A DNA stretch of 62,642 bases, filler included, from Chrysochromulina tobinii (taxonomy: Eukaryota): assembly GCA_001275005.1 (NCBI GenBank). It is 7 parts of 7 records of this genome, joined end to end, with 100 filler letters (N's around TTAATTAATTAA, not from the genome) between each part and the next. Parts side by side here need not be neighbours in the genome. Positions count along the whole stretch, not along the records: positions 1 to 18,809 come from JWZX01001269.1; positions 18,910 to 26,723 come from JWZX01001271.1; positions 26,824 to 31,723 come from JWZX01001274.1; positions 31,824 to 48,638 come from JWZX01001275.1; positions 48,739 to 52,103 come from JWZX01001277.1; 2 more parts are not named here. One strand, written 5' to 3'. Positions within the stretch are counted from its first letter, which is position 1. Every line of letters starts with the position of its first letter. This document shows positions 1 through 62,642 of this stretch, one piece after another. The position numbers and the translations under genes were made by a program. Below the pieces are notes generated by a model, which saw only the letters and a program-made list of their open reading frames with translations, had not been told where the DNA came from and ran no database searches.

Positions 1-381
1 TTGGGCCCCATCCGTGATCACCACGGCTTATGATTTTCAAACGACGGTTTTTCGTCCATTTTCGCTCACTTTACCGCTCAGGCGGCCGGTTGAAAGATGG
101 TACGAAGACTAACCCAAGGAAAATTCTGGTATCCCTAACCGGGCCTACGCTTATAGCGAGCACTTCTGCTTCCGCGGGCTATGACCTATGTCGTGTGGAC
201 GGCGGAGGAAGACCAAGACGAGATCGGAGGCGAGATGTTTCGTTTGCTCCGACGCTGGTCGCATGGGGAGGAGATATCACGGTAAATTATGCCCGGCCGC
301 GGGCATGATGCCGCATGATGCCGTGACGGCCCAAAGCTACGCGGCTGTGAGCTCAACCGGGTCTTGCACAACCATAATTTT

Positions 382-2454
382 CTAGAGCTCCAACACGTAT
401 CCACTCCGGCCCTTCACCGCATCTTGCACCGCTGTTTTCCCTGCATCTCCCAAGTTATTGTTCAGAAGGCCGAGGTTGTTCAGGACTGCGTTGACCTTCA
501 GAGCCTCCGCGATCGCCTTGGCACCCTCGTCGCCGATCTCGTTGCCGCCGAGCTCGAGCTCGGTCACCACCGTGTTGACCTTCAGCGCCTCTGCGATCGC
601 CTTCGCACCGTCCACGCTGATGTTGTTGTCCCCGAGCCACAGCACGGTCAGGACCGCGTTGACCTTCAGCGCCTCCGTGATCGCCTTGGCACCCTCGTCA
701 CCGATCTTATTCCACCCGAGGTCCAGGGTGGTCAACACCGCGCTGACCTTCAGCGCCTCCGCGATCGCCTTGGCTCCCTCTGGACCAATGATGTTGCCTT
801 CGAGGAAGAGGGTGGTCACCACTGCGTTGACCTTCAGCCCCTCCGCGATCGCGATGGCACCCTCATCCCCGATGCTGTTCTTCCAGAGGCGGAGGGTGGT
901 CACCACCGCGTTGACCTTCAGCGCCTCCGCGATCGCAACGGCACCATCATCCCCGATGCTGTTTCCTCCGATGTAGAGGATGGTCACCACGGCCATGAAC
1001 TTCAGGTCAGACGTGATCAGGATGGCATCAGTGGGTTGGAGATCCTGGCTTGTGAAGTCGGCCTCCGTCTGGTCGCACGTCATACCGGAGAGCATTATGC
1101 CCTTCTCCGCGCCGATCTTGGCGAGTATCGTGGCCGACTCAATGTCGAGATTGTTCTTCAGCAAGTTGCATGATTTCATCACCGCGTTGACCTTGAGCGC
1201 CTCGCCAAGTGCCGATGCGCCCTCCGGACCGATCTTATTCCTGGAGAGGTCGAGCGTTCTCACGGCCACAAAGCGGGGCAGCACCTCACACAGCTCGACG
1301 ACGTCGGCGTCGCCCCACTCGAGCCCTTGGAACACGAGCGCGTAGACATTGGTGACCTTGCCGAAGAAGGTCGCGTACAGGTCCGCGACCTTGCTCACGT
1401 CGGACGAGTTGGTGAAGCGCTTCTCCGTCTGCAGCAGGCGCCTGACCGTTTCCGGCGACGGCGGCGGCGGCCGACGCCGCGCGCACACGCTCGCGAGCAT
1501 GCAGTCGTAGACGCCCGGCTCTTCGGGCCCGTAGGCGCACGCCATTGCCTCCTCGGTACGCTTGGCGAGGTCGAGGCGCAGGAAGCCGGGCTTGATGGCG
1601 GCGCTTATGGCGGCCTCGACGTAGCACCAGCCCGAGTCCTCGTACGTCTCCGCGAGGGGCAGCTCGCTCTCCCGCATTCGCGCCGCAAACCCCTCGGGCA
1701 GCTGACTCTGCATCCACACGACGGTGAGCGCGTGGCCATACCACACATTGGAGTTCTGCAGGCCCTTGGGGAAGAGCTTCGTCTCGGCGTCGGTGCGCGG
1801 CGGCTGGTGCAGGCTCGCAAAGTCCCAGAACAGCGCGAACTCGGGGAGGCCAAGCCCGTGCTTCCGGAACGCCGCGGTGAGCTGCGACGGATATTGATCT
1901 GGCCCTTCGTCACCCAAAAGCCATTTCCCCCCCCTCAGGTTGAGGTAGAGCTCGGCGACCGACGCCACGATGCTGAGGTGGAAGCCGTCCGGGTCGGGGT
2001 GCTCCTGTGTGAGCCACCGATACGACAGCGCGACGAAGAGCACGCCAAAGTCGTCGCCCAGCGCCAGCGCGACCCTCTTCAGCTCGCCCGCAGACCAAAA
2101 GGCCTCGGGCGGAAGGTCCTGCCGGCGCGACAGGCGGCCGCCGCGCTTGTGCAGGCCGACGAGCCAGGTGCCCTTCACCGCCGCGATTGCGCCGCTCTCC
2201 ACCGACGCGAGCAGCGTCTCAACGTCAAAGTAGGGGTTCGTTTCGGCGGCGGCGCCGCTCGTGGCAATCGTCTGCGACAGGGCCGTGGGCAGCCAGCCGA
2301 GGCATCTGAAGAGCCACTTAGGGAGATTGGTGGGCTCCTTGGAGGCGGAGGTGCCCGATTGAGGCGTGGGCAGCCAGCCGAGGCATCTGAAGAGCCACTT
2401 AGGGAGATTGGTGGGCTCCTTGGTGGCGGAGGAGCCCAAGTGTCGATCACTCAT
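382..2454 (-). CDS. HET/TIR-like N-terminal domain plus ribonuclease-inhibitor-type leucine-rich repeats (NLRC3-like LRR protein)
   Basis: 690-aa ORF. C-terminal 28-aa repeats (LxxNxIGDEGAKAIAEALKVNAVLTTL; 84-nt period). N-terminal motifs ALSYRW..HPDP, LFWDFASLHQ, NVWYGH and SGWCYVE resemble HET-domain motifs. Confidence 0.85.
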   Translation of the reverse strand: MSDRHLGSSATKEPTNLPKWLFRCLGWLPTPQSGTSASKEPTNLPKWLFRCLGWLPTALSQTIATSGAAAETNPYFDVETLLASVESGAIAAVKGTWLVGLHKRGGRLSRRQDLPPEAFWSAGELKRVALALGDDFGVLFVALSYRWLTQEHPDPDGFHLSIVASVAELYLNLRGGKWLLGDEGPDQYPSQLTAAFRKHGLGLPEFALFWDFASLHQPPRTDAETKLFPKGLQNSNVWYGHALTVVWMQSQLPEGFAARMRESELPLAETYEDSGWCYVEAAISAAIKPGFLRLDLAKRTEEAMACAYGPEEPGVYDCMLASVCARRRPPPPSPETVRRLLQTEKRFTNSSDVSKVADLYATFFGKVTNVYALVFQGLEWGDADVVELCEVLPRFVAVRTLDLSRNKIGPEGASALGEALKVNAVMKSCNLLKNNLDIESATILAKIGAEKGIMLSGMTCDQTEADFTSQDLQPTDAILITSDLKFMAVVTILYIGGNSIGDDGAVAIAEALKVNAVVTTLRLWKNSIGDEGAIAIAEGLKVNAVVTTLFLEGNIIGPEGAKAIAEALKVSAVLTTLDLGWNKIGDEGAKAITEALKVNAVLTVLWLGDNNISVDGAKAIAEALKVNTVVTELELGGNEIGDEGAKAIAEALKVNAVLNNLGLLNNNLGDAGKTAVQDAVKGRSGYVLEL
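2285..2437. repeat. 81-bp in-frame tandem duplication at the N-terminus of the LRR gene
   Basis: KEPTNLPKWLFRCLGWLPT is encoded twice; near-identical nucleotide copies start at 2285 and 2366. Confidence 0.9.
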
Positions 2455-2483
2455 GGGAGGGCACCGGTATCCATCATGGAACC

Positions 2484-2501
2484 AGTCAAGTCAAGTCAAG
2501 T
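2484..2501. repeat. (CAAGT)n microsatellite between divergent genes
   Basis: gtcaagtcaagtcaagtc; the same repeat occurs at 43988-44017, 45313-45347 and 46775-46833. Confidence 0.8.
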
Positions 2502-2633
2502 CTAGTAATAGACTTGTCTTGGAACCAGATTTGGGGGCAACAAAGAGTCCTGGGTATGGGTGCCCCGGGAACTGATTCCGTCGGGCGGTCTGTGGAAGCT
2601 CTTCCGGACGACAGCGTCGGCGTCGGCGACCGA

Positions 2634-5600
2634 ATGGGCAAGAAGAAGGCGCCCCCAAAGCATGGCGCATCACCCGCAGCGGCTGGCGGCACCCAACAAA
2701 TGCCGACGCCCACCGCCGTAGCCCTGGAAGTAGCCGAGGATCCGACGCGTCAGCAGAGGACGCACTTGCTCGATGACAAAGAGCAGAGCACGAGCGGAGC
2801 TACCGCGCCCGCGCCCTCGGCTGCAGAATTGCGTCCGCCTTCCGTCATCGTCGCGGATGGAGCGCCGCTCGACGATCGGACGGCCGCCATCGCGGTCGAA
2901 GCGCCGGCCGATCCGTCGCTGCCACCTCTAACGGCGCGCCGCTCAAGGCTTAGTCGTATGACCTCAGAACACGCAATGAACGAGACGCGCACGCTCGACC
3001 AGGCGGGCGCACTCCACACGATTGGCGTCGATCAAAAGCGCGCACTGCGCGACGACGAGGTCGAGAGAGTGTGTGCGCAGCTCCGGGAGGCGATCGCGCT
3101 GCGCGAAAAGTATCGCTCCGACCATGATCGCGAGCTCTTCCACGGAGAGGAGGCGGTGCCGCCCGTGTCGGACGAAGACATGCCCGACCCCTTCGTGCCC
3201 ACCCCGTCCTTCCGCGGCGGCCATTACTCCTTCGAGATGCGCCGCGGCGTGATGTTGGTCTGGTCCGAGCACGGCGCGGACAAGTCAGGGCTGCGTCCGC
3301 CGGGTGCACAGATGCCGGCAAGCGTTCCGTGCTTTGTGGCGCCTCCGACCTTCGCCGAGTTCACCAACGACCTCGCACGCCTGATGGAGATCACCTCGAG
3401 CGCGGCGGTCAATTCGTTCTGCTACCGGCGGCTGCAGCGTCTCGACGCGCGCTTCAAGCTGCATGTGATGGAGCACGAGCAAGAGGAGTCGAAGGAGCAG
3501 CGCGAGTGCGTGATGACCTCTGATGGCCTCTGATGGCCTCTGATGGCCTCTGATGGCCTCTGATGGCCCTTGTGAGTGAGAACCTCTAAGATTGACCTCT
3601 AAACTGCGTCCCTCATCAGATGCCCGCATCGCGACTTTTACAACCTGCGCAAGGTGGACACGCACATCCATCTCGCGGCCGCGATGAACCAGAAGCACCT
3701 ACTCCGCTTCATGAAGCGGAAGATGCGCTACCATGCGGATGAGGTGGTGGCCAAGGGCGAGAAGGCACAGCCGATGACGCTGCAGCAGGTCTTCGATGAG
3801 ATGAAGCTCACAGCGTATGACCTGTCGATCGACGCGCTCGACATGCACACGGACTCATACACGTTCGCGCGCTTCGACAAGTTCAATCTCAAGTATAACC
3901 CACTCGGAAAGTCGAAGCTGCGCGAGATCTTCCTTAAGACGGATAACCAGCTCAAGGGCCGCTACTTTGCCGAGATCACCAAGGAGCTCTTCGATGACTT
4001 GAGCTTCTCCAAGTACCGGACAGCCCCTGATGACCACTGACGAGCACTGCTGACCACTGCTGACCACGCATGGCCACGTACGGCTGCGTTTGATTGCGTC
4101 TGATTGCGTCTGATGGCGTCGGATTGCATTGGATCACCTCAGGTACCAGCAGGCGGAGTACCGCATCTCGATCTACGGGCGCTCCAAGAAGGAATGGGAC
4201 CAGCTCGCTGATTGGATCGTCGATCACGAGCTGTACTCGCCGCACAACAGGTGGCTCATCCAAGTGCCCCGACTGTACGGGATGTACCAGTCGTCGCGCT
4301 CGCTGCGCACCTTCGGCGAGATGCTCGACAACATCTTCGTGCCTCTCTTTGAGGTGACCAACGACCCGTCATCGCACCCGAAGCTGCACCTCATGCTGCA
4401 GCAGGTCGTTGGCTTCGACTCGGTCGACGACGAGTCCAAGGCCGAGGAGCCGCTGTTCACGCCCGATACGCCCGCCGACGAGCCTGATCAGTGGACCGAG
4501 GGCAACCCGCACTACTGCTACTACACATACTACCTCTACGCCAACCTGTACGTGCTCAACCAGATGCGCGCGGCGCAGGGCCTCTCCTCCTTTTGCTTCC
4601 GGCCACACGCGGGCGAGGCGGGAGAGCTGAACCATCTGCATGGCGCGTACCTGACCGCACGTGGCATCAACCACGGCATCAACCTGCGAAAGTCTCCCTC
4701 GCTCCAGTACCTGTACTACCTCACCCAGATCGGGCTAGCACTCTCGCCGCTCTCGAACAACGCGCTCTTCCTCACACTCAGCAAGTCGCCCTTTAACGAA
4801 TTCTTCTCGGTCGGGCTCAACGTCTCACTCTCGACTGACGACCCGCTCATGTTCCACCACACGCGAGAGCCGCTGATGGAGGAGTACACCATCGCCAAGC
4901 AGGTGTGGAAGCTCTCTTCGGTCGACCTCGCCGAGATTGCGCGCAACTCTGTCCTCCAGTCCTCTTTTGAGCCGTGCGTTAAAGCCTTCTGGATCGGCAG
5001 CACGTACCGCCAGCGTGGCCCCGCAGGCAACGACATCCACCGTACCAACGTGCCCAACTTGCGAATGGAATTCCGCGAGGTGGCGCTCCGCGATGAGCTG
5101 CGTGCCGTGTACGAGTCGTACGACGTTACGTTGCTGGGCCGTCCGCAGCTCTCGCCCTCCATGAAACCGATCACCTCGTACATTGCCGCCGCACGCTATG
5201 CCGCGAGCACCAGCGCGCAGGCGGAGGCGCCGCAGCCCGCACAGGGTGCCATCGGCCACGGCGATAAGATCAGCAATGGCGCGAACGGACCGGCGGCACC
5301 GCCGCAAGCTCGTACCGCCGGCTCGTACCAACGGTACGACGGCCCCTTCGCGGCTGAGTTCAAGCTGGACGAATCTCGACGATCGGCTTACTCGCCCACG
5401 CGCAAGAGGTGGCCCGAGCCCGAGACGGCGCCCGAGACGGCGCCTCAGCCGCCTCAGCCGGCGCAGCCGCCGCAACTGCCGCCGGCAATCGCAGTGGGCG
5501 CGAGCGGCAGCGACCCGTCGAACACGCGCACCGGACGTGAGCGCGAGGCGGCCCAGGCCGGATGGCAACCTCGCGACCGTGTTCGGGAGCGTGGTGGCAT

Positions 5601-5832
5601 GCATCGCGCTTCTTCGAGCGCTTCGCTCGCGGCTGAGGGCTCACGTCACTCACAAAGTGACGACATCCACGCGCGGCTCGACGAGCAGCAGAGGCAGCTC
5701 GCACAATCGCAGGCCCTCGCGGCCGCTGCCGAGAGTCGCGCGCAGAGTGCGATGGTGATTAATCGGCTGCTGCTTCTCGTCGCCGTAGGGTGCGCGGCCA
5801 CCGCCGTCTTCGCCGTGACCCGTAGCAAGTAA
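2634..5832 (+). CDS. AMPD: AMP deaminase, 3 exons (2634-3505, 3620-4012, 4143-5832)
   Basis: Splicing restores [27 protein letters not shown] and [15 protein letters not shown]. Also present: [18 protein letters not shown] and [11 protein letters not shown]. Both introns are GT-AG. Confidence 0.95.
3506..3619 (+). other. Intron filled with (TGATGGCCTC)n decamers
   Basis: GTGCG...about 5 x TGATGGCCTC...CCTCATCAG; removal joins the AMPD frames in phase. Confidence 0.9.
4013..4142 (+). other. Intron with degenerate decamer repeats and a GTACC duplication at both junctions
   Basis: AA|GTACCGG...TGATTGCGTC TGATTGCGTC TGATGGCGTC...CACCTCAG|GTACCAG; removal restores SKYQQAEY. Confidence 0.9.
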
Positions 5833-6167
5833 CGCCGCTCGGCGAGCAGACGCGCCGAGTGCCCTTACGCTTTAGGAAAGAAAGCTATGATCGACTGCGC
5901 GAGCAGGGAGCTGAAGCGCGATGTTAGCGATCCGCGGTGGTTATGAGAACGTCAGACTGACGTCGAGCGGAGCGAGCCGGTGCGACGGACCACGGGAGAG
6001 CGAGGGTGCGGCGGAGGGTGCGCGGTCACCCGTCTGCCTTTTGAGCTCGACTAGTCCCCCACGCGCACAGTATTCACACAGACAGGACAGTACACGGCCT
6101 TGTGACGCCTTGACGCGTATTCAATTCATACCTGAAGATCTAGAATGATCGGATGTTAATCCGGTGT

Positions 6168-6472
6168 TCAGTTTCAGTTTCAGTTTCTTCGCGGTCCTAC
6201 CACGCTCACTCCACGACCACCGTCTCGACGGGGACGGCTCCGCTCCCCTCGGTCACGAACACAAGTACTGAGTACTCGCCGGTGATCGGACACCAGCATG
6301 ACGACCGAAACTGAGGAGCCCGAGAGCGAGCGAGTACTCAGTACTTGTGTTGACCCGACCGAGGGGAAGGCCGGCCGACGAGAGCCGACGCGAGCGCGGA
6401 GCCGTCGGCCCGTTGAGACGGTGGTGGTGTGACGGCGCGGGGGGACCGCGACGAAACTGACTGACTGACTGA
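6168..6472. repeat. Imperfect ~300-nt hairpin (foldback/MITE-like), member of a dispersed repeat family
   Basis: aacacaagtactgagtactcgc (6258-6279) is the exact reverse complement of 6330-6351. Further paired blocks: cccctcggtc/gaccgagggg, ccaccgtctcgacggg/cccgttgagacggtgg and cagtttcttcgcggtcc/ggaccgcgacgaaactg. Confidence 0.8.
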
Positions 6473-6787
6473 TGACGACCGGACACAGTCGAGAAACACG
6501 CGTGGACGACAGCCCCGTAAACAGCCAACCGTACCGGGCCTCACCACTGCTGTCTGAGTCTGTGCCTCCGCGTCTCACGTTCGGTTCACCTCACCATTCA
6601 TACGAGCATACTACGATCCAATCTCCATGACGTTTAGAGTTTATTGTGGTTGCGCCACGGAGCCGGCACCACTCCGCTCATATGGGAGCAATATTGATTC
6701 ATCGAGAGTCCTGATGCGCCCCGGGATCCAGGGAGCTCCAGAGCGCCCTCGGCCTCGGGGTGTCGGCGCTCAGCTGTGCTGCGCTCC

Positions 6788-7838
6788 TTATTTGGTCATG
6801 CAGCTGGCGAGGACCTCAAGCGCCTCCATCGAGACGGAGCGCCGGGTCATAGGCACGCCTGCGATGGACTGCACACGGCGCATGCCAAGCTTGTGCAAGG
6901 GTTTCTCAATCAGTTTCTCGATGGGTCGCGCCACGCACGAAGAAGCGATGCACGGGCCAACGCTCGGGACGACGCTCGGGCCAACGCTCGGGACGACGCT
7001 CGGCGGCGAGAACAGGTACGAGACCCGCGCGCCGAGGCGCATGTTCACCTGTCGCTCGAGCGCCTGCAGGTAGTCATGCCCGCTGGCATGCCCACCTGCC
7101 TGCAGGTAGTCGGCCGCCTTCAGCATCTGCGACGGCTTGAGCTGCTGCAGGTAGGTGCGCTGGCGTGCATGCAATAGGACAGCATTCAGGGCGCGGTCGA
7201 GCGTGGCGGAAGTGTTGAAGTGCACCGGCTTGGTGAGATGGTCGAAGCAGTATTCAGGCTGCAGCAGCTGCTGGAAGGGAGGCAGCATCGGCGGCGGGCA
7301 GAGCGTGCTGGCTGTGGGCGCTTGCTGCACCCACTGCGACACATTAGGCTTTGGATTGTAGGCTGGCAGCGGGTGCGCGTCTTCCGACTCAGAGGACTCG
7401 TCGGGTGGGCTCTCTGGCTGAAACGGCAGGCTCTCTAGCTTGGCGGGCGGGCTCGATGGCCCGGCGAAAGTGGTCGATGCCGTGCGTGGGACTGGAGAGG
7501 ACGAAGTGGTATGCTTGGCCCCAGAGGTGGTCTTTGTGCGCTCCTTTTGACGTCGATTTTGAAACCAGACTTGCACCTGCGCCGGTATTGTGCGCGTGTG
7601 CGGGTGAGGTCGGGTGCTCCACGTCCGGTGCAAAACATGGCGCGCGCAGGAGAGGTCGAGGTTGAGATCATGTTAATTAGCAGCCACGTACCTGCCGCAC
7701 CTCGACGCGCAGCTGATGTGCGAGGTGGACGCGCGCCTCGAGGTCGGGAAATGCAGAGACCTTGTACGAGGCCTCGAGGATCATGCGTTGCATGTCCGTG
7801 GGCGCCCACCGGGAGCGGCGCTGCGCCAGACCCATCAT
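6788..7838 (-). CDS. Homeodomain transcription factor (exons 7838-7692 and 7576-6788)
   Basis: Splicing the GT-AG intron 7577-7691 gives MMGLAQRRSRWAPTDMQRMILEASYKVSAFPDLEARVHLAHQLRVEVRQVQVWFQNRRQKER, a complete homeodomain with WFQNRR. Confidence 0.9.
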
Positions 7839-7949
7839 CCCCAGAATTTGTCGCGATACGAAAGTGCGCGGACTTCGAAGGGGAGATTATCGAAGGAGAT
7901 ATTAGATGGAGAATTCCTCATGAAATGACATGGAAATGTCCCGGAGCTT

Positions 7950-9725
7950 TCAGAGGATGCTCAGCTCGCCTTCGTGGCAGCGCACGTGCGTGAAGCCGCG
8001 CAGCCCAAGGGCGCCACTGGCGGCCACCGGCGGCGCTGCGGCCGGGGCGGGCTCCCGCATGTGCTCGTCCTCCTGGGGCTGCGCGATCCACACACGCGCG
8101 AGGGGCTGCGGGCGCGGCGCTACGGCCCAGCCGATGTCGCACGGCCGCGTGGGCGGGTGCGCGGGGCGCAAGTTGAGCGCGTCGGAGGCGGCGCCCGCCG
8201 CGTCCGGCTGCACCCGGAGCTCGAAGCCGAGGGATTGAGTGCGCCGGAGGAGGTCGGTGAGTTTCCGTACCGAGCTCGGTAACAACAGCGCACCTCCGCC
8301 GCGCTCTGCGTCCTCGAGGCGTAACGTGTCTTCGCGCGCGGCGGCGGGGTCGCTCAGCCCAGCGCTCAGCCCGGCGGCGCTCAACTCGGCGCCGGTTTCG
8401 GCACAGGGCTCGCCCGCGACGGCGCGCGTCGTGCGTCCCGGCTGGTGTACGAGCCGTGGTGCGTAGGGCGCGCCGTGCAGAAAGGGCACGGGCGCGAGGA
8501 GCTGCAGCGAGAGGAAGGCCGGCATGCCGGCCGTGCGCGTGTTGAGTAAGAACTCATGCAGACCATGCAGAGCATCACGCCCACGGAAGAGCAACGTCGA
8601 GCCTTGCTGATGGTCAACCCCAGCGAGGCGCCGCTGCCGCCCGACGACGCTGTCGGGCTGCTCCTCGTGTCGACCCCGGTTGAGCGACGCGAGCACCTGG
8701 GCATCCTCAGCCTCCGGGTCGTCATCTGCCGCCGCGCGGCTCCCGCTACCGGCGCGAGCGCGACTGCCGGCGGCGCCAACTCCGATACCGGTAGCCGCGG
8801 CGGCGGCAGCCGCGCTCGCGCCGGCGGCGGCGTCGCGCGTGCCTGCGGGCGCGAGCGGCATCTCAAACGGGACGCGCGCCTTATCGAGGAGCGCGCGCAG
8901 CCCATGGCTTGAGGGCGAGAGCACCGCGTAGCAGCTGCTCGCGTCTGTGAGAGCCGAGCCAAGCGGCGGCTCGGACCACCTCGGGTCATCCTCCTCTATC
9001 GCGGCGCCGTTGCGCCAGAGCACACAAAAGTGGCCCGCAGTCGCAGCCGATGCCTCGCGCGGCGCCTCGGCGCGGCAGTAAAAGTACGGGCACCGGCCGT
9101 CGCGCAGGGCGAGGAACAGCGAGCGCAGCGCGGCATCCCAACTGTCGTTGAGGCCGTCGGCGTACTCCTTTTCAGGTGAGCCGACGGCCGCGTTGGAGAG
9201 TTGCTTGGCGAGCATCGGTGGCAGCCGATGCGCGGGATGACGCCACTGAAGTAGCGCGCGCTCGAGCGCCACGCCCCAGCTCTTCGGCCCGTCGGGACCA
9301 TCATCCATCTCCGCGACCGCTGCCGGCGGGTGGCCACGCAGGGCGGCAGCCCGAGCGGACGGCAGCGACTGCGTGCACCACGCGAGGCTCGATGACGAGG
9401 TAACGAGGCCGCCACGCTTGAGTGCCCAGTCGTTGGGTACCGTATGCACCCGTGTGCCTGAGGGGCGCGACGGTGGTGGCCGACGGCTTGTGGCGCCGCC
9501 GGCCGCGGGCGCACTACCGTTGGGCTTGCGCACGCTCATGAGAGCCTGGTTGTTGAGCTGCAGGCAATCGGCTAGGAAGTCGCCGCCCGGTGATGGCTTC
9601 GAGGCGGCGTGATGCTCGATGGAGGAGGAGCCGGCGGACCGGGCTGGCGGCGGCGCCATCGAGCCACTTTGGTTGCCACTGTTGATCTGCAGCCGGCCCA
9701 TCTGCGGCGATGGCGTCGGCTGCAT
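7950..9725 (-). CDS. DONSON: DONSON (downstream neighbour of Son) replication factor homolog; start uncertain, frame open to 9905
   Basis: Family motifs PNDWALK..TSSSSLAW, WRHP, SLFLALRDGRCPYFY, LSPSSHGLR..L...VPFEMPL and LLAPVPFLHGA. Confidence 0.8.
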   Translation of the reverse strand: MQPTPSPQMGRLQINSGNQSGSMAPPPARSAGSSSIEHHAASKPSPGGDFLADCLQLNNQALMSVRKPNGSAPAAGGATSRRPPPSRPSGTRVHTVPNDWALKRGGLVTSSSSLAWCTQSLPSARAAALRGHPPAAVAEMDDGPDGPKSWGVALERALLQWRHPAHRLPPMLAKQLSNAAVGSPEKEYADGLNDSWDAALRSLFLALRDGRCPYFYCRAEAPREASAATAGHFCVLWRNGAAIEEDDPRWSEPPLGSALTDASSCYAVLSPSSHGLRALLDKARVPFEMPLAPAGTRDAAAGASAAAAAAATGIGVGAAGSRARAGSGSRAAADDDPEAEDAQVLASLNRGRHEEQPDSVVGRQRRLAGVDHQQGSTLLFRGRDALHGLHEFLLNTRTAGMPAFLSLQLLAPVPFLHGAPYAPRLVHQPGRTTRAVAGEPCAETGAELSAAGLSAGLSDPAAAREDTLRLEDAERGGGALLLPSSVRKLTDLLRRTQSLGFELRVQPDAAGAASDALNLRPAHPPTRPCDIGWAVAPRPQPLARVWIAQPQEDEHMREPAPAAAPPVAASGALGLRGFTHVRCHEGELSIL

Positions 9726-9997
9726 GGGGCGAGGGCTCGCTCGTGGGGCGCTTTTTGCCCGAGAACATCTGCGAACAAGTGTCAATACCTCACCGAGACA
9801 GTGCACAGCGGCGAGCCTTTTTGTAGCTACTATGTACGCACGGTGGGAGGCGGCGCGAGCGAGTGAAAGTTCGTCGGTCAGTTTCGTCGTGGACCCGACA
9901 CGCACACCGAGTTCACGTTCACGTTAAATAGCCAACACGGCAAGACGCACACCCACACTTACTTCTAACACGCTCACCACTCATCAGGCATTGTGCA

Positions 9998-10100
9998 CAC
10001 GGTATCCCCCCGCGCTCATCACTCCTAAACTAACTCCACCGTCTCGCAGAGTACGGCTCCGCTGCCCCCGTTCAACACAAGTACAAGAGAACTCGCTCGC
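9998..10100. repeat. Diverged copy of one arm of the 6168-6472 hairpin family
   Basis: ccccccgcgctc..ccaccgtctcg..acggctccgct..tcaacacaagtac..gagaactcgctcgc matches the hairpin arms in order. Confidence 0.7.
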
Positions 10101-10248
10101 ACCTGTCATGCTCAGTACTACAGTACAAGATCACATGTTACGGATGGGGCGGGCGCGACGAGGCACTTTTCGAGTGCCTTTTCATGGGGTTCACCTCAGT
10201 CGAGTTCGTTGACCTCCGCGTTGTGGTTGCGGACTCGAGGGCAGGGAC

Positions 10249-13200
10249 TCAGGATGTGGATGAAGGCAAGCGGCGCGCCTTTCTCATGCGAAAGGAGGTG
10301 ACCCAGTAGGCGAGCTTTCGCTCTGCTATCATCCGCCTCGAGGCGAACTCTGGCGGCTTGGCTGACACGAGCTTCTCAACCATGTCCTTCAACGTCGCAT
10401 CGAGCATGTTTTTCGACCAGGTAACGTCGTACGGGACGGAGATGGGGTTGTGCAAGTAGCACGCGAGATCGTAGCCCGCCCGTCGGATGCTGGGGTAGCC
10501 ATTCTCGGCTAGAACGCGGATGGCGCCGGGGTTGACCCGCTCGAGCTCCGCGGGCAGATTCTCGAGAAATGCGACCATCTGCTCATAATTGTAACTGCCG
10601 CTGGGCCGCCCGCTAATGTTGATGGAGATGAGCGGCTTGCCGGCGTCGAGCGCCGTGAGCATCTCAATGAGGCACCATGGTCGAGAGAGCACGCCAGGGG
10701 TGAGGATGACGACTAGGACGTCGGAGAGCCTCACATTGTCACGAAGTTCAGAGAGTGTCTTCAGGTTGTCCGAATCTAGAAAGACCTTCGGGTCTCGATG
10801 AATGATGTGCTCAGTGTCGCACGGCCTTTCCTTGTAGACCCTTTCGATGCCCTCCTTGAAGATGCGAGCCTCTGAGGCGGCTTCATACTTGTAGTGAGAG
10901 AGGAAGGCAATGTACGAGTACGAGCCACGGAGCATGTGGAGCCGCGCGCCAAACTCGGGGTCGAGGGCAGCGTCGATTGGAGTGAGGCCATCGGCAGTCG
11001 TGGCAGCGGGGCCAATGAGCGGCAGCCGCGTCCTTTTGAGCAGCATCTCACAGATCTCGTAATCATGCGCTGACGCCGCAGCATGCATCGGAGTGGCACC
11101 CCTGAGCGAGCACGCGCTGCGCTGGTCGTGCTGTGGAGAGAGCTCACCCAGCCGAATCAAAACGTCGACCATCTCCTTCAAGCCGGTAGCCGCGCTGAAC
11201 ATCATCAATGACCAGCCTGCGAGCTGCGAGCGCAGCGTGAGGAGGCTGCGTGCAAAGTCCCTCGAGGAGGGGGATGCCTGCTGGGCCTGCGCAGGCTCGC
11301 CCATCTCGGCGCCCGAGCTACTAGCGCGCATGCCGTTGGTGCTCTTCGGTTTCGACACGCCGCTGGCATCCCCCTCCTTCGCCGCCATCGCCATCGCCAC
11401 CTGCTTGATCGACACGCCGCTTGCATCCACCTGCTTTTCGAGCAGCGGTGGCAGCACTCCCCGGAGCAGCCCAAGCTCGTAGTCTTCCATATCCAGGTAC
11501 GCGGAGTTGAACGTCGATTTTGTGTGTGTCATGGCCCAAAGGCCAGTCTGCTCCTCGTTGAACACGGATGCGTACGGATCACGATATCCCACACTGTCGT
11601 TCGCGATCGGCCGCTTGCTGCTGCGTGAAACAAACGACTCCTCGCGCCGCGCGGCCACTTTTTGGCGGATCTCGGCGGCAAGCCGAGTGAGCGCAGCCAG
11701 GACTGCGTTCGCAGCGAGCTTGTGTAGCGGGTCCGTGGTGGACAGCCAACGCTCGTGCGAGTTCGCCACCTCCTCAACAACAAGCTCGTGAAACGAGATC
11801 GGCTTGGAAGCACAGAGCATCCACGCAGCAGCGCCGGTCAGCTCTGCCTCCATGGATGTGCTTGGCTTTGTCGGCTGCATCTCGACGGACTTGAGGACTG
11901 AGACCTCGTCTTCCGTGTCAAGGGCTGCAAAAACCAGCTGCGCCAGCATCATGAATTGGTACACGCGGCTCATCTGCACGGTTTGCCGGGTTTGGCTGTT
12001 ACGAAAAGCGATTCGCATGCAGTGGCGACACTCGTGCGCCCGCTGGAGGGGGGTATACCCAAGCGCGTCCTTCTGGGCGAGCATCGCGCGAAGCTCCGCG
12101 AGAGGCAGCTCTTTCGAGCCGATGGGCGGAATGTACTTGATCGAGCCGCGCATCACCGCGATGTGAAGCACATTCTGGCGGAGGAAATTGGCATCGGAGA
12201 GCACGTCGTGGGCACCGGGGGCAGGGAGCCTGCCATCGTCGGCCCTGTCCAATGCTGGCACCGTGCCCGACGCATCCATGGACGCGTCCATGCTTGACAG
12301 ATCCCCTGGGCGCAGCTGCATTACTTGATCGGCCACATCGCCCATCTCGTAGCGAAGGACGGTCAGTAGCTCGTCACGATCGCCACCGAGCTGACCGCCG
12401 GGCTCGAGGGCACAGAGCTGGCCCGCGCCGTAAGCCCAGAGCATCGATTGCGTTGTCGTGAGCCGATGGCACCAGCCGGCCGCAAAGCCAGCGAAGAAGG
12501 CATCGCCCGCACCGATGACGTCTCGCTTGATCGAAGGCGACTGAGTCAGGTAACGATGTGGCATCCGGAGCACACGGTCCTCGTGGCGGAGTGTTGGGCT
12601 GGCCTCTTCGGGCGGGTGGCTCACACGCGCGCGGCGCGGCGGCGAGCGCGTGCGCGCTCGGAGGACGACGCCAAGCTCAGCACGCACAATGCAGATGGTG
12701 AGGCCAGGAAAGGTGTTCAGCAACTCATCAGAGACCTCTTCCGCATCCGCGACGGTGATGATTGAACGCGGCAGGCCCAAGAGGACCGAGGCCTCCGTCG
12801 TGGTCAAGTATGCCATGTGCACCGAACCTTCCCGGAGGAAGTCGTTCACTTGCGGCGCATTGATAGAGTCCAGGGGAGAGAGTTTGAGAGCGACGAAAAT
12901 GCCAGCACGGCGCGCGTTGGCGGCGAGCTTGCGCATGGAACCCATATCCACCTCGAGCTGCATCAATAACATCTTGACGGCCGAGGGGCCGTGGAGCAGC
13001 TTGATCGCCGCATTCACCTCCCGGTCGGACACACTCATGTTGGCGCCGAGACAACAGACTGTCACCTTCTTACCAGTGTGTTGCCCGATAATCTGCACTG
13101 CGACGCCCGTTGCCTGCTCCTCCGCGCCAACATCTATCGATAGACAGCCCTCTCGCGTGACCCTGTGCAAAAAGTCTTTGATGGTCGTAGCAAGGCCGTC

Positions 13201-14763
13201 GTTACCCACACAGCCGATCAAATGCGTCGTCACCCCGAGTCGAGCGCATGCGACCGCCTGGTTGAGGCCCTTGCCCCCAGGGAGCGCCGAGAACTCGCCC
13301 AGAAACGAGTTGCTGTTGGACTCAAGAACGTCGCTGGTTGAGGTATCGCGATGCGTCGCTTTCAGATCCATGTTGAGTGAGCCGAAGACGAGTGCCGGCA
13401 CCGAGCCGGTTGTGTGACTCTTCCGCTTCAGAATTGCACGCGCGATGCAGCCGCGCGCGGCGCTCTGTATATAGGTCGCCGCCGCGGCGAGCGCAGTCTT
13501 CGCCGTATGCACGAGAGGAACGTTAGAATCCAGAAGATTGGCGAGGTCATCGACGAGTGACGCCTCATCGAGCGTGAGCACGGAGTAGGTGAGCATCGCG
13601 ATGAAGACAATCTCCAATCGCTTCCCTTCCTCGTACATGCGATCACGGTAGGCGAGTAGAGGTTTGTGAAGGGCCTGCGTGAGTTGCTTGTGTTTTCGAA
13701 GACTCGTGAAGAGCTGCTCGAGCTCGAGCGTAAGTTCATCGCTGCTCGGCGTCGCGCTGCCACCGAGGGCGCCGGCGGCGCCCGCTGTGGCGCCCGCTAC
13801 GGGGCCTGCAAAAGCGCCCGCACTATCAACGCCCACCTCGATGCGCTCGTTGGCCACGCCCGCCTCGCGGTGCTCCACCGCCCGCAGGCCATTGTAGGAT
13901 CGTGGGTGGGCCTCGTCGAAGGTAGCCCTGCCTTTCGCCTCCATCGCGACGGGTAGCTCTTGCGCCTTAGCGGCCGGCTCTCGAGCCTCCTCCTCCTCCG
14001 CCGCCGCCGCCTCGGCCTTTGCCTCAGCCGTGGCCTCGCTGACGCCACTCGCATTGTGTTGAACACGCTCACGCCACTCAGCGCTCGCAGCTCGCTGCAT
14101 CTTTAATTCTGCTATCGTCGCCGCAGCCGTCGCCGCCGAGGCAGTGAGCTGCTCAAACTCTTCCTGCTTTCGCTCGAGCTGCTCCTGAAGCTCCTTGTTT
14201 TGCGCCTCGAGGGCGACGGCGCGCGCCTTGGCACTCTTCAGCTCCATCTCTCGCTGCACGTGTGCTCGATGCTCGGCGCCCTCGTCTTCGACCACTGGTC
14301 GCAATGTCTCAATCTTTGCCGGCGAGAGAGGTCTGCACACAGGAAGCCAGTCGGAAGGCATCGAAGGTGAACTCGACGAAGATATCGCAGTACGTATGCC
14401 GCTCGAGGAGCATGCCGCCGCCCTCTGCTGTGGGAACAACTGCTGTGGGAACTCCTTCTCTGGCACGGCATTGAACGACCGTGCTTGGGGTGGCAACAGC
14501 GAGCACGCTGGTTGCGAGTGAGACGGAAAAGAGCGCGTGCGAACCGTCAAATCGACGGGCTCTGCCGGCGCGTGGCGCGCGAGACGCTTAGTCCGCAGCG
14601 CCTGGATGACCTCGTCGCAAGCGTCCAACTCTTGCTGGCAGCGAGAAAGCTCCGAGGTGAGCAGCTCGGTCACTTGCGGCGGCATGTGCCAAGACTGCGA
14701 AAGGGTCACGCCGCTCTCTCCGCAAATGAGCAATCCTGATACCAAAAACGGCAACTTTCCCAT
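10249..14763 (-). CDS. Multidomain protein: coiled coil - IQ motif - PfkB/ribokinase-like kinase - ankyrin repeats - TIR domain
   Basis: IQ: IQSAARGCIAR. PfkB: VFGSLNMDL, GGKGLNQAVACARLG, IGCVGNDG, DVIGAGDAFFAG. Ankyrin: GYTPLQRA, GATPMHAAA, GLTPIDAA. TIR: AFLSHYK, VFLDSDNL, SDVLVVILTPGVLSRPWCLIE. The true start and 5' introns are uncertain. Confidence 0.85.
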   Translation of the reverse strand: MGKLPFLVSGLLICGESGVTLSQSWHMPPQVTELLTSELSRCQQELDACDEVIQALRTKRLARHAPAEPVDLTVRTRSFPSHSQPACSLLPPQARSFNAVPEKEFPQQLFPQQRAAACSSSGIRTAISSSSSPSMPSDWLPVCRPLSPAKIETLRPVVEDEGAEHRAHVQREMELKSAKARAVALEAQNKELQEQLERKQEEFEQLTASAATAAATIAELKMQRAASAEWRERVQHNASGVSEATAEAKAEAAAAEEEEAREPAAKAQELPVAMEAKGRATFDEAHPRSYNGLRAVEHREAGVANERIEVGVDSAGAFAGPVAGATAGAAGALGGSATPSSDELTLELEQLFTSLRKHKQLTQALHKPLLAYRDRMYEEGKRLEIVFIAMLTYSVLTLDEASLVDDLANLLDSNVPLVHTAKTALAAAATYIQSAARGCIARAILKRKSHTTGSVPALVFGSLNMDLKATHRDTSTSDVLESNSNSFLGEFSALPGGKGLNQAVACARLGVTTHLIGCVGNDGLATTIKDFLHRVTREGCLSIDVGAEEQATGVAVQIIGQHTGKKVTVCCLGANMSVSDREVNAAIKLLHGPSAVKMLLMQLEVDMGSMRKLAANARRAGIFVALKLSPLDSINAPQVNDFLREGSVHMAYLTTTEASVLLGLPRSIITVADAEEVSDELLNTFPGLTICIVRAELGVVLRARTRSPPRRARVSHPPEEASPTLRHEDRVLRMPHRYLTQSPSIKRDVIGAGDAFFAGFAAGWCHRLTTTQSMLWAYGAGQLCALEPGGQLGGDRDELLTVLRYEMGDVADQVMQLRPGDLSSMDASMDASGTVPALDRADDGRLPAPGAHDVLSDANFLRQNVLHIAVMRGSIKYIPPIGSKELPLAELRAMLAQKDALGYTPLQRAHECRHCMRIAFRNSQTRQTVQMSRVYQFMMLAQLVFAALDTEDEVSVLKSVEMQPTKPSTSMEAELTGAAAWMLCASKPISFHELVVEEVANSHERWLSTTDPLHKLAANAVLAALTRLAAEIRQKVAARREESFVSRSSKRPIANDSVGYRDPYASVFNEEQTGLWAMTHTKSTFNSAYLDMEDYELGLLRGVLPPLLEKQVDASGVSIKQVAMAMAAKEGDASGVSKPKSTNGMRASSSGAEMGEPAQAQQASPSSRDFARSLLTLRSQLAGWSLMMFSAATGLKEMVDVLIRLGELSPQHDQRSACSLRGATPMHAAASAHDYEICEMLLKRTRLPLIGPAATTADGLTPIDAALDPEFGARLHMLRGSYSYIAFLSHYKYEAASEARIFKEGIERVYKERPCDTEHIIHRDPKVFLDSDNLKTLSELRDNVRLSDVLVVILTPGVLSRPWCLIEMLTALDAGKPLISINISGRPSGSYNYEQMVAFLENLPAELERVNPGAIRVLAENGYPSIRRAGYDLACYLHNPISVPYDVTWSKNMLDATLKDMVEKLVSAKPPEFASRRMIAERKLAYWVTSFRMRKARRLPSSTS

Positions 14764-14961
14764 GTTTCAAAGTCTTTGAACCGGTTGGATTAGAGCACCG
14801 TCACAGACATGCGGACCTCTTCCCCGAAGAAAACTCCGTGTTAGAAGTCTCACAGACACACTTTCACATTCATACGGAAGTCTGTGATGGGCGGTCGGCG
14901 GCGAGTCTGCGCCACTCCAGTGAGAGTCTCCACGGGACCGGTGGTTGTGCGTCTTGCGTGA

Positions 14962-15751
14962 ATGGGCGACCGGCGAGCCCTCGTCCTCCTGCGCCACGGC
15001 ACTCCACTCGAGGAGGCAGTGGATCCCGCACGGCATCTTTCAGACGCGGGCAAGGCGCAGGCTGCTTTCGCTGCCAACGGACTGTGCGCATACTTGGAGT
15101 TGCCCTCCACCTTCGTGCCCATGGCATACGGCGAACCTTGTCCTGTGGCAATCTTTCACTCGGGGAAGGAGCGCGCCGCTCAGACCGCAAAGATTGTCAA
15201 CGACGGGCTCTCTGCTGCAAAATGCGAGACGACACTCACTGAGTGCGTTGCAGCGGCCTCAAACACTTCTGCCATCCCCACTGCCACGTCGGCTGAGTCT
15301 CACTGTACCACATTCCAGGAATGTTGCTGCACTCAAGCCCGACGCCGCTCCAGATGCGGCACTCGCCCTCGTCGCCGCCACTTCGACACCTCTCACCGTT
15401 CTCGTAGGGCACTTGCCAAACCTGCACCAGATTGCAACCAATTTGGGGATTGTCATAGGCGCAGACGCATTCGCACCCTGTGGTGGTGTTGTTCTCGAAG
15501 CAAACGGCAACGGCGGATGGATGCTTGCCCACCACATCGTCCCGGAGCAGGAGAAGAAGGACTGGTGGCGCCACGGCGTAAGCGTGCACATTCGCGCGGA
15601 TGAAACGGGCTGCGAAGACGTCGAACCTGTGACGCAGACGGCTGGCCACAAGTGCCCTTGCACAGAGTGCACCTGCGGTCCCGACTGCAAGTGTGCACCG
15701 GGCCAGCCGGGATGCGACCCTTGCTGCGCGTGGCAGAAGGCCAAGAGCTAG
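14962..15751 (+). CDS. SixA-like phosphohistidine phosphatase with a C-terminal metallothionein-like Cys-rich tail (intron 15243-15318)
   Basis: LLRHG, RHLSDAGKAQA, IFHSGKERAAQTA, LKPDAAP and LVGHLP are joined by an in-phase GT-AG intron. Tail: KCPCTECTCGPDCKCAPGQPGCDPCC. Confidence 0.85.
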
Positions 15752-16531
15752 AGAAATCACTAGTGGGCACCTCACGTCGATGGGCATTCCCATGGTACAT
15801 GGAAGGCCCACGGAAAAGGCCGCTCGTTTGGACTGTGGAGCGGTCGGGAGAACTTCATGGTCGACGTGTAGCGACGGTTTTGGGGGGGAGGTCGCGGCAC
15901 TGATGCTCAACGTACTGGTACATGTATCAACGCTTCAACGGTAAAGACGACAACAATGGAGGCTCCAAATTTCGTTTTCTGCCCTTGGTAAGTTTGGTTG
16001 CGATCTTCGGATTCTCCTGTGGCGTGCGGTGGGGGCCATGGTCCCCTATTCAGCATTCACGCGTGCATTTCATTGCTTTTGACCGGCAATGAAAACTTAT
16101 TCGGATTCGCGGATGCGACATTTGATAATTCGGTATGCGTGTCAGACGAACCCATGGACCCCGCCCTCTTCTTCCGTTCCGCCGCCCGCCCGGCCCGCGC
16201 CGCCGCCGGCCAGGTTCCCCCTAGAATCCGTAGAAAGTTTACAACCCAGAGCAGCCCCAGGGGTGGGCCCTGATGAAAGGGACACCATGAGACACTCTGA
16301 ACATGCTCAATCACTCCACTCGATTGCTCTCTGCTCTGGGCGGCGCGGTACGGAAGGTGGTAGGTGCCCCGGGCGGGGCATGGCGCATGCACAGTGTTCA
16401 GGTGTTCTCGCACTGGTGTGCCCGGGGACTGTGGGCATCTCAGCCTCCGGGCACCGTCTCCGGGCACACCAAGGGCGGCGTGCACAGTCCCCGGAGCTCC
16501 CGGGACGTTCATTGGGCGTCGCCGCCAAGGG

Positions 16532-16591
16532 GTCGCCGCCGCGTCGCCGCCGCGTCGCCGCCGCGTCGCCGCCGCGTCGCCGCCGCGTCGC
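16532..16591. repeat. 11-bp tandem repeat (GTCGCCGCCGC)n
   Basis: About five consecutive copies are visible. Confidence 0.8.
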
Positions 16592-16903
16592 GGCCTTGAC
16601 GCCCCTCTCCATGTGGCAGGAGGAGGCACCACTGCTGCCGGGCGTCGCCTTTCGCGTCGCCTCTCGGAGGCGTGAGGCTCCTCTCGGAGGCGTGAGGCTC
16701 CGCTCATCTACAGTTCACCGATTCTGAGGCGATCTGCAATAATATCTCCCGGGCTGTGAATTTTCATCAGACCGCGCTGCGCTGCGCTGTTCCTGGTACA
16801 TGCCAGACAATCGTGAGCGCTCGATCGCACGCTTTCGCGCACTGCCGGCAGCCCACAGGGTGTTTCTGGGAACCGTCGGCATCCTCTTGAGCTCATTCGG
16901 CCT

Positions 16904-18649
16904 ATGGTATACGGACAGAGTAGAAGCGCAGCGGCCGCCGGCACGGCTTCCACCACCCGGCCGCAGCAGCTATTGAGTCCAAGGCTCTCGACGCTGCTGC
17001 TGCTGCAAGTGTCGGGTGCAGCCTCGGGTGTGCTGCCGTTGTCCACATGCCACCCGACGCCCCTGCGCGTGCCGCAGCCCGTCCGCCTGTGCGCCACCGC
17101 CGCCGCAGCGCCACCGAGCATACCTGCCGCCATGCCCTCCTCCTCCGTGTGGGTGGCCTCGCTCGGCGACGGCGTGCACGGCGCGGAGGCGGCCGCGGCC
17201 GTGTACGCAGCCTTCGCCGAGCTTGCTGCATCGGCCGAGTTTGCGACGGAGACTTGGGCAAGACGGCCGATGCTGCGCCGCGATGTGCCGGGCGTCGCGC
17301 GCTCGTTCACGCTCGAGCATCTAGCTGCGGCGGTCGACGGCGACTTCTTAGATGCGGGCCGGGGCATCGCCGAGGATCTGGGCGACGGCGGCTGGAAGAT
17401 GGCGGCCGTCTCGCAGCCGCGCGGCTCCTCGTTCGAGGACGCCAAGATGCGCTATGTCGACGTGCAGAAGGCGATGGAGGATGGGACAGTGGTGTTCAAC
17501 TCGGCGGGTGCGCACATCTCGCGCCTGGGTAGCATGTGCCTAGCGGCGCTCGACGCCTTCGGGCTGCCCAACTGCCTCAACCTGTACGTGACCGCCAAGG
17601 GGTGCGCCACCTCGGCGCCGCCGCACACGGACAAGCAGGACGTCTTCGTCTTGCAGAGTGGCGGTGCCAAGCGTTGGAGAGTATACACACCGCCGCCGCC
17701 TGACGCGAAGCCGCACGCCGATCCGCTGGCAAGGGGCAAGGCGCACGATGCGCTGCGGCTCGACGAGCTGGCGGCGCCGCTGCTCGACGTAGTCCTTCGG
17801 CCGGGCGACATGCTCTACGTACCCGCCGGCTTTCCCCACACGACGGACACCGTCCACACCGCGGCGGCGGGGGCTGCGGCTGATGAAGACTCAATCCATC
17901 TGACGATCGGGCTGGACACGCACATCTGGGGGCTCGATTACGCGGGGCTGCGCCGCGGCGCGCTCGCGCGCCTGGGGCTGCCTGATGCGCTCACCGAGAC
18001 GGCGCTCGGAGCACGCCTCTACTGGCGCCTCATTGGTGTCCCCGCTTGCCTCGGATTCCTACGCGGACACGTGGCCGGTCATGTCGCAGCGCCGCCATCG
18101 GAGGCGGCGGTGCCGTCCGAGGCGGCGGATCCGGCGGAGCGCGCGGCCGCCGTACGGGCGGCCGTGGTGGCGGAGCTTGTCGCGTGCGCGCGCGCGGCCG
18201 AACCGTTTCGGTGGGGGACCGATGCGGACGATGCCAAAGTGGGCGCGGCGCTCGAGGCGGAGGCAGTCGCGGCCCAATGCGAGCGGCACGCTGCACGAGT
18301 GCTCGAGGTGCAGCGCGCCATGTACCTCGACGCGGCGCGCGACGTGCGCCCGAGCGCGCCGGGCATGCCGCGGGTCTCCCTCTTCCGCGTGCGTGAGCAC
18401 TTGGCCCGGCTCGAGAAGGCCATGGAGGCTCATCTTGAGTGGTACGGACCCGAGGCGGTCGCAAGGGCGCGCGCCGCGGCCGAGGCGGCCGCCGCGTCGC
18501 TGCCGGGGCGGGCGGCGAGTGCGGCGGCGGGCAAACCGAAGAAGGGCATGGCCAAGGCGGGTGGTGGCGGCAGCGGCATGGCCGCGGGAGGGTTCGGAGG
18601 AGGAGTAGGGTCTGTAGGGGGCGGCGGTGCGAAGAAGAAGAAGCGATGA
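16904..18649 (+). CDS. JmjC/cupin_4 2-oxoglutarate oxygenase of the NO66/MINA/YcfD ribosomal-oxygenase type
   Basis: NLYVT, APPHTDKQDVFVLQSGGAKRWRVY and LRPGDMLYVPAGFPH (HxD...H iron triad). Confidence 0.9.
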   Translation: MVYGQSRSAAAAGTASTTRPQQLLSPRLSTLLLLQVSGAASGVLPLSTCHPTPLRVPQPVRLCATAAAAPPSIPAAMPSSSVWVASLGDGVHGAEAAAAVYAAFAELAASAEFATETWARRPMLRRDVPGVARSFTLEHLAAAVDGDFLDAGRGIAEDLGDGGWKMAAVSQPRGSSFEDAKMRYVDVQKAMEDGTVVFNSAGAHISRLGSMCLAALDAFGLPNCLNLYVTAKGCATSAPPHTDKQDVFVLQSGGAKRWRVYTPPPPDAKPHADPLARGKAHDALRLDELAAPLLDVVLRPGDMLYVPAGFPHTTDTVHTAAAGAAADEDSIHLTIGLDTHIWGLDYAGLRRGALARLGLPDALTETALGARLYWRLIGVPACLGFLRGHVAGHVAAPPSEAAVPSEAADPAERAAAVRAAVVAELVACARAAEPFRWGTDADDAKVGAALEAEAVAAQCERHAARVLEVQRAMYLDAARDVRPSAPGMPRVSLFRVREHLARLEKAMEAHLEWYGPEAVARARAAAEAAAASLPGRAASAAAGKPKKGMAKAGGGGSGMAAGGFGGGVGSVGGGGAKKKKR

Positions 18650-18809
18650 CCGCGACGCACGCGCGTGACACGTATGCTGCCATGCTTTATGGGAAGCCGT
18701 AGATCAGATTTTAACTAAATGAACTTGCACGCATCCGTTAACGAAACAAACCAACACGGCGCCAGATCGTGCGGCGCGCGCAACAGCGCCGACGAGTGGG
18801 GCAAGCGGG

Positions 18810-18909
18810 NNNNNNNNNNNNNNNNNNNNNNNNNNNNNNNNNNNNNNNNNNNNTTAATTAATTAANNNNNNNNNNNNNNNNNNNNNNNNNNNNNNNNNNN
18901 NNNNNNNNN
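18810..18909. other. Assembly gap linker (N44-TTAATTAATTAA-N44)
   Basis: The same 100-nt linker occurs at 26724-26823, 31724-31823, 48639-48738, 52104-52203 and 59632-59731; the 12-mer puts stops in all six frames. Confidence 0.97.
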
Positions 18910-19079
18910 GGTGAAGACTACCAAGCAGTTGTGCCTGAGGGCACGCTCGAATCGGCTCAGGCTACCGGTAAGGCTCCGACGGAGGAGGACGATCGTGGGG
19001 ACCTGTTGGTAGAGCGCTACGGCGTGCCCGCGAGGGCGGTGGCGGGGGGGGGGACGAGGCGGCCGCGCCGGAGGGCAGC

Positions 19080-20739
19080 TTGACGCCCTCGATCCAACTC
19101 TCAAACGAGTCGTCGGGTTCGTGGGTGGGTGCCTCGGGGCCAATCTCGGGGCCAATCTCGGGGCCAATCTCCCTTGATGACCTTGATGACAAGCAGCGCT
19201 TCGAGTTACGCGAGGCGCTGTCGACGTCTTCCGAGCTCTGCATGCCGCTGACCAAGCCGCAGGCCTCCATTCCCGAAGAGAGGCTGCGAGGGCCGCGCCG
19301 TCTACCGACTGACCCTCCACCTCAGCCCGGAGATCTAATGGAACTCTATTACGACGAGCCGGCCGGCTGCTGGTGCGAAGTGGTGGTGGTGCGCCTCGCG
19401 GAGAAGGTGAGCGCCATTGCGGGCGCGGACGAGGGCAGCACGGACGGCGGCGGCGGCAACAGCGGCAACAGCGGCAGCAGCGGCGATGGTGGCAGCAGCA
19501 GCAGTCCCCTGTTGGACACCCCAACCGTGCTGGTGCGCCACGCTGTCGACGGGACGGAAGAATGGGTCTGCGCCGACCATCTACGCCCTCGCCCACCAGC
19601 CGCACCCCACGACTTGCCATGGCTGGCCAAGCTGACGAAGACCGAATTGCTTGACTTGCGGTACGAAGGCAGTTGGTGGGAGGTACAACTCTTGAGCCGC
19701 GAGGCGAAGACCGAACGTCTGCAGGTGGGTCGTCCAGAACCCCTCCCACATTCGGGCGCTCCTCTGATTGCGCCTGATGAGCCCTCTGAGGACGAGATCG
19801 TATCTCGCCTGATTGCAGGTGCTCCTCCAGAATCCGTCCAAAATTCGCGTCGTAGCGGTGCGATATGGCAAGGTGCACGAGGTGTCACCGGCCGACCTTC
19901 GCCCATGGTGGCAGCGTGATGACGCCGGTGATTGGGTGTTCACGCTCGCGAAGCGAGCTCGTACGCTTGACCAGTGGCGAGCGACGCTCATGTTCGCGCA
20001 GCTCAAGATCCGAATGGCGTACCGCGTTTGTGGGCGCAACGGGTGCACTCTGATCAACGTGGGCGGGTATGCGCACCCGGGCTTGTGCCGGCCACCCGTG
20101 CCCACCGGCAGCAAGCGGCCGCGTGAGCCCGCACAGCCGTTCCGGCTGCAGCAGGAGTCTTCGCCAAGAAGCAGCGAGGAGCGTACACGCCGGCCTCCGG
20201 CGCAAGAAGAAGCGAGGAGCGGCGCAAGCGGCCGGCGGCACCATGGCAAGAAGAAGCAGCGAGGAGCGTACACGCCGGCCCCCGGCAAGGCCTTGGACGC
20301 AGACGAGAGCGACCCCGAGGCCGAGAGGTGGTGCGCGGTCTGCCACGACGGCGCCTGGAATGAGCCTGGCTTCAATCTCCGGGGCGAGTGGATCGAGGGG
20401 AATTGGATTTTATTTTGTGACGGGGAGCAGCGCTACGGGTGCAAGAATGCATACCACACGCTTTGCCTTGAGCCGCCGCTGCTTGCAGTGCCCGAAGGCG
20501 ATTGGTTCTGCCCGGTGTGTGTGGCCCGGCAGGCGGCGATGGCGCCTGCGATGGCGCCCGCGATGACGTCTGCGATGGCGCCCGCGACGGACGTGGCGTT
20601 GGCGATGGACGACCAGGACGTCGAGGAGTGGACAGCGGCGATGGACGACCACGACCTCGAGGAGAGTGAGGGCAGTGTCCCCTTCTCAGCGCACCCAGGG
20701 GCCCCTCTTCCCGCGTGGCGCATCGAAGAAGTGGACTAA
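19080..20739 (+). CDS. Tudor/Agenet-like plus PHD-finger chromatin protein, 5' end probably lost in the gap (intron 19725-19818)
   Basis: Agenet/Tudor-like [15 protein letters not shown] and [13 protein letters not shown]4HC3 PHD finger CAVC...[35 protein letters not shown] intron joins the two ORFs ([10 protein letters not shown]). Confidence 0.8.
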
Positions 20740-21006
20740 TGCCAGGGAGCCCGCAAGTAGGTCTGTCGCTCAGGTGGAGAAGATCACACTTCGCAGCGGC
20801 GTTAACAATTCGTACCGCTCATAGATAAGGGTAAACAATCGAATTGTCGATCAGTACGATCACCCACCCTATAAGGATCGAATATATCGCCGATTCATGG
20901 CATCATGCGATCATGGGGTCCCGCGCTCCCGCCTACGCCACGGCTGTACACGCGATCTATCTCTCAGTATCCAGTGCCACGGCCTTCTGTTACGTGGATC
21001 CTCTGC

Positions 21007-21813
21007 TTAGACACTTTTCGTTTGGACCGCAGCGAGCGCCGTTCGGCGCACGCGCGCCTTGTGGTCCGAGTCGTCCGTGCGTGCGGTCGCCCAGCCCCAT
21101 CGCACCATCTCCGGGGTGGGCGCGCTTTCCGTGAAGAGTGACGTCGCCATGGCATGCTCCATGTATGCATGCAGGGCCATGAATTGGACGGGGATCTCAA
21201 AGCCCTTGAAGGCCTTGCCAGCTACTTTGATGTGGTACAAGGCGGGGAGAAGGAACGCATCCGCCGTCGAGAAGGCCTCTCCGCACGCGTAAGGCTTCGC
21301 GGCCACGGCCAGGTGCGCATCCAATGTACAAAGGTGCAGGAGGAGTGCTTTCTTGAGCTCCGACTCGGCGGCAACATTCTCGGCAGTGAGCGATCCCTCC
21401 TTGCAGCTCTTGCAGTAGCGGGCGAAGGCGCCAAACACGGGCTGCGCGGCTGCCTCGGCTGCCTCAATTCCAGGAAGGCCGCTCAGCGACGGCGGATATC
21501 GCTCATCGAGGAAGGCAGCGATGCGACGGGACTCGGTGATGATGTCAGCGCCATCAACGAGGCATGGCATCTTGCCCTCGTGGTTATCGAGCAGCCACGC
21601 CGGCTTGGCATCTGGCGCGTGCGGGTGCACGTCGACGGGAAGGCCCTTGGCGCCAGCAGCTAGTCGGACTGCGTGGGCAAAGGGGCAGTCGCCGATCGAC
21701 CGTCCATCGGGCCCCGCCTTGACGTGCAGCTGCAGCGCACTCGCTGGCGCGGTTGCGATGGTGATGGCGGCGATGAGGGAGCGGCGGGCTCGTAATGCTC
21801 GGCGCGTGAGCAT
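21007..21813 (-). CDS. DHAR: Dehydroascorbate reductase (GST/DHAR family) with an N-terminal targeting sequence
   Basis: VKAGPDG..IGDCPFAH, KPAWLL...EGKMPCL, ESRRI and ADAFLLPALYHI. Confidence 0.88.
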   Translation of the reverse strand: MLTRRALRARRSLIAAITIATAPASALQLHVKAGPDGRSIGDCPFAHAVRLAAGAKGLPVDVHPHAPDAKPAWLLDNHEGKMPCLVDGADIITESRRIAAFLDERYPPSLSGLPGIEAAEAAAQPVFGAFARYCKSCKEGSLTAENVAAESELKKALLLHLCTLDAHLAVAAKPYACGEAFSTADAFLLPALYHIKVAGKAFKGFEIPVQFMALHAYMEHAMATSLFTESAPTPEMVRWGWATARTDDSDHKARVRRTALAAVQTKSV

Positions 21814-21990
21814 CCAGTCCACACCCCGCGACCCCCCGCGCGACTGGCGTCTGTTTTGCCGTACGACTTTGCATTTGGGAACCCTTTTTCATCACGTAAA
21901 GCCACATCGTCGCTCAACGTAGCGGCGTTCTTGCGTATTCAATTCCGAAAGTTTGACCGATTTCCGCAATCTCGCATTCGAGATTTTTTT

Positions 21991-23057
21991 ATGAAGGTTT
22001 TGCATCACTTCCTCGCGGCATCGGCTGTGCTTTGGTTCGAGCCAGCCCAGGCATATGTCGTCACCAAGCTGCTGAATACGCCGACGACGCGCTTGCAACC
22101 CATGCCTGTCATGCGCGCCAACACCTGCATTCGGATGGCGGACGAGGAGGTGGTGGATGAGGCGGAAGTCCAGCGGCTTCTCGAAGAGATTCGCCTCCGT
22201 GGCGACTTTGATGACGACGTGGCAGCTGTCACAGAGAGCATGGCTGCAGCCGCGCCCCCGACTCCAGCTCGTCCTCCTCCTCCTCCTCCTCGTCCGCCGC
22301 CGCCGCCACCGCCCAAGGTGGCCGCGCCTCCGCTACCCATCGGCCTGGATGCGGAAGAAATGTACATCGACGAGGGTGCGTCGACAGGCTTCAAGATGCC
22401 CGAAATCTCGCTGCCCTCGTTTAGCATGCCCTCCTTTTCGGTGCCCTCTTTTGAAAATCCCTTTCAGAAGGCGGTTCCTGCTCCGAGGCCCAGCTCCAGC
22501 GCCCGACACCACCACCACCACCACGGCCGCCGCCGCCGCCGCCGCCGCCGCCGGTGGCAGTCGCACCGCCGCCGGCTGCGGCGCCGCCTCCGCTGCCGCC
22601 GCCACCGGCTGTCTCGCCCCCCGAGGGGCTGCCCGAGCCAGTCGCCAAGGCGCTCAATGCCGTGCAGCAAGCGGCGGTGAGTGCCGCAGAGAGTGCGATC
22701 GCGAGTGCACAGAAATCGGCGCAGGCTGCCATGGATGAGTTGGCCGCGATGCCGCAGCGCGCGCTCGAGAGCGCCAAGGAGGCGGCGCAGGCGGCCCTGG
22801 ACGAGGCGGCCGCGATGCCGCAGCGCGCGCTCGACAGCACGAGGGAATCGTTGCAGCAGGCGGCAGCCGAGGCCAAGACGAGTGCGCTTTCCCTCCCAGA
22901 CACGCTCACCAAGGCGGCTGCCGCGCAGATCAAGGCACAGGTCCGCAAGGCCCAGTTCCCTGTGGAGGTGGCCAAGGCACAGCGAGACATTAAGAAGGCG
23001 GAGCTCGAGATCTTGAAGGTGAAGGCGCAGCGGGACCTTAAGAAGCTCGGCAAGTGA
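21991..23057 (+). CDS. Signal-peptide-bearing Pro/Ala-rich hypothetical protein; frame break near 22490-22505
   Basis: MKVLHHFLAASAVLWFEPAQA signal-like start; it continues in another frame as a Pro-rich then helical Ala/Gln/Lys segment. The break lies in C-runs. Confidence 0.6.
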
Positions 23058-23620
23058 GGTCGGCCACTCTTGGCCCCTGGGATCAACATGGCCACTCGTG
23101 CCCCGACGTGGCCGCGCCGACCCGACTCTGTGACTGTCGTCCAGCGGCGCGACGTGGAGCATCTCTCGGGTAACTGCCGCGACCATGCGCATGTCGCATG
23201 AAAACGCGCATGTGTGAGGTAGATGTGTGGGAGTGGAAGACCCGCCATACCCGGCTCCCGCCTCCCGGGCGACTCTTCGCTTCTTCCGGAACGTGATCCA
23301 TCGTAGACCTCGAGGTCATGGTTCTAAGGTACTGAGAACACAGTCCGTCATGCTACCCGATAATTTTACTGTTGATTACAGTTTACATCGTCCGGGACCT
23401 CTCTCTTAGCATGAGTGGTGCAGGCCGAGCGTCTTTGGCGCGCCTCAGAGTTCGCTTCAGCTTCAGCTGATCCTCGAAGCTGATCCGAGAGGTGCCGAGG
23501 GGCTTGACTCATGAATGGGAAGGTGTGAATGTGAAGGTGCCTTCAGGGTGCCCTGTACCGGCCGACCTCGCGGGCGCCCTCGTGGGCGCTCTGTGGGCGC
23601 TCACGACAGCGCACAACGTG

Positions 23621-24650
23621 TCATTCTCGCATGCCTGCCGAAACGGCCGCAAGCAGGGCGTCGGCGCTCGCAGCGGCGTCCGGGCGCTCGGCCTTGAGGA
23701 ATGAGCCAAAGTCGGTGAGCATCTGAGCGCGGCAGTTCTCGACGGTCTGAGCGACGTAGTCGTATTTATCCCTCTCGTCAGACATGCGGCTGAACGCATC
23801 CCGATAGCGCTGCTTCGCCTCCCGGAGTGCCTCGAGCAGCTGGAACTCCTCCTCCCCAATCACCTCGGCCGCCCCCCGCGCCGGTGACGCCGCCGCCCGC
23901 GGCCCGCGCAATCGGTCGAGCCTCGCCTTCGTTTCGTCAATTTGGCGCTTGGCGGCGTTGACTTGGGCGCCAAGCGTGCGCACTGATGCCTTGCTCTCGC
24001 GAAGCGCACGCTTGTTCTCGAGGAGGAGCGCGTGCTTGTCCATGCCCGCCGTCTTCTTGAACTCTTCGAAGGCCGAGGCTGCGGTGCTGCTGGCTTCAGC
24101 TGAGTCGACTGGGACCGCTGGAAGAGGTGCGGCGGCGACGTCGGGCGTCCCCAGCCGCTTGACGGCTGCAACCATGTTGGGCAAGGCGAGGCTCTCCGGC
24201 TTGGCGCCCGGTGGCGCCACACCCACTCCAAACCCCTGGCCGCCGCCATCCTCGGCCAATGTGCCCACCATGTCGATGATCTCAACCGGCGGCATTGCCA
24301 AGTCGGTCTCAGCACTCATGCTCAAGCCGCCAGCGCACCGTGGGCACACCGTTTCGACGCTTATACATTTGGTGGCCGCAGCTTGCTGCTGATAAAGTTG
24401 GCGGAACAGCGCGTAATTCTCACGGATTTGGCGTAGCGAGTTCATCTCGGGCTCTGGTCCGTCGCCCTCGCAATATGCCAGCAGCCTCGCCTTCATCTGC
24501 GACCTCGCCTCTGGCGAAAAAGGTCCATACGAGACGTTGTTGCGCCCAGAGAGCGCGTCGTGCATCGCGAGCTCTTTCTTCAGGTGTTTAACCTGCGCCA
24601 ATAGCTTCTTGATCTCACCATCCTTGTCAGAGTTGGTCGCGTTCACTGAC
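23621..24650 (-). CDS. Kinesin-9 (KIF9/KIF6/KLP1-like) stalk and tail; no motor domain visible
   Basis: LKKELAMHDALSGRNNVSYGPF, SLRQIRE, AFEEFK..G...LLENK and EEEFQLL..LREAKQRYR...CRAQMLTDF match the kinesin-9 post-motor and C-terminal coiled-coil regions. Confidence 0.75.
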
Positions 24651-25440
24651 TGCTTCCATCGGATGCGGTTAGGAAGGATGAAGGCGGATGAAGAAAAAGT
24701 GAAGTCAAGTCAGGGCAATGAGGAGGCTCGGGTCTTTGAAACCGCTGCGAAAAAAGTCTCCTTCGGGGCGTGGTCTCGACCTCTCGCGCTCCGTTGCCTC
24801 GCCGTGGCCAGCTGAGGCGTCATGGCCGTTATCACGTCGGGCTGAGCAGCTGGCACCTTGCAGACTGTGTCATCGCTGTGCGCTGACGATCGAGCGCCTT
24901 ATTTTGGTGCTCGCTTCGAGATGGACGGTGCCGCAAACATTCAAGATCGGAGGCGGCTGCTTCTGGATGGGCAACCACCCGGCTCACTTTATGCGGGCTG
25001 CAGTGGTCAGCGGCGCACGCGAGCAGACGTGCCCTCGGCCGACCTCTCTGCAAGTGGGCCCGAGATTAGTCAGCCTGCACATTGACTTGCAGGCATGCGC
25101 CGGCTATGCTCCCGTGCGCACCGTAGTGGAGATGTGCACAGCAGCGGCAGAGTTTGGAGCTTCATCAGGCTGTTGATGGCTCTGGGATCGGCCTGTGGGA
25201 TGTCCTCAACGGACCCGTGGTCGCTGACAGCAGCAGAGCACTCTCAGGCTTCGGCTTGACCGTGTCACATAGTGCTCTTGTGTGCATAATGTAGGTTTCC
25301 GTACTGCAGTGTGCGTCATACGTCGACCACTCTTCATCTTAGGATCGCACACCACTCTATAAGAGACACACCATCGAGAACAGGCGAGAGAATGTGTTTT
25401 GGAGCTCGAATTCTGGAGCTCTGTGGTCACATGGTTCACG

Positions 25441-26312
25441 GGTCGATATTCGAGGCGAAGCCGGATTTAAGCCGGATTTCGATGCCCATCTCCAAAGATC
25501 GTGAGACAGCACATAGCTGGAGGGCCATAGATCGAGGCTAGGGACTATATGGAGTCATACAGCACCGAGAATCACGCCATCACAAGTCACTCTGCGCCAC
25601 TCAGATGTCACATTGTGACCCCGAGTACGGCCTGTGAGGTCGCGCTTTGGTCGCATTTCGGTACTTGGCCATGCAGAGCGACTTGTGATGGCGTGATTCT
25701 CGGTGCTGTATGACTCCATATAGTCCCTAGCCTCGATCTATGGCCCTCCAGCTATGTGCTGTCTCGTGATCTTTGGAGATGGGCATCGAAATCCGGCTTC
25801 GCCTCGAATGTCGACCAACTTATTGTCTAAGGTCAACTTCGATGAATATCTCCAAGGATCGCGAGACAGCACATAGCTGGAGGGCCCTAAATCGAGTCTA
25901 GGGACCGTATGGACTCATACAACACAGAGAATCACGCCAGTACAGGTCACTCTCGCCACTCAGATATCACATTGTGACCCCGAGTACGACCTGTGACGTC
26001 GCGTTTCGGTCGCATCTCGGTACTAGGGGCATGCAGAGCGACCTGTGATGGCGTGCTTCTCGGTGTCGTATGACACCATATGATCCTCAGACTCGATCTA
26101 TGGCCCTCCAGCTATGCACTATCTCTCGATCCTTGGAAATGTGCATCAAATTCCGGCTACGTCTCGCATCTCGAGCTACTTATTGTCTAAGGTCAATTTC
26201 GATGAACATCTCCAAGGATCGCGAGACAGCACATAGCTGGAGGGCCCTAGATCAAGTCTAGGGACCGTATGGATTCATACAACACAGAGAAGCACGCCAT
26301 CCCAAGTCACTG
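25441..26312. repeat. Tandem array of long palindromes (foldback-like), 360-bp period, 2.5 units
   Basis: Arm ...gatcg(t/c)gagacagcacatagctggagggcc... starts at 25497, 25857 and 26217; inverted arms lie at about 25674-25817 and 26033-26157. Confidence 0.92.
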
Positions 26313-27258
26313 TGTTGAGCACATGTATGCACCATGCTCGGGCAGGTCAGTGGAACATGCGGCAAATGTGTGTGATGAAATCGCTCCCAGTCGTATCTAT
26401 AAGTTCCTATGCGCCTCCGGCGCATTGCCGCGCCTCCGGCGCCGCCTCCGGCGGCGCCCTCGGGCGCTCCGCGCCCCCGCGCGCTGCGCGCGCGCCCCCC
26501 CCCAACACGGAAAAATTGCCTCTTTTTTGCTGCACTTTTTTGCCTCGCGGTATTTTCATGTCGATGCTCACAGGCTGGCACATCGACCGCCAAGGCCGCA
26601 GGCGCTACCCTCCCCCACGGGACTATGCGCAGGAGCTCCAGCCGGGCGGTCAGCCGACAGTGTTCGCACCACCCAACTGCTCGGCACGAGCGCGGGTCGG
26701 CTGCGTTGTGATGCTGCCCACGCNNNNNNNNNNNNNNNNNNNNNNNNNNNNNNNNNNNNNNNNNNNNTTAATTAATTAANNNNNNNNNNNNNNNNNNNNN
26801 NNNNNNNNNNNNNNNNNNNNNNNAAAACCTGGTCACACTTGCTGGTATTCCGCAAACCTGGTAACACTTGGTAATCCGCACGTCGTCGCTGGCGCACGCG
26901 GGCCCACTGCCTGCCCCAGCTGCTCGCGCGCGCAAAGGTATCCGTCTGCACTACCGTTGGCCTGGCCCCGAGCGCTGACGCGCACGATCATCGCGCGCTC
27001 CTATGCCCAGCACCGTGCCGCGCGCGCGCGTGGCGCCAGCCCCGCAGCGCCCGCGCCGAGCAATCGTGCATTGGAGCATGGCACACAGGCGACAAGCAAC
27101 ATCGCTGAGCGCGCGCGCGCATGCGGCGAGCCACTCCAGTGCCCGCACGCCGGCGATCGATATTGCGCGACTCATCGCGCGCTACCCGCCCGCCTGCCTT
27201 CCTACGCAGACTACATCCTGAGACTTCAAGACACCGAACCCGAGAGAGCCTCGAGATC

Positions 27259-27950
27259 ATGCTGCGCCTTTTGCTCGTCGCATTACCACTCGTCGTCGCC
27301 TTGCCGGCGGCGTTCGACAAACCGGAGCTCCACGCCTTTCAGTTCGAGGCTCAATCTCCGCTTCAGTTCAAGGTGCGATCTCCGCCCGAGTCCCGCCCTC
27401 TTCGCCCCGCCGCCACGCGAGCTCAACATTATAGCCCCGCCACAGCCCACTCCACTCCGCACGCACACCACCCGCCAAGCGCACACATCACAATGAACGC
27501 GCCGTGGGGCACTAGAATGCGAGCAAGACGATCCACCCCACGATCTACTTCGTCACCAACCTCTTCACAGCCCAAAGACACCAACCCACCACAGGTGTGC
27601 CCCCCAGACCGGCCGGCCGCCACGCATGCGGCGCAGCTTTCGGTCGGCCCTGCCGCTGCGCTGCGCGCGCGCGCGAGGCCGATGCGCATGCTGCAGGCGC
27701 ACGCGCACGAGGCTGCGCGCGCGCGCGATGTCTTCTCCCGCGCCTGCCCGACTCCGTGGACTCCGCGCCCGCCGCGAGGCGCGATGCAACTTGCGCTGGC
27801 CATCGGCACGTGCGAGCGAGCGAGCGCGCCGCCTCGCCTGTTTTGCTGACGGCTTGCGCGTTGCTCCCCCCGGTGCAGGCAGCCGCAGCTGCATGCGGTC
27901 GGGCTCGACGGCTACCACGCCCTCGACATCTCCGCCACGACCGGCAGGCG
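27259..27950 (+). CDS. Possible multi-exon secreted protein (5' exons only; structure uncertain)
   Basis: MLRLLLVALPLVVALPAAFDKPELHAFQFEAQSPLQFK is followed by a GT donor at 27373; small candidate exons lie near 27571-27594 and 27879-27946. Confidence 0.35.
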
Positions 27951-29532
27951 CGACGTCGACACCACGGTCACGAGGATCCGGCCGTCATCACGCCCGCGGG
28001 CACTGCCGCTTGGCCCAGGCGGCGCGAGGCCTGTGCCTGTGAATCCTGTGCCTGTGAGCCGGGCGCGGTCTTCCTCGAGGCTGCGGCCCCGTTGGTGCAC
28101 TGCTCGACCCGCTCACCATCCGAGAACAGCCCCGTCGATTCCGTCCTGGTCATCGGCGCCACGACCGCCACAGCAAGCACCACCTCGGCCTCGTCGGTGC
28201 ATGATCCTCCACCTGTGCACTTGTCTAGACGGCTCTGGCGACGTCGCTGACGGAGATGGAGTCGGATTTAATCATGCTCGAGGCGCCGGCGCTGTCAGCG
28301 CGGCGCGTCGGCGCGCTGATCGACCCCGGCGCGCCCACGGCCACCGAGCCCGGCGCGTGCTCATCGCCGCGCCCCCCGGGTGTACCCCGGGTGTGTGCTG
28401 TCAGCAATGTCTTCGGGCACGGCCGGCGCGGCCTTTGCCCACGCCGGCGCCGCCTCTCGCCACGGGTCCACCACATCACCGCCTCTCGCACGACGACAGC
28501 CCACACTCACCCGTGTAGCGCTCACATTCATTTACACCGCACAAACCACGCACTTACGTCACCTCCTGCCACACTCGCAGCCCGCTTCCAATCCAACGCA
28601 TCCACTCCACCACCCGTGCCCCAGCTGACACGCTTCTCGTGCCTGCGCGCAGCCCTCGCAAGACAAGACCTTCTCGTCGCCCACCGCGGTCGGCGAGACC
28701 CCTGGTTCGTCCTACCAGCTTCATGAGGACAACAACACCTCGGTCGCCGCCGGCCAACGCACTACGCGCGATGAGCCGCTTGCGGTGCGCGCAATCACTG
28801 CACTGCACGAATGCGGGCAAAAGGCCGCCAGCAGCCTGCAGGTTCTCGTTGCCAAGGGGACGCGTGTGGCTATCACGCCATGATCGCCCCTGCCTCCACC
28901 CTCTGCGTGGCATGTCCACGCCACGCAGCCGTGCTCTCCGAATGAGCTCACGGCCAAGCGATGGTACGCGGTAATCCCTCGCCCACAGGCGCATTCTGAC
29001 AAGACGACCGCCACGGCGCTCACCTCGACGGCGACCCAATCGGACGAGACGTACTCGAGCGAGCTCACGACGATCAATGGCAAACTTGGATCGCTCTGCC
29101 ACGAGGGCAACGCATCGGCCGCGTCTTCCGAGCAGGTGATCGCCTGCAGTACGGCATGGCGGCCGCGGCGTGCTGTCTTCGCCGCGCAACGGCCCGTCTC
29201 TCTCAGCACCTCTGGCCGCGGCGACCTCTCTCGCCTCCGCCTAAACATGCCCACCTCCAACGTGCCCGCTCTGGTCGTTGACCCTTGCCGGTCGCCGTGC
29301 CCACGCTCCGCAGACGTGGTCCTACTACGTCGATATCACCGTCTCCATCGCGGTAGATTTCGCCGCCGCGGCTACGGCCGTTGAGTCGTCGGTCGCTGCG
29401 GTCCTCACCTCCGCCGCGGCTGCCACGACCCTGCTCGGCGGCGACCTCAAGTATCGCCTCTCGGGCTACAGCATCGCCATCATCGCCGCGGTTGCCGTGC
29501 TCGCCGCCGTCGCCTTCTGCAGCCGACTGAAA

Positions 29533-31553
29533 ATGACAACGGGTCCCAATCTTTCCGATGGGCCTCTCCGTCCACTCCCGAAACTCTCGACCGCCGTTTG
29601 CCTCTCAACGAGGTTGGCACCGCTCGTTCTGGTGCTCTTGCTTTGTCCCGGGGTTTCAGCGCAATCTGAATTAACGCAATGTTCGTCGTGCGGCGCTTGT
29701 CCGACTACGTATTTCGTAATTCCTGCCTTCCCGTCTGAGTATTACTACAAGACTGACGCCTATCTACAATGCAATACTTGTTCAAGTGTTGCCACAGGAG
29801 GACGAATGTACGTCTACCAAGCATGGGAGTACTACAGTTTCATCTTGTACGCGTACCCTAAATACGTGTGGTTCGACTGCACGACTGGAAAATGGACCCG
29901 ATCTGTCGTTCCCGCTGGTTCCTGCTCACCTAATTACTTGGCCTGTCCTGGGCCTTACCCCGCGGGAACCATGATTGATCCTGCAGCTGTGTGGAGCTCA
30001 TGCCCGTACAGTGGTGCATCGTGCCTCAGACCGCCGCCGCCACCGCCACCGCCACCGCCACCGCCACCGACTTCTTTACCAAAATGTGCGTCGTGCGGCG
30101 TTTGTTCATGGCCTTCTTTTACGAATGCTAACTTCCCGAATGAGGTTTACTATAAGACCAGCGCCTCTATCACTTGCAGTGCTTGTTCAAGTGTTTCCAC
30201 AGGAGGACAAATGTACGTCTACCAAGCATGGAATGATGGTACTGCCCTACCTTGGAATGTGTACGTGTGGTTCGATTGCATGACTGGGATATGGACCCGA
30301 TCTGTCGTTGGTTCCTGCTCTCCTAATATCTATGCCTGTCCTGGGCCTTACCCAACGGGAACCGTGATTGGAGTTCCTGTGTGGAGTTCATGCCCGGACA
30401 GTGGCGCTGCATCATGCCTCAGACCGCCGCCACCGTCACCGCCACCACCATCACCATCGCCACCGCCGCCATATGCCACACCGCCCCCATTGAGGTGCGT
30501 GCCCCTCAGTGCTTGGAATTGCACAGGAAGTCCTGATTACCACAACGATTATCTAATCGGCAGAATTTGGATTGTCACCCCCGCAACCTATCCGTACTGC
30601 TGTGGAGATGAAGGCGGAGGAAGATTTTGCCTAACCCCCGCGGACTGCCCGTCAGCTCCACCGCCACCGTCGCCACCGCCACCGTCGCCACCGTCGCCAC
30701 CGCCGACCTACTTTACCATCACCTCCGGCCCTTGCACCATCAATCCTAACGCCTCGAACTGCATTCGCTCGCCCAACTTTCCGTTTTTTTACGGCTTCAG
30801 CTCCTGCGACATCACGCCGTCTCCTCTCGCCATTGGAAGGCCCCTGACATCGACTTCTTTTCGTACGAATCACCTCGACCAGCTCGGCATACCTGGGCCT
30901 ATCACCCCGTCGGGGCAGCAGTTCAGGTATTTTTTCTCGGGATACTTTTTTTCCCGAGACCTAGTGGAAGGCGGGCCCATCAATTTCATCTTGGGCCCGG
31001 GGACGATTCAATGGAGAACTACTGGCCTCTTTAATCCGCAATCAAGGTGGGGTTGGGAAGTGTGCTCGAATCCGCCGCCGCCGCCAACGCCAACGCCGGG
31101 GATCTACTTTACCGTCACCTCCGGCCCTTGCACCGTCGATCCGAGCGCCCCAAACTGCATTCGCTCGCCTTACTTTCCGTCGTGGTATGGCCACAACCAG
31201 GAGTGCTCCATCACGCCGTCTCCGCTCGCCATTGGAAGGCCCCTGTCATCGACCACCGATCCTACTCCTCCGAATCCGTTTCATTCTTTGGACGACACGT
31301 TTAATTTTAATGTGGCGGACTGCAATTACGATGATGCGGTTTGCGACGTTCTCCGCATACCTAGCTACCCGTCGGGGACGTTGACGAACTTCACAGGAAC
31401 AGGATATGATGACTTCCCGAGAGCCTCGGGCGGTGGTGGTCCTTCTAACTTTCTGTTGGGCCCGGGGACAATCCAATGGTCTTCAGACTCCCGCCGTTCT
31501 GGCTACGGTTGGCGAGTGTGCTCGTATCCGTCGCCGCCGTCGCCGCCGTCGAC

Positions 31554-31587
<34 letters not shown>

Positions 31588-31723
31588 TCGCCATCACGTC
31601 CGCCTCCGCCACCGCCGCCGGTAACGGCGGCGACGCCAATGAGCGTCGTCGGGTTCACCCTTCTGCTCGCCGGCGACGTCTCCTCGTTCACCCCAAGCGT
31701 GCAATCCCAGATGAAGAGCGCGA
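29533..31723 (+). CDS. Extracellular Pro-rich protein with two Cys-rich repeats and two CUB-like repeats; 3' end in the gap
   Basis: Hydrophobic signal LVLVLLLCPGVSAQ; duplicated CxxCGxC..YVYQAW..VWFDC.TG.WTRSVV..CPGPYP; duplicated YFT.TSGPCT....NCIRSP.FP..YG...C.I; separated by (S)PPPP linkers. Confidence 0.75.
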
Positions 31724-31877
31724 NNNNNNNNNNNNNNNNNNNNNNNNNNNNNNNNNNNNNNNNNNNNTTAATTAATTAANNNNNNNNNNNNNNNNNNNNN
31801 NNNNNNNNNNNNNNNNNNNNNNNTTGACGCAAATACATGTTCATGTGGTGGGGGGGGGGGAAAGGGGGCCCCAGAAA

Positions 31878-31948
31878 GTCAGTCAGTCAATTATGTCGCG
31901 GATCCCCCGCGCTCACCACACTCCGTCTCAAAGGACGGCTCCGCCCCC
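31878..31948. repeat. Third member of the dispersed hairpin-arm family
   Basis: gtcagtcagtcaattatgtcgcggatcccccgcgctcaccacactccgtctcaaaggacggctccgc matches the reverse complement of about 6396-6472. Confidence 0.75.
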
Positions 31949-32376
31949 ATCCTCCAATCTGTCATCAGAGATCAGTCAGTCATGCTCTCGACAGGGCGCT
32001 TTCGCGTACTGCCACTGCCTGCCGCCGCAGCGCCGCAGCGAGCCGCCGCCGACGCAGCCGTACTTCAGCTTCGCTCCCTTGAAATGCTCTTCGGACACCC
32101 ACGGCTCGAGGTGCGCCGCAAAATCTAGGTACTAGGTGGAACATGCCTGCCCGTGCTGCGCCCGCCGCCGCCGCGATCACCTCCGGTGTGCTCGCCGCCA
32201 TTGGCATGTTCTCACACGCGACCTCGATCACGAAAGACACGCTGAGGCCCTGCGCGCCGCGCAGGCCGCCGCCGGGTCGAGCAAGCCGTCGGCCGCCATC
32301 GTGGAGTGCTCGCCATCAATTTTGATTTTGGGCTCGACCATGCCGGGCTCGTTGCGCGCGCGGGCGCGGCGTCGGG

Positions 32377-33002
32377 GTTCGCGAACGGCTCGAGCGGAGA
32401 GGCCGAAACCGGGTCTACGAGCTCGGCGGGCGGAGCCGGATCGATTTGAGCCATACGAGCTCGGCGGGCGGAGCCGGATCGATTTGAGCCATCGCGGAGG
32501 CCGGGCGCGTAGCGGGGTCGAGGACGGAGGGGGTCGACATGGAGCTTGGATTTTGATCGTTTTCCCCCCCAAAAGTTTCCCAAATGTTTCCAAAGTTTCG
32601 AAACGGTTTTGGAAACGGTTCCGGAAACGATCTGGTGAGTGCATGCAATATGGTAACCTAGGCAATGATTGAATCCGAGGCCACGGGGCACTTTCTCTCG
32701 ACGTTCTTCTGGGACACCAGCCGCGTGATGGAGTTCGCGAACGGCTCGAGCGGAGAGGCCGAAACCGGGTCTACGAGCTCGGCGGGCGGAGCCGGATCGA
32801 TTTGAGCCATCGCGGAGGCCGGGCGCGTAGGGCGTAGCGGGGTCGAGGACGGAGGGGGTCGACATGGAGCTTGGATTCTGATCGTTTTCCCCCCCAAAAG
32901 TTTCCAAAATGTTTCCAAAGTTTCGAAACGGTTTTGGAAACGGTTCCGGAAACGATCTGGTGAGTGCATGCAATATGGTAACCTAGGCAATGATTGAATC
33001 CG
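32377..33002. repeat. Two ~270-300-bp direct repeats (32377-32676 and 32733-33002) with a 56-bp spacer
   Basis: Both run gttcgcgaacggctcgagcgg...caatgattgaatccg. Copy 1 has an extra internal duplication; both have an AT-rich gtttc/gaaac palindromic core. Confidence 0.9.
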
Positions 33003-33629
33003 CGCAATGAACCCCAATGTGCGCCGTTCGCGCCGTACGCGCAACGCGCTGATTTTCTGGAAGTACCGTGGTGGGGGACTCCAGCACCATCGTATCCACG
33101 CCAATAAGTTCCATGGCCGACCTGCTGAAAACGGAAGGTCAACTGTCGTGATGTAATCGCGGCCAACCGCCGATCCATTCCGCGGCAAGCACGGGTTGAT
33201 CACTTTGGCGTGGAAGTTGTTCGCGGCGCCCGGCCCCACGATCACGATGTGCGGATGTGGAAACCGTGAAATATGTGCATCGCCGAGTAATGGCTCGCCA
33301 TCACATGCTCAATAGGTGCACGGCGCACCGATGAGATGTCATCCACAACAACGGCACCTGGCGCCTTGGCCGCTTTCTGCCATCTTCTGGCGTGAACGTC
33401 ATAGGCGCCAACGATCCTCCCTCCAAATGAGGCACGTCCGTGCAAAAATGGCACAGTATTCCGCTCTGCCAATAGACGTCCACGCAGCCCACCGTCGCCA
33501 CGGCTCAGACTGATCCAGTGTCGCATACTTGTAAATCATGCTGTTGAATCGAACACTGGTGGGGGGAGCCGACGCGAGCAGACCATCCGAACTCACTGAT
33601 CACTTAACACGACACAAGCGCGCTGGAGT

Positions 33630-35798
33630 GTGATCGACCTCTTGACGGAACTGGTGGGTGCGAGAGTCCGCAACGCAAGGATAGTCGAGAAAGGGCTCGG
33701 AGCTCGCCTGCGCGCTCGGGTAGGGCACGCAGCCTTAGCGCGCGTACGCGCAGGGTGCGAGGGATGGAGCACCCTCGCGGACCCGTGGTGGCGGTGGACG
33801 TGCCGAGTGGCTACGGTGCCCAGGGGGGGGCGCTTCCGCCAGAGGACTTGTCGCCTTCAGCCGCGGGTTCCCGGGAAGCTGCTCTGCCGGGAATGTGGCC
33901 AGCGCCGCCCGCGGGCCGGCTGCCTGGCTGGCAGCAGGAGCTTGGAGTGCTCGTGGGCCTCGGCGGCCTCGCGCCTGCGCCTGCTCCCGAGGTCCTCATC
34001 CCGGCACCGCCACCGCCTGCCTCACGGGAGGCACGCCAGCGCAAACAGGCCGAGGAGCGCATGATCTGCGGAATGTGGGCGCAGACGGGCTCATGCGCAT
34101 ACGGCTCGCGCTGCCAATTTGCGCACGACCTGAGCCCGGGCCGCGCGCCGAGCAACAACGGCAGCGTCTCCCCGACCGACGAGCAGCGCGCAGGCTCGCC
34201 TGAGGGCTCGCCTGCTGGCACGAGTCCTACTAACAGCTGGCCCACCATTGGCGAGGCAGCGGCGATGACCTTGGGCAAAAAGGCACCAGCCGCGCAGCAA
34301 CCGCAGCCGCCGCCGCCGCCGCCGCAAGCAGCGGCTAGGGGCACGAGCCAACACCTGCGGAGCTCGCCGCTCGCCGTCGGTGCGCAAACGCCCCTGCTGC
34401 GCGCGCTTGCATGAAGGCTGTACATTGCAACAGTACATGGGCGGACAGTCGAGCACTCACCACTGCTTGTGCCGACATCGTGCCGGCCGCATGCATGACG
34501 CGCGCCATACGGCCGTCCTGGTTCCCTCGCGCTGCCTGCACGCTGCACCCTCTGTCCCCTCCCCCGCTCTGACCCATGTGCCGGCCCTTGCTTTGACACT
34601 CCTGTGACCGCAGACGAATTGCCGCCCGGTCCGCTGATCGGCAACCTATCCTCGCAGCAGCATGCACTGCCGGCGTTCAAACCGCCCTCGCCGCCGCAGA
34701 TTATGCAGCAGCCGCCTCCGCCACCGCTGTTACCCGGGCAGCCGCCTCCGCTGCCCCCGCTGCCCCCGCCGCAACAGGCTACTCCTCGGGCCACGCACCC
34801 GCCGCAGTCGCTGCCGCCGCAGCAGCAGCAGCCGCAGCAGCAGCAGCAGCAGCAGCATCAGCTGCTGCCACCTCTGCCGCCGCCACCGCCTCCGCCCCCC
34901 CGCCCCCCCCGCCGCCCTTGCCACAGCAGCCGCTGCAGCCGCCACCTCCACCAACCTCGTTGCCCAACGCGATCGCCACTAGAACGATGACGCCGCCGCC
35001 GCCGCCGCCGCCCCCGCCTCCGCCGCCACCCCCGCAGTACCATGCGGCGCAGCAGATGGCGAGCACTCAATTGACACAGCTACTGACCCCGCAGGCCATG
35101 GCGCAGGTTCAGCAGCTCCTGGCGGCGCAGGCGGCGCAGGCGGCGCACCTGCTGCAGCCGCAACAGATGGCCCAGCAGATGGCGATGCTGCAGCAGATGG
35201 CGCAGCAGATTAACGCCCAGGCGCAGCAGATGACGGCCGCGCAGCAGCTTCTCGCGCAGCAGCTTGCGCAGCAGCTCGCTCAGCAGCAGCAGCAGCAACA
35301 GCAACAGCAGCAGCAGCAGGTTGCGATGGTGCAGCAGCAGCAGCAGCAGCAGCAGCAGGCACAAGCGGCGGCGGTGCAGCAGCTGGCAGCACAGATGGTC
35401 GCTGCCGCCCAGCATCTGCAGCAGCAGTCGCAGCAATCGCAATCGCAGGCACAGACGCAGCAACAGCAGATGGCAGCGGCGGTCGCCGCTGTCCATGCCC
35501 ATCAGCAGCAGCAGCAGCAGCAGCAGACGCAGACGCAGATGCAGACGCAGACGCAGACGCAGACGCAGCAGCAGACGCAGCAGCAGACGCAGCAGCAGCA
35601 GCAACTCGCAGCTCAACAACTCGCAGCTGCGGTGGCGGTAGCAGCGGTGGCACAGCAGCACCAGCAATTGCAGCCGCAGCCGTTGCCGATTCCGGCCAGC
35701 GTGAGCCATCAGGCAGCGGCGCCGCCCCTCTCTTCGGCCCAGCCTCCACAGCCGATGGCGCCGCCGCAGATTCTGCAGCCACACTCGCTTCCGCAGCA

Positions 35799-35851
<53 letters not shown>

Positions 35852-37203
35852 TCACGGCCGCTCTGCCCGGCATGCCGCCCTTGCCACCGGGGCCACCCCC
35901 TTTGGCGATCAAATCGGTGCCGGCGCAGTCGCAGCCGCCGCTGCCTCCTCAGTTGCCTCTGCCTCCGCAGCCGCCGTTGCCACCGTTTTCACAGCAGCAT
36001 TCACAGCAGCATTCACAGCAGCAGCATTCACAGCAGCAGCCACCGCTGCCGCCGCAGCCGCCCCCGCTCTCGCAGCCGCCCCCGCTGCCGCCCACCCCGC
36101 CGCCGCCGCCCACGATGCCGTCCGCTGTCATGGCGTCAACGACGATGATGACCCCGCCGCTGCCGCCCAACCCGCCGCCGCCGCCGCCACGCAACCCCCC
36201 GCTGCCGCCCACGCCCCCTCCGGCGACTTCTCTAGTGGCGCCGCTCCCGATCTATCCTCGGCGGGCGACCACTCCAGCCGTGTCAGTGTCCCCGCCGCAG
36301 CCGCCGCTTCCGCCGCTGCCGCCGTCCAAAACGCCGGCGACAACGCCTGCGGCGACGGCGGGCGTCCTTGCGCAGCCGCTTCCGACGCTGCTCGGCATGC
36401 GAGCGACTCCAACGCAGGGGGCGCTGCCAACGTCCCTTTCGACTGGCTCGATGACGAGCCTGCGGCCGCTCTCGGCTGCAACGTATGACCCGTCCGTGTA
36501 CGCGGCGCCGGTGGCCCTGATGCCGCCCTTGCCGGCTGAGCTTGGCGCAGGCTCGGCCCCGCGCGCAGGGCTGATGACTATCTCGGCGTCACTCGAGGGA
36601 GCGATGCCGCCTGCGCCGCAGGCCGCGCCGCCACCGCCGCCGCAGCCGCCGCCGCCGCCGCAGTCGCGCCCGATTTCGACGCCACCGCCCCTGCCGCCCT
36701 CGCCCCTAGGCAAGGCCGCGTCGCCGCCCCGCGCCGCCGCGGTCACCACCACCCCGCCGGGAGGCGGTGCAGGCGCTACGGCCACGGCTGGCACCGTCAC
36801 ACCGAGCGGCGGGCTGCAGCCGCGTCCCCCCTCTGGACCTCTCCCGACCCCGAGCGCCAAGGGCGCGCTGCCCGCCACTGCGCGTGCGCTCGCGTTCTCG
36901 CCGCTGAGCGCGCTGCTCGGCAACGGCCCTGACGGCGCCCCCGCCGTGCCCGCCGCGCCGACGCCGCCGGGCAAGATCCGGCCGCCGAGTGCTCACAAGC
37001 AGCTAGTGGACGGCGCCCACGGGGCCTGCAAGATTCCTTGGTCGACCCACTGGTCAGAACGGCCTAGCGACGGCGGATCAGCCGCGGAGGAGCTCGCAGG
37101 CCACGAGCTCGCAATGCACGACAGCTTCGGTCTGGAGGATTCGGCACTGCTGCGCGACCTGTCTGCGCTGCTCTGCGACGATCCCAGCCTCGACTTTGAC
37201 TGA
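33630..37203 (+). CDS. CCCH zinc-finger protein with very long polyQ/polyP low-complexity region (intron about 34380-34612; frame breaks in G/C runs)
   Basis: ICGMWAQTGSCAYGSRCQFAH (C-x8-C-x5-C-x3-H) at about 34063-34125; the downstream ORFs 34604 and 34918 are Q/P-rich. The start is uncertain. Confidence 0.65.
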
Positions 37204-38082
37204 AACTTGGATTGGCCTGAAAGGACTTTGCCCCCGCGGCGCCGCGAGAGGCGCCGTGGCATGATGGCCTCATGCTGCATGATGAGATGATGAGAGATGA
37301 TGAGAGGCGCTGTGGGGCGCGCTGAGGGGGGCGCTGCCAGTGCGGGGCCCTAGTACGAAATGGCCTGCTTGATTGCCTACGTTTTGGTGGACATGGACAT
37401 GGGTGCTGTTGCGTTTGCTGTGCTGGCATGATGCAGAGTTTGCATGACGACCTGCTGTTGGACATGATGCGACGAGTGCTGCTAAAACCGCTCTGCGAGG
37501 GTGCGCGCGTGTGCGCGCGTGCGCTCTCGAAGGGTTGAGTCGTGTGTGCGATGATGGCGTGTGCCGGCATGACGAGCGTTGAGCCGAGGACGTGGCGAGC
37601 GAATGGAGATGCGAGGAGACGATGTTGCGTATGTTGAGACGTGAGCGCGAGGAAGGACTAGGATACGGATCGTGTGTGGAGACCGGAGAGTGCACGGTGC
37701 CGTGCTACGTAGTGTGGCGCGTGCGGGAGTTGGAGTACTATTGGAGGAGCTGTTCGTTTTTCCGGATCCGATCGAGGTCGGACGCGTCGTTAATACGTTC
37801 TCGCGGGGTCAGCAATTCCGTGCCATCGGGGATTCCGATCCACCTCGGCCAGGCCAGGCTCCCACCGCGCGACCGCCGGCCGCCGTGCGCCGAGACACGC
37901 GTCCTCCGCGCCCGCGGGCGTGCAGGCGGTGGGGGTTCGTTGCCGCCGAGCGTAACGATTACGATCAATGGGGGCGTCGGGCTCTCTCGGTCTCTGTCAT
38001 CTGCAAAGCGTCGATCGTGTGTGTCATCAGCCAAGGCCCAAGCGTGTAGCGTCAATCAGACAGTGTACCGGTAACTGAATCG

Positions 38083-40896
38083 TCAAAAATTGCGGAAGGG
38101 ATCCTTCCTTCGCGGCTTGCGTCGCAGCCAGCGGGCGAGGACGAGCAGAATGGCAACGATCGAGACCACAGTGAGAGCGAGCTTCGCACGACGGTTGCCG
38201 TGCTGCTCCTCCTCCATCAGCTCGTGCTCAGCTTCCGCGGCCGCCACGGCCGCATCGCTCGCCGCTCGCCCATGAGGGTGAGGCAATAACGACAGGTGGT
38301 GCCCGCCGTGAGGTCTACCGTCTTGAGGGATCGCCAACTTGCCGACATGAGCGTCATGAGGCAACGTCAGCGTGCCGTGCGGCGCCGCCGCGTGCAGCCT
38401 CAACGCGTGCGCCGCCGCGCCCGCCGCACCCACTGCGCCCGCCGCGCCCACCGCGTCCGCCGCGCCCGCCGCCTCGGAAGCCCAGGAGCGTTTCGCGCGC
38501 TCCTCTTCGAAGACTTTTCGGATGGATGCCGTGCGCCGCGCCTCGGCTGCAGCGTCCCGATCGTGAGCCACCTTGGCAGGTGCGTGCAGCCCGCGCCCAG
38601 CCTGCCGCTCCAGCCACTCCGGCACCTTGCCGGGCGCGTACTCGCCTCTGTGATGCTCTGCGACGAGCCGCAGCTCGTCCTGGAGCGACCCGGAGGGTTG
38701 GGGTGCGCGAGAAGGCGAGATGGCGTCGTGGTGTACCGCGCCCGGACCCGCCTGAGCACCCGGCGCATGCAGTGCCCTCGACGTGCGCACGTGCCCGGTG
38801 ATGGGCGCCGGTGCGTGCGAGGGCGAGGTGCTTCGCGCGTGATACCTGTCGGCGAGTGGCTTCGGGGCATGCGAGGGCGAGAGGAGCCCGTGCGCGTGGC
38901 TGATGGCCGGCAAGTGGAAACCGTGAACGGGCGCCACGTCATGGCGTGTGTGCACGGGCGCCAAGTGATCGCCCGGCGCAACATCGGTATGCACGGTCGC
39001 GGGGGCGATTGAGGCGCCAGCCATTCTCTGTGAATGGACGGGAGCGATATCGGTGTGAATGGTGGCGGGGGCTGCGCCGCCTCCAGTGCCCGTCGCCCTG
39101 GCAGTCGCTCTCAAAGCCTCCTCGTCTAGTCCCGCTACCTTGGACACCGATGCCTTCGCCACCGCTGCTGCCTGCTCCGCCGCCGCCGCCGCCGCCTGTT
39201 CCACCGCCGCGCTTGGCGTCCCCAATTGCTGGTTTGTCAACTTGAGAGCCTGCAGGCCGCCCATTGCCTTGGCCAGGCGCGAATCCGCCGCGCTCGCTAC
39301 CACCGCTACGCCCAGCTGCTGCCCTGCCACGCCCGTGGCGGCGCACCTGCAACATGATGAGAGAGGCAATCAGAGGCCATCAGAGGCCATCAGACAGGCA
39401 CGGCTCTAGTGGCGGCGCACCTGCAACATGATGAGAGAGGCAATCAGAGGCCATCAGAGGCCATCAGACAGGCACGGCCCTAGTGGCGGCGCACCTGCAA
39501 AATGATGAGGGAGGCAATCAGAGGCCATCAGAGGCCATCAGACAGGCACGGCTCTAGTGGCGGCGCACCTGCAACATGATGAGGGAGGCAATCAGAGGCC
39601 ATCAGAGGCCATCACGGCTCTAGTGGCGGCGCACCTGCCGCACGCGAGAGGGCACGCGCCGTTCATGAAGCCTTGATTGAGCTCACACTGCTCATCGAGA
39701 GCCCACTGCCAGCACATGGGCTGCGAGTCCTTGCAGCACGCTGCGGCGCTCGCTCCCTCGGGGCACGGCGCCTCGGAAGGGCGGGTCGTCGGCGGGCACG
39801 CGACCGCGGCCGCCGCAGATCCAGGCGCGCAATGGGCAGACGAGTGATAGAACTTGCAGAACCCAGCATTGAGCGTATTCACGACGTAGCGCATGGCCTC
39901 GTGGCGCGGCAAGCCGTTGCCTGCGGGTGGCGGGCCGAAGAATAGGCCCTTACAGCTGAACAGGTCGAGTTTCTGGTACGACATCTTGTTCCAGTTGTAG
40001 CTGCTGTCGATGGTGAAGTCGATGCCATAATGGAGGATGCGGGGTCCTTGACCGCTATCCTGCACTTCGCCCGGGTAGCGCACGATGCCCTGCGTGATGA
40101 TGTGCTCGACGCCGGCGAGCGCGGCACCGAAGGCGTACCCGTACATCTCGGAGATCCACGGCGCCTTGCCAAACTCGACGTACACGTCACCAGTCGGGAT
40201 GTTGTGGGGTATCGAGCCGTTGATCGACCAGTAGCGCTGCGGCTCCAAGCGCACGCGGCCGCAGTACTCGAGCCACAGCGGCGCGATGCGCTTGAGGTCG
40301 TCGCGGTGGAAGATGTGGTACCAGCCTACAGGCTTCGCACGCGGCACCGCCTCTGCCGGCAGGAACTCGGCCGCCATCCCGTTCGAGGTGCCGATCATGT
40401 ACGGGACGTACTCTGAGACGACGACGCCCTTACGGGCGCCGAGCGCGACAGGGTCGATGGGCCGGCGTAGCACCATGTCGGCGTCGATAAAGAGCACAAA
40501 CTCCTCCGAAAAGTTGGCCTCGCGCGAGAAGTGCATCACCGACGCGGGCTTGTTGTAGGAGGCAGACGTGTCATTGTTGAGCGGATTGTGCCGGTAGTTG
40601 GGGTGCACGAACGTTGGGCCGAGGTCAAGGCCCTTGTACTTCTTGAGGTCCTCCTGAGAGCATGCGAGCAGCCGCGTGATGCTGCCGCGCATGCCTGACA
40701 CCCGGAACGACTCGTACACACCCGCCGTGAACCAATCAAACTGCTTATTATTGCACTCCGAAGTGAACACGGTGTGTAAGTTGCGAGAACCACGCCCATG
40801 CGCTTCGTCATCAATTTGCTGGCCATGGCTAGTTGGGCCTAGTAGGTAATCTTGTGCGGAACCGAGCAGGGCGAAGAAGACGAGGGTCACCGTCAT
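38083..40896 (-). CDS. Peptidyl-serine alpha-galactosyltransferase (SGT1/GT96)-like protein + ShK domain + Ala/His-rich stalk + C-terminal TM (intron 39347-39634)
   Basis: LHTVFTSEC..FDW, ITRLLAC, YNKPASV, FIDADM and WISEMYGYAFGAA; ShK CKD...CWQWA...QC..N..FM...CPLACGRC. Splicing joins CGR|CAATGVAG; TM is LALTVVSIVAILLVLA. Confidence 0.85.
39335..39638 (-). repeat. Intron made of four tandem GT...AG units (66/74/74/74 bp), each bounded by the 16-nt exon-junction sequence
   Basis: gtggcggcgcacctgc at 39335, 39409, 39483, 39557 and 39623; each unit holds TGATGGCCTC decamers on the minus strand. Confidence 0.92.
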
Positions 40897-41040
40897 CGGG
40901 GCCGATGACGGCGAATCGCGAAACCCGAGTGCCTGTGGGGAGAGCTCTCATGCGTGGTGAGCACGCACGCGCTCTGGATTTGAAAAGTACAAGACCTTAT
41001 TAGAGAGATCTGGGTCGCTTCTCCTGGCCTTCCACACAGA

Positions 41041-41994
41041 ATGTCGCGCATGCTGGTCGTTGTGTTCGCTCTTCCACTCGTGTCTGCATACAGCCTCAAC
41101 CGCCTGCAGCCCAAACCCTCGCCGATCAGCGGCTTTGCGGTGATACCAGTGCCCATCGACCGGCTCGTCGCACCTGGCCAGCACACAACCATGCACGTGT
41201 ATGACAAGTCCTCGCTGGAGGTGTTCCAGCACGCTCAGGCCTATAGTAACAGCACCTACGGGCAGGTGGTGCTCGATGATTCCGCCATGCGCGAACGGCG
41301 CTTCGCCGTGATGCCCATTGGCTCGCGCATCAAAATCCTTTCAGTACGACCGTCCACTCATGTCGACAAGTTCGGTGGCTCCTCCGCTTCGCTCATGGCC
41401 GAGGTGATCGGCATCGGGCTCCTTGAGCCCGGCGAGGTCGTGCAGAAGATGCCTTTCATGACCGTGCAATGCAAGGACGATGACGGCTTGCTGCTAACGT
41501 CAGAGGACGGCTGCTCGCTTTTGGACGTGGAGGGAGATGCGGCGCTCGCCGCGCTTGAGCAGAGCGCCCTACTTTGCCAAAGCCTGGACGGTGTAGCCAG
41601 CTTCAAAGGCCCTCTAACGCAGGCGAGCGAGCGCGAGGCCGCGGCCACGCCCTTCGCAAGCACCGGCGGCGGCGGCGGCGACGACGGCGCCGCGGCGGTC
41701 GCGGCGACGTCAGCCTGGTCACTCTCCGACTGTGTAGGCCGCGTCCTCCGCCTGCGCGGCTGCCTCGCGCCTGCGGACGATAGCCGACGAACGCTCGCCG
41801 CGCTGGCCGCCACGGCGCATCTGCCCGGCGAGAAGCGCTTCGAGGCGATGAAGCTCACGACGCTGGGCAAGGGCAGCGGGCCTGTGATCGAGTATGTTTC
41901 CGCCGAACTCGCATTCGAAGCGAAGCGACGGCTAGCGCTTAAGGCGATCGGAGGCGCTTTCGAGGGCGCAGAGGGCACCGGGAGCAGTGAATGA
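41041..41994 (+). CDS. Signal-peptide protein with a LON N-terminal substrate-binding-like domain
   Basis: MSRMLVVVFALPLVSA signal; VIPVP..LVAPGQHTTMHVYD and V.GIG...VVQKMPF resemble the LON_substr_bdg pattern. Confidence 0.6.
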   Translation: MSRMLVVVFALPLVSAYSLNRLQPKPSPISGFAVIPVPIDRLVAPGQHTTMHVYDKSSLEVFQHAQAYSNSTYGQVVLDDSAMRERRFAVMPIGSRIKILSVRPSTHVDKFGGSSASLMAEVIGIGLLEPGEVVQKMPFMTVQCKDDDGLLLTSEDGCSLLDVEGDAALAALEQSALLCQSLDGVASFKGPLTQASEREAAATPFASTGGGGGDDGAAAVAATSAWSLSDCVGRVLRLRGCLAPADDSRRTLAALAATAHLPGEKRFEAMKLTTLGKGSGPVIEYVSAELAFEAKRRLALKAIGGAFEGAEGTGSSE

Positions 41995-42313
41995 GGACCA
42001 TAGTTCATGATAGGACGCCCATACTGAGACTTTGAAAAACCTGAGACGAACCGCGAACACACCCGCTCACACAATGACGAGCGGGCCGGTTCGCGGGCTG
42101 AGACGCGCGGCAGACGGCCGGGCTCGCCAGCGGCCGGCGGGCACGCGCCCGCCCCGGCGCACCGCGCATCCGGCGCGCGGCGCCCTCTGAGTGCGTGCGG
42201 CCACATGCGCTTGGATGCAAGAATAACCGGACACGCATTGTCGCTGCTTGCGGCGGCACCCGCGAGATCAAGCGAGATCAAGGCACGACCCCTTGTGCAC
42301 ACCCTCATGCCGC

Positions 42314-43714
42314 CTAGAGTGGCATCCGATTCAGCGAGTAGCGCTGCGTGGCGGAGGCGGCCGCGCGTCCACCTCCCTCAGCGCGCGGAGAATAGTATCC
42401 GGGCCCGGGCGTAGCGGCGGCCGCTTTGGTGACGCCACCCAGGTTGCGCACCGCACGGGACTCGAAGGAGGCCGAGCGGCGCAGCCCTCTCGGCCCCGTC
42501 CGACTTGTGATTGCATCGCGAATGGGTTGCGCGTGCTCATATTGGCCAACTCCCGGAGTCGCGGTCGCCCCTTGAAGCTGGAACGGAAGCTGCGTACGTG
42601 CCGAGGTGGAGGCGAATGAGGAGCGCGCGAGGCTCGAGCGGCGCGGCGAGCCCATGCCATCCTTGCCTTCGTACGCACCCGGCCCGGGAACGTGCAGCCC
42701 TTGCGACTTGAAGCGCGTCGAGCCAGACGAAAATGATGCGGATCGACGCAGCGGCCGCGGCGTCCCTATTTTCAAGGCGTTCGCGACTGCAAACGCGCCG
42801 CGTTGGTAGTGCGCATCCGCGTAGGCATGCGGGCCGTGGCTGAGCGTCGACTTGGGAGCCATTCGTCTCGAGCGGTCCGCGAACGACGCCGAGCGACGCA
42901 CGCCGCTATCACCGATACCTGGGCGCTGCTCTTTATATCCTCCGGGACCTGGCGTGAACACACGAATGTCGGTCAACGGGAGACGTCGCTCAGCAGACGA
43001 CGGTAGCATGCCACTCGTCGCGGAGGCCATCGAGAGCCGCTCCATCCCCTTTCCACCATAGGCGCCTGGGCCCGGCGTGCTGTGGCGCGGGCTGCCGTAG
43101 TGGCCAGACCCAAACCGAGGAGACGTGAAACCCATCGCGGAGGCGCCCTTGGCGGGAGCGCGGCTCACGTCGCCCCTGGTGCCGCGGAAGTCGGCCGCGC
43201 TCGAGTTCTGGTACGCTGTGGGGCCCGGCGTGCCCAGGTCCGTGCCGAATGGAAGCCGACGAGACGAGGAAGAATGGAAGGAGGCGCACTTGCCAGAAGT
43301 GATGGCACCGGCGCTGCGCGACGCGGTCGGATCCGTCGGTGTGTACGCGCCTGGGCCCGGGGTGGGCATTCCGCGCGGGCTCATGCGTGCCGACGTCGAC
43401 ACAAACGCCGCCGACGGCCGCCCTGCGTGCCCTCCGTGAAATCCGCCGACGGGCGTGAAATCTGCCGCCTTGCGGGGTTTTGCGAAGCGATCGACCGACG
43501 AGGCGAACGCAGCAGAGCTCTTGGAGCTCGGCGCGCGAGGGCTCGAAATGGAACGAAAGTGGAGCGGTCCGTCAGCGTAAGTGGCAGGGGAGGGCACAGG
43601 CACATCGCCGTGGACATAAAAAGCGTTCCACGGCAGCTTGCGTGACGACGAGGAAGACGCGAAAACTGCACTCCGAACAGGTGCGTCCCCCGCTTGGGAC
43701 CCCGCCATTGACAT
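42314..43714 (-). CDS. SHIPPO/STPG (sperm-tail PG-rich, ODF3-like) repeat protein, probably flagellar
   Basis: About eight TPGPGAY-like repeats alternating with ASF.S...R motifs. Confidence 0.85.
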   Translation of the reverse strand: MSMAGSQAGDAPVRSAVFASSSSSRKLPWNAFYVHGDVPVPSPATYADGPLHFRSISSPRAPSSKSSAAFASSVDRFAKPRKAADFTPVGGFHGGHAGRPSAAFVSTSARMSPRGMPTPGPGAYTPTDPTASRSAGAITSGKCASFHSSSSRRLPFGTDLGTPGPTAYQNSSAADFRGTRGDVSRAPAKGASAMGFTSPRFGSGHYGSPRHSTPGPGAYGGKGMERLSMASATSGMLPSSAERRLPLTDIRVFTPGPGGYKEQRPGIGDSGVRRSASFADRSRRMAPKSTLSHGPHAYADAHYQRGAFAVANALKIGTPRPLRRSASFSSGSTRFKSQGLHVPGPGAYEGKDGMGSPRRSSLARSSFASTSARTQLPFQLQGATATPGVGQYEHAQPIRDAITSRTGPRGLRRSASFESRAVRNLGGVTKAAAATPGPGYYSPRAEGGGRAAASATQRYSLNRMPL

Positions 43715-43987
43715 ATCGGAGCCGAATCGGCGGAGCGGCGGAATGCACTCGCGGAGACGTTTCAGGCCTTCGAGCAAAATCTCAAGATCCCACAGCCCCG
43801 CGGAAGTGTTTGCTCTTTTTACAGTCTGTTCGGGTTTGATTTCTTGTTGGGGCAGCTGTGGACATTCAGGTTTGGGGCCGCCCCGCACCTGCAATCGGCC
43901 CCTCGCGCAAATTCAACGATTGACGCAGAAGCAAAACGCTGGGGGGGGAAAGCACAATTTCCTGCGTCCTTCGGACTCTCGAGTCTC

Positions 43988-44017
43988 GACTTGACTTGAC
44001 TTGACTTGACTTGACTT
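43988..44017. repeat. (GACTT)6 microsatellite (reverse strand of CAAGT) between divergent ORFs
   Basis: gacttgacttgacttgacttgacttgactt seen directly. Confidence 0.9.
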
Positions 44018-44060
44018 CGCGTTTCGGGTCTTTCATTCGAAGTGGTCTTCTTCGCTGTCC

Positions 44061-44396
44061 ATGCCGCGATACAATTCATTTCGGGAGGACTCGAGTCGAG
44101 AGGACGAGAGCGAAAGCTCTACCAACACCGTTCCCGAGCCGACCTCCAATCCATCACCATCCAAACCATCACCACCACCCAGGTACGACTCCAGCCAGCG
44201 GATGGACAAGGCCATCAGTCTGATGAAGGCTGCCCCGCCACCGACGGCGCAGCCATCGCCACCGGCGCAGCCAGCGCCAGGATCTGCGCCACGGCCGGGT
44301 GTGCCGCCCGCAATCAGCAAGTTCGACTCTAGCCAGCAGCTCGACAAGGCGTTGGCACTTAGCAATCAGGATGTAGTAAGTAATAAGTACAAGTAA
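44061..44396 (+). CDS. Small Pro/Ser-rich hypothetical protein with an internal repeated motif
   Basis: ATG-started ORF; RYDSSQRMDKAISL and KFDSSQQLDKALAL are similar at protein level, which suggests coding constraint. Confidence 0.45.
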   Translation: MPRYNSFREDSSREDESESSTNTVPEPTSNPSPSKPSPPPRYDSSQRMDKAISLMKAAPPPTAQPSPPAQPAPGSAPRPGVPPAISKFDSSQQLDKALALSNQDVVSNKYK

Positions 44397-44516
44397 GTAA
44401 TCGAAGTAAGTACACGCCAGATGGCAGCGTACCCTCAGGTGGCGAGGGTACCCAGGCGTACAGAGCGTGTACGGTGTTCTTAGCAACCAGAGTTGATGTC
44501 CGCACGCGCCTTTTAT

Positions 44517-46739
44517 CTAGACTCGCGTCACGCCGTTCTGTGTCAACCTGAACCGTGCCACTTCCTCAGGCTCTATTGTGAAGGGCAGCCCCGCGGGTGG
44601 CTCGCCGCGCTCGCCCAGCAGCGTGACGTAGTACTGCATGCGCCGCCGCTTGGCCTTGTGGGCCCGGTGGGCGCCGCCGCGGTGCCACAAGGTCGTGTCG
44701 TACAGCAGCACCGCCCCTTTGAGCAACGGCAGCGCCACCGGTTTTAACGTTGAGGGCCGCTGCGCCCCCGCCGCGAGCGAGACAGCCATGAAGGCGGCGT
44801 TGGCGTTGGCAGAGTGGGCGAAGGTGCCCGGGAAAATTTCGAGAGGCCCCATAGGCGCTGTAACCTCCATCGCCCCCACTTGGCACTTGAGTGCACGCGC
44901 CTCCAACGGCCAGTGAGCGCCGTTTGTGTCTGAATGAATTGGTTGGGCTACAGCGCCAGGCGCCGAGACGAGCATGCCGCTCTCCACGAGGCGCAGCGCC
45001 ACGTCGCCGCACTCGCCAGAGCTTGTCCCCAGCAGTGCTGCGCACACGAGAGGGTGGAGTACTTGGCCAACGGCTCGCAAGGCAGCGAGCACCGAGGGGG
45101 CTTGCAATGAGACGGCGAGGTGACGTCGCCGATGCGGCGCGAATGTGCTGTTGGTGGTCTCGTAGGCCGCGCCCGTTGCTCCCGTCGAGCCGGCGCCACC
45201 GCGGCGAGCATCCGATGATGGTTCCAAGATCACCGAATCCGTGAGCCCTTCTGTCCCTGATGCGCCGTCATGTGTGCTGTCACGGTCAACGACTCGGCCT
45301 TCCACTCTCTTGGCTTGACTTGACTTGGCTTGACTTGACTTGACTTCCAGTCTCTTGGCGCCCTGGCTGCTGAGCAGCGTGCGAAGGTGGCTCGCGAGGT
45401 CGTCGGCCAAGTGTGCCGGCAGCACATCGCGGATGATCACGGCGCCGTAGCGGCGGTAGACTGCGAGCGCACGCGCGAGCCACCTTCGCTCAGGAGCCTC
45501 AGAGGTAGCATTGACGGTCAGTGCGATCGCGGACGCGGGAACGCGCTTGATGCTCGATCCAGTGTCATCGTGAGCATCGACGTCCTTCTCGTCCTCGTCC
45601 TCCCCGTCTTCGTCCTTCGTGTCGCTGCCACTGCCGCCTCGGTCATCTACGGCCACACGCAGCGAGCTCGCGTGCGCCGTCTTGAGCACCGTCTGCCGCT
45701 CGCCCATCGGCGGCGGCGCCGTCTTGAGCACCGCCACCTCCGCCGCCGCCCCCGTTGCCGCCGTTGCCGCTGTTGCCGCCGCCGCTGTTGCCGCCGCCGC
45801 TGTTGCCGCCGCCGCTGTTGCCGCCGCCGCTGTTGCCGCCGCCGCCTCCCACTGCTCATGAGCATCGAGGAGTGTCAGAGAGTCGCTGCGAGGATAGAGG
45901 CCGATGGCACGCCGCCATGCGGCAGCAGCTTCGAACCTCAAAGCCGTCGGCGGCGTCGGCGGCGTCGGCGGAGACGTCGTCGTCGTCGCCGTCGCCGCCT
46001 CGGCCCGGCTGCAGTACAGCGAGGCCACGCCAGACCTATGCAATACGTCCGCATCGTGCGGCGCAAGCTTGGCGGCACGGCGCAGCGCTATGCGCGCGGT
46101 GCACGGCGCATGCAGGGCCATGCTCGCCTGTCCGAGCCCAAAGTAAGCCGCGCTTGCCTTGCGATCGAGCCGGAGCGCTTGCTTCATCGCCGCCACGGCC
46201 TCTGACGGCCGTCCGTCGGCGAGAAGCGCGTTGCCTGCCTCCACGTGCGCCGCGGCCGTGGGCGCGAGGCGGGCTGCATGAGCGCGGGCATCCGCAGAAC
46301 TGACCGCGTTGTGCTCGAGCGCACGCGCTAGCTGTGTGTAGGCTGCGGGGTCGCTCGGCGACAGGGCCGTTGCGGCTTGCAGAGGGTGCACAGCTTCAGA
46401 GGCACGACCTGCGCCGAGCAGCGCGATGCCAAGGTTGAGCCTGAGATCAAAGCTCTCAGGGTTAAGCCGCTCGGCACGTGCGAAGGATGCTGCTGCACGC
46501 GCAAAGTCGCCTGCAGCGACCGACTCCTGACCGTCGAGTGCGAGCAGAAACTCATTCGTCGGCAGCAAGGCAAGTGCGCTGCGCGTGCACGCGAGCGCCT
46601 CCTGACTTCGATCGTTGAGCGACGCAGTGGCATGACAAAGACGTTCGTGCGACCCTTCGGCCGGCACCGCTCGCGCGTAGAGACTGCGGGCTGTCTCGAA
46701 ATCGCCGCGTCGGGCGGCGGCGTCCCCATCGACTAACAT
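44517..46739 (-). CDS. TPR-repeat protein fused to a phytanoyl-CoA dioxygenase (PhyH)-type 2OG-Fe(II) domain
   Basis: N-terminal TPRs (RLNLGIALL..GR..EA); C-terminal YRRYGAVIIRDVL, PGAVAQPIHSDT, GPLEIFPGT, GAVLLYDTTLWHRGGAH and YYVT. Confidence 0.85.
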   Translation of the reverse strand: MLVDGDAAARRGDFETARSLYARAVPAEGSHERLCHATASLNDRSQEALACTRSALALLPTNEFLLALDGQESVAAGDFARAAASFARAERLNPESFDLRLNLGIALLGAGRASEAVHPLQAATALSPSDPAAYTQLARALEHNAVSSADARAHAARLAPTAAAHVEAGNALLADGRPSEAVAAMKQALRLDRKASAAYFGLGQASMALHAPCTARIALRRAAKLAPHDADVLHRSGVASLYCSRAEAATATTTTSPPTPPTPPTALRFEAAAAWRRAIGLYPRSDSLTLLDAHEQWEAAAATAAAATAAAATAAAATAAAATAATAATGAAAEVAVLKTAPPPMGERQTVLKTAHASSLRVAVDDRGGSGSDTKDEDGEDEDEKDVDAHDDTGSSIKRVPASAIALTVNATSEAPERRWLARALAVYRRYGAVIIRDVLPAHLADDLASHLRTLLSSQGAKRLEVKSSQAKSSQAKRVEGRVVDRDSTHDGASGTEGLTDSVILEPSSDARRGGAGSTGATGAAYETTNSTFAPHRRRHLAVSLQAPSVLAALRAVGQVLHPLVCAALLGTSSGECGDVALRLVESGMLVSAPGAVAQPIHSDTNGAHWPLEARALKCQVGAMEVTAPMGPLEIFPGTFAHSANANAAFMAVSLAAGAQRPSTLKPVALPLLKGAVLLYDTTLWHRGGAHRAHKAKRRRMQYYVTLLGERGEPPAGLPFTIEPEEVARFRLTQNGVTRV

Positions 46740-46774
46740 GCGAGAAGTCCGATTTGCGATGAAATCGAGCAAAT

Positions 46775-46833
46775 CAAGATCAAGTCAAGTCAAGTTTTCC
46801 GACTCGACTCGACTCGACTTGACTTGACTTGAC
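46775..46833. repeat. Inverted (CAAGT)n...(ACTTG)n microsatellite pair between divergent ORFs
   Basis: tcaagtcaagtcaagt-tttccgactcgactcgactcg-acttgacttgacttga. Confidence 0.8.
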
Positions 46834-46962
46834 GAACTCTGTCAAGCCCAAAAGCAGTTTCAGCCGGTTTCACTCCAGTTCGGAGCTGTAAGTTCTCTCC
46901 TTTTGCCGCGCTCATCCACTGCCATGTTATCGCCGCCGGGCTCAAAACGAGTGTGCGCGCCG

Positions 46963-48638
46963 ATGCCAGGCCTCGCCACGAGCGACGAAGACTTTCAAAT
47001 AGATGAGTACGGAAGCATCGGTGGTATCGTGCAACCGAGCGAAGCGCCTCCCGCGCCGCCCTCAACCGGCAACGATCGGATCAAGAGGATGTTCTTCAAC
47101 TTTGTGCAGCAAGAGCCGGGCAAGACGCGGCCAGAGTGCAGCTTCCCCAGCGGATCCTCTGAGAAGGCGATGCGCTCCCTTAGGACCGGCCAGAGTGGGC
47201 GGCACCCGATCTCCAGGCGGCCACTCTGCCTCATCCCCACCGCCGACATCCTACTCAGCTCGGGCAGCGAGAAGCTTGAGAAACGGCCGGCCGTCGCCAA
47301 GCGGCGGGCCGTCGCGAGCCGTGAGGACCACATCTCGCCTGCGATACCCGGCGCACTGCTCGCCTCGAGCCAGAAGCCGGCGAAGCGCCCGGCTCTCGCC
47401 AAGCGTCCGGCCGTCGTGAGCCATGAGGGCAAGGACGAGGTGACACTGATGGAAGTGGTCGCGCGCGTCATGCGAGAGGTGCGTGCTTGCCATCGTTCCT
47501 CGTCGCCACACCTGCCCGAGAATGCGTCGGCGAGACCCGCTGATAGCAGTGCTGGCAGAGGCGGCGGCAGCTGCTGCAGCAGCCTGACGAGCACTCACAG
47601 CGGCGCTCAAGGCGCTGGCAGCAGCAGCAGCAGCAGCAGCAGCAACGCCGCGACTATAGAGCCCCCCCGCGCAGCCGCGAACGGTACAGCGCTCACCGTC
47701 CGCCGTCGCGAGCACGACCGGCGGCGCAGAGGAAGCCAGCCGGGCGATCGTGGCGGAGGTGATGGCCCAGGTGCGATCCTGCCATCACAGCGCGCGGCCG
47801 CATCTGATGCCTCGAGCGCTCGAGCGGTTCTAAGGTCAGGTCTAGCACCTGCCATATCGCTGAGGACATGACGCTTTTTTTTGCCCAAGGAGGTGTCTAG
47901 AGGTGTGTCGAGACTCCCTGGAGTTAGAATGGGCTCCCCGGAGGCGCGGGGGGGGCGAAAACTTTGACGTGTTCGAAACGACGCGATCGTGGAACGAAGG
48001 CGCTTCGTCACTATGCGGATCGTGGAACGAAGGCCGGCATGCCGGAGCTCGTCACGCCTGAGCTCACACTCGTTCGCGTTGCTGATAAGGAGGCGCTGAA
48101 CGAGTACGCCACGGCTCGCACAGCTGCCGGGGCTAGCGTGGACAGACACCTTAAGGCGAATCTGTCGCAGCTGTTGGGTTTTGACCAGGTTGGAAATGAT
48201 CGAAAGAAAAGATGGGAAGCTTCAGATGGGACACGCGGCACATTCTACAATCTGGCAGACGTCTCGTGGTTTTATCACGCAGGCCTTCAAGAGGCGATCC
48301 CGCTCTTCGGCACGGCTGCTGCGAAGCACAGACAGCTTAAGCTCCAGCATGTCATCACAGATGGTGTTGACGTGTTCAAGCAGGTCATGGAAGGCAAGCG
48401 CTCTTCCAGAGAAGGATGGTTTTGTGACCTGCCGCCCCCAGCGCTAGCCACGCTACCTGATGGTGCTAGTATCATTGGACTCGCCGCGGCGCGGAATCAT
48501 GGGGCGGCAGGCACCGTGCTGCCAGACGCGCCACCCGTTGCCATCATTGGACCCGCCGTCACCGCGCCCGTCACCGCGCCCGTCGCCGTCGTCGTGCCCG
48601 CCGCGGCGCTCGCTGCAGCCGCCGCTATCCCCATCGCT
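46963..48638 (+). other. Unassigned ORF fragments (46903-47871 and 47964 to the gap)
   Basis: Open frames with protein-like composition but no recognisable family motif. Confidence 0.3.
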
Positions 48639-48738
48639 NNNNNNNNNNNNNNNNNNNNNNNNNNNNNNNNNNNNNNNNNNNNTTAATTAATTAANNNNNN
48701 NNNNNNNNNNNNNNNNNNNNNNNNNNNNNNNNNNNNNN

Positions 48739-50130
48739 CGCACGATGACGTCCTCGAATACAAGCGCGAAGGGGCAGCCGACTGGCTCGTCTCATGCGTT
48801 CCGGCCGACCTCCGCGACCTCATGCTCGGGGGCGACAGGGCTATTGCCCAGTGTCCAGACCCAGCTGAGCGCGACGCAGCTCTACGTGAGCTCTTTATGT
48901 CGCGCGCCGGTCCAGACGGCTCGGCATGCGGCAAGGTTCGCCGATTCCTCGAGGCCCTCTACGAGGCATCGCCGGCGGACCATCTGCCGGCCTCGCGCCT
49001 GCTCGTGAACCGCGTCATCGTGCGCGAAGGGGTCCGCGCCCTGACAGCGGCGAAAGGCTCCCAAGGGGGGGCCACAGTTGCTGGCTCCATGAGAGCCGGC
49101 GCTATCGCGGCGTACAACATGGGCTTTCCCGTGGAAGCCGCCAATCTTCTCGTCGACGCGGCGGCACCGCCCGCCAAGAAGCGCACGCGAGACAGGCGCG
49201 CGGGATCCATCCCGATCAAATGGTACGCTGCGTTCGACCATTGGGCCCGCGCCCTGCCCCCAGGCATCCTGCGGATCTGGGTCCGGTCAGTGCTCATCGC
49301 CTGGCTCATCCTCCCGCCTTCGCCTGGTCGATGTGCTCCGGTCGTACATCCGCCACGGCGGCTATGCACCGGACGGCTCGTTGATCATTCAGGTCATCGC
49401 CAAATTCTCGAAGGACGGCCATCCCATTGATATCTATATCCGAGCGGGTGGCCCGCTCGGTGACTGGGAATGGGCCGAAGAGCACATCCAGCAAGTCCAA
49501 ACTTGGAAGTACTGCCTCCCGGCCTTCGAAGCCCCCGGGCACGCCGGTGACGTGACTTACGCGACGCGCATCCTTCCGAGGGTCGTCTCGCGACAGCACG
49601 CGATGTCCTCGCTCATAGCGATCACCTCGATGGCGCCTCTCAGCGCGACCAAGGAGGTATGGGCGGAGCTGACCGTCTCGGGTCACTCTGCTCACGGCTC
49701 ACCGTCGGACATGGCTGCCGTGATTGGCATGCACGCCCCCCCCGACATAGCCATGGGCGAAGCGGACGAGCGCGAGCTCGGCCACTGGCGCCGCCTCGCG
49801 CGGCAGGATAAGGACGGCGAGCTCGAGCTCGAGCCTGAGCTGCAGGAAGCGGTGCTGCACGCACAGCGCCAGCACGCCGGCCCCGGTGACACACGACCAG
49901 CGCCGACCGCGGCGACCGGTCAAGTGTTCGAGGCAGAGGACGCGGAGATGCGCGTCAGATATACCTCGGGTTCCAATCGAGAGGGACGGAGGCGCGCCCA
50001 GCTGCGCGTTCACCTTCGCTGGATCACAGCGCTTCGGCGCGCCCTTACGGTATTTGGTCGCCCTTGGGACCAGCTCCCCGGCGACCGGTCGGAATACGAC
50101 CTTCTCGAAGAACTCCCGCCTGCGGCTTAG
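48739..50130 (+). mobile_element. Divergent tyrosine-recombinase ORF (DIRS/Ngaro/Crypton-like), frameshift near 49312, 5' end in the gap
   Basis: Joining frames gives IAWLI..RLRLVDVLRS (catalytic R), AKFSKDG (K), VSGHSAHG (HxxR position with H), ELGHW and MRVRY (Y), in the correct order. Confidence 0.6.
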
Positions 50131-50497
50131 GCCTCACAGGTAGAGTAGCGTTGGGAATGTATGGCCAGCCGGAAGGCGAACGTTGGCGGGTTTCCGCCGG
50201 GCCAATCTTAACATTACCCATTGTACTCGTTACAACGGTGAGGCCGTATTCACATACATACCGTCTCGGAACGGTAACGAAGTCAGAGTTAGTGATCGAT
50301 GGAGCTGAGTTTTGAAAACAGTGAGCTTGTGCTCTCTCCGAGCGAGGGTTCGTGCGTGGTGTGGGAGGGCGCGACACAATAACAACCACAGAGAAGAAGA
50401 AGAAGTCAAGGTCACTCGCGTCGCGCGAGCGCGACTGATGCGTGATGGTTCCTCCGAAACTGTTGCCTGTTGGTCTTTAGGTGGTCAGTGCCTGAGG

Positions 50498-52103
50498 TCA
50501 CGCGTGCCCGGACTGCCGTCCCGAAGGGTGCTCGTTGGCAGGCGCGAGGGCGATCGCGACCGCAAGATTCTCGGCCGCGCGCCCCAGCTGCCCTTCAAGC
50601 GCAAGCGTTGTGCCCAGGCCGAAGTATAAGGCTGGATCGACGGGCGTCAGGCTGATGGCGACCTTGTAGTGACGCGCCGCCTCGGGCAGCCGTTGCTCGC
50701 GTCGCATCAGCTTTGCGAGGTAGGAGTGCACGGCGACGTGCCCCGGCTCTGCCTCCACCGCGCGCCGAAAGGCGTGCTCGGCCATTTGGACCTCTCCCGT
50801 GTCCATCAGGGTCGCCCCGAGGTTCACGTGAGCGTCGTACCTGCGGGGAGGGCGATCGGCGTCGTGGTGAGCACTCGCATGCAAGGCGCAAGGAGGCGTC
50901 GCCCCGAGGGCCACGTGCATGCATGCATGCCTCGGCGTCGTGGTGAGCACTCGCATGCAAGGCGCAAGGTGGCGTCGCCCCGAGGGCCACGTGCATGCGT
51001 GCATGCCTCACCAATGGGGCCACTGAGGACCTCCGCCGGAGAGGACCTCTGCCTTGATGGCGCGAGCATAGCGCCGTGCTGCCTCCGCCACCCGACCGGT
51101 GCGTTGGAGGGCCTCAGCATAGCAATACTGAGCGTGAGGCCAACCGCCCGAGGATCCCTTGAAGGATCCCTCCTCCAGGCCGTCCCCCCGGCCGTCGCCC
51201 TGTTCGTCACCTCTCATCGTTGTTCGCACTGCTCGCTCAAAGCTGGCCATCGAGCGCTCACCACGGCGCGAGTAGAACCATAGGTTGACCGCCGTGTTGA
51301 GGGCGGGCCATGCGGCGGCTTCTTCGAGCGACATAGCAGCTGTTCCATTCTCTGAGGCCGCGCAGTTCGCTCCAGCCGGGTCGGAGGCCGCGCACGTTGC
51401 TGCAGCGGCTGTGCCCTCCACCTGCGACGACGGCACGTGCATCGGTGCATGCATCGATGTCTCGTCCTCTGACAGGCCCGACACGACCGCATGAGACCAG
51501 AGGGCCGGTAGGAAGAGCGTCTGACCTGATGAGAGAGGCCATCAGAGGTCATCAGGGGTCATCAGGGGTCATCAGAGGTCATCAGGAGAGGGCCGGTAGG
51601 AAGAGCGTCTGACCCGGGCGCAGCTTGCATATGCGCGCGTGCGGCACGAGACGAGCCCACTCCTCGTCGCTGGGCGCTCCAGCCTCTCCTTCCAGATGCA
51701 AGACCTCCTCGTCAGCAAACACGGCAAGCGCGGCGTGATTCTCAAGTGTTGCACCGCCTCGACCACTCCGTGGCGAGTGCGTCTCAAACGAGAGCGATGG
51801 GCGGCCCGCAACTTCGGAGCCTGTGGCGTTCGAGTACACGTGCTCGGATCGGGGTCGATACCGGAGGAGCCCGTGCAGCTCCGGAGGAAAGAGCAGCACC
51901 TCCTTCTCGCCACGAAGCTGCACGAGGAGATTGTCGTGCCCGTCGTAGTGCAGCGCGGAGCGCATGCCCTTGTGCGGCGGGTTGAGCCACAGGTTTGACC
52001 GTTGGAGCGCATCGCCGGCTAGGTGCAGGGCGCGACGAAGCGGCAGCGCATCGCGCACCTTGGGTGAGTGGTCGAGCGAGACGGCCGAGGCGTACGCGTA
52101 GTG
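50498..52103 (-). CDS. JmjC/cupin_8 oxygenase with C-terminal TPRs (introns 51526-51613 and 50841-51011); 5' end in the gap
   Basis: SNLWL, SALHYDGHDNLLVQLRGEKEVLLFPP; spliced LRPGQTLFLPALWSHAV; spliced PHWYDAHVNLGATL followed by TPRs. Confidence 0.88.
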
Positions 52104-52203
52104 NNNNNNNNNNNNNNNNNNNNNNNNNNNNNNNNNNNNNNNNNNNNTTAATTAATTAANNNNNNNNNNNNNNNNNNNNNNNNNNNNNNNNNNNNNNNNN
52201 NNN

Positions 52204-52536
52204 TTCGGCGCAGGAGGTGCCGCCGGCATCGCGCCCGCCGCCGCCGTTATCTGTCAATCGAGCCCCGCCTCAACACTCGCCGGCGCGCCAGGCCGCGCGC
52301 CCACCCTGGGTTTCGGCGCTGGTTTTGGCGCTGGTGCCTCCGGCTTCGGCGCAGGAGGTGCCGCCGGCATCGCGCCCGCCGCCGCCGCCGTTATCTGTCA
52401 ATCGAGGCCCGCCTCAACACTCGCCGGCGCGCCAGGCGGCGCGCCCACCGTGGGTTTTGGCGCTGGTTTTGGCGCTGGTGCCGCCGCCGCAAAACTCGCC
52501 GAGCCTCAGCAACACATGCAACTACTGGACCTGTTC

Positions 52537-52570
<34 letters not shown>

Positions 52571-52577
52571 TGTTCAT

Positions 52578-52615
<38 letters not shown>

Positions 52616-53202
52616 TGTTCATGCAGCAGCAGGTGCAGATGCAGCAGCAGATGCAGCAGCAGCAGCAGCAACAGGCGCAGCAGCAGCAGCAGATGCGGCA
52701 GCAGATGCAGCAGCAGATTCAGCAGATGCAACAGATGCAGCAGCTCCAGATGCAGCAGCCGAAGGTGCAGCAACGATATGAGGAACATAAGGAACATAAG
52801 GAAGAGAAGAAGACGAAACATAGGAAAGCAAGGGAGGAAGAGAGGAGGAGGAACATCGGCCGCAGCAGCAGCCGCAGCAGCAGCCGCAGCAGCAGCCGCA
52901 GCCGCAGCCGCAGCAGCAGTAGCCGCAGCAGCCGCCGCAGTAGCCGACGCAGCAGCCACTGCAGCAGCCGACGCAGCAAGAAGCGCCGCAGTAAGAAGCG
53001 CCGCAGATCGGACAGTAGCGATGAGCTGCGCAGAAATGCAGTATTTCAGATCAACGAACGAGAGACTACTCTCGCGACGCTGCAAGAAATGCAAGCAATC
53101 GACACGTGTAACGAAACGCGCCTAGTGCGCGTACAGCAAATGGTGCGCATTCGCTTCGAGATTTTTCAGTTACGTCAACAGCATAGTGGAAGTGTGCTGT
53201 AG
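52204..53202 (+). CDS. Low-complexity polyQ + Ser/Arg-rich protein fragment with a ~140-bp tandem duplication at its 5' end
   Basis: ORF 52450-53202 (GFGAGFGAG, polyQ/M, RS-rich); 52204-52340 is repeated at 52344-52483. Confidence 0.5.
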
Positions 53203-53436
53203 CGCGTCGGTGTCAGTGTAGAGAGGCAGAGCTCAGAGCTGATCCGCCGCTGTCAGCCTCCCAGGTGTACAATGGCCTGGTAATTGGACACTTCTGAAGC
53301 ACGTCGGACATTGTGAGGTATTGACAGAACATTGTTAGGTATAGAATCCACTACAACACGGGAAGAGGTGCTATAAAACTTGAGCTCTGGTACTGTACCG
53401 GTATACAATAGTTTCCAAATCCGCGCCTTTCAACAA

Positions 53437-54552
53437 ATGCCAAAGACTTTGCGGGCCAAGGCGGCGACGAGGGCTGCGGCGCGGACGAGCAATGGCTCGA
53501 ATGCAAATCCGGCGCGTCCGACAGGCAGGACGCCTACGGAGGCCTCTGTGCGTCCGAAGCGAACCAATACTGTCGCGGCAATGGCGCGTACTGCCTCACA
53601 GCACCACTTAGCACAGTATGCGTCATCGGCTGCCTTTGGGCAGAAGAAGACTTCGGATCAGCGGAGACTTTCGCCATTGGAGTACGCTGCCCGCAAGAGA
53701 GATGGCCAATTAAGCGACGTGATGGCAGTCGTGTGCCTCATCGCCCACAACGGGGTGGTGCGTCCTGGCGCTTGGGTGGCATTCTTGCGGGACCACCCAC
53801 GCGTATCCATCGTCATCCACTCCAACAAGGACTTGCCTACCAAGCTCAAGGCATTTCGCTACCCTTTCGCAGCAGTCAGTGCATGGGAGGATATTTCGTT
53901 GTTCAATCTCATGGTTGGAATGGTGGGCTATGCGGTGCAGACCTACACCATGGTCAAATACATTTACACCTGTCCAGGCGACGGCATACCGATCGCAGGT
54001 GGTGATGCAATGGAGGATCCGAGGCGGCTGCAGCCCTCTCTGCCACAGGGGGCAAGTCTCCTGGGTATCCCTGCAGAAGAAGAGGAGCCCACCATGCCCA
54101 ATTGGGAGCCAGCCAGGGTGAAGGCGATGGCCAAGCAGGGTTACCTGGAGCCTATCCCAGCTCGATGTTACGGGTCGATGTGGGTCGGCCTATCGAGAGT
54201 GGATGCCGACCTTTTGATGAGTTTGGTGCCTCGTCACCAGGCCAGGTTGGCCGCGGCTTACCGCGCTGCATACGCGCACGCCGGCGCGGAGCACTCGGCT
54301 AGCCATGCTCGATTGGCCCCAGATGAGGAGTTCATTCCTTACCTACTTCACGTGATTGGCCGTCGCGCATGGCCCAAAGCCCACTTTCACATAATGGCGG
54401 AATTGCAGGCGCGAGGTCAAAAATGCCATCAGTGCGAATACAGGGCAGGACATGGAAAACTACTGACCGCCACGGAGGAAAAGCGGTTGAAGGAGGGGAG
54501 TGTGTGCTTGTTCATGCGCAAGGTGAAGGTCCAGGGTCCTGGAGGTGAGTGA
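53437..54552 (+). CDS. Core-2/I-branching (GT14/DUF266-like) glycosyltransferase homolog, intronless
   Basis: Ordered motifs W..FL....SIVIH, SAWEDISL, PGDGIPI, YGSMWVGLSR.DA, APDEEFIPYLL and CLFMRKV parallel the Branch family. Confidence 0.65.
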   Translation: MPKTLRAKAATRAAARTSNGSNANPARPTGRTPTEASVRPKRTNTVAAMARTASQHHLAQYASSAAFGQKKTSDQRRLSPLEYAARKRDGQLSDVMAVVCLIAHNGVVRPGAWVAFLRDHPRVSIVIHSNKDLPTKLKAFRYPFAAVSAWEDISLFNLMVGMVGYAVQTYTMVKYIYTCPGDGIPIAGGDAMEDPRRLQPSLPQGASLLGIPAEEEEPTMPNWEPARVKAMAKQGYLEPIPARCYGSMWVGLSRVDADLLMSLVPRHQARLAAAYRAAYAHAGAEHSASHARLAPDEEFIPYLLHVIGRRAWPKAHFHIMAELQARGQKCHQCEYRAGHGKLLTATEEKRLKEGSVCLFMRKVKVQGPGGE

Positions 54553-55165
54553 ATGGAGAGGTTTAGTGACAATCAGTTAAGTATACAAGCTCACACATGG
54601 TGTACGAAGCCACACACACACTCACGCCAAACCCTCCCCATTGGCTGGTCCACATGGTGCTGCTCCACCGCTGGCAGGGTGGCGCTGGCTCGTCCCGCGG
54701 CCCCCGTCGTGCGTCAACGTGCGCCGCCGACACGCCATAGCTCCGGGTGGTGTCGAGTAACGACGGTATCGTCACGACCGGCAGCTAGACCGCCGCCTTA
54801 TTGCTGCCTGCCGCCATCAGCAGCGGTTGTGCGCACTTGATGCCGCCTTGTGCACTGCGCTCCTTGACCTTCGCTGCACACCTGGCGCGCTCGTTGCGCG
54901 TGCCACCACAGCGCAGTAGTGACGCAGTAGTGACGCAGTAGAGCGTGCCACCGAAAAGCGTACCGCCGTCGAGGGCACTGCCATAGCGCATGCCAGCTGC
55001 GTGCTCTCGGCGTCGGACTGTCGCATGGCTCCGGAAAGTCCCAAACTAAGACAAGTGTGAATTCACAGCAATCGTTGATATCAACCTTGTACTGTATTTT
55101 CACAACCCCGTTGCTTTGAAGTATATGACACAGGGCGACCCCCTTTCAGAGCGAGTGAACGACTA

Positions 55166-55462
55166 CTCTAGATAGATCGGAGTGTCCCAAAGTTGAGTGT
55201 CCCATTTTTCGGGACACTCGCGATCTGGTTCAACGAGCTCATACCTACCTTCATGCAAGTTCGATGCATGGATTACACGTCCATGCAGCATGCTATGGAC
55301 TTCACGCATGTTCACGTCGGTGAGATAGCTATGCCGTAGCTCATACTTCACGTACAAGGTACCGGTCAGACGAACATACATGAAGGTAGGTATGAGCTCG
55401 TTGAACCAGATCGCGAGTGTCCCAAAAAATGGGACACTCCGTGGGACACTCCGTATCTAGAG
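55166..55462. mobile_element. 297-bp MITE-like element with ~90-bp TIRs and TA flanks (Tc1/mariner type)
   Basis: TA|CTCTAGATA...cgcgatctggttcaacgagctcatacctaccttcatg is inverted at 55379-55462, ending TATCTAGAG|TA. Confidence 0.85.
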
Positions 55463-55885
55463 TACCGGGTAGGCTGTTACACGCCTGAAAGGGAGATTGT
55501 GGTCACTTTGTGGCTCATATAAAAGCAAACGGGTTTGTTCAACGTACAGCCACACATCGATAGCTGTGAATTCACACGTACATTTGTCCCTAGTTTGGTT
55601 GTCATGCCGCCATGCAAAGTGTTCCTATCCATCCATGCGCGACAGTAGCGACGACGAGGAGCAGGAGGAATTCGAAGGCGCAACGGCTCGGATAAAGGCG
55701 GCGAGGAAGCGTGCAGCGTCTGGCAGGAAAGCATTCAACACGGCCGATGTTCTGGTTGCTGTTCTTGGGAGGAGCGGTACCGACGGCACAAAGTCCTCGA
55801 AGGGTGTTTTGGGACACATGCCTTCCCACTTCCCGCAGGAAGTGGTCGAGAACTGGAAACAATGGGCAAAGAACACGCCTAATTC

Positions 55886-58479
55886 TCTCGGCGAAATACC
55901 ACGAAGGTGCGATGGTACGCGTGGTCGATGTGGCCATCACAACACCGTCGTTACTCGACGCCGTCGTCGTCACGCGACGTCGGCGTCGAGTGACTCTCCT
56001 TTTGCGTTCCCTTCGGGGGGCGCGCCAACGGGCGCGTCTGCCGACAACTGGTGGTGGAGGTGAGGGCGGAGGAGATGGCGGTGGCGGGACCGGTGGTGAC
56101 GGCAAAGGTGGCGGAGGCGTCGGAGGCGGCAGCGAGGGCGACGGCGGGTGACGGAGGCGGCGGGGCCGGCGGCGGCCGGCGGCGGCGGCGATGGCGGCAG
56201 TGGGCACGGAGGCGGAGGCGAAGGCGGCGGAGGCATGGGTGGAGGCAGAGAGGGAGGCAGTGGCGAGGGCGGTGAAGGAGGTGGAGGAACGCGAGGCGGC
56301 GGCGATGGAGGTGGCGGAGGCACAGGTGGCGGCGGCGACGGCGGCGGTGGCGTTGGCGGTGGAGGCGAAGGTGGAGGTGGGGCTGGAGGTGGAGGTGGAG
56401 GAGTGGGCGGAGGCGGCGAGGGCGGCGGAGGCGCCGCCGGCGGCGGAGAGGTTGGCGAAGGCGAGGATGGAGGCGGCGAGGGCGGTGGCGGTATGGGAGG
56501 TGGCGGCGAAGATGGCGCTGGCGCTGGCGCTGGTGGAGAGGGTGGCGGTGGGACTGGCGGTCGTGGAGAGGGCGGCGGCGAGTCGACGGAGGCGAGGGCG
56601 GCGGCGGTGTGGGCGGTGGCGGAGAGGGTGGGGGAGGCAGTGGCGAGGGCGGTGAATGAGGCGGAGGAACGTGAGGCGGCGGCGATGGAGGTGGCGGAGG
56701 CACAGGAGGCGGCGGCGATGGACGGATGGAGGCGGCGCCCAAGGTGTGGGGCTCGGTGGGGGAGGCGAGTCGGCGAGTGCGTGGCAGTAAGGGTGCAGGA
56801 GGGTGGCAGGATGAGGATCAGCAAAGCCAGCAAGGATCGAGTTCATCTGAAGATCTGAATGGTTCCCATGGTAGATTTGTAAGCGACCGCCCCCGAGTAC
56901 AGCCGATTTTAGGTGCGGTGGTTTAAAACCAAAGCCGCGGCAAAGTAAGCTACCAAGGGCAAGGCGCGGCCTATATATAGGTGTTTAAAGAGAAAGGACG
57001 GAAGGAACGGGCGAGCCAATAAACACCCTCGACCGGCTTGTCAGATGTGACGGAGACATTGTAACAATCGATTGTAACACAGTTTGATGACGAGCTTATA
57101 CTGTATCGAGGAACTTAACGTATGCGTAGATGGAACACGACAAGCGACGTAGCGACCGATTAAAAAAGGCCTGGTCGGACACAAACTATACCAAAGACGC
57201 GCGGCTCTCTCAGAGCCGACGCGAAGACGAAGTCGCAAGCAGCGACGTGCCGTCTCCCCGCATCTCTCATTCACGTGAATGCTACCGGGTAACTCGTTCA
57301 CACACGAAGGTCCCCGGCCTTACATCAGATGATACCGGCTCACCTCAGTACACTCACACTCAGAGAGTCAGAGTCTGGTGCCCATCATCCCTTCTTCGCC
57401 TCTGACCGTTACTCACCCTGTGAGTGACGGTATAGTGCCTGCCCTTGCCCGCGAAAACTAAGGTCAACGTTGCTTCTCGCAATCATGACAAAAGGGGAAA
57501 AGTCGACTGCGTGGTGGTGCATGAAGTGGAGCTCGATGGCGCCGCTTCCTGAGGCCGCTGCTACGCGTGTAGATGCGCCTCAGCACGAGCGCTACGTCTG
57601 TGTATAGCTGCTCAACGTTCAACGAGCCGATCGTAACATGTAGCAGTGCACCACCGACTTTGTGCTCTTGCATGGCACGGCCACGAAAGGCGTGAAACAT
57701 TTTCACAATTCGTTTTTCGGCCCCTTTCTCGGCGGCCGCGGCCTTTTCTCTGTTCTCTATACAGTCAGCGAGCTCCGTCATCTGAAGTGTTTGTGTTTGG
57801 CTCGCTGTTTTCCTTTAACTGAACCACCTGATACTGTACTCGGGTCCGGCTTGGTTGTACAAACCTTCCGTGGGATTCAGACCAGATGAATTTGATCCTT
57901 CGTTCCGCTGTGCGCTCCTGCCACCCTCCTCCAAAGTGCCCGACGTCTGCCGCGCACTCGCCTCCCCCAGCCACCGACCTCGCCGCCTCCATCCTAGCCT
58001 CCATCGCCGCCGCCTCCAGTGCCTCCGCCACCTCCGTCGTCGCCGCCTCCTGTGCCTCCGCCACCTCCATCGCCGCCGCCTCACGTTCCTCCGCCTCCTT
58101 CACCGCCCTCGCCACTGCCTCCCTCTCTGCCTCCACCCATGCCTCCGCCGCCTTCGCCTCCGCCTCCGTGCCCACCGCCACCCTCGCCGCCGCCGGCGGC
58201 CCCGCCGCCTCCGTCACCCGCAGCCGCCCTCGCTGCCGCCTCCGACGCCTCCGCCACCTTTGCCGTCACCACCGGTCCCGCCACCGCCATCTCCTCCGCC
58301 CTCACCTCCACCACCAGTTGTCGGCAGACGCGCCCGTTGGCGCGCCCCCCGAAGGGAACGCAAAAGGAGAGTCACTCGACGCCGACGTCGCGTGACGACG
58401 ACGGCGTCGAGTAACGACGGTGTTGTGATGGCCACATCAACCACGCGCACCATCGCACCTTCGTGGTAGAGCGCCGAGA
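55886..58479. repeat. Large inverted duplication (55886-~56900 vs ~57835-58479) of an (S)PPPP extensin-like sequence
   Basis: 55897-56160 is a near-exact reverse complement of 58200-58468; similarity continues, with expansions, to the non-coding inner ends. Confidence 0.88.
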
Positions 58480-58860
58480 TGACGCACGCCACGACGGTGA
58501 TTGTGTGGTACTTGACCTGTGCGCAATCCAGCAGCGCCGTGAGCACCCAACGCTCCACTTCCGCCGCCTGGCAGCTTGCGCCGCTGCTTGACCACCGAGC
58601 ACAACTCCGCGGCGACTGCAAGGTCCTTGAGCTTGAGCTCCGCTTCGCTTACGCCGAGCGCGACCTCCTCAACGTACTTGGACAGGTTGAGCTTCGGAAG
58701 CTCCTCGAGGAGCTGCTTTCGCGTCTCCTCACCGAGCCGCTCCTTGATCTTCTGTAGGAACGCGGCGACCTTCTTCAATGACGAGTCCAGCGATTTGAGC
58801 GTCGTCTCGCTGGGTCGCTCCGAGCTGAGGTTGCGCTCGCGAAGCGCCATGCGCGCCGCT
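58430..58860 (-). pseudogene. UPF2: Internally deleted, frameshifted UPF2 (NMD factor) fragment: MIF4G-1 start joined to a MIF4G-3 segment
   Basis: RPSE..LKSLDSSLKKVAAFLQKIK...LNLSKYVEE...EAELKLKD..AAELCS is directly followed by VVKQRRKLP and, after a frameshift, EVERWVLTALLDCAQVKYHTITVVACVISALYHEGAMVRVVD. Confidence 0.75.
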
Positions 58861-59429
58861 TGGGGCGGGCGGCATGACCACCTCGGGTGCTGCTCCACCG
58901 CTGGCGCCATCGCCCTACCCCGTCGATGCCGCCGGAACACGCCATAGCACCGGGCGAGGATAGGGTTGACGCGGACCCCAACATCCATCTGGCCCTGGAG
59001 GTCCTGGAGGAGCCGGAGCGATATGGCCGCATCGTCCGCCGCTTTGGCCGCCCGCGCACGCGCCGAATCGGCGAACAACGTCTTAATCGCATCCCCACAG
59101 GATGCGCGGCCGTCACAGCCTCCGCCACGCGAGCAGCGGCCTCGGCAGCGGCCGCTGCCGCTCGGGCCACCGCCGCCGCTGATTCGTCCGCTTGCGTCAC
59201 CGACGCATCGGTGGCAGCGTCTGTGCCCTGCCCGCGTCACCGACGCATCGGTGGCCGCGTCTGTGCTGTCAGTGGCGGTGCTGAGAGTGGCGGTATCGTC
59301 GTCGAGCGCACCGCCGTCAAGCGCACCGCCGTGTCGCCGTCGAGCGTGCCGCCGCCGAGCGTGCCGCCGCCGAGCGTGCGGGGACTCGCTTGTCATGTAA
59401 GGACATAAACATCACAGCGTAAATTCACA

Positions 59430-59631
59430 GCGTAAATTCACAGCAACTGTAGACACCAACCTTGAACTGTATTTTCACAACCCCGTTGCATTGAAGTATA
59501 TGACACAGGGCGACCCCCTTTCAGAGCGAGTGTACGACTACTCTAGATACAATGTAGAACGGAGTGTCCCATTTGAGTGTCCCATTTTTTGGGACACTCG
59601 CGATCTGGTTCAACGAGCTCATTCCTACCTT
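59430..59631. repeat. Second copy of the MITE left end (from 59541) plus about 110 bp of the same upstream flank; truncated by the gap
   Basis: caaccttg.actgtattttcacaaccccgttgc...cgactactctagata...gagctcat.cctacctt matches 55082-55250. Confidence 0.9.
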
Positions 59632-60989
59632 NNNNNNNNNNNNNNNNNNNNNNNNNNNNNNNNNNNNNNNNNNNNTTAATTAATTAANNNNNNNNNNNNN
59701 NNNNNNNNNNNNNNNNNNNNNNNNNNNNNNNGGAGAACCGTCGGCTCCTGACCTCGGCGCGTTTTCACACACAGAGGTCCGCCATCGAAACCGCCCGGGT
59801 CGATTATCAGCTGAATGTAGGAGCGCAGGACCACGTGTTTCGTCGATGGCCTCCTGGTGTGTGTTGGTTTCAGAAACTTGTCAAGTTTGGTGGCCTCTGT
59901 GCAAAGGCGAATTCCCGACAATGCGCGATCCCCGATGGCCGCGATGGTCTACACCCTCTCGATGACGAGCGACGCGGCCACATTCACGGCGACCATCCGC
60001 GGCACAAGGACGGTCTCACATGGGAAGCGATGCGCCGCCTGCCACTGCTCCGAATGGCGTCCTCCGAGTCGACCCTCTCCGCGCGCGAGTCGCGAGGAGA
60101 TGCAACTCGTTGAGGAGATCGCGGCAGAATGCAAGCTGCTCGGCGCTCAGTTGCGCCGCGCCATCGACGCATGGCTGCAGCCCGCCATCGTGGCGGCCAC
60201 CGGCGCTGGCAGCACCGGCGCTGGCAGCACCGGCGCTGGCATCACCGAGCCGCCAGCCCAAACGGCCGCGATGATCGCCGCCGCCCCGCTGGCGCCAACC
60301 GGCAGACGTGGAGTATGACGACGACTGGGGCACCGTCCTCCCGCGTAGCGCCGCCCCGTACGAGCGTGAGCGGCGTGAGTCCGCGGGGCACTTGCAGAGT
60401 CTAACCGCCTTGGATGCGGTCACGACCGTGACCGTGAGCGACAAGGGCACATGCGGTCACGGTCACGGCTACGATCACGGTCGGGGTTCACGGATGTGTG
60501 ATCTCGTCCCTAACACACGTGGCGATCGGTTTATCTAACGGTGAGGAGAAAGCGTGTCGCGTTTCAGAGGGAATTCAATTCGGCACAGACGTCGCGTTGC
60601 GAGGATACTTTCGGCACAGACGCCGTGTTGGGCGCAGACCTCGCCGCGTTGCGCACTAGTTGGGATGGGCGACTCGACGACCGAAGCGAGGGGTCGGTCG
60701 TGGCGCTTGGTTCTCGCGCCGTGGTTTGAAGCGGGCTCGCTCGCGCTCAGATCACCCCCGCCTCAGACGGCGATTAGTGAGTGAAGCGGCACGCCGCACC
60801 GCGCGTGCACGACCTGCGATGAAGTCGTGCACTTGTCGCGAACCGCGACCGTACCCGGCGGAGGCGGCGGCCCGTCACGGGCAGACCCCTTGCCTAACAC
60901 GTACGGCGTGAATCGAGTGTCACGCCCGGCGGAAGCGCCGAGGCAACGCGCCCGCGACGGCGCCCACGCGCGATACTGCTGCGCGCTCG

Positions 60990-62642
60990 CGATGGCACAT
61001 CGGCCTGATCATGATTGCATCATGATTACGTCATGATTGCTCACCGAGGGGGCTGCCGAGAGGCGGCCTGTGCTTCGCTCGCGCGCCACGCGCGACGACC
61101 GCCAGCTACGAGCGCATCAGAGGCTGAGTACCCCTGATGGCTCATCAACCTGATCATGATTGCATCATGATTACGTCATGATTACGTCATGATTGCTCAC
61201 CGAGGGGGCTGCCGAGAGGCGGCCTGTGCTTCGCTCGCGCGCCACGCGCGACGACCGCCAGCTACGAGCGCATCAGAGACTGAGTGCCAGCGATGGCTCA
61301 TCAACCTGATCATGATTGCTTCATGATTACGTCATGATTGCTCACCGAGGGAGCTGCCGAGAGGCAGCCTGTGCTTCGCTCGCGCGCCACGCGCGACGAC
61401 CGCCAGCTACGAGCGCATCAGCGAATCAGAGGCTGAGTGCCAGTGATGGCTCATCGGCCTGACCATGTTTTCATCATGATTACGTCATGATCGCTCACCG
61501 AGGGGGCCGCCGAGAGGCGGCCAGCTCCTCGCTCGCGCGCAACGCGAGCCGACCGCCTGCTACGTGCGAATCAGAGGCTGGGTGCCAGTGATGGCTCATC
61601 GGCCTGATCATGACTGCATCATGAACATTACGCCTCGATCGCTCACCGAAGGGGCTGCCGAGAGGCGGACCGCGCCTTGCTCGCTCGCTCACTCGCTGTG
61701 AGCGCGCCCGCTAACGAGCGCCTCAGGGGCTGAGTGCCAGTGATGGCTCACCGACCTGATTTCGTCATGATGGCTCACCGAGAGGGCCGCCGAGAGGCAG
61801 CCACCGGCCAGCGCCTCGCTCGCTAGCCACGCGAGCCGACCGCCCGCTACCAGCGAATCAGAGGCTGAGTGCCCCTGATGGATCATCAACCTGATCATGA
61901 TTGCTTCATGATTACCTCGTGATTGCTCACCGAGGGAGCTGTGCCCCAGAGGCAGCCAGCGCCTCGCTCGCGCGCAACGCGAGCCGACCGCCCGCTACGA
62001 GCGAATCAGAGGCTGAGTGCCAGTGATGGCTCATCAACCTCATCATGATTGCATCATGATTACGTCATGATCGCTCACCTACGCTCACCGAGGGGGCTGC
62101 CGAGAGGCGGCCTGTGCTTCGCTCGCGCGCCACGCGCGAGGACCGCCAGCTACGAGCGCATCAGAGGCTGAGTGCCCCTGATGGCTCATCAACCTGATCG
62201 TGAGTGCATCATGATTACATCGTGATTGCTCACCGAGGGGCTGCCGAGAGGCGGCCTGTGCTTCGCTCGCGCGTCACGCGCGCCGACCGCCCGCTACGAA
62301 ACAGCGGCGAGCAAATCAGAGGCTGAACGCCATTGTTGGCTCATCAACCCGATTATGACTGCATCACGATTACATCGTGATAGCTGACCGAGGGGCTGCC
62401 GAGAGGCGGCCGACCCCCTCAGTCGCTCGCTATAGCCACGCGCGCTGACCGCCCGCTACGAACGCATCAGAGGCTGAGTGCCAGTGATGGCTCATCAACT
62501 CGATCATGATTGCATCACGATTACATCCGGATTGCTCACCGAGGGACTGCCGAGAGGCGGTCCGCGCCTCGCTCGCCCGCTAACCAGCGAATCAGAGGCT
62601 GAGTGCCCCCTGATGGCTCATCAATAGCTCACCAACCCGATG
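60990..62642. repeat. Satellite array, about 11 units of ~130-160 bp (mean ~150), running off the window end
   Basis: Anchor gctcaccga at about 61040, 61196, 61341, 61494, 61642, 61774, 61926, 62084, 62229, 62384 and 62535; internal (TCATGATTACG/TCATGATTGCA) subrepeats. Confidence 0.93.

What the first reader, a model, noticed from the sequence alone, without database searches (positions are those of the whole stretch)
3506..51613. 'Exon-echo' decamer introns: candidate undescribed intron-gain system
Seen: introns in unrelated genes share one design. The 5' part of the intron, including its GT donor, is a copy of the start of the downstream exon. In most cases a variable number of TGATGGCCTC-type decamers follows, then a CTCATCAG or TGCAG acceptor. 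Cases: JmjC-TPR 51526-51613 (28-nt exact duplication), SGT1 39347-39634 (16 nt exact), PHD 19725-19818 (23/29), JmjC-TPR 50841-51011 (18/20, no decamers), AMPD 4013-4142 (5 nt), AMPD 3506-3619 (clean decamers, minimal echo) and SixA 15243-15318 (decayed). Established: introner elements create introns using target-site duplications as splice sites, usually with TIRs and short fixed TSDs. The decamer contains CTGAT, which fits the CURAY branch-point consensus. Inference: variable long duplications plus a variable number of repeats and no TIRs fit staggered-break repair or target-primed reverse transcription. A repeat filler would supply the branch point and acceptor, and the duplicated target would supply the donor. 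The identity gradient looks like an age series.
Basis: partly seen in the sequence, partly recalled or inferred. Interest (0 to 1): 0.9.

Follow-up and report, generated by a model that had tools for sequence, protein, structure and literature searches.

The report
Introns copying themselves along algal genes
In this alga many introns start with a 10-45-base copy of the next exon followed by a piece shared with other introns, often introns of the same gene, and one such insert is present in some assemblies and missing from near-identical others, so new introns are likely being made by a copying slip that borrows from existing introns, probably without a transposon.

Summary
Real and genome-wide. 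RNA contigs skip exactly three of the seven introns. Four of seven echoes beat chance; AMPD 3506 has none. In 126 related loci plus the window, 43 of 92 decamer-type acceptors and 39 of 70 acceptors of a second, non-repeat filler carry a 10-56-nt echo, against 0.2% by chance. Fillers are copied from other introns: the best match is in the same locus for 22 of 53 (2.9 expected), and several daughters carry the parent's exon echo, with 5-7-nt microhomology at the junctions. One daughter is present in 15 and absent in 17 near-identical protein records that keep the parent intron unspliced: a recent gain. Best reading: a microhomology-guided double template switch, filtered by splicing; DNA versus RNA template is open. 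Plain TPRT fits less well, because filler ends and duplication register vary. Known introners have fixed 3-8-nt duplications; Daphnia gains have 4-12-nt repeats and unknown sources. This scan noted the same footprint before on another piece of this genome (e1-2577349).

The parts
3506..3619 (+). AMP deaminase intron 1: family A, six decamers and CCCTCATCAG acceptor; no measurable echo
   Evidence: RNA joint in 4 of 4 runs; Pfam continuity; echo p=0.64
4013..4142 (+). AMP deaminase intron 2: family A, decayed decamer variants, 5-nt echo
   Evidence: RNA joint in 3 of 4 runs, 5 letters fit both sides; echo p=0.10
15243..15318 (+).
   Evidence: RNA joint in 4 of 4 runs; echo p=0.07
19725..19818 (+). 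Predicted intron upstream of a PHD finger; decayed echo and decayed decamers, TGCAG acceptor
   Evidence: open frame on removal; echo p=0.002; not RNA-tested
39347..39634 (-). Predicted intron in an HPAT/SGT1-like ShK gene: four tandem units of echo, three decamers and CCTCATCAT(G/T)TTGCAG
   Evidence: echo p=0.005; both ends also in a DNA run, unit number not verified
50841..51011 (-). Predicted intron in the TPR part of the JmjC-TPR gene: decayed in-register echo and two family B cores
   Evidence: echo p=0.002; relative P0193 continuous
50865..50882 (-). Family B core (GCATGC.AGTGCTCACCA) nearest the acceptor, with CTCAC as likely branch point
51526..51613 (-). Predicted intron in the JmjC domain: 27-nt exact echo plus 61-nt family A filler
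   Evidence: 11 protein records stop inside it and 2 read through without it
51587..51613 (-). Echo copy that supplies the GT donor
51526..51586 (-). Filler: five decamers and TCTCATCAG acceptor
51499..51525 (-). Exon copy of the duplicated 27 nt

Best explanation
These are spliceosomal introns whose ends carry a variable 10-45-nt duplication of the host exon around a 40-100-nt piece shared with other introns, and they likely arise when a DNA strand being extended in an exon slips, through a few matching bases, onto an existing intron (often of the same gene), copies part of it, and slips back upstream of where it left. Shown: the architecture, its genome-wide excess, splicing of three cases, same-locus kinship of fillers, daughters carrying the parent's echo, microhomology at junctions, one presence/absence polymorphism. 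Inferred: the double template switch, the enzyme (a repair or replication polymerase, polymerase theta-like by analogy, recalled), and that selection keeps only events with GT/GC, a branch point, AG and about 55-65 nt or more. The fillers spread because they make safe introns: the five commonest decamers tested hold no GT or AG, repeat a CTGAY branch-like word and put stops in all three frames. After gain the echo drifts toward the donor consensus, arrays slip, and the echo-flanked unit duplicates in tandem. Whether the template is DNA or unspliced/intron RNA is open.
For: Echo excess 43 of 92 and 39 of 70 against 0.15-0.2% in shuffled pairs and 2 of 91, 3 of 70 in a shifted control. 126 of 354 filler clusters have an exact flanking repeat of 12 nt or more against 9 of 1062 shuffled, in several registers including the upstream exon end and repeats with no splice site (classes are crude). 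5' junction overlap with the decamer phase 2.9 nt against 1.0, n=15, p=5e-5. Best filler match in the same locus and strand: family B 22 of 53 (2.9 expected, permutation p=0.001) with distance decay. Same-strand filler density 0.53/kb within 1 kb of an anchor against 0.08-0.10/kb at 7-10 kb. Pedigrees: L031 intron 1 begins with 30 of 32 nt of exon 3's start, leaves at CCGCAG, returns at ACCTC inside the parent's pyrimidine tract, 14-nt duplication; L040 leaves at GGAGCAG, returns at TTGCTC, 21-nt duplication; L065 daughter shares 45 nt including the parent's echo end; L012 whole-intron copy 1.2 kb upstream; L008 unit found in L034, another contig. L031 insert present in 15 and absent in 17 of 33 listed records (1 uninformative) that are near-identical upstream (120-122 of 122 where fully covered); all absent ones read into unspliced intron 2, 12 of them on contigs of 4.5-10 kb, with other intron-2 haplotypes; outgroup P0217/P0259 lacks both.
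Against: Family A same-locus signal is weak (8 of 51 best matches, 1.7 expected, but mean-score permutation p=0.10). Same-locus likeness could come from gene conversion between introns already there. Only five pedigrees, picked partly by eye; foreign exon starts at score 10 or more were 2 of 568 same-locus against 18 of 25294 other pairs. The largest class does end exactly at an intron's AG, as an RNA template would give. A near-identical 54-nt donor-carrying unit recurs in unlinked genes, as a dedicated element would. No presence/absence in seven orthologous alignments. The L031 insert is 78 nt, in frame and stop-free, and its splicing was not tested. Only about 0.76 Mb was examined, chosen by a decamer pattern.
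Confidence: 0.6

Rival explanations
1. Target-primed reverse transcription: a LINE-type or other RT primes at a staggered nick on the 3' end of an excised intron or a SINE-like RNA, giving 5'-truncated intron ends with variable target duplications.
For: Commonest class ends precisely at CTCATCAG or CCCCACAG with variable 5' ends and microhomology; duplications of variable length; neighbouring fillers on one strand, 250 against 7 within 1.5 kb; local RNA could explain the same-gene bias.
Against: Many inserts stop inside the array or pyrimidine tract and return by microhomology; donor-carrying copies exist; no longer element body among frequent 14-mers or beside the two longest arrays; no RT domain in 52 of 259 long ORFs scanned (a weak test); precise AG ends and strand bias follow from splicing selection alone.
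Confidence: 0.2
2. A dedicated non-autonomous DNA element (introner, MITE or Replitron-like HUH element) is mobilised in trans, and host repair makes the long variable duplication.
For: Dispersed near-identical 54-nt unit in L007 (two places) and L017; conserved 25-nt family B core; 7-nt inverted ends on the JmjC filler; Replitron-1 makes variable duplications, fuzzy ends copied from the parent's flank, and one locus is reported in Chrysochromulina tobinii (PMC10288648); earlier scan note e1-2577349 read it this way.
Against: Ends fall at many phases of the decamer and 0-27 nt before the B core; same-gene kinship and clustering; no stable structure in 5 of 6 folds; unrelated fillers share the footprint.
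Confidence: 0.12
3. The positions are old; echoes come from tandem duplication across the acceptor of existing introns, followed by loss of the first unit.
For: 18 of 82 echoes follow a filler acceptor; L008 has an older donor before five tandem units; alleles differ in unit number. This is a real secondary process.
Against: Near-identical haplotypes lack the L031 insert; 9 of 12 AMPD relatives aligned are continuous at both positions (the other 3 do not cover one or both), including a single 2430-nt ORF on a 21-kb contig; P0193 is continuous at both JmjC-TPR positions; it cannot put exon 3's start into intron 1.
Confidence: 0.07
4. Assembly artefact or unspliced repeats.
For: Short-read assemblers can mis-count tandem units; unit number at 39347-39634 is not verified.
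Against: Exact RNA joints; echoes in two separate sets of assemblies, 15 of 38 and 66 of 122; the same introns align between assemblies.
Confidence: 0.01

Closest known systems
Intron gain during staggered double-strand-break repair, Daphnia pulex (Li et al. 2014, PMC4202315; passages)
   Same: Exon end repeated at the far end of the new intron; repeated secondary events at the same site; alleles with and without the intron.
   Different: Daphnia repeats are 4-12 bp and the source of most inserts is unknown; here 10-56 nt (median about 24), the source is other introns, and a few fillers dominate the genome.
Introners of Polarella/Symbiodinium (Roy et al., bioRxiv 10.1101/2020.10.14.339549; parts 1-2 of 4) and of marine Chrysochromulina sp. 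(Gozashti et al. 2022, PMC9860276; passages and supplement rows)
   Same: One splice site from the target duplication, the other carried; many related introns; the donor-carrying unit resembles the described Chrysochromulina type (carries 5' site, no TIR).
   Different: Those have fixed 3-8-nt duplications per class and defined ends. The 2025 survey lists no introner family for C. tobinii and one Emiliania family with 10-bp terminal direct repeats (PMC12130899 supplement rows); whether this organism is C. tobinii was not tested.
Same-gene intron duplications in fungi (Collemare et al. 2013, PMC3609843; passages) and intron transposition by reverse splicing (Yenerall and Zhou 2012, PMC3443670; passages)
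   Same: An intron copied to a new place in its own gene.
   Different: Rare there (82 of 1610 duplicated introns) and whole introns without long duplication; here common, partial, and flanked by long duplications.
Tandem genomic duplication at AGGT (PMC3443670; passages)
   Same: Duplicated exon sequence gives splice sites; explains the tandem units.
   Different: Needs no foreign filler; here a piece of another intron lies between the copies.
Replitron-1 (Craig 2023, PMC10288648; passages and section 9 part 1)
   Same: Variable duplication, one orientation, flank carried over from the parent copy.
   Different: 0.9-3.6-kb elements with fixed 6-bp direct termini and a transposase; not reported there as intron makers in the passages seen.

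Membership tests
Introner (transposon-derived) | Many related introns at unrelated sites | tested here: met
Introner (transposon-derived) | Splice site recruited from a target duplication | tested here: met
   GT/GC start in 71 of 82 echoes; RNA joints
Introner (transposon-derived) | Fixed short duplication length per family | tested here: not met
   10-44 nt (A) and 10-56 nt (B) among those scoring 10 or more
Introner (transposon-derived) | Defined element ends or terminal inverted repeats | tested here: not met
   variable ends; only an incidental 7-nt inverted end
Introner (transposon-derived) | Presence/absence among close relatives | tested here: met
   L031 insert 15 with, 17 without; window JmjC intron 11 with, 2 without, ambiguous
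Introner (transposon-derived) | Autonomous partner with transposase | not testable with these tools
   no whole genome held
Non-LTR retroposon / SINE (TPRT) | Variable target duplication | tested here: met
Non-LTR retroposon / SINE (TPRT) | One constant end with a tail, truncation at the other | tested here: inconclusive
   holds for the commonest class, fails for inserts that end inside the filler
Non-LTR retroposon / SINE (TPRT) | RT-encoding element sharing the tail | tested here: inconclusive
   none in 52 of 259 long ORFs; about 1% of a genome seen
Intron gain by break repair with templated insertion | Direct repeat of exon sequence at the intron ends | tested here: met
Intron gain by break repair with templated insertion | Microhomology at junctions and a nearby template | tested here: met
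Intron gain by break repair with templated insertion | Dependence on a repair polymerase | not testable with these tools
   needs genetics
Intron transposition by reverse splicing | Whole intron moved without target duplication | tested here: not met
   long duplications and partial copies; only L012 fits
Replitron / HUH element | Short direct terminal repeats and Rep transposase | not tested
   no Replitron profile searched; variable ends speak against

The most novel reading that the evidence does not exclude
A self-amplifying route of intron gain with no element-encoded enzyme and no fixed element: existing introns serve as repair templates for neighbouring exons, so introns spread along genes, and each new intron carries an exon barcode that names its birthplace and lets parent-daughter pedigrees be read from the genome.
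Probability: 0.45. Interest if true: 0.9.

Novelty: new variant of a known kind. Interest (0 to 1): 0.8.

Why it matters
The source sequence and mechanism of most newly gained introns are unknown outside transposon-derived introners (PMC4202315, PMC3443670, passages). Here source, junctions, direction of copying and an empty allele can all be read, probably for thousands of introns (0.08-0.18 filler clusters per kb away from anchors, times an assumed genome of some 60 Mb). That makes template-switch, RT and transposon models directly testable in a culturable alga. Introner screens that need end-to-end intron similarity would likely miss this class, because a third or more of each intron is gene-specific. 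Gene callers read into these introns and truncate proteins.

Tried and rejected
No whole genome or contig handles, so no census. First read-laying was swamped by repeat copies and showed no splice joint for 39347-39634; its summed depth of 22,190 against about 50 suggests high copy number but is no count. One call could not cover both the SGT1-like and JmjC introns, so four cases lack RNA. Decamer and acceptor patterns: 0 in viral contigs, 0 in prokaryote genomes; family B once, at the end of one viral contig, likely chimeric. Open-frame test after intron removal was uninformative, 37 of 51 against 36 of 51 in the shifted control. Echo-versus-insert anticorrelation (A rho -0.80, n=18; B not significant) is partly built in by the length cap and echo decay, so not used. 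Folding: z between -0.9 and +0.5 for 5 of 6, -2.4 for the AMPD array. Seven orthologous alignments showed no presence/absence. P0192/P0210 lacking the window JmjC intron may be partly spliced RNA (seen), a deletion or a collapse over the 28-nt repeat, and P0208 shares their markers but has the intron; treated as ambiguous. The likeness of the SGT1-like unit to L109 may be chance. Telomerase and hammerhead ideas (recalled) dropped: no support in sequence. Not-in-print claim rests on nine library searches, which miss most subscription papers; the Gozashti 2022 supplement was cut when stored, files 13-14 of the 2025 one were not searched, and the bioRxiv supplements were not seen, so introner consensus sequences could not be compared. 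PMC4580454, PMC8469720 and PMC4122922 were seen as passages and describe nothing like this.
Full report
Setting. The window is GC-rich eukaryotic DNA; the nearest named AMP deaminase of like divergence is Prymnesium parvum at 78%, so a haptophyte. 'Chrysochromulina-like' is my recollection, not tested. No whole genome is held.

Observation. All seven coordinates hold. RNA contigs skip exactly 3506-3619, 4013-4142 and 15243-15318, the only joints listed in 14.1 kb. The other four rest on reading frame and relatives. Against random starts from the window, four echoes are significant, two borderline, and AMPD 3506 has none.

Genome-wide test. Among terminal acceptors, de-duplicated by downstream sequence, 43 of 92 of family A (decamers, CTCATCAG) have an upstream copy of the exon start scoring 10 or more, against 0.15% of 1335 shuffled pairs and 2 of 91 in a shifted control. 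A second filler, family B (GCATGCAAGTGCTCACCACGGCGCC, pyrimidines, CCCCACAG), gives 39 of 70 against 0.2% of 999 and 3 of 70. Echoes run 10-56 nt and start GT or GC in 71 of 82. A looser set of 145, which includes some tandem-unit picks, has median 24 nt and shortest intron 54 nt. Two sets of assemblies split by contig prefix both show it, 15 of 38 and 66 of 122.

Anatomy. The general form is repeat, filler, repeat. Of 354 filler clusters, 126 have an exact flanking repeat of 12 nt or more (null 9 of 1062); the repeat may be the next exon's start, the previous exon's end, or hold no splice site (crude classes). A third, near-identical 54-nt unit carries its own donor and joins two decamers to the B core. 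Where an array directly follows the echo, the overlap with the decamer phase averages 2.9 nt against 1.0 (n=15, p=5e-5). The five decamers tested lack GT and AG and give stops in all frames. In 68 introns, mismatches at +1 to +5 move the intron copy toward the donor consensus 14 times and away twice.

Source of the filler. For family B the best match is in the same locus and strand for 22 of 53 (2.9 expected, p=0.001), falling with distance; family A gives 8 of 51 (1.7 expected) but p=0.10 on means. Fillers cluster on one strand near anchors, 0.53 against 0.08-0.10 per kb. Pairs sharing filler plus 7 or more non-filler bases are 10 of 797 within loci and 41 of 63645 between, most of the latter trivial. 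Five pedigrees are readable. In L031, intron 1 of a cupin gene begins with exon 3's start, so it was copied from an echo unit in intron 2; it leaves at CCGCAG, returns at ACCTC inside the parent's pyrimidine tract, and duplicates 14 nt. L040 shows 7- and 6-nt microhomologies and a 21-nt duplication. L065 and L012 carry the echo of an intron 1.7 kb upstream and 1.2 kb downstream. A unit with the L008 echo sits in L034, another contig.

Gain. For the L031 daughter, 33 of 52 cluster members were listed: 15 carry the insert (13 whole, 2 variant), 17 lack it, 1 does not reach the site. Identity upstream is 120-122 of 122 where fully covered. All 17 read on into unspliced intron 2, 12 on contigs of 4.5-10 kb, and their intron-2 starts differ from those of the carriers, so they are other genomic haplotypes rather than spliced RNA; a relative at 79-85% lacks both introns. 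The insert's splicing is untested, and back-deletion is not excluded. For the window's JmjC intron 11 records stop inside it and 2 read through, which is ambiguous. AMPD relatives are continuous at both positions in 9 of 12 aligned, the rest not covering them. Seven orthologous alignments show shared introns that differ only in repeat and unit number.

Mechanism. Leaving an exon at one microhomology, copying part of an intron, and returning upstream at another explains the duplication, its variable length and register, the partial copies and the local bias (inferred). Splicing selection explains GT starts, AG ends, strand bias and minimum length (inferred). TPRT fits the commonest class but not inserts that end inside the filler; a dedicated element fits the 54-nt unit but not the variable ends; in-place remodelling is real but secondary. 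The template may be DNA or RNA: in L040 a full intron circle would offer the same left junction.

Comparison and novelty. Introners have fixed 3-8-nt duplications; Daphnia gains have 4-12-bp repeats and mostly unknown sources; same-gene intron copies are rare in fungi; Replitron-1 has variable duplications but fixed termini. Nine searches found no description of this design, with the limits listed under Tried and rejected. New here are the second and third fillers, same-gene pedigrees, junction microhomology, RNA joints and the empty allele. Verdict: real, a new variant of intron gain by duplication and templated insertion, possibly a distinct element-free route; interest 0.8.

Noticed in passing
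window 60990-62642: Tandem array of roughly 170-190-nt units rich in decamer-like words (TGATGGCTCA, TGATTGCATC), running off the window end; a satellite that may be related to family A.
   Followed up: no
window 43980-44023, 45306-45349, 46798-46835; L065 near 230-250: GACTT pentamer arrays, apparently between genes; high summed depth in a DNA run.
   Followed up: no
window 25478-26311; L034 7243-8301: 360-nt tandem repeat shared with another contig, with a lone family B-like core near 26321 on the minus strand.
   Followed up: no
window 47888-48630: Multi-copy repeat with many variants in DNA and RNA runs.
   Followed up: no
allele of window 51300-51500 in P0192 and P0210: These records carry a 17-residue duplication and a 21-residue in-frame insert with a 4-residue repeat between two copies of AAAVSL(E/D)E: the same repeat-filler-repeat form, read through in frame.
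   Followed up: partly
L007 9537 (+) and 7608 (minus-strand index), L017 4963: Near-identical 54-nt donor-carrying unit in unlinked genes, acceptor from a duplicated exon end; closest to the published Chrysochromulina introner type.
   Followed up: partly
window 39347-39634 and L109 250-345: The SGT1-like unit resembles an echo unit of an unrelated gene over 13 nt plus head, so it may have been copied into a look-alike site; may be chance.
   Followed up: partly
window 10249-14766, 44517-46784; L065: Long ORFs without stops (1505 and 755 aa) sit beside genes crowded with filler introns such as L065.
   Followed up: partly
window 382-2490: LRR gene built of 84-nt repeats, with relatives in L031.
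   Followed up: no
L127 4230-4554: A viral-collection contig ends in a family B intron, likely algal DNA joined to it.
   Followed up: partly
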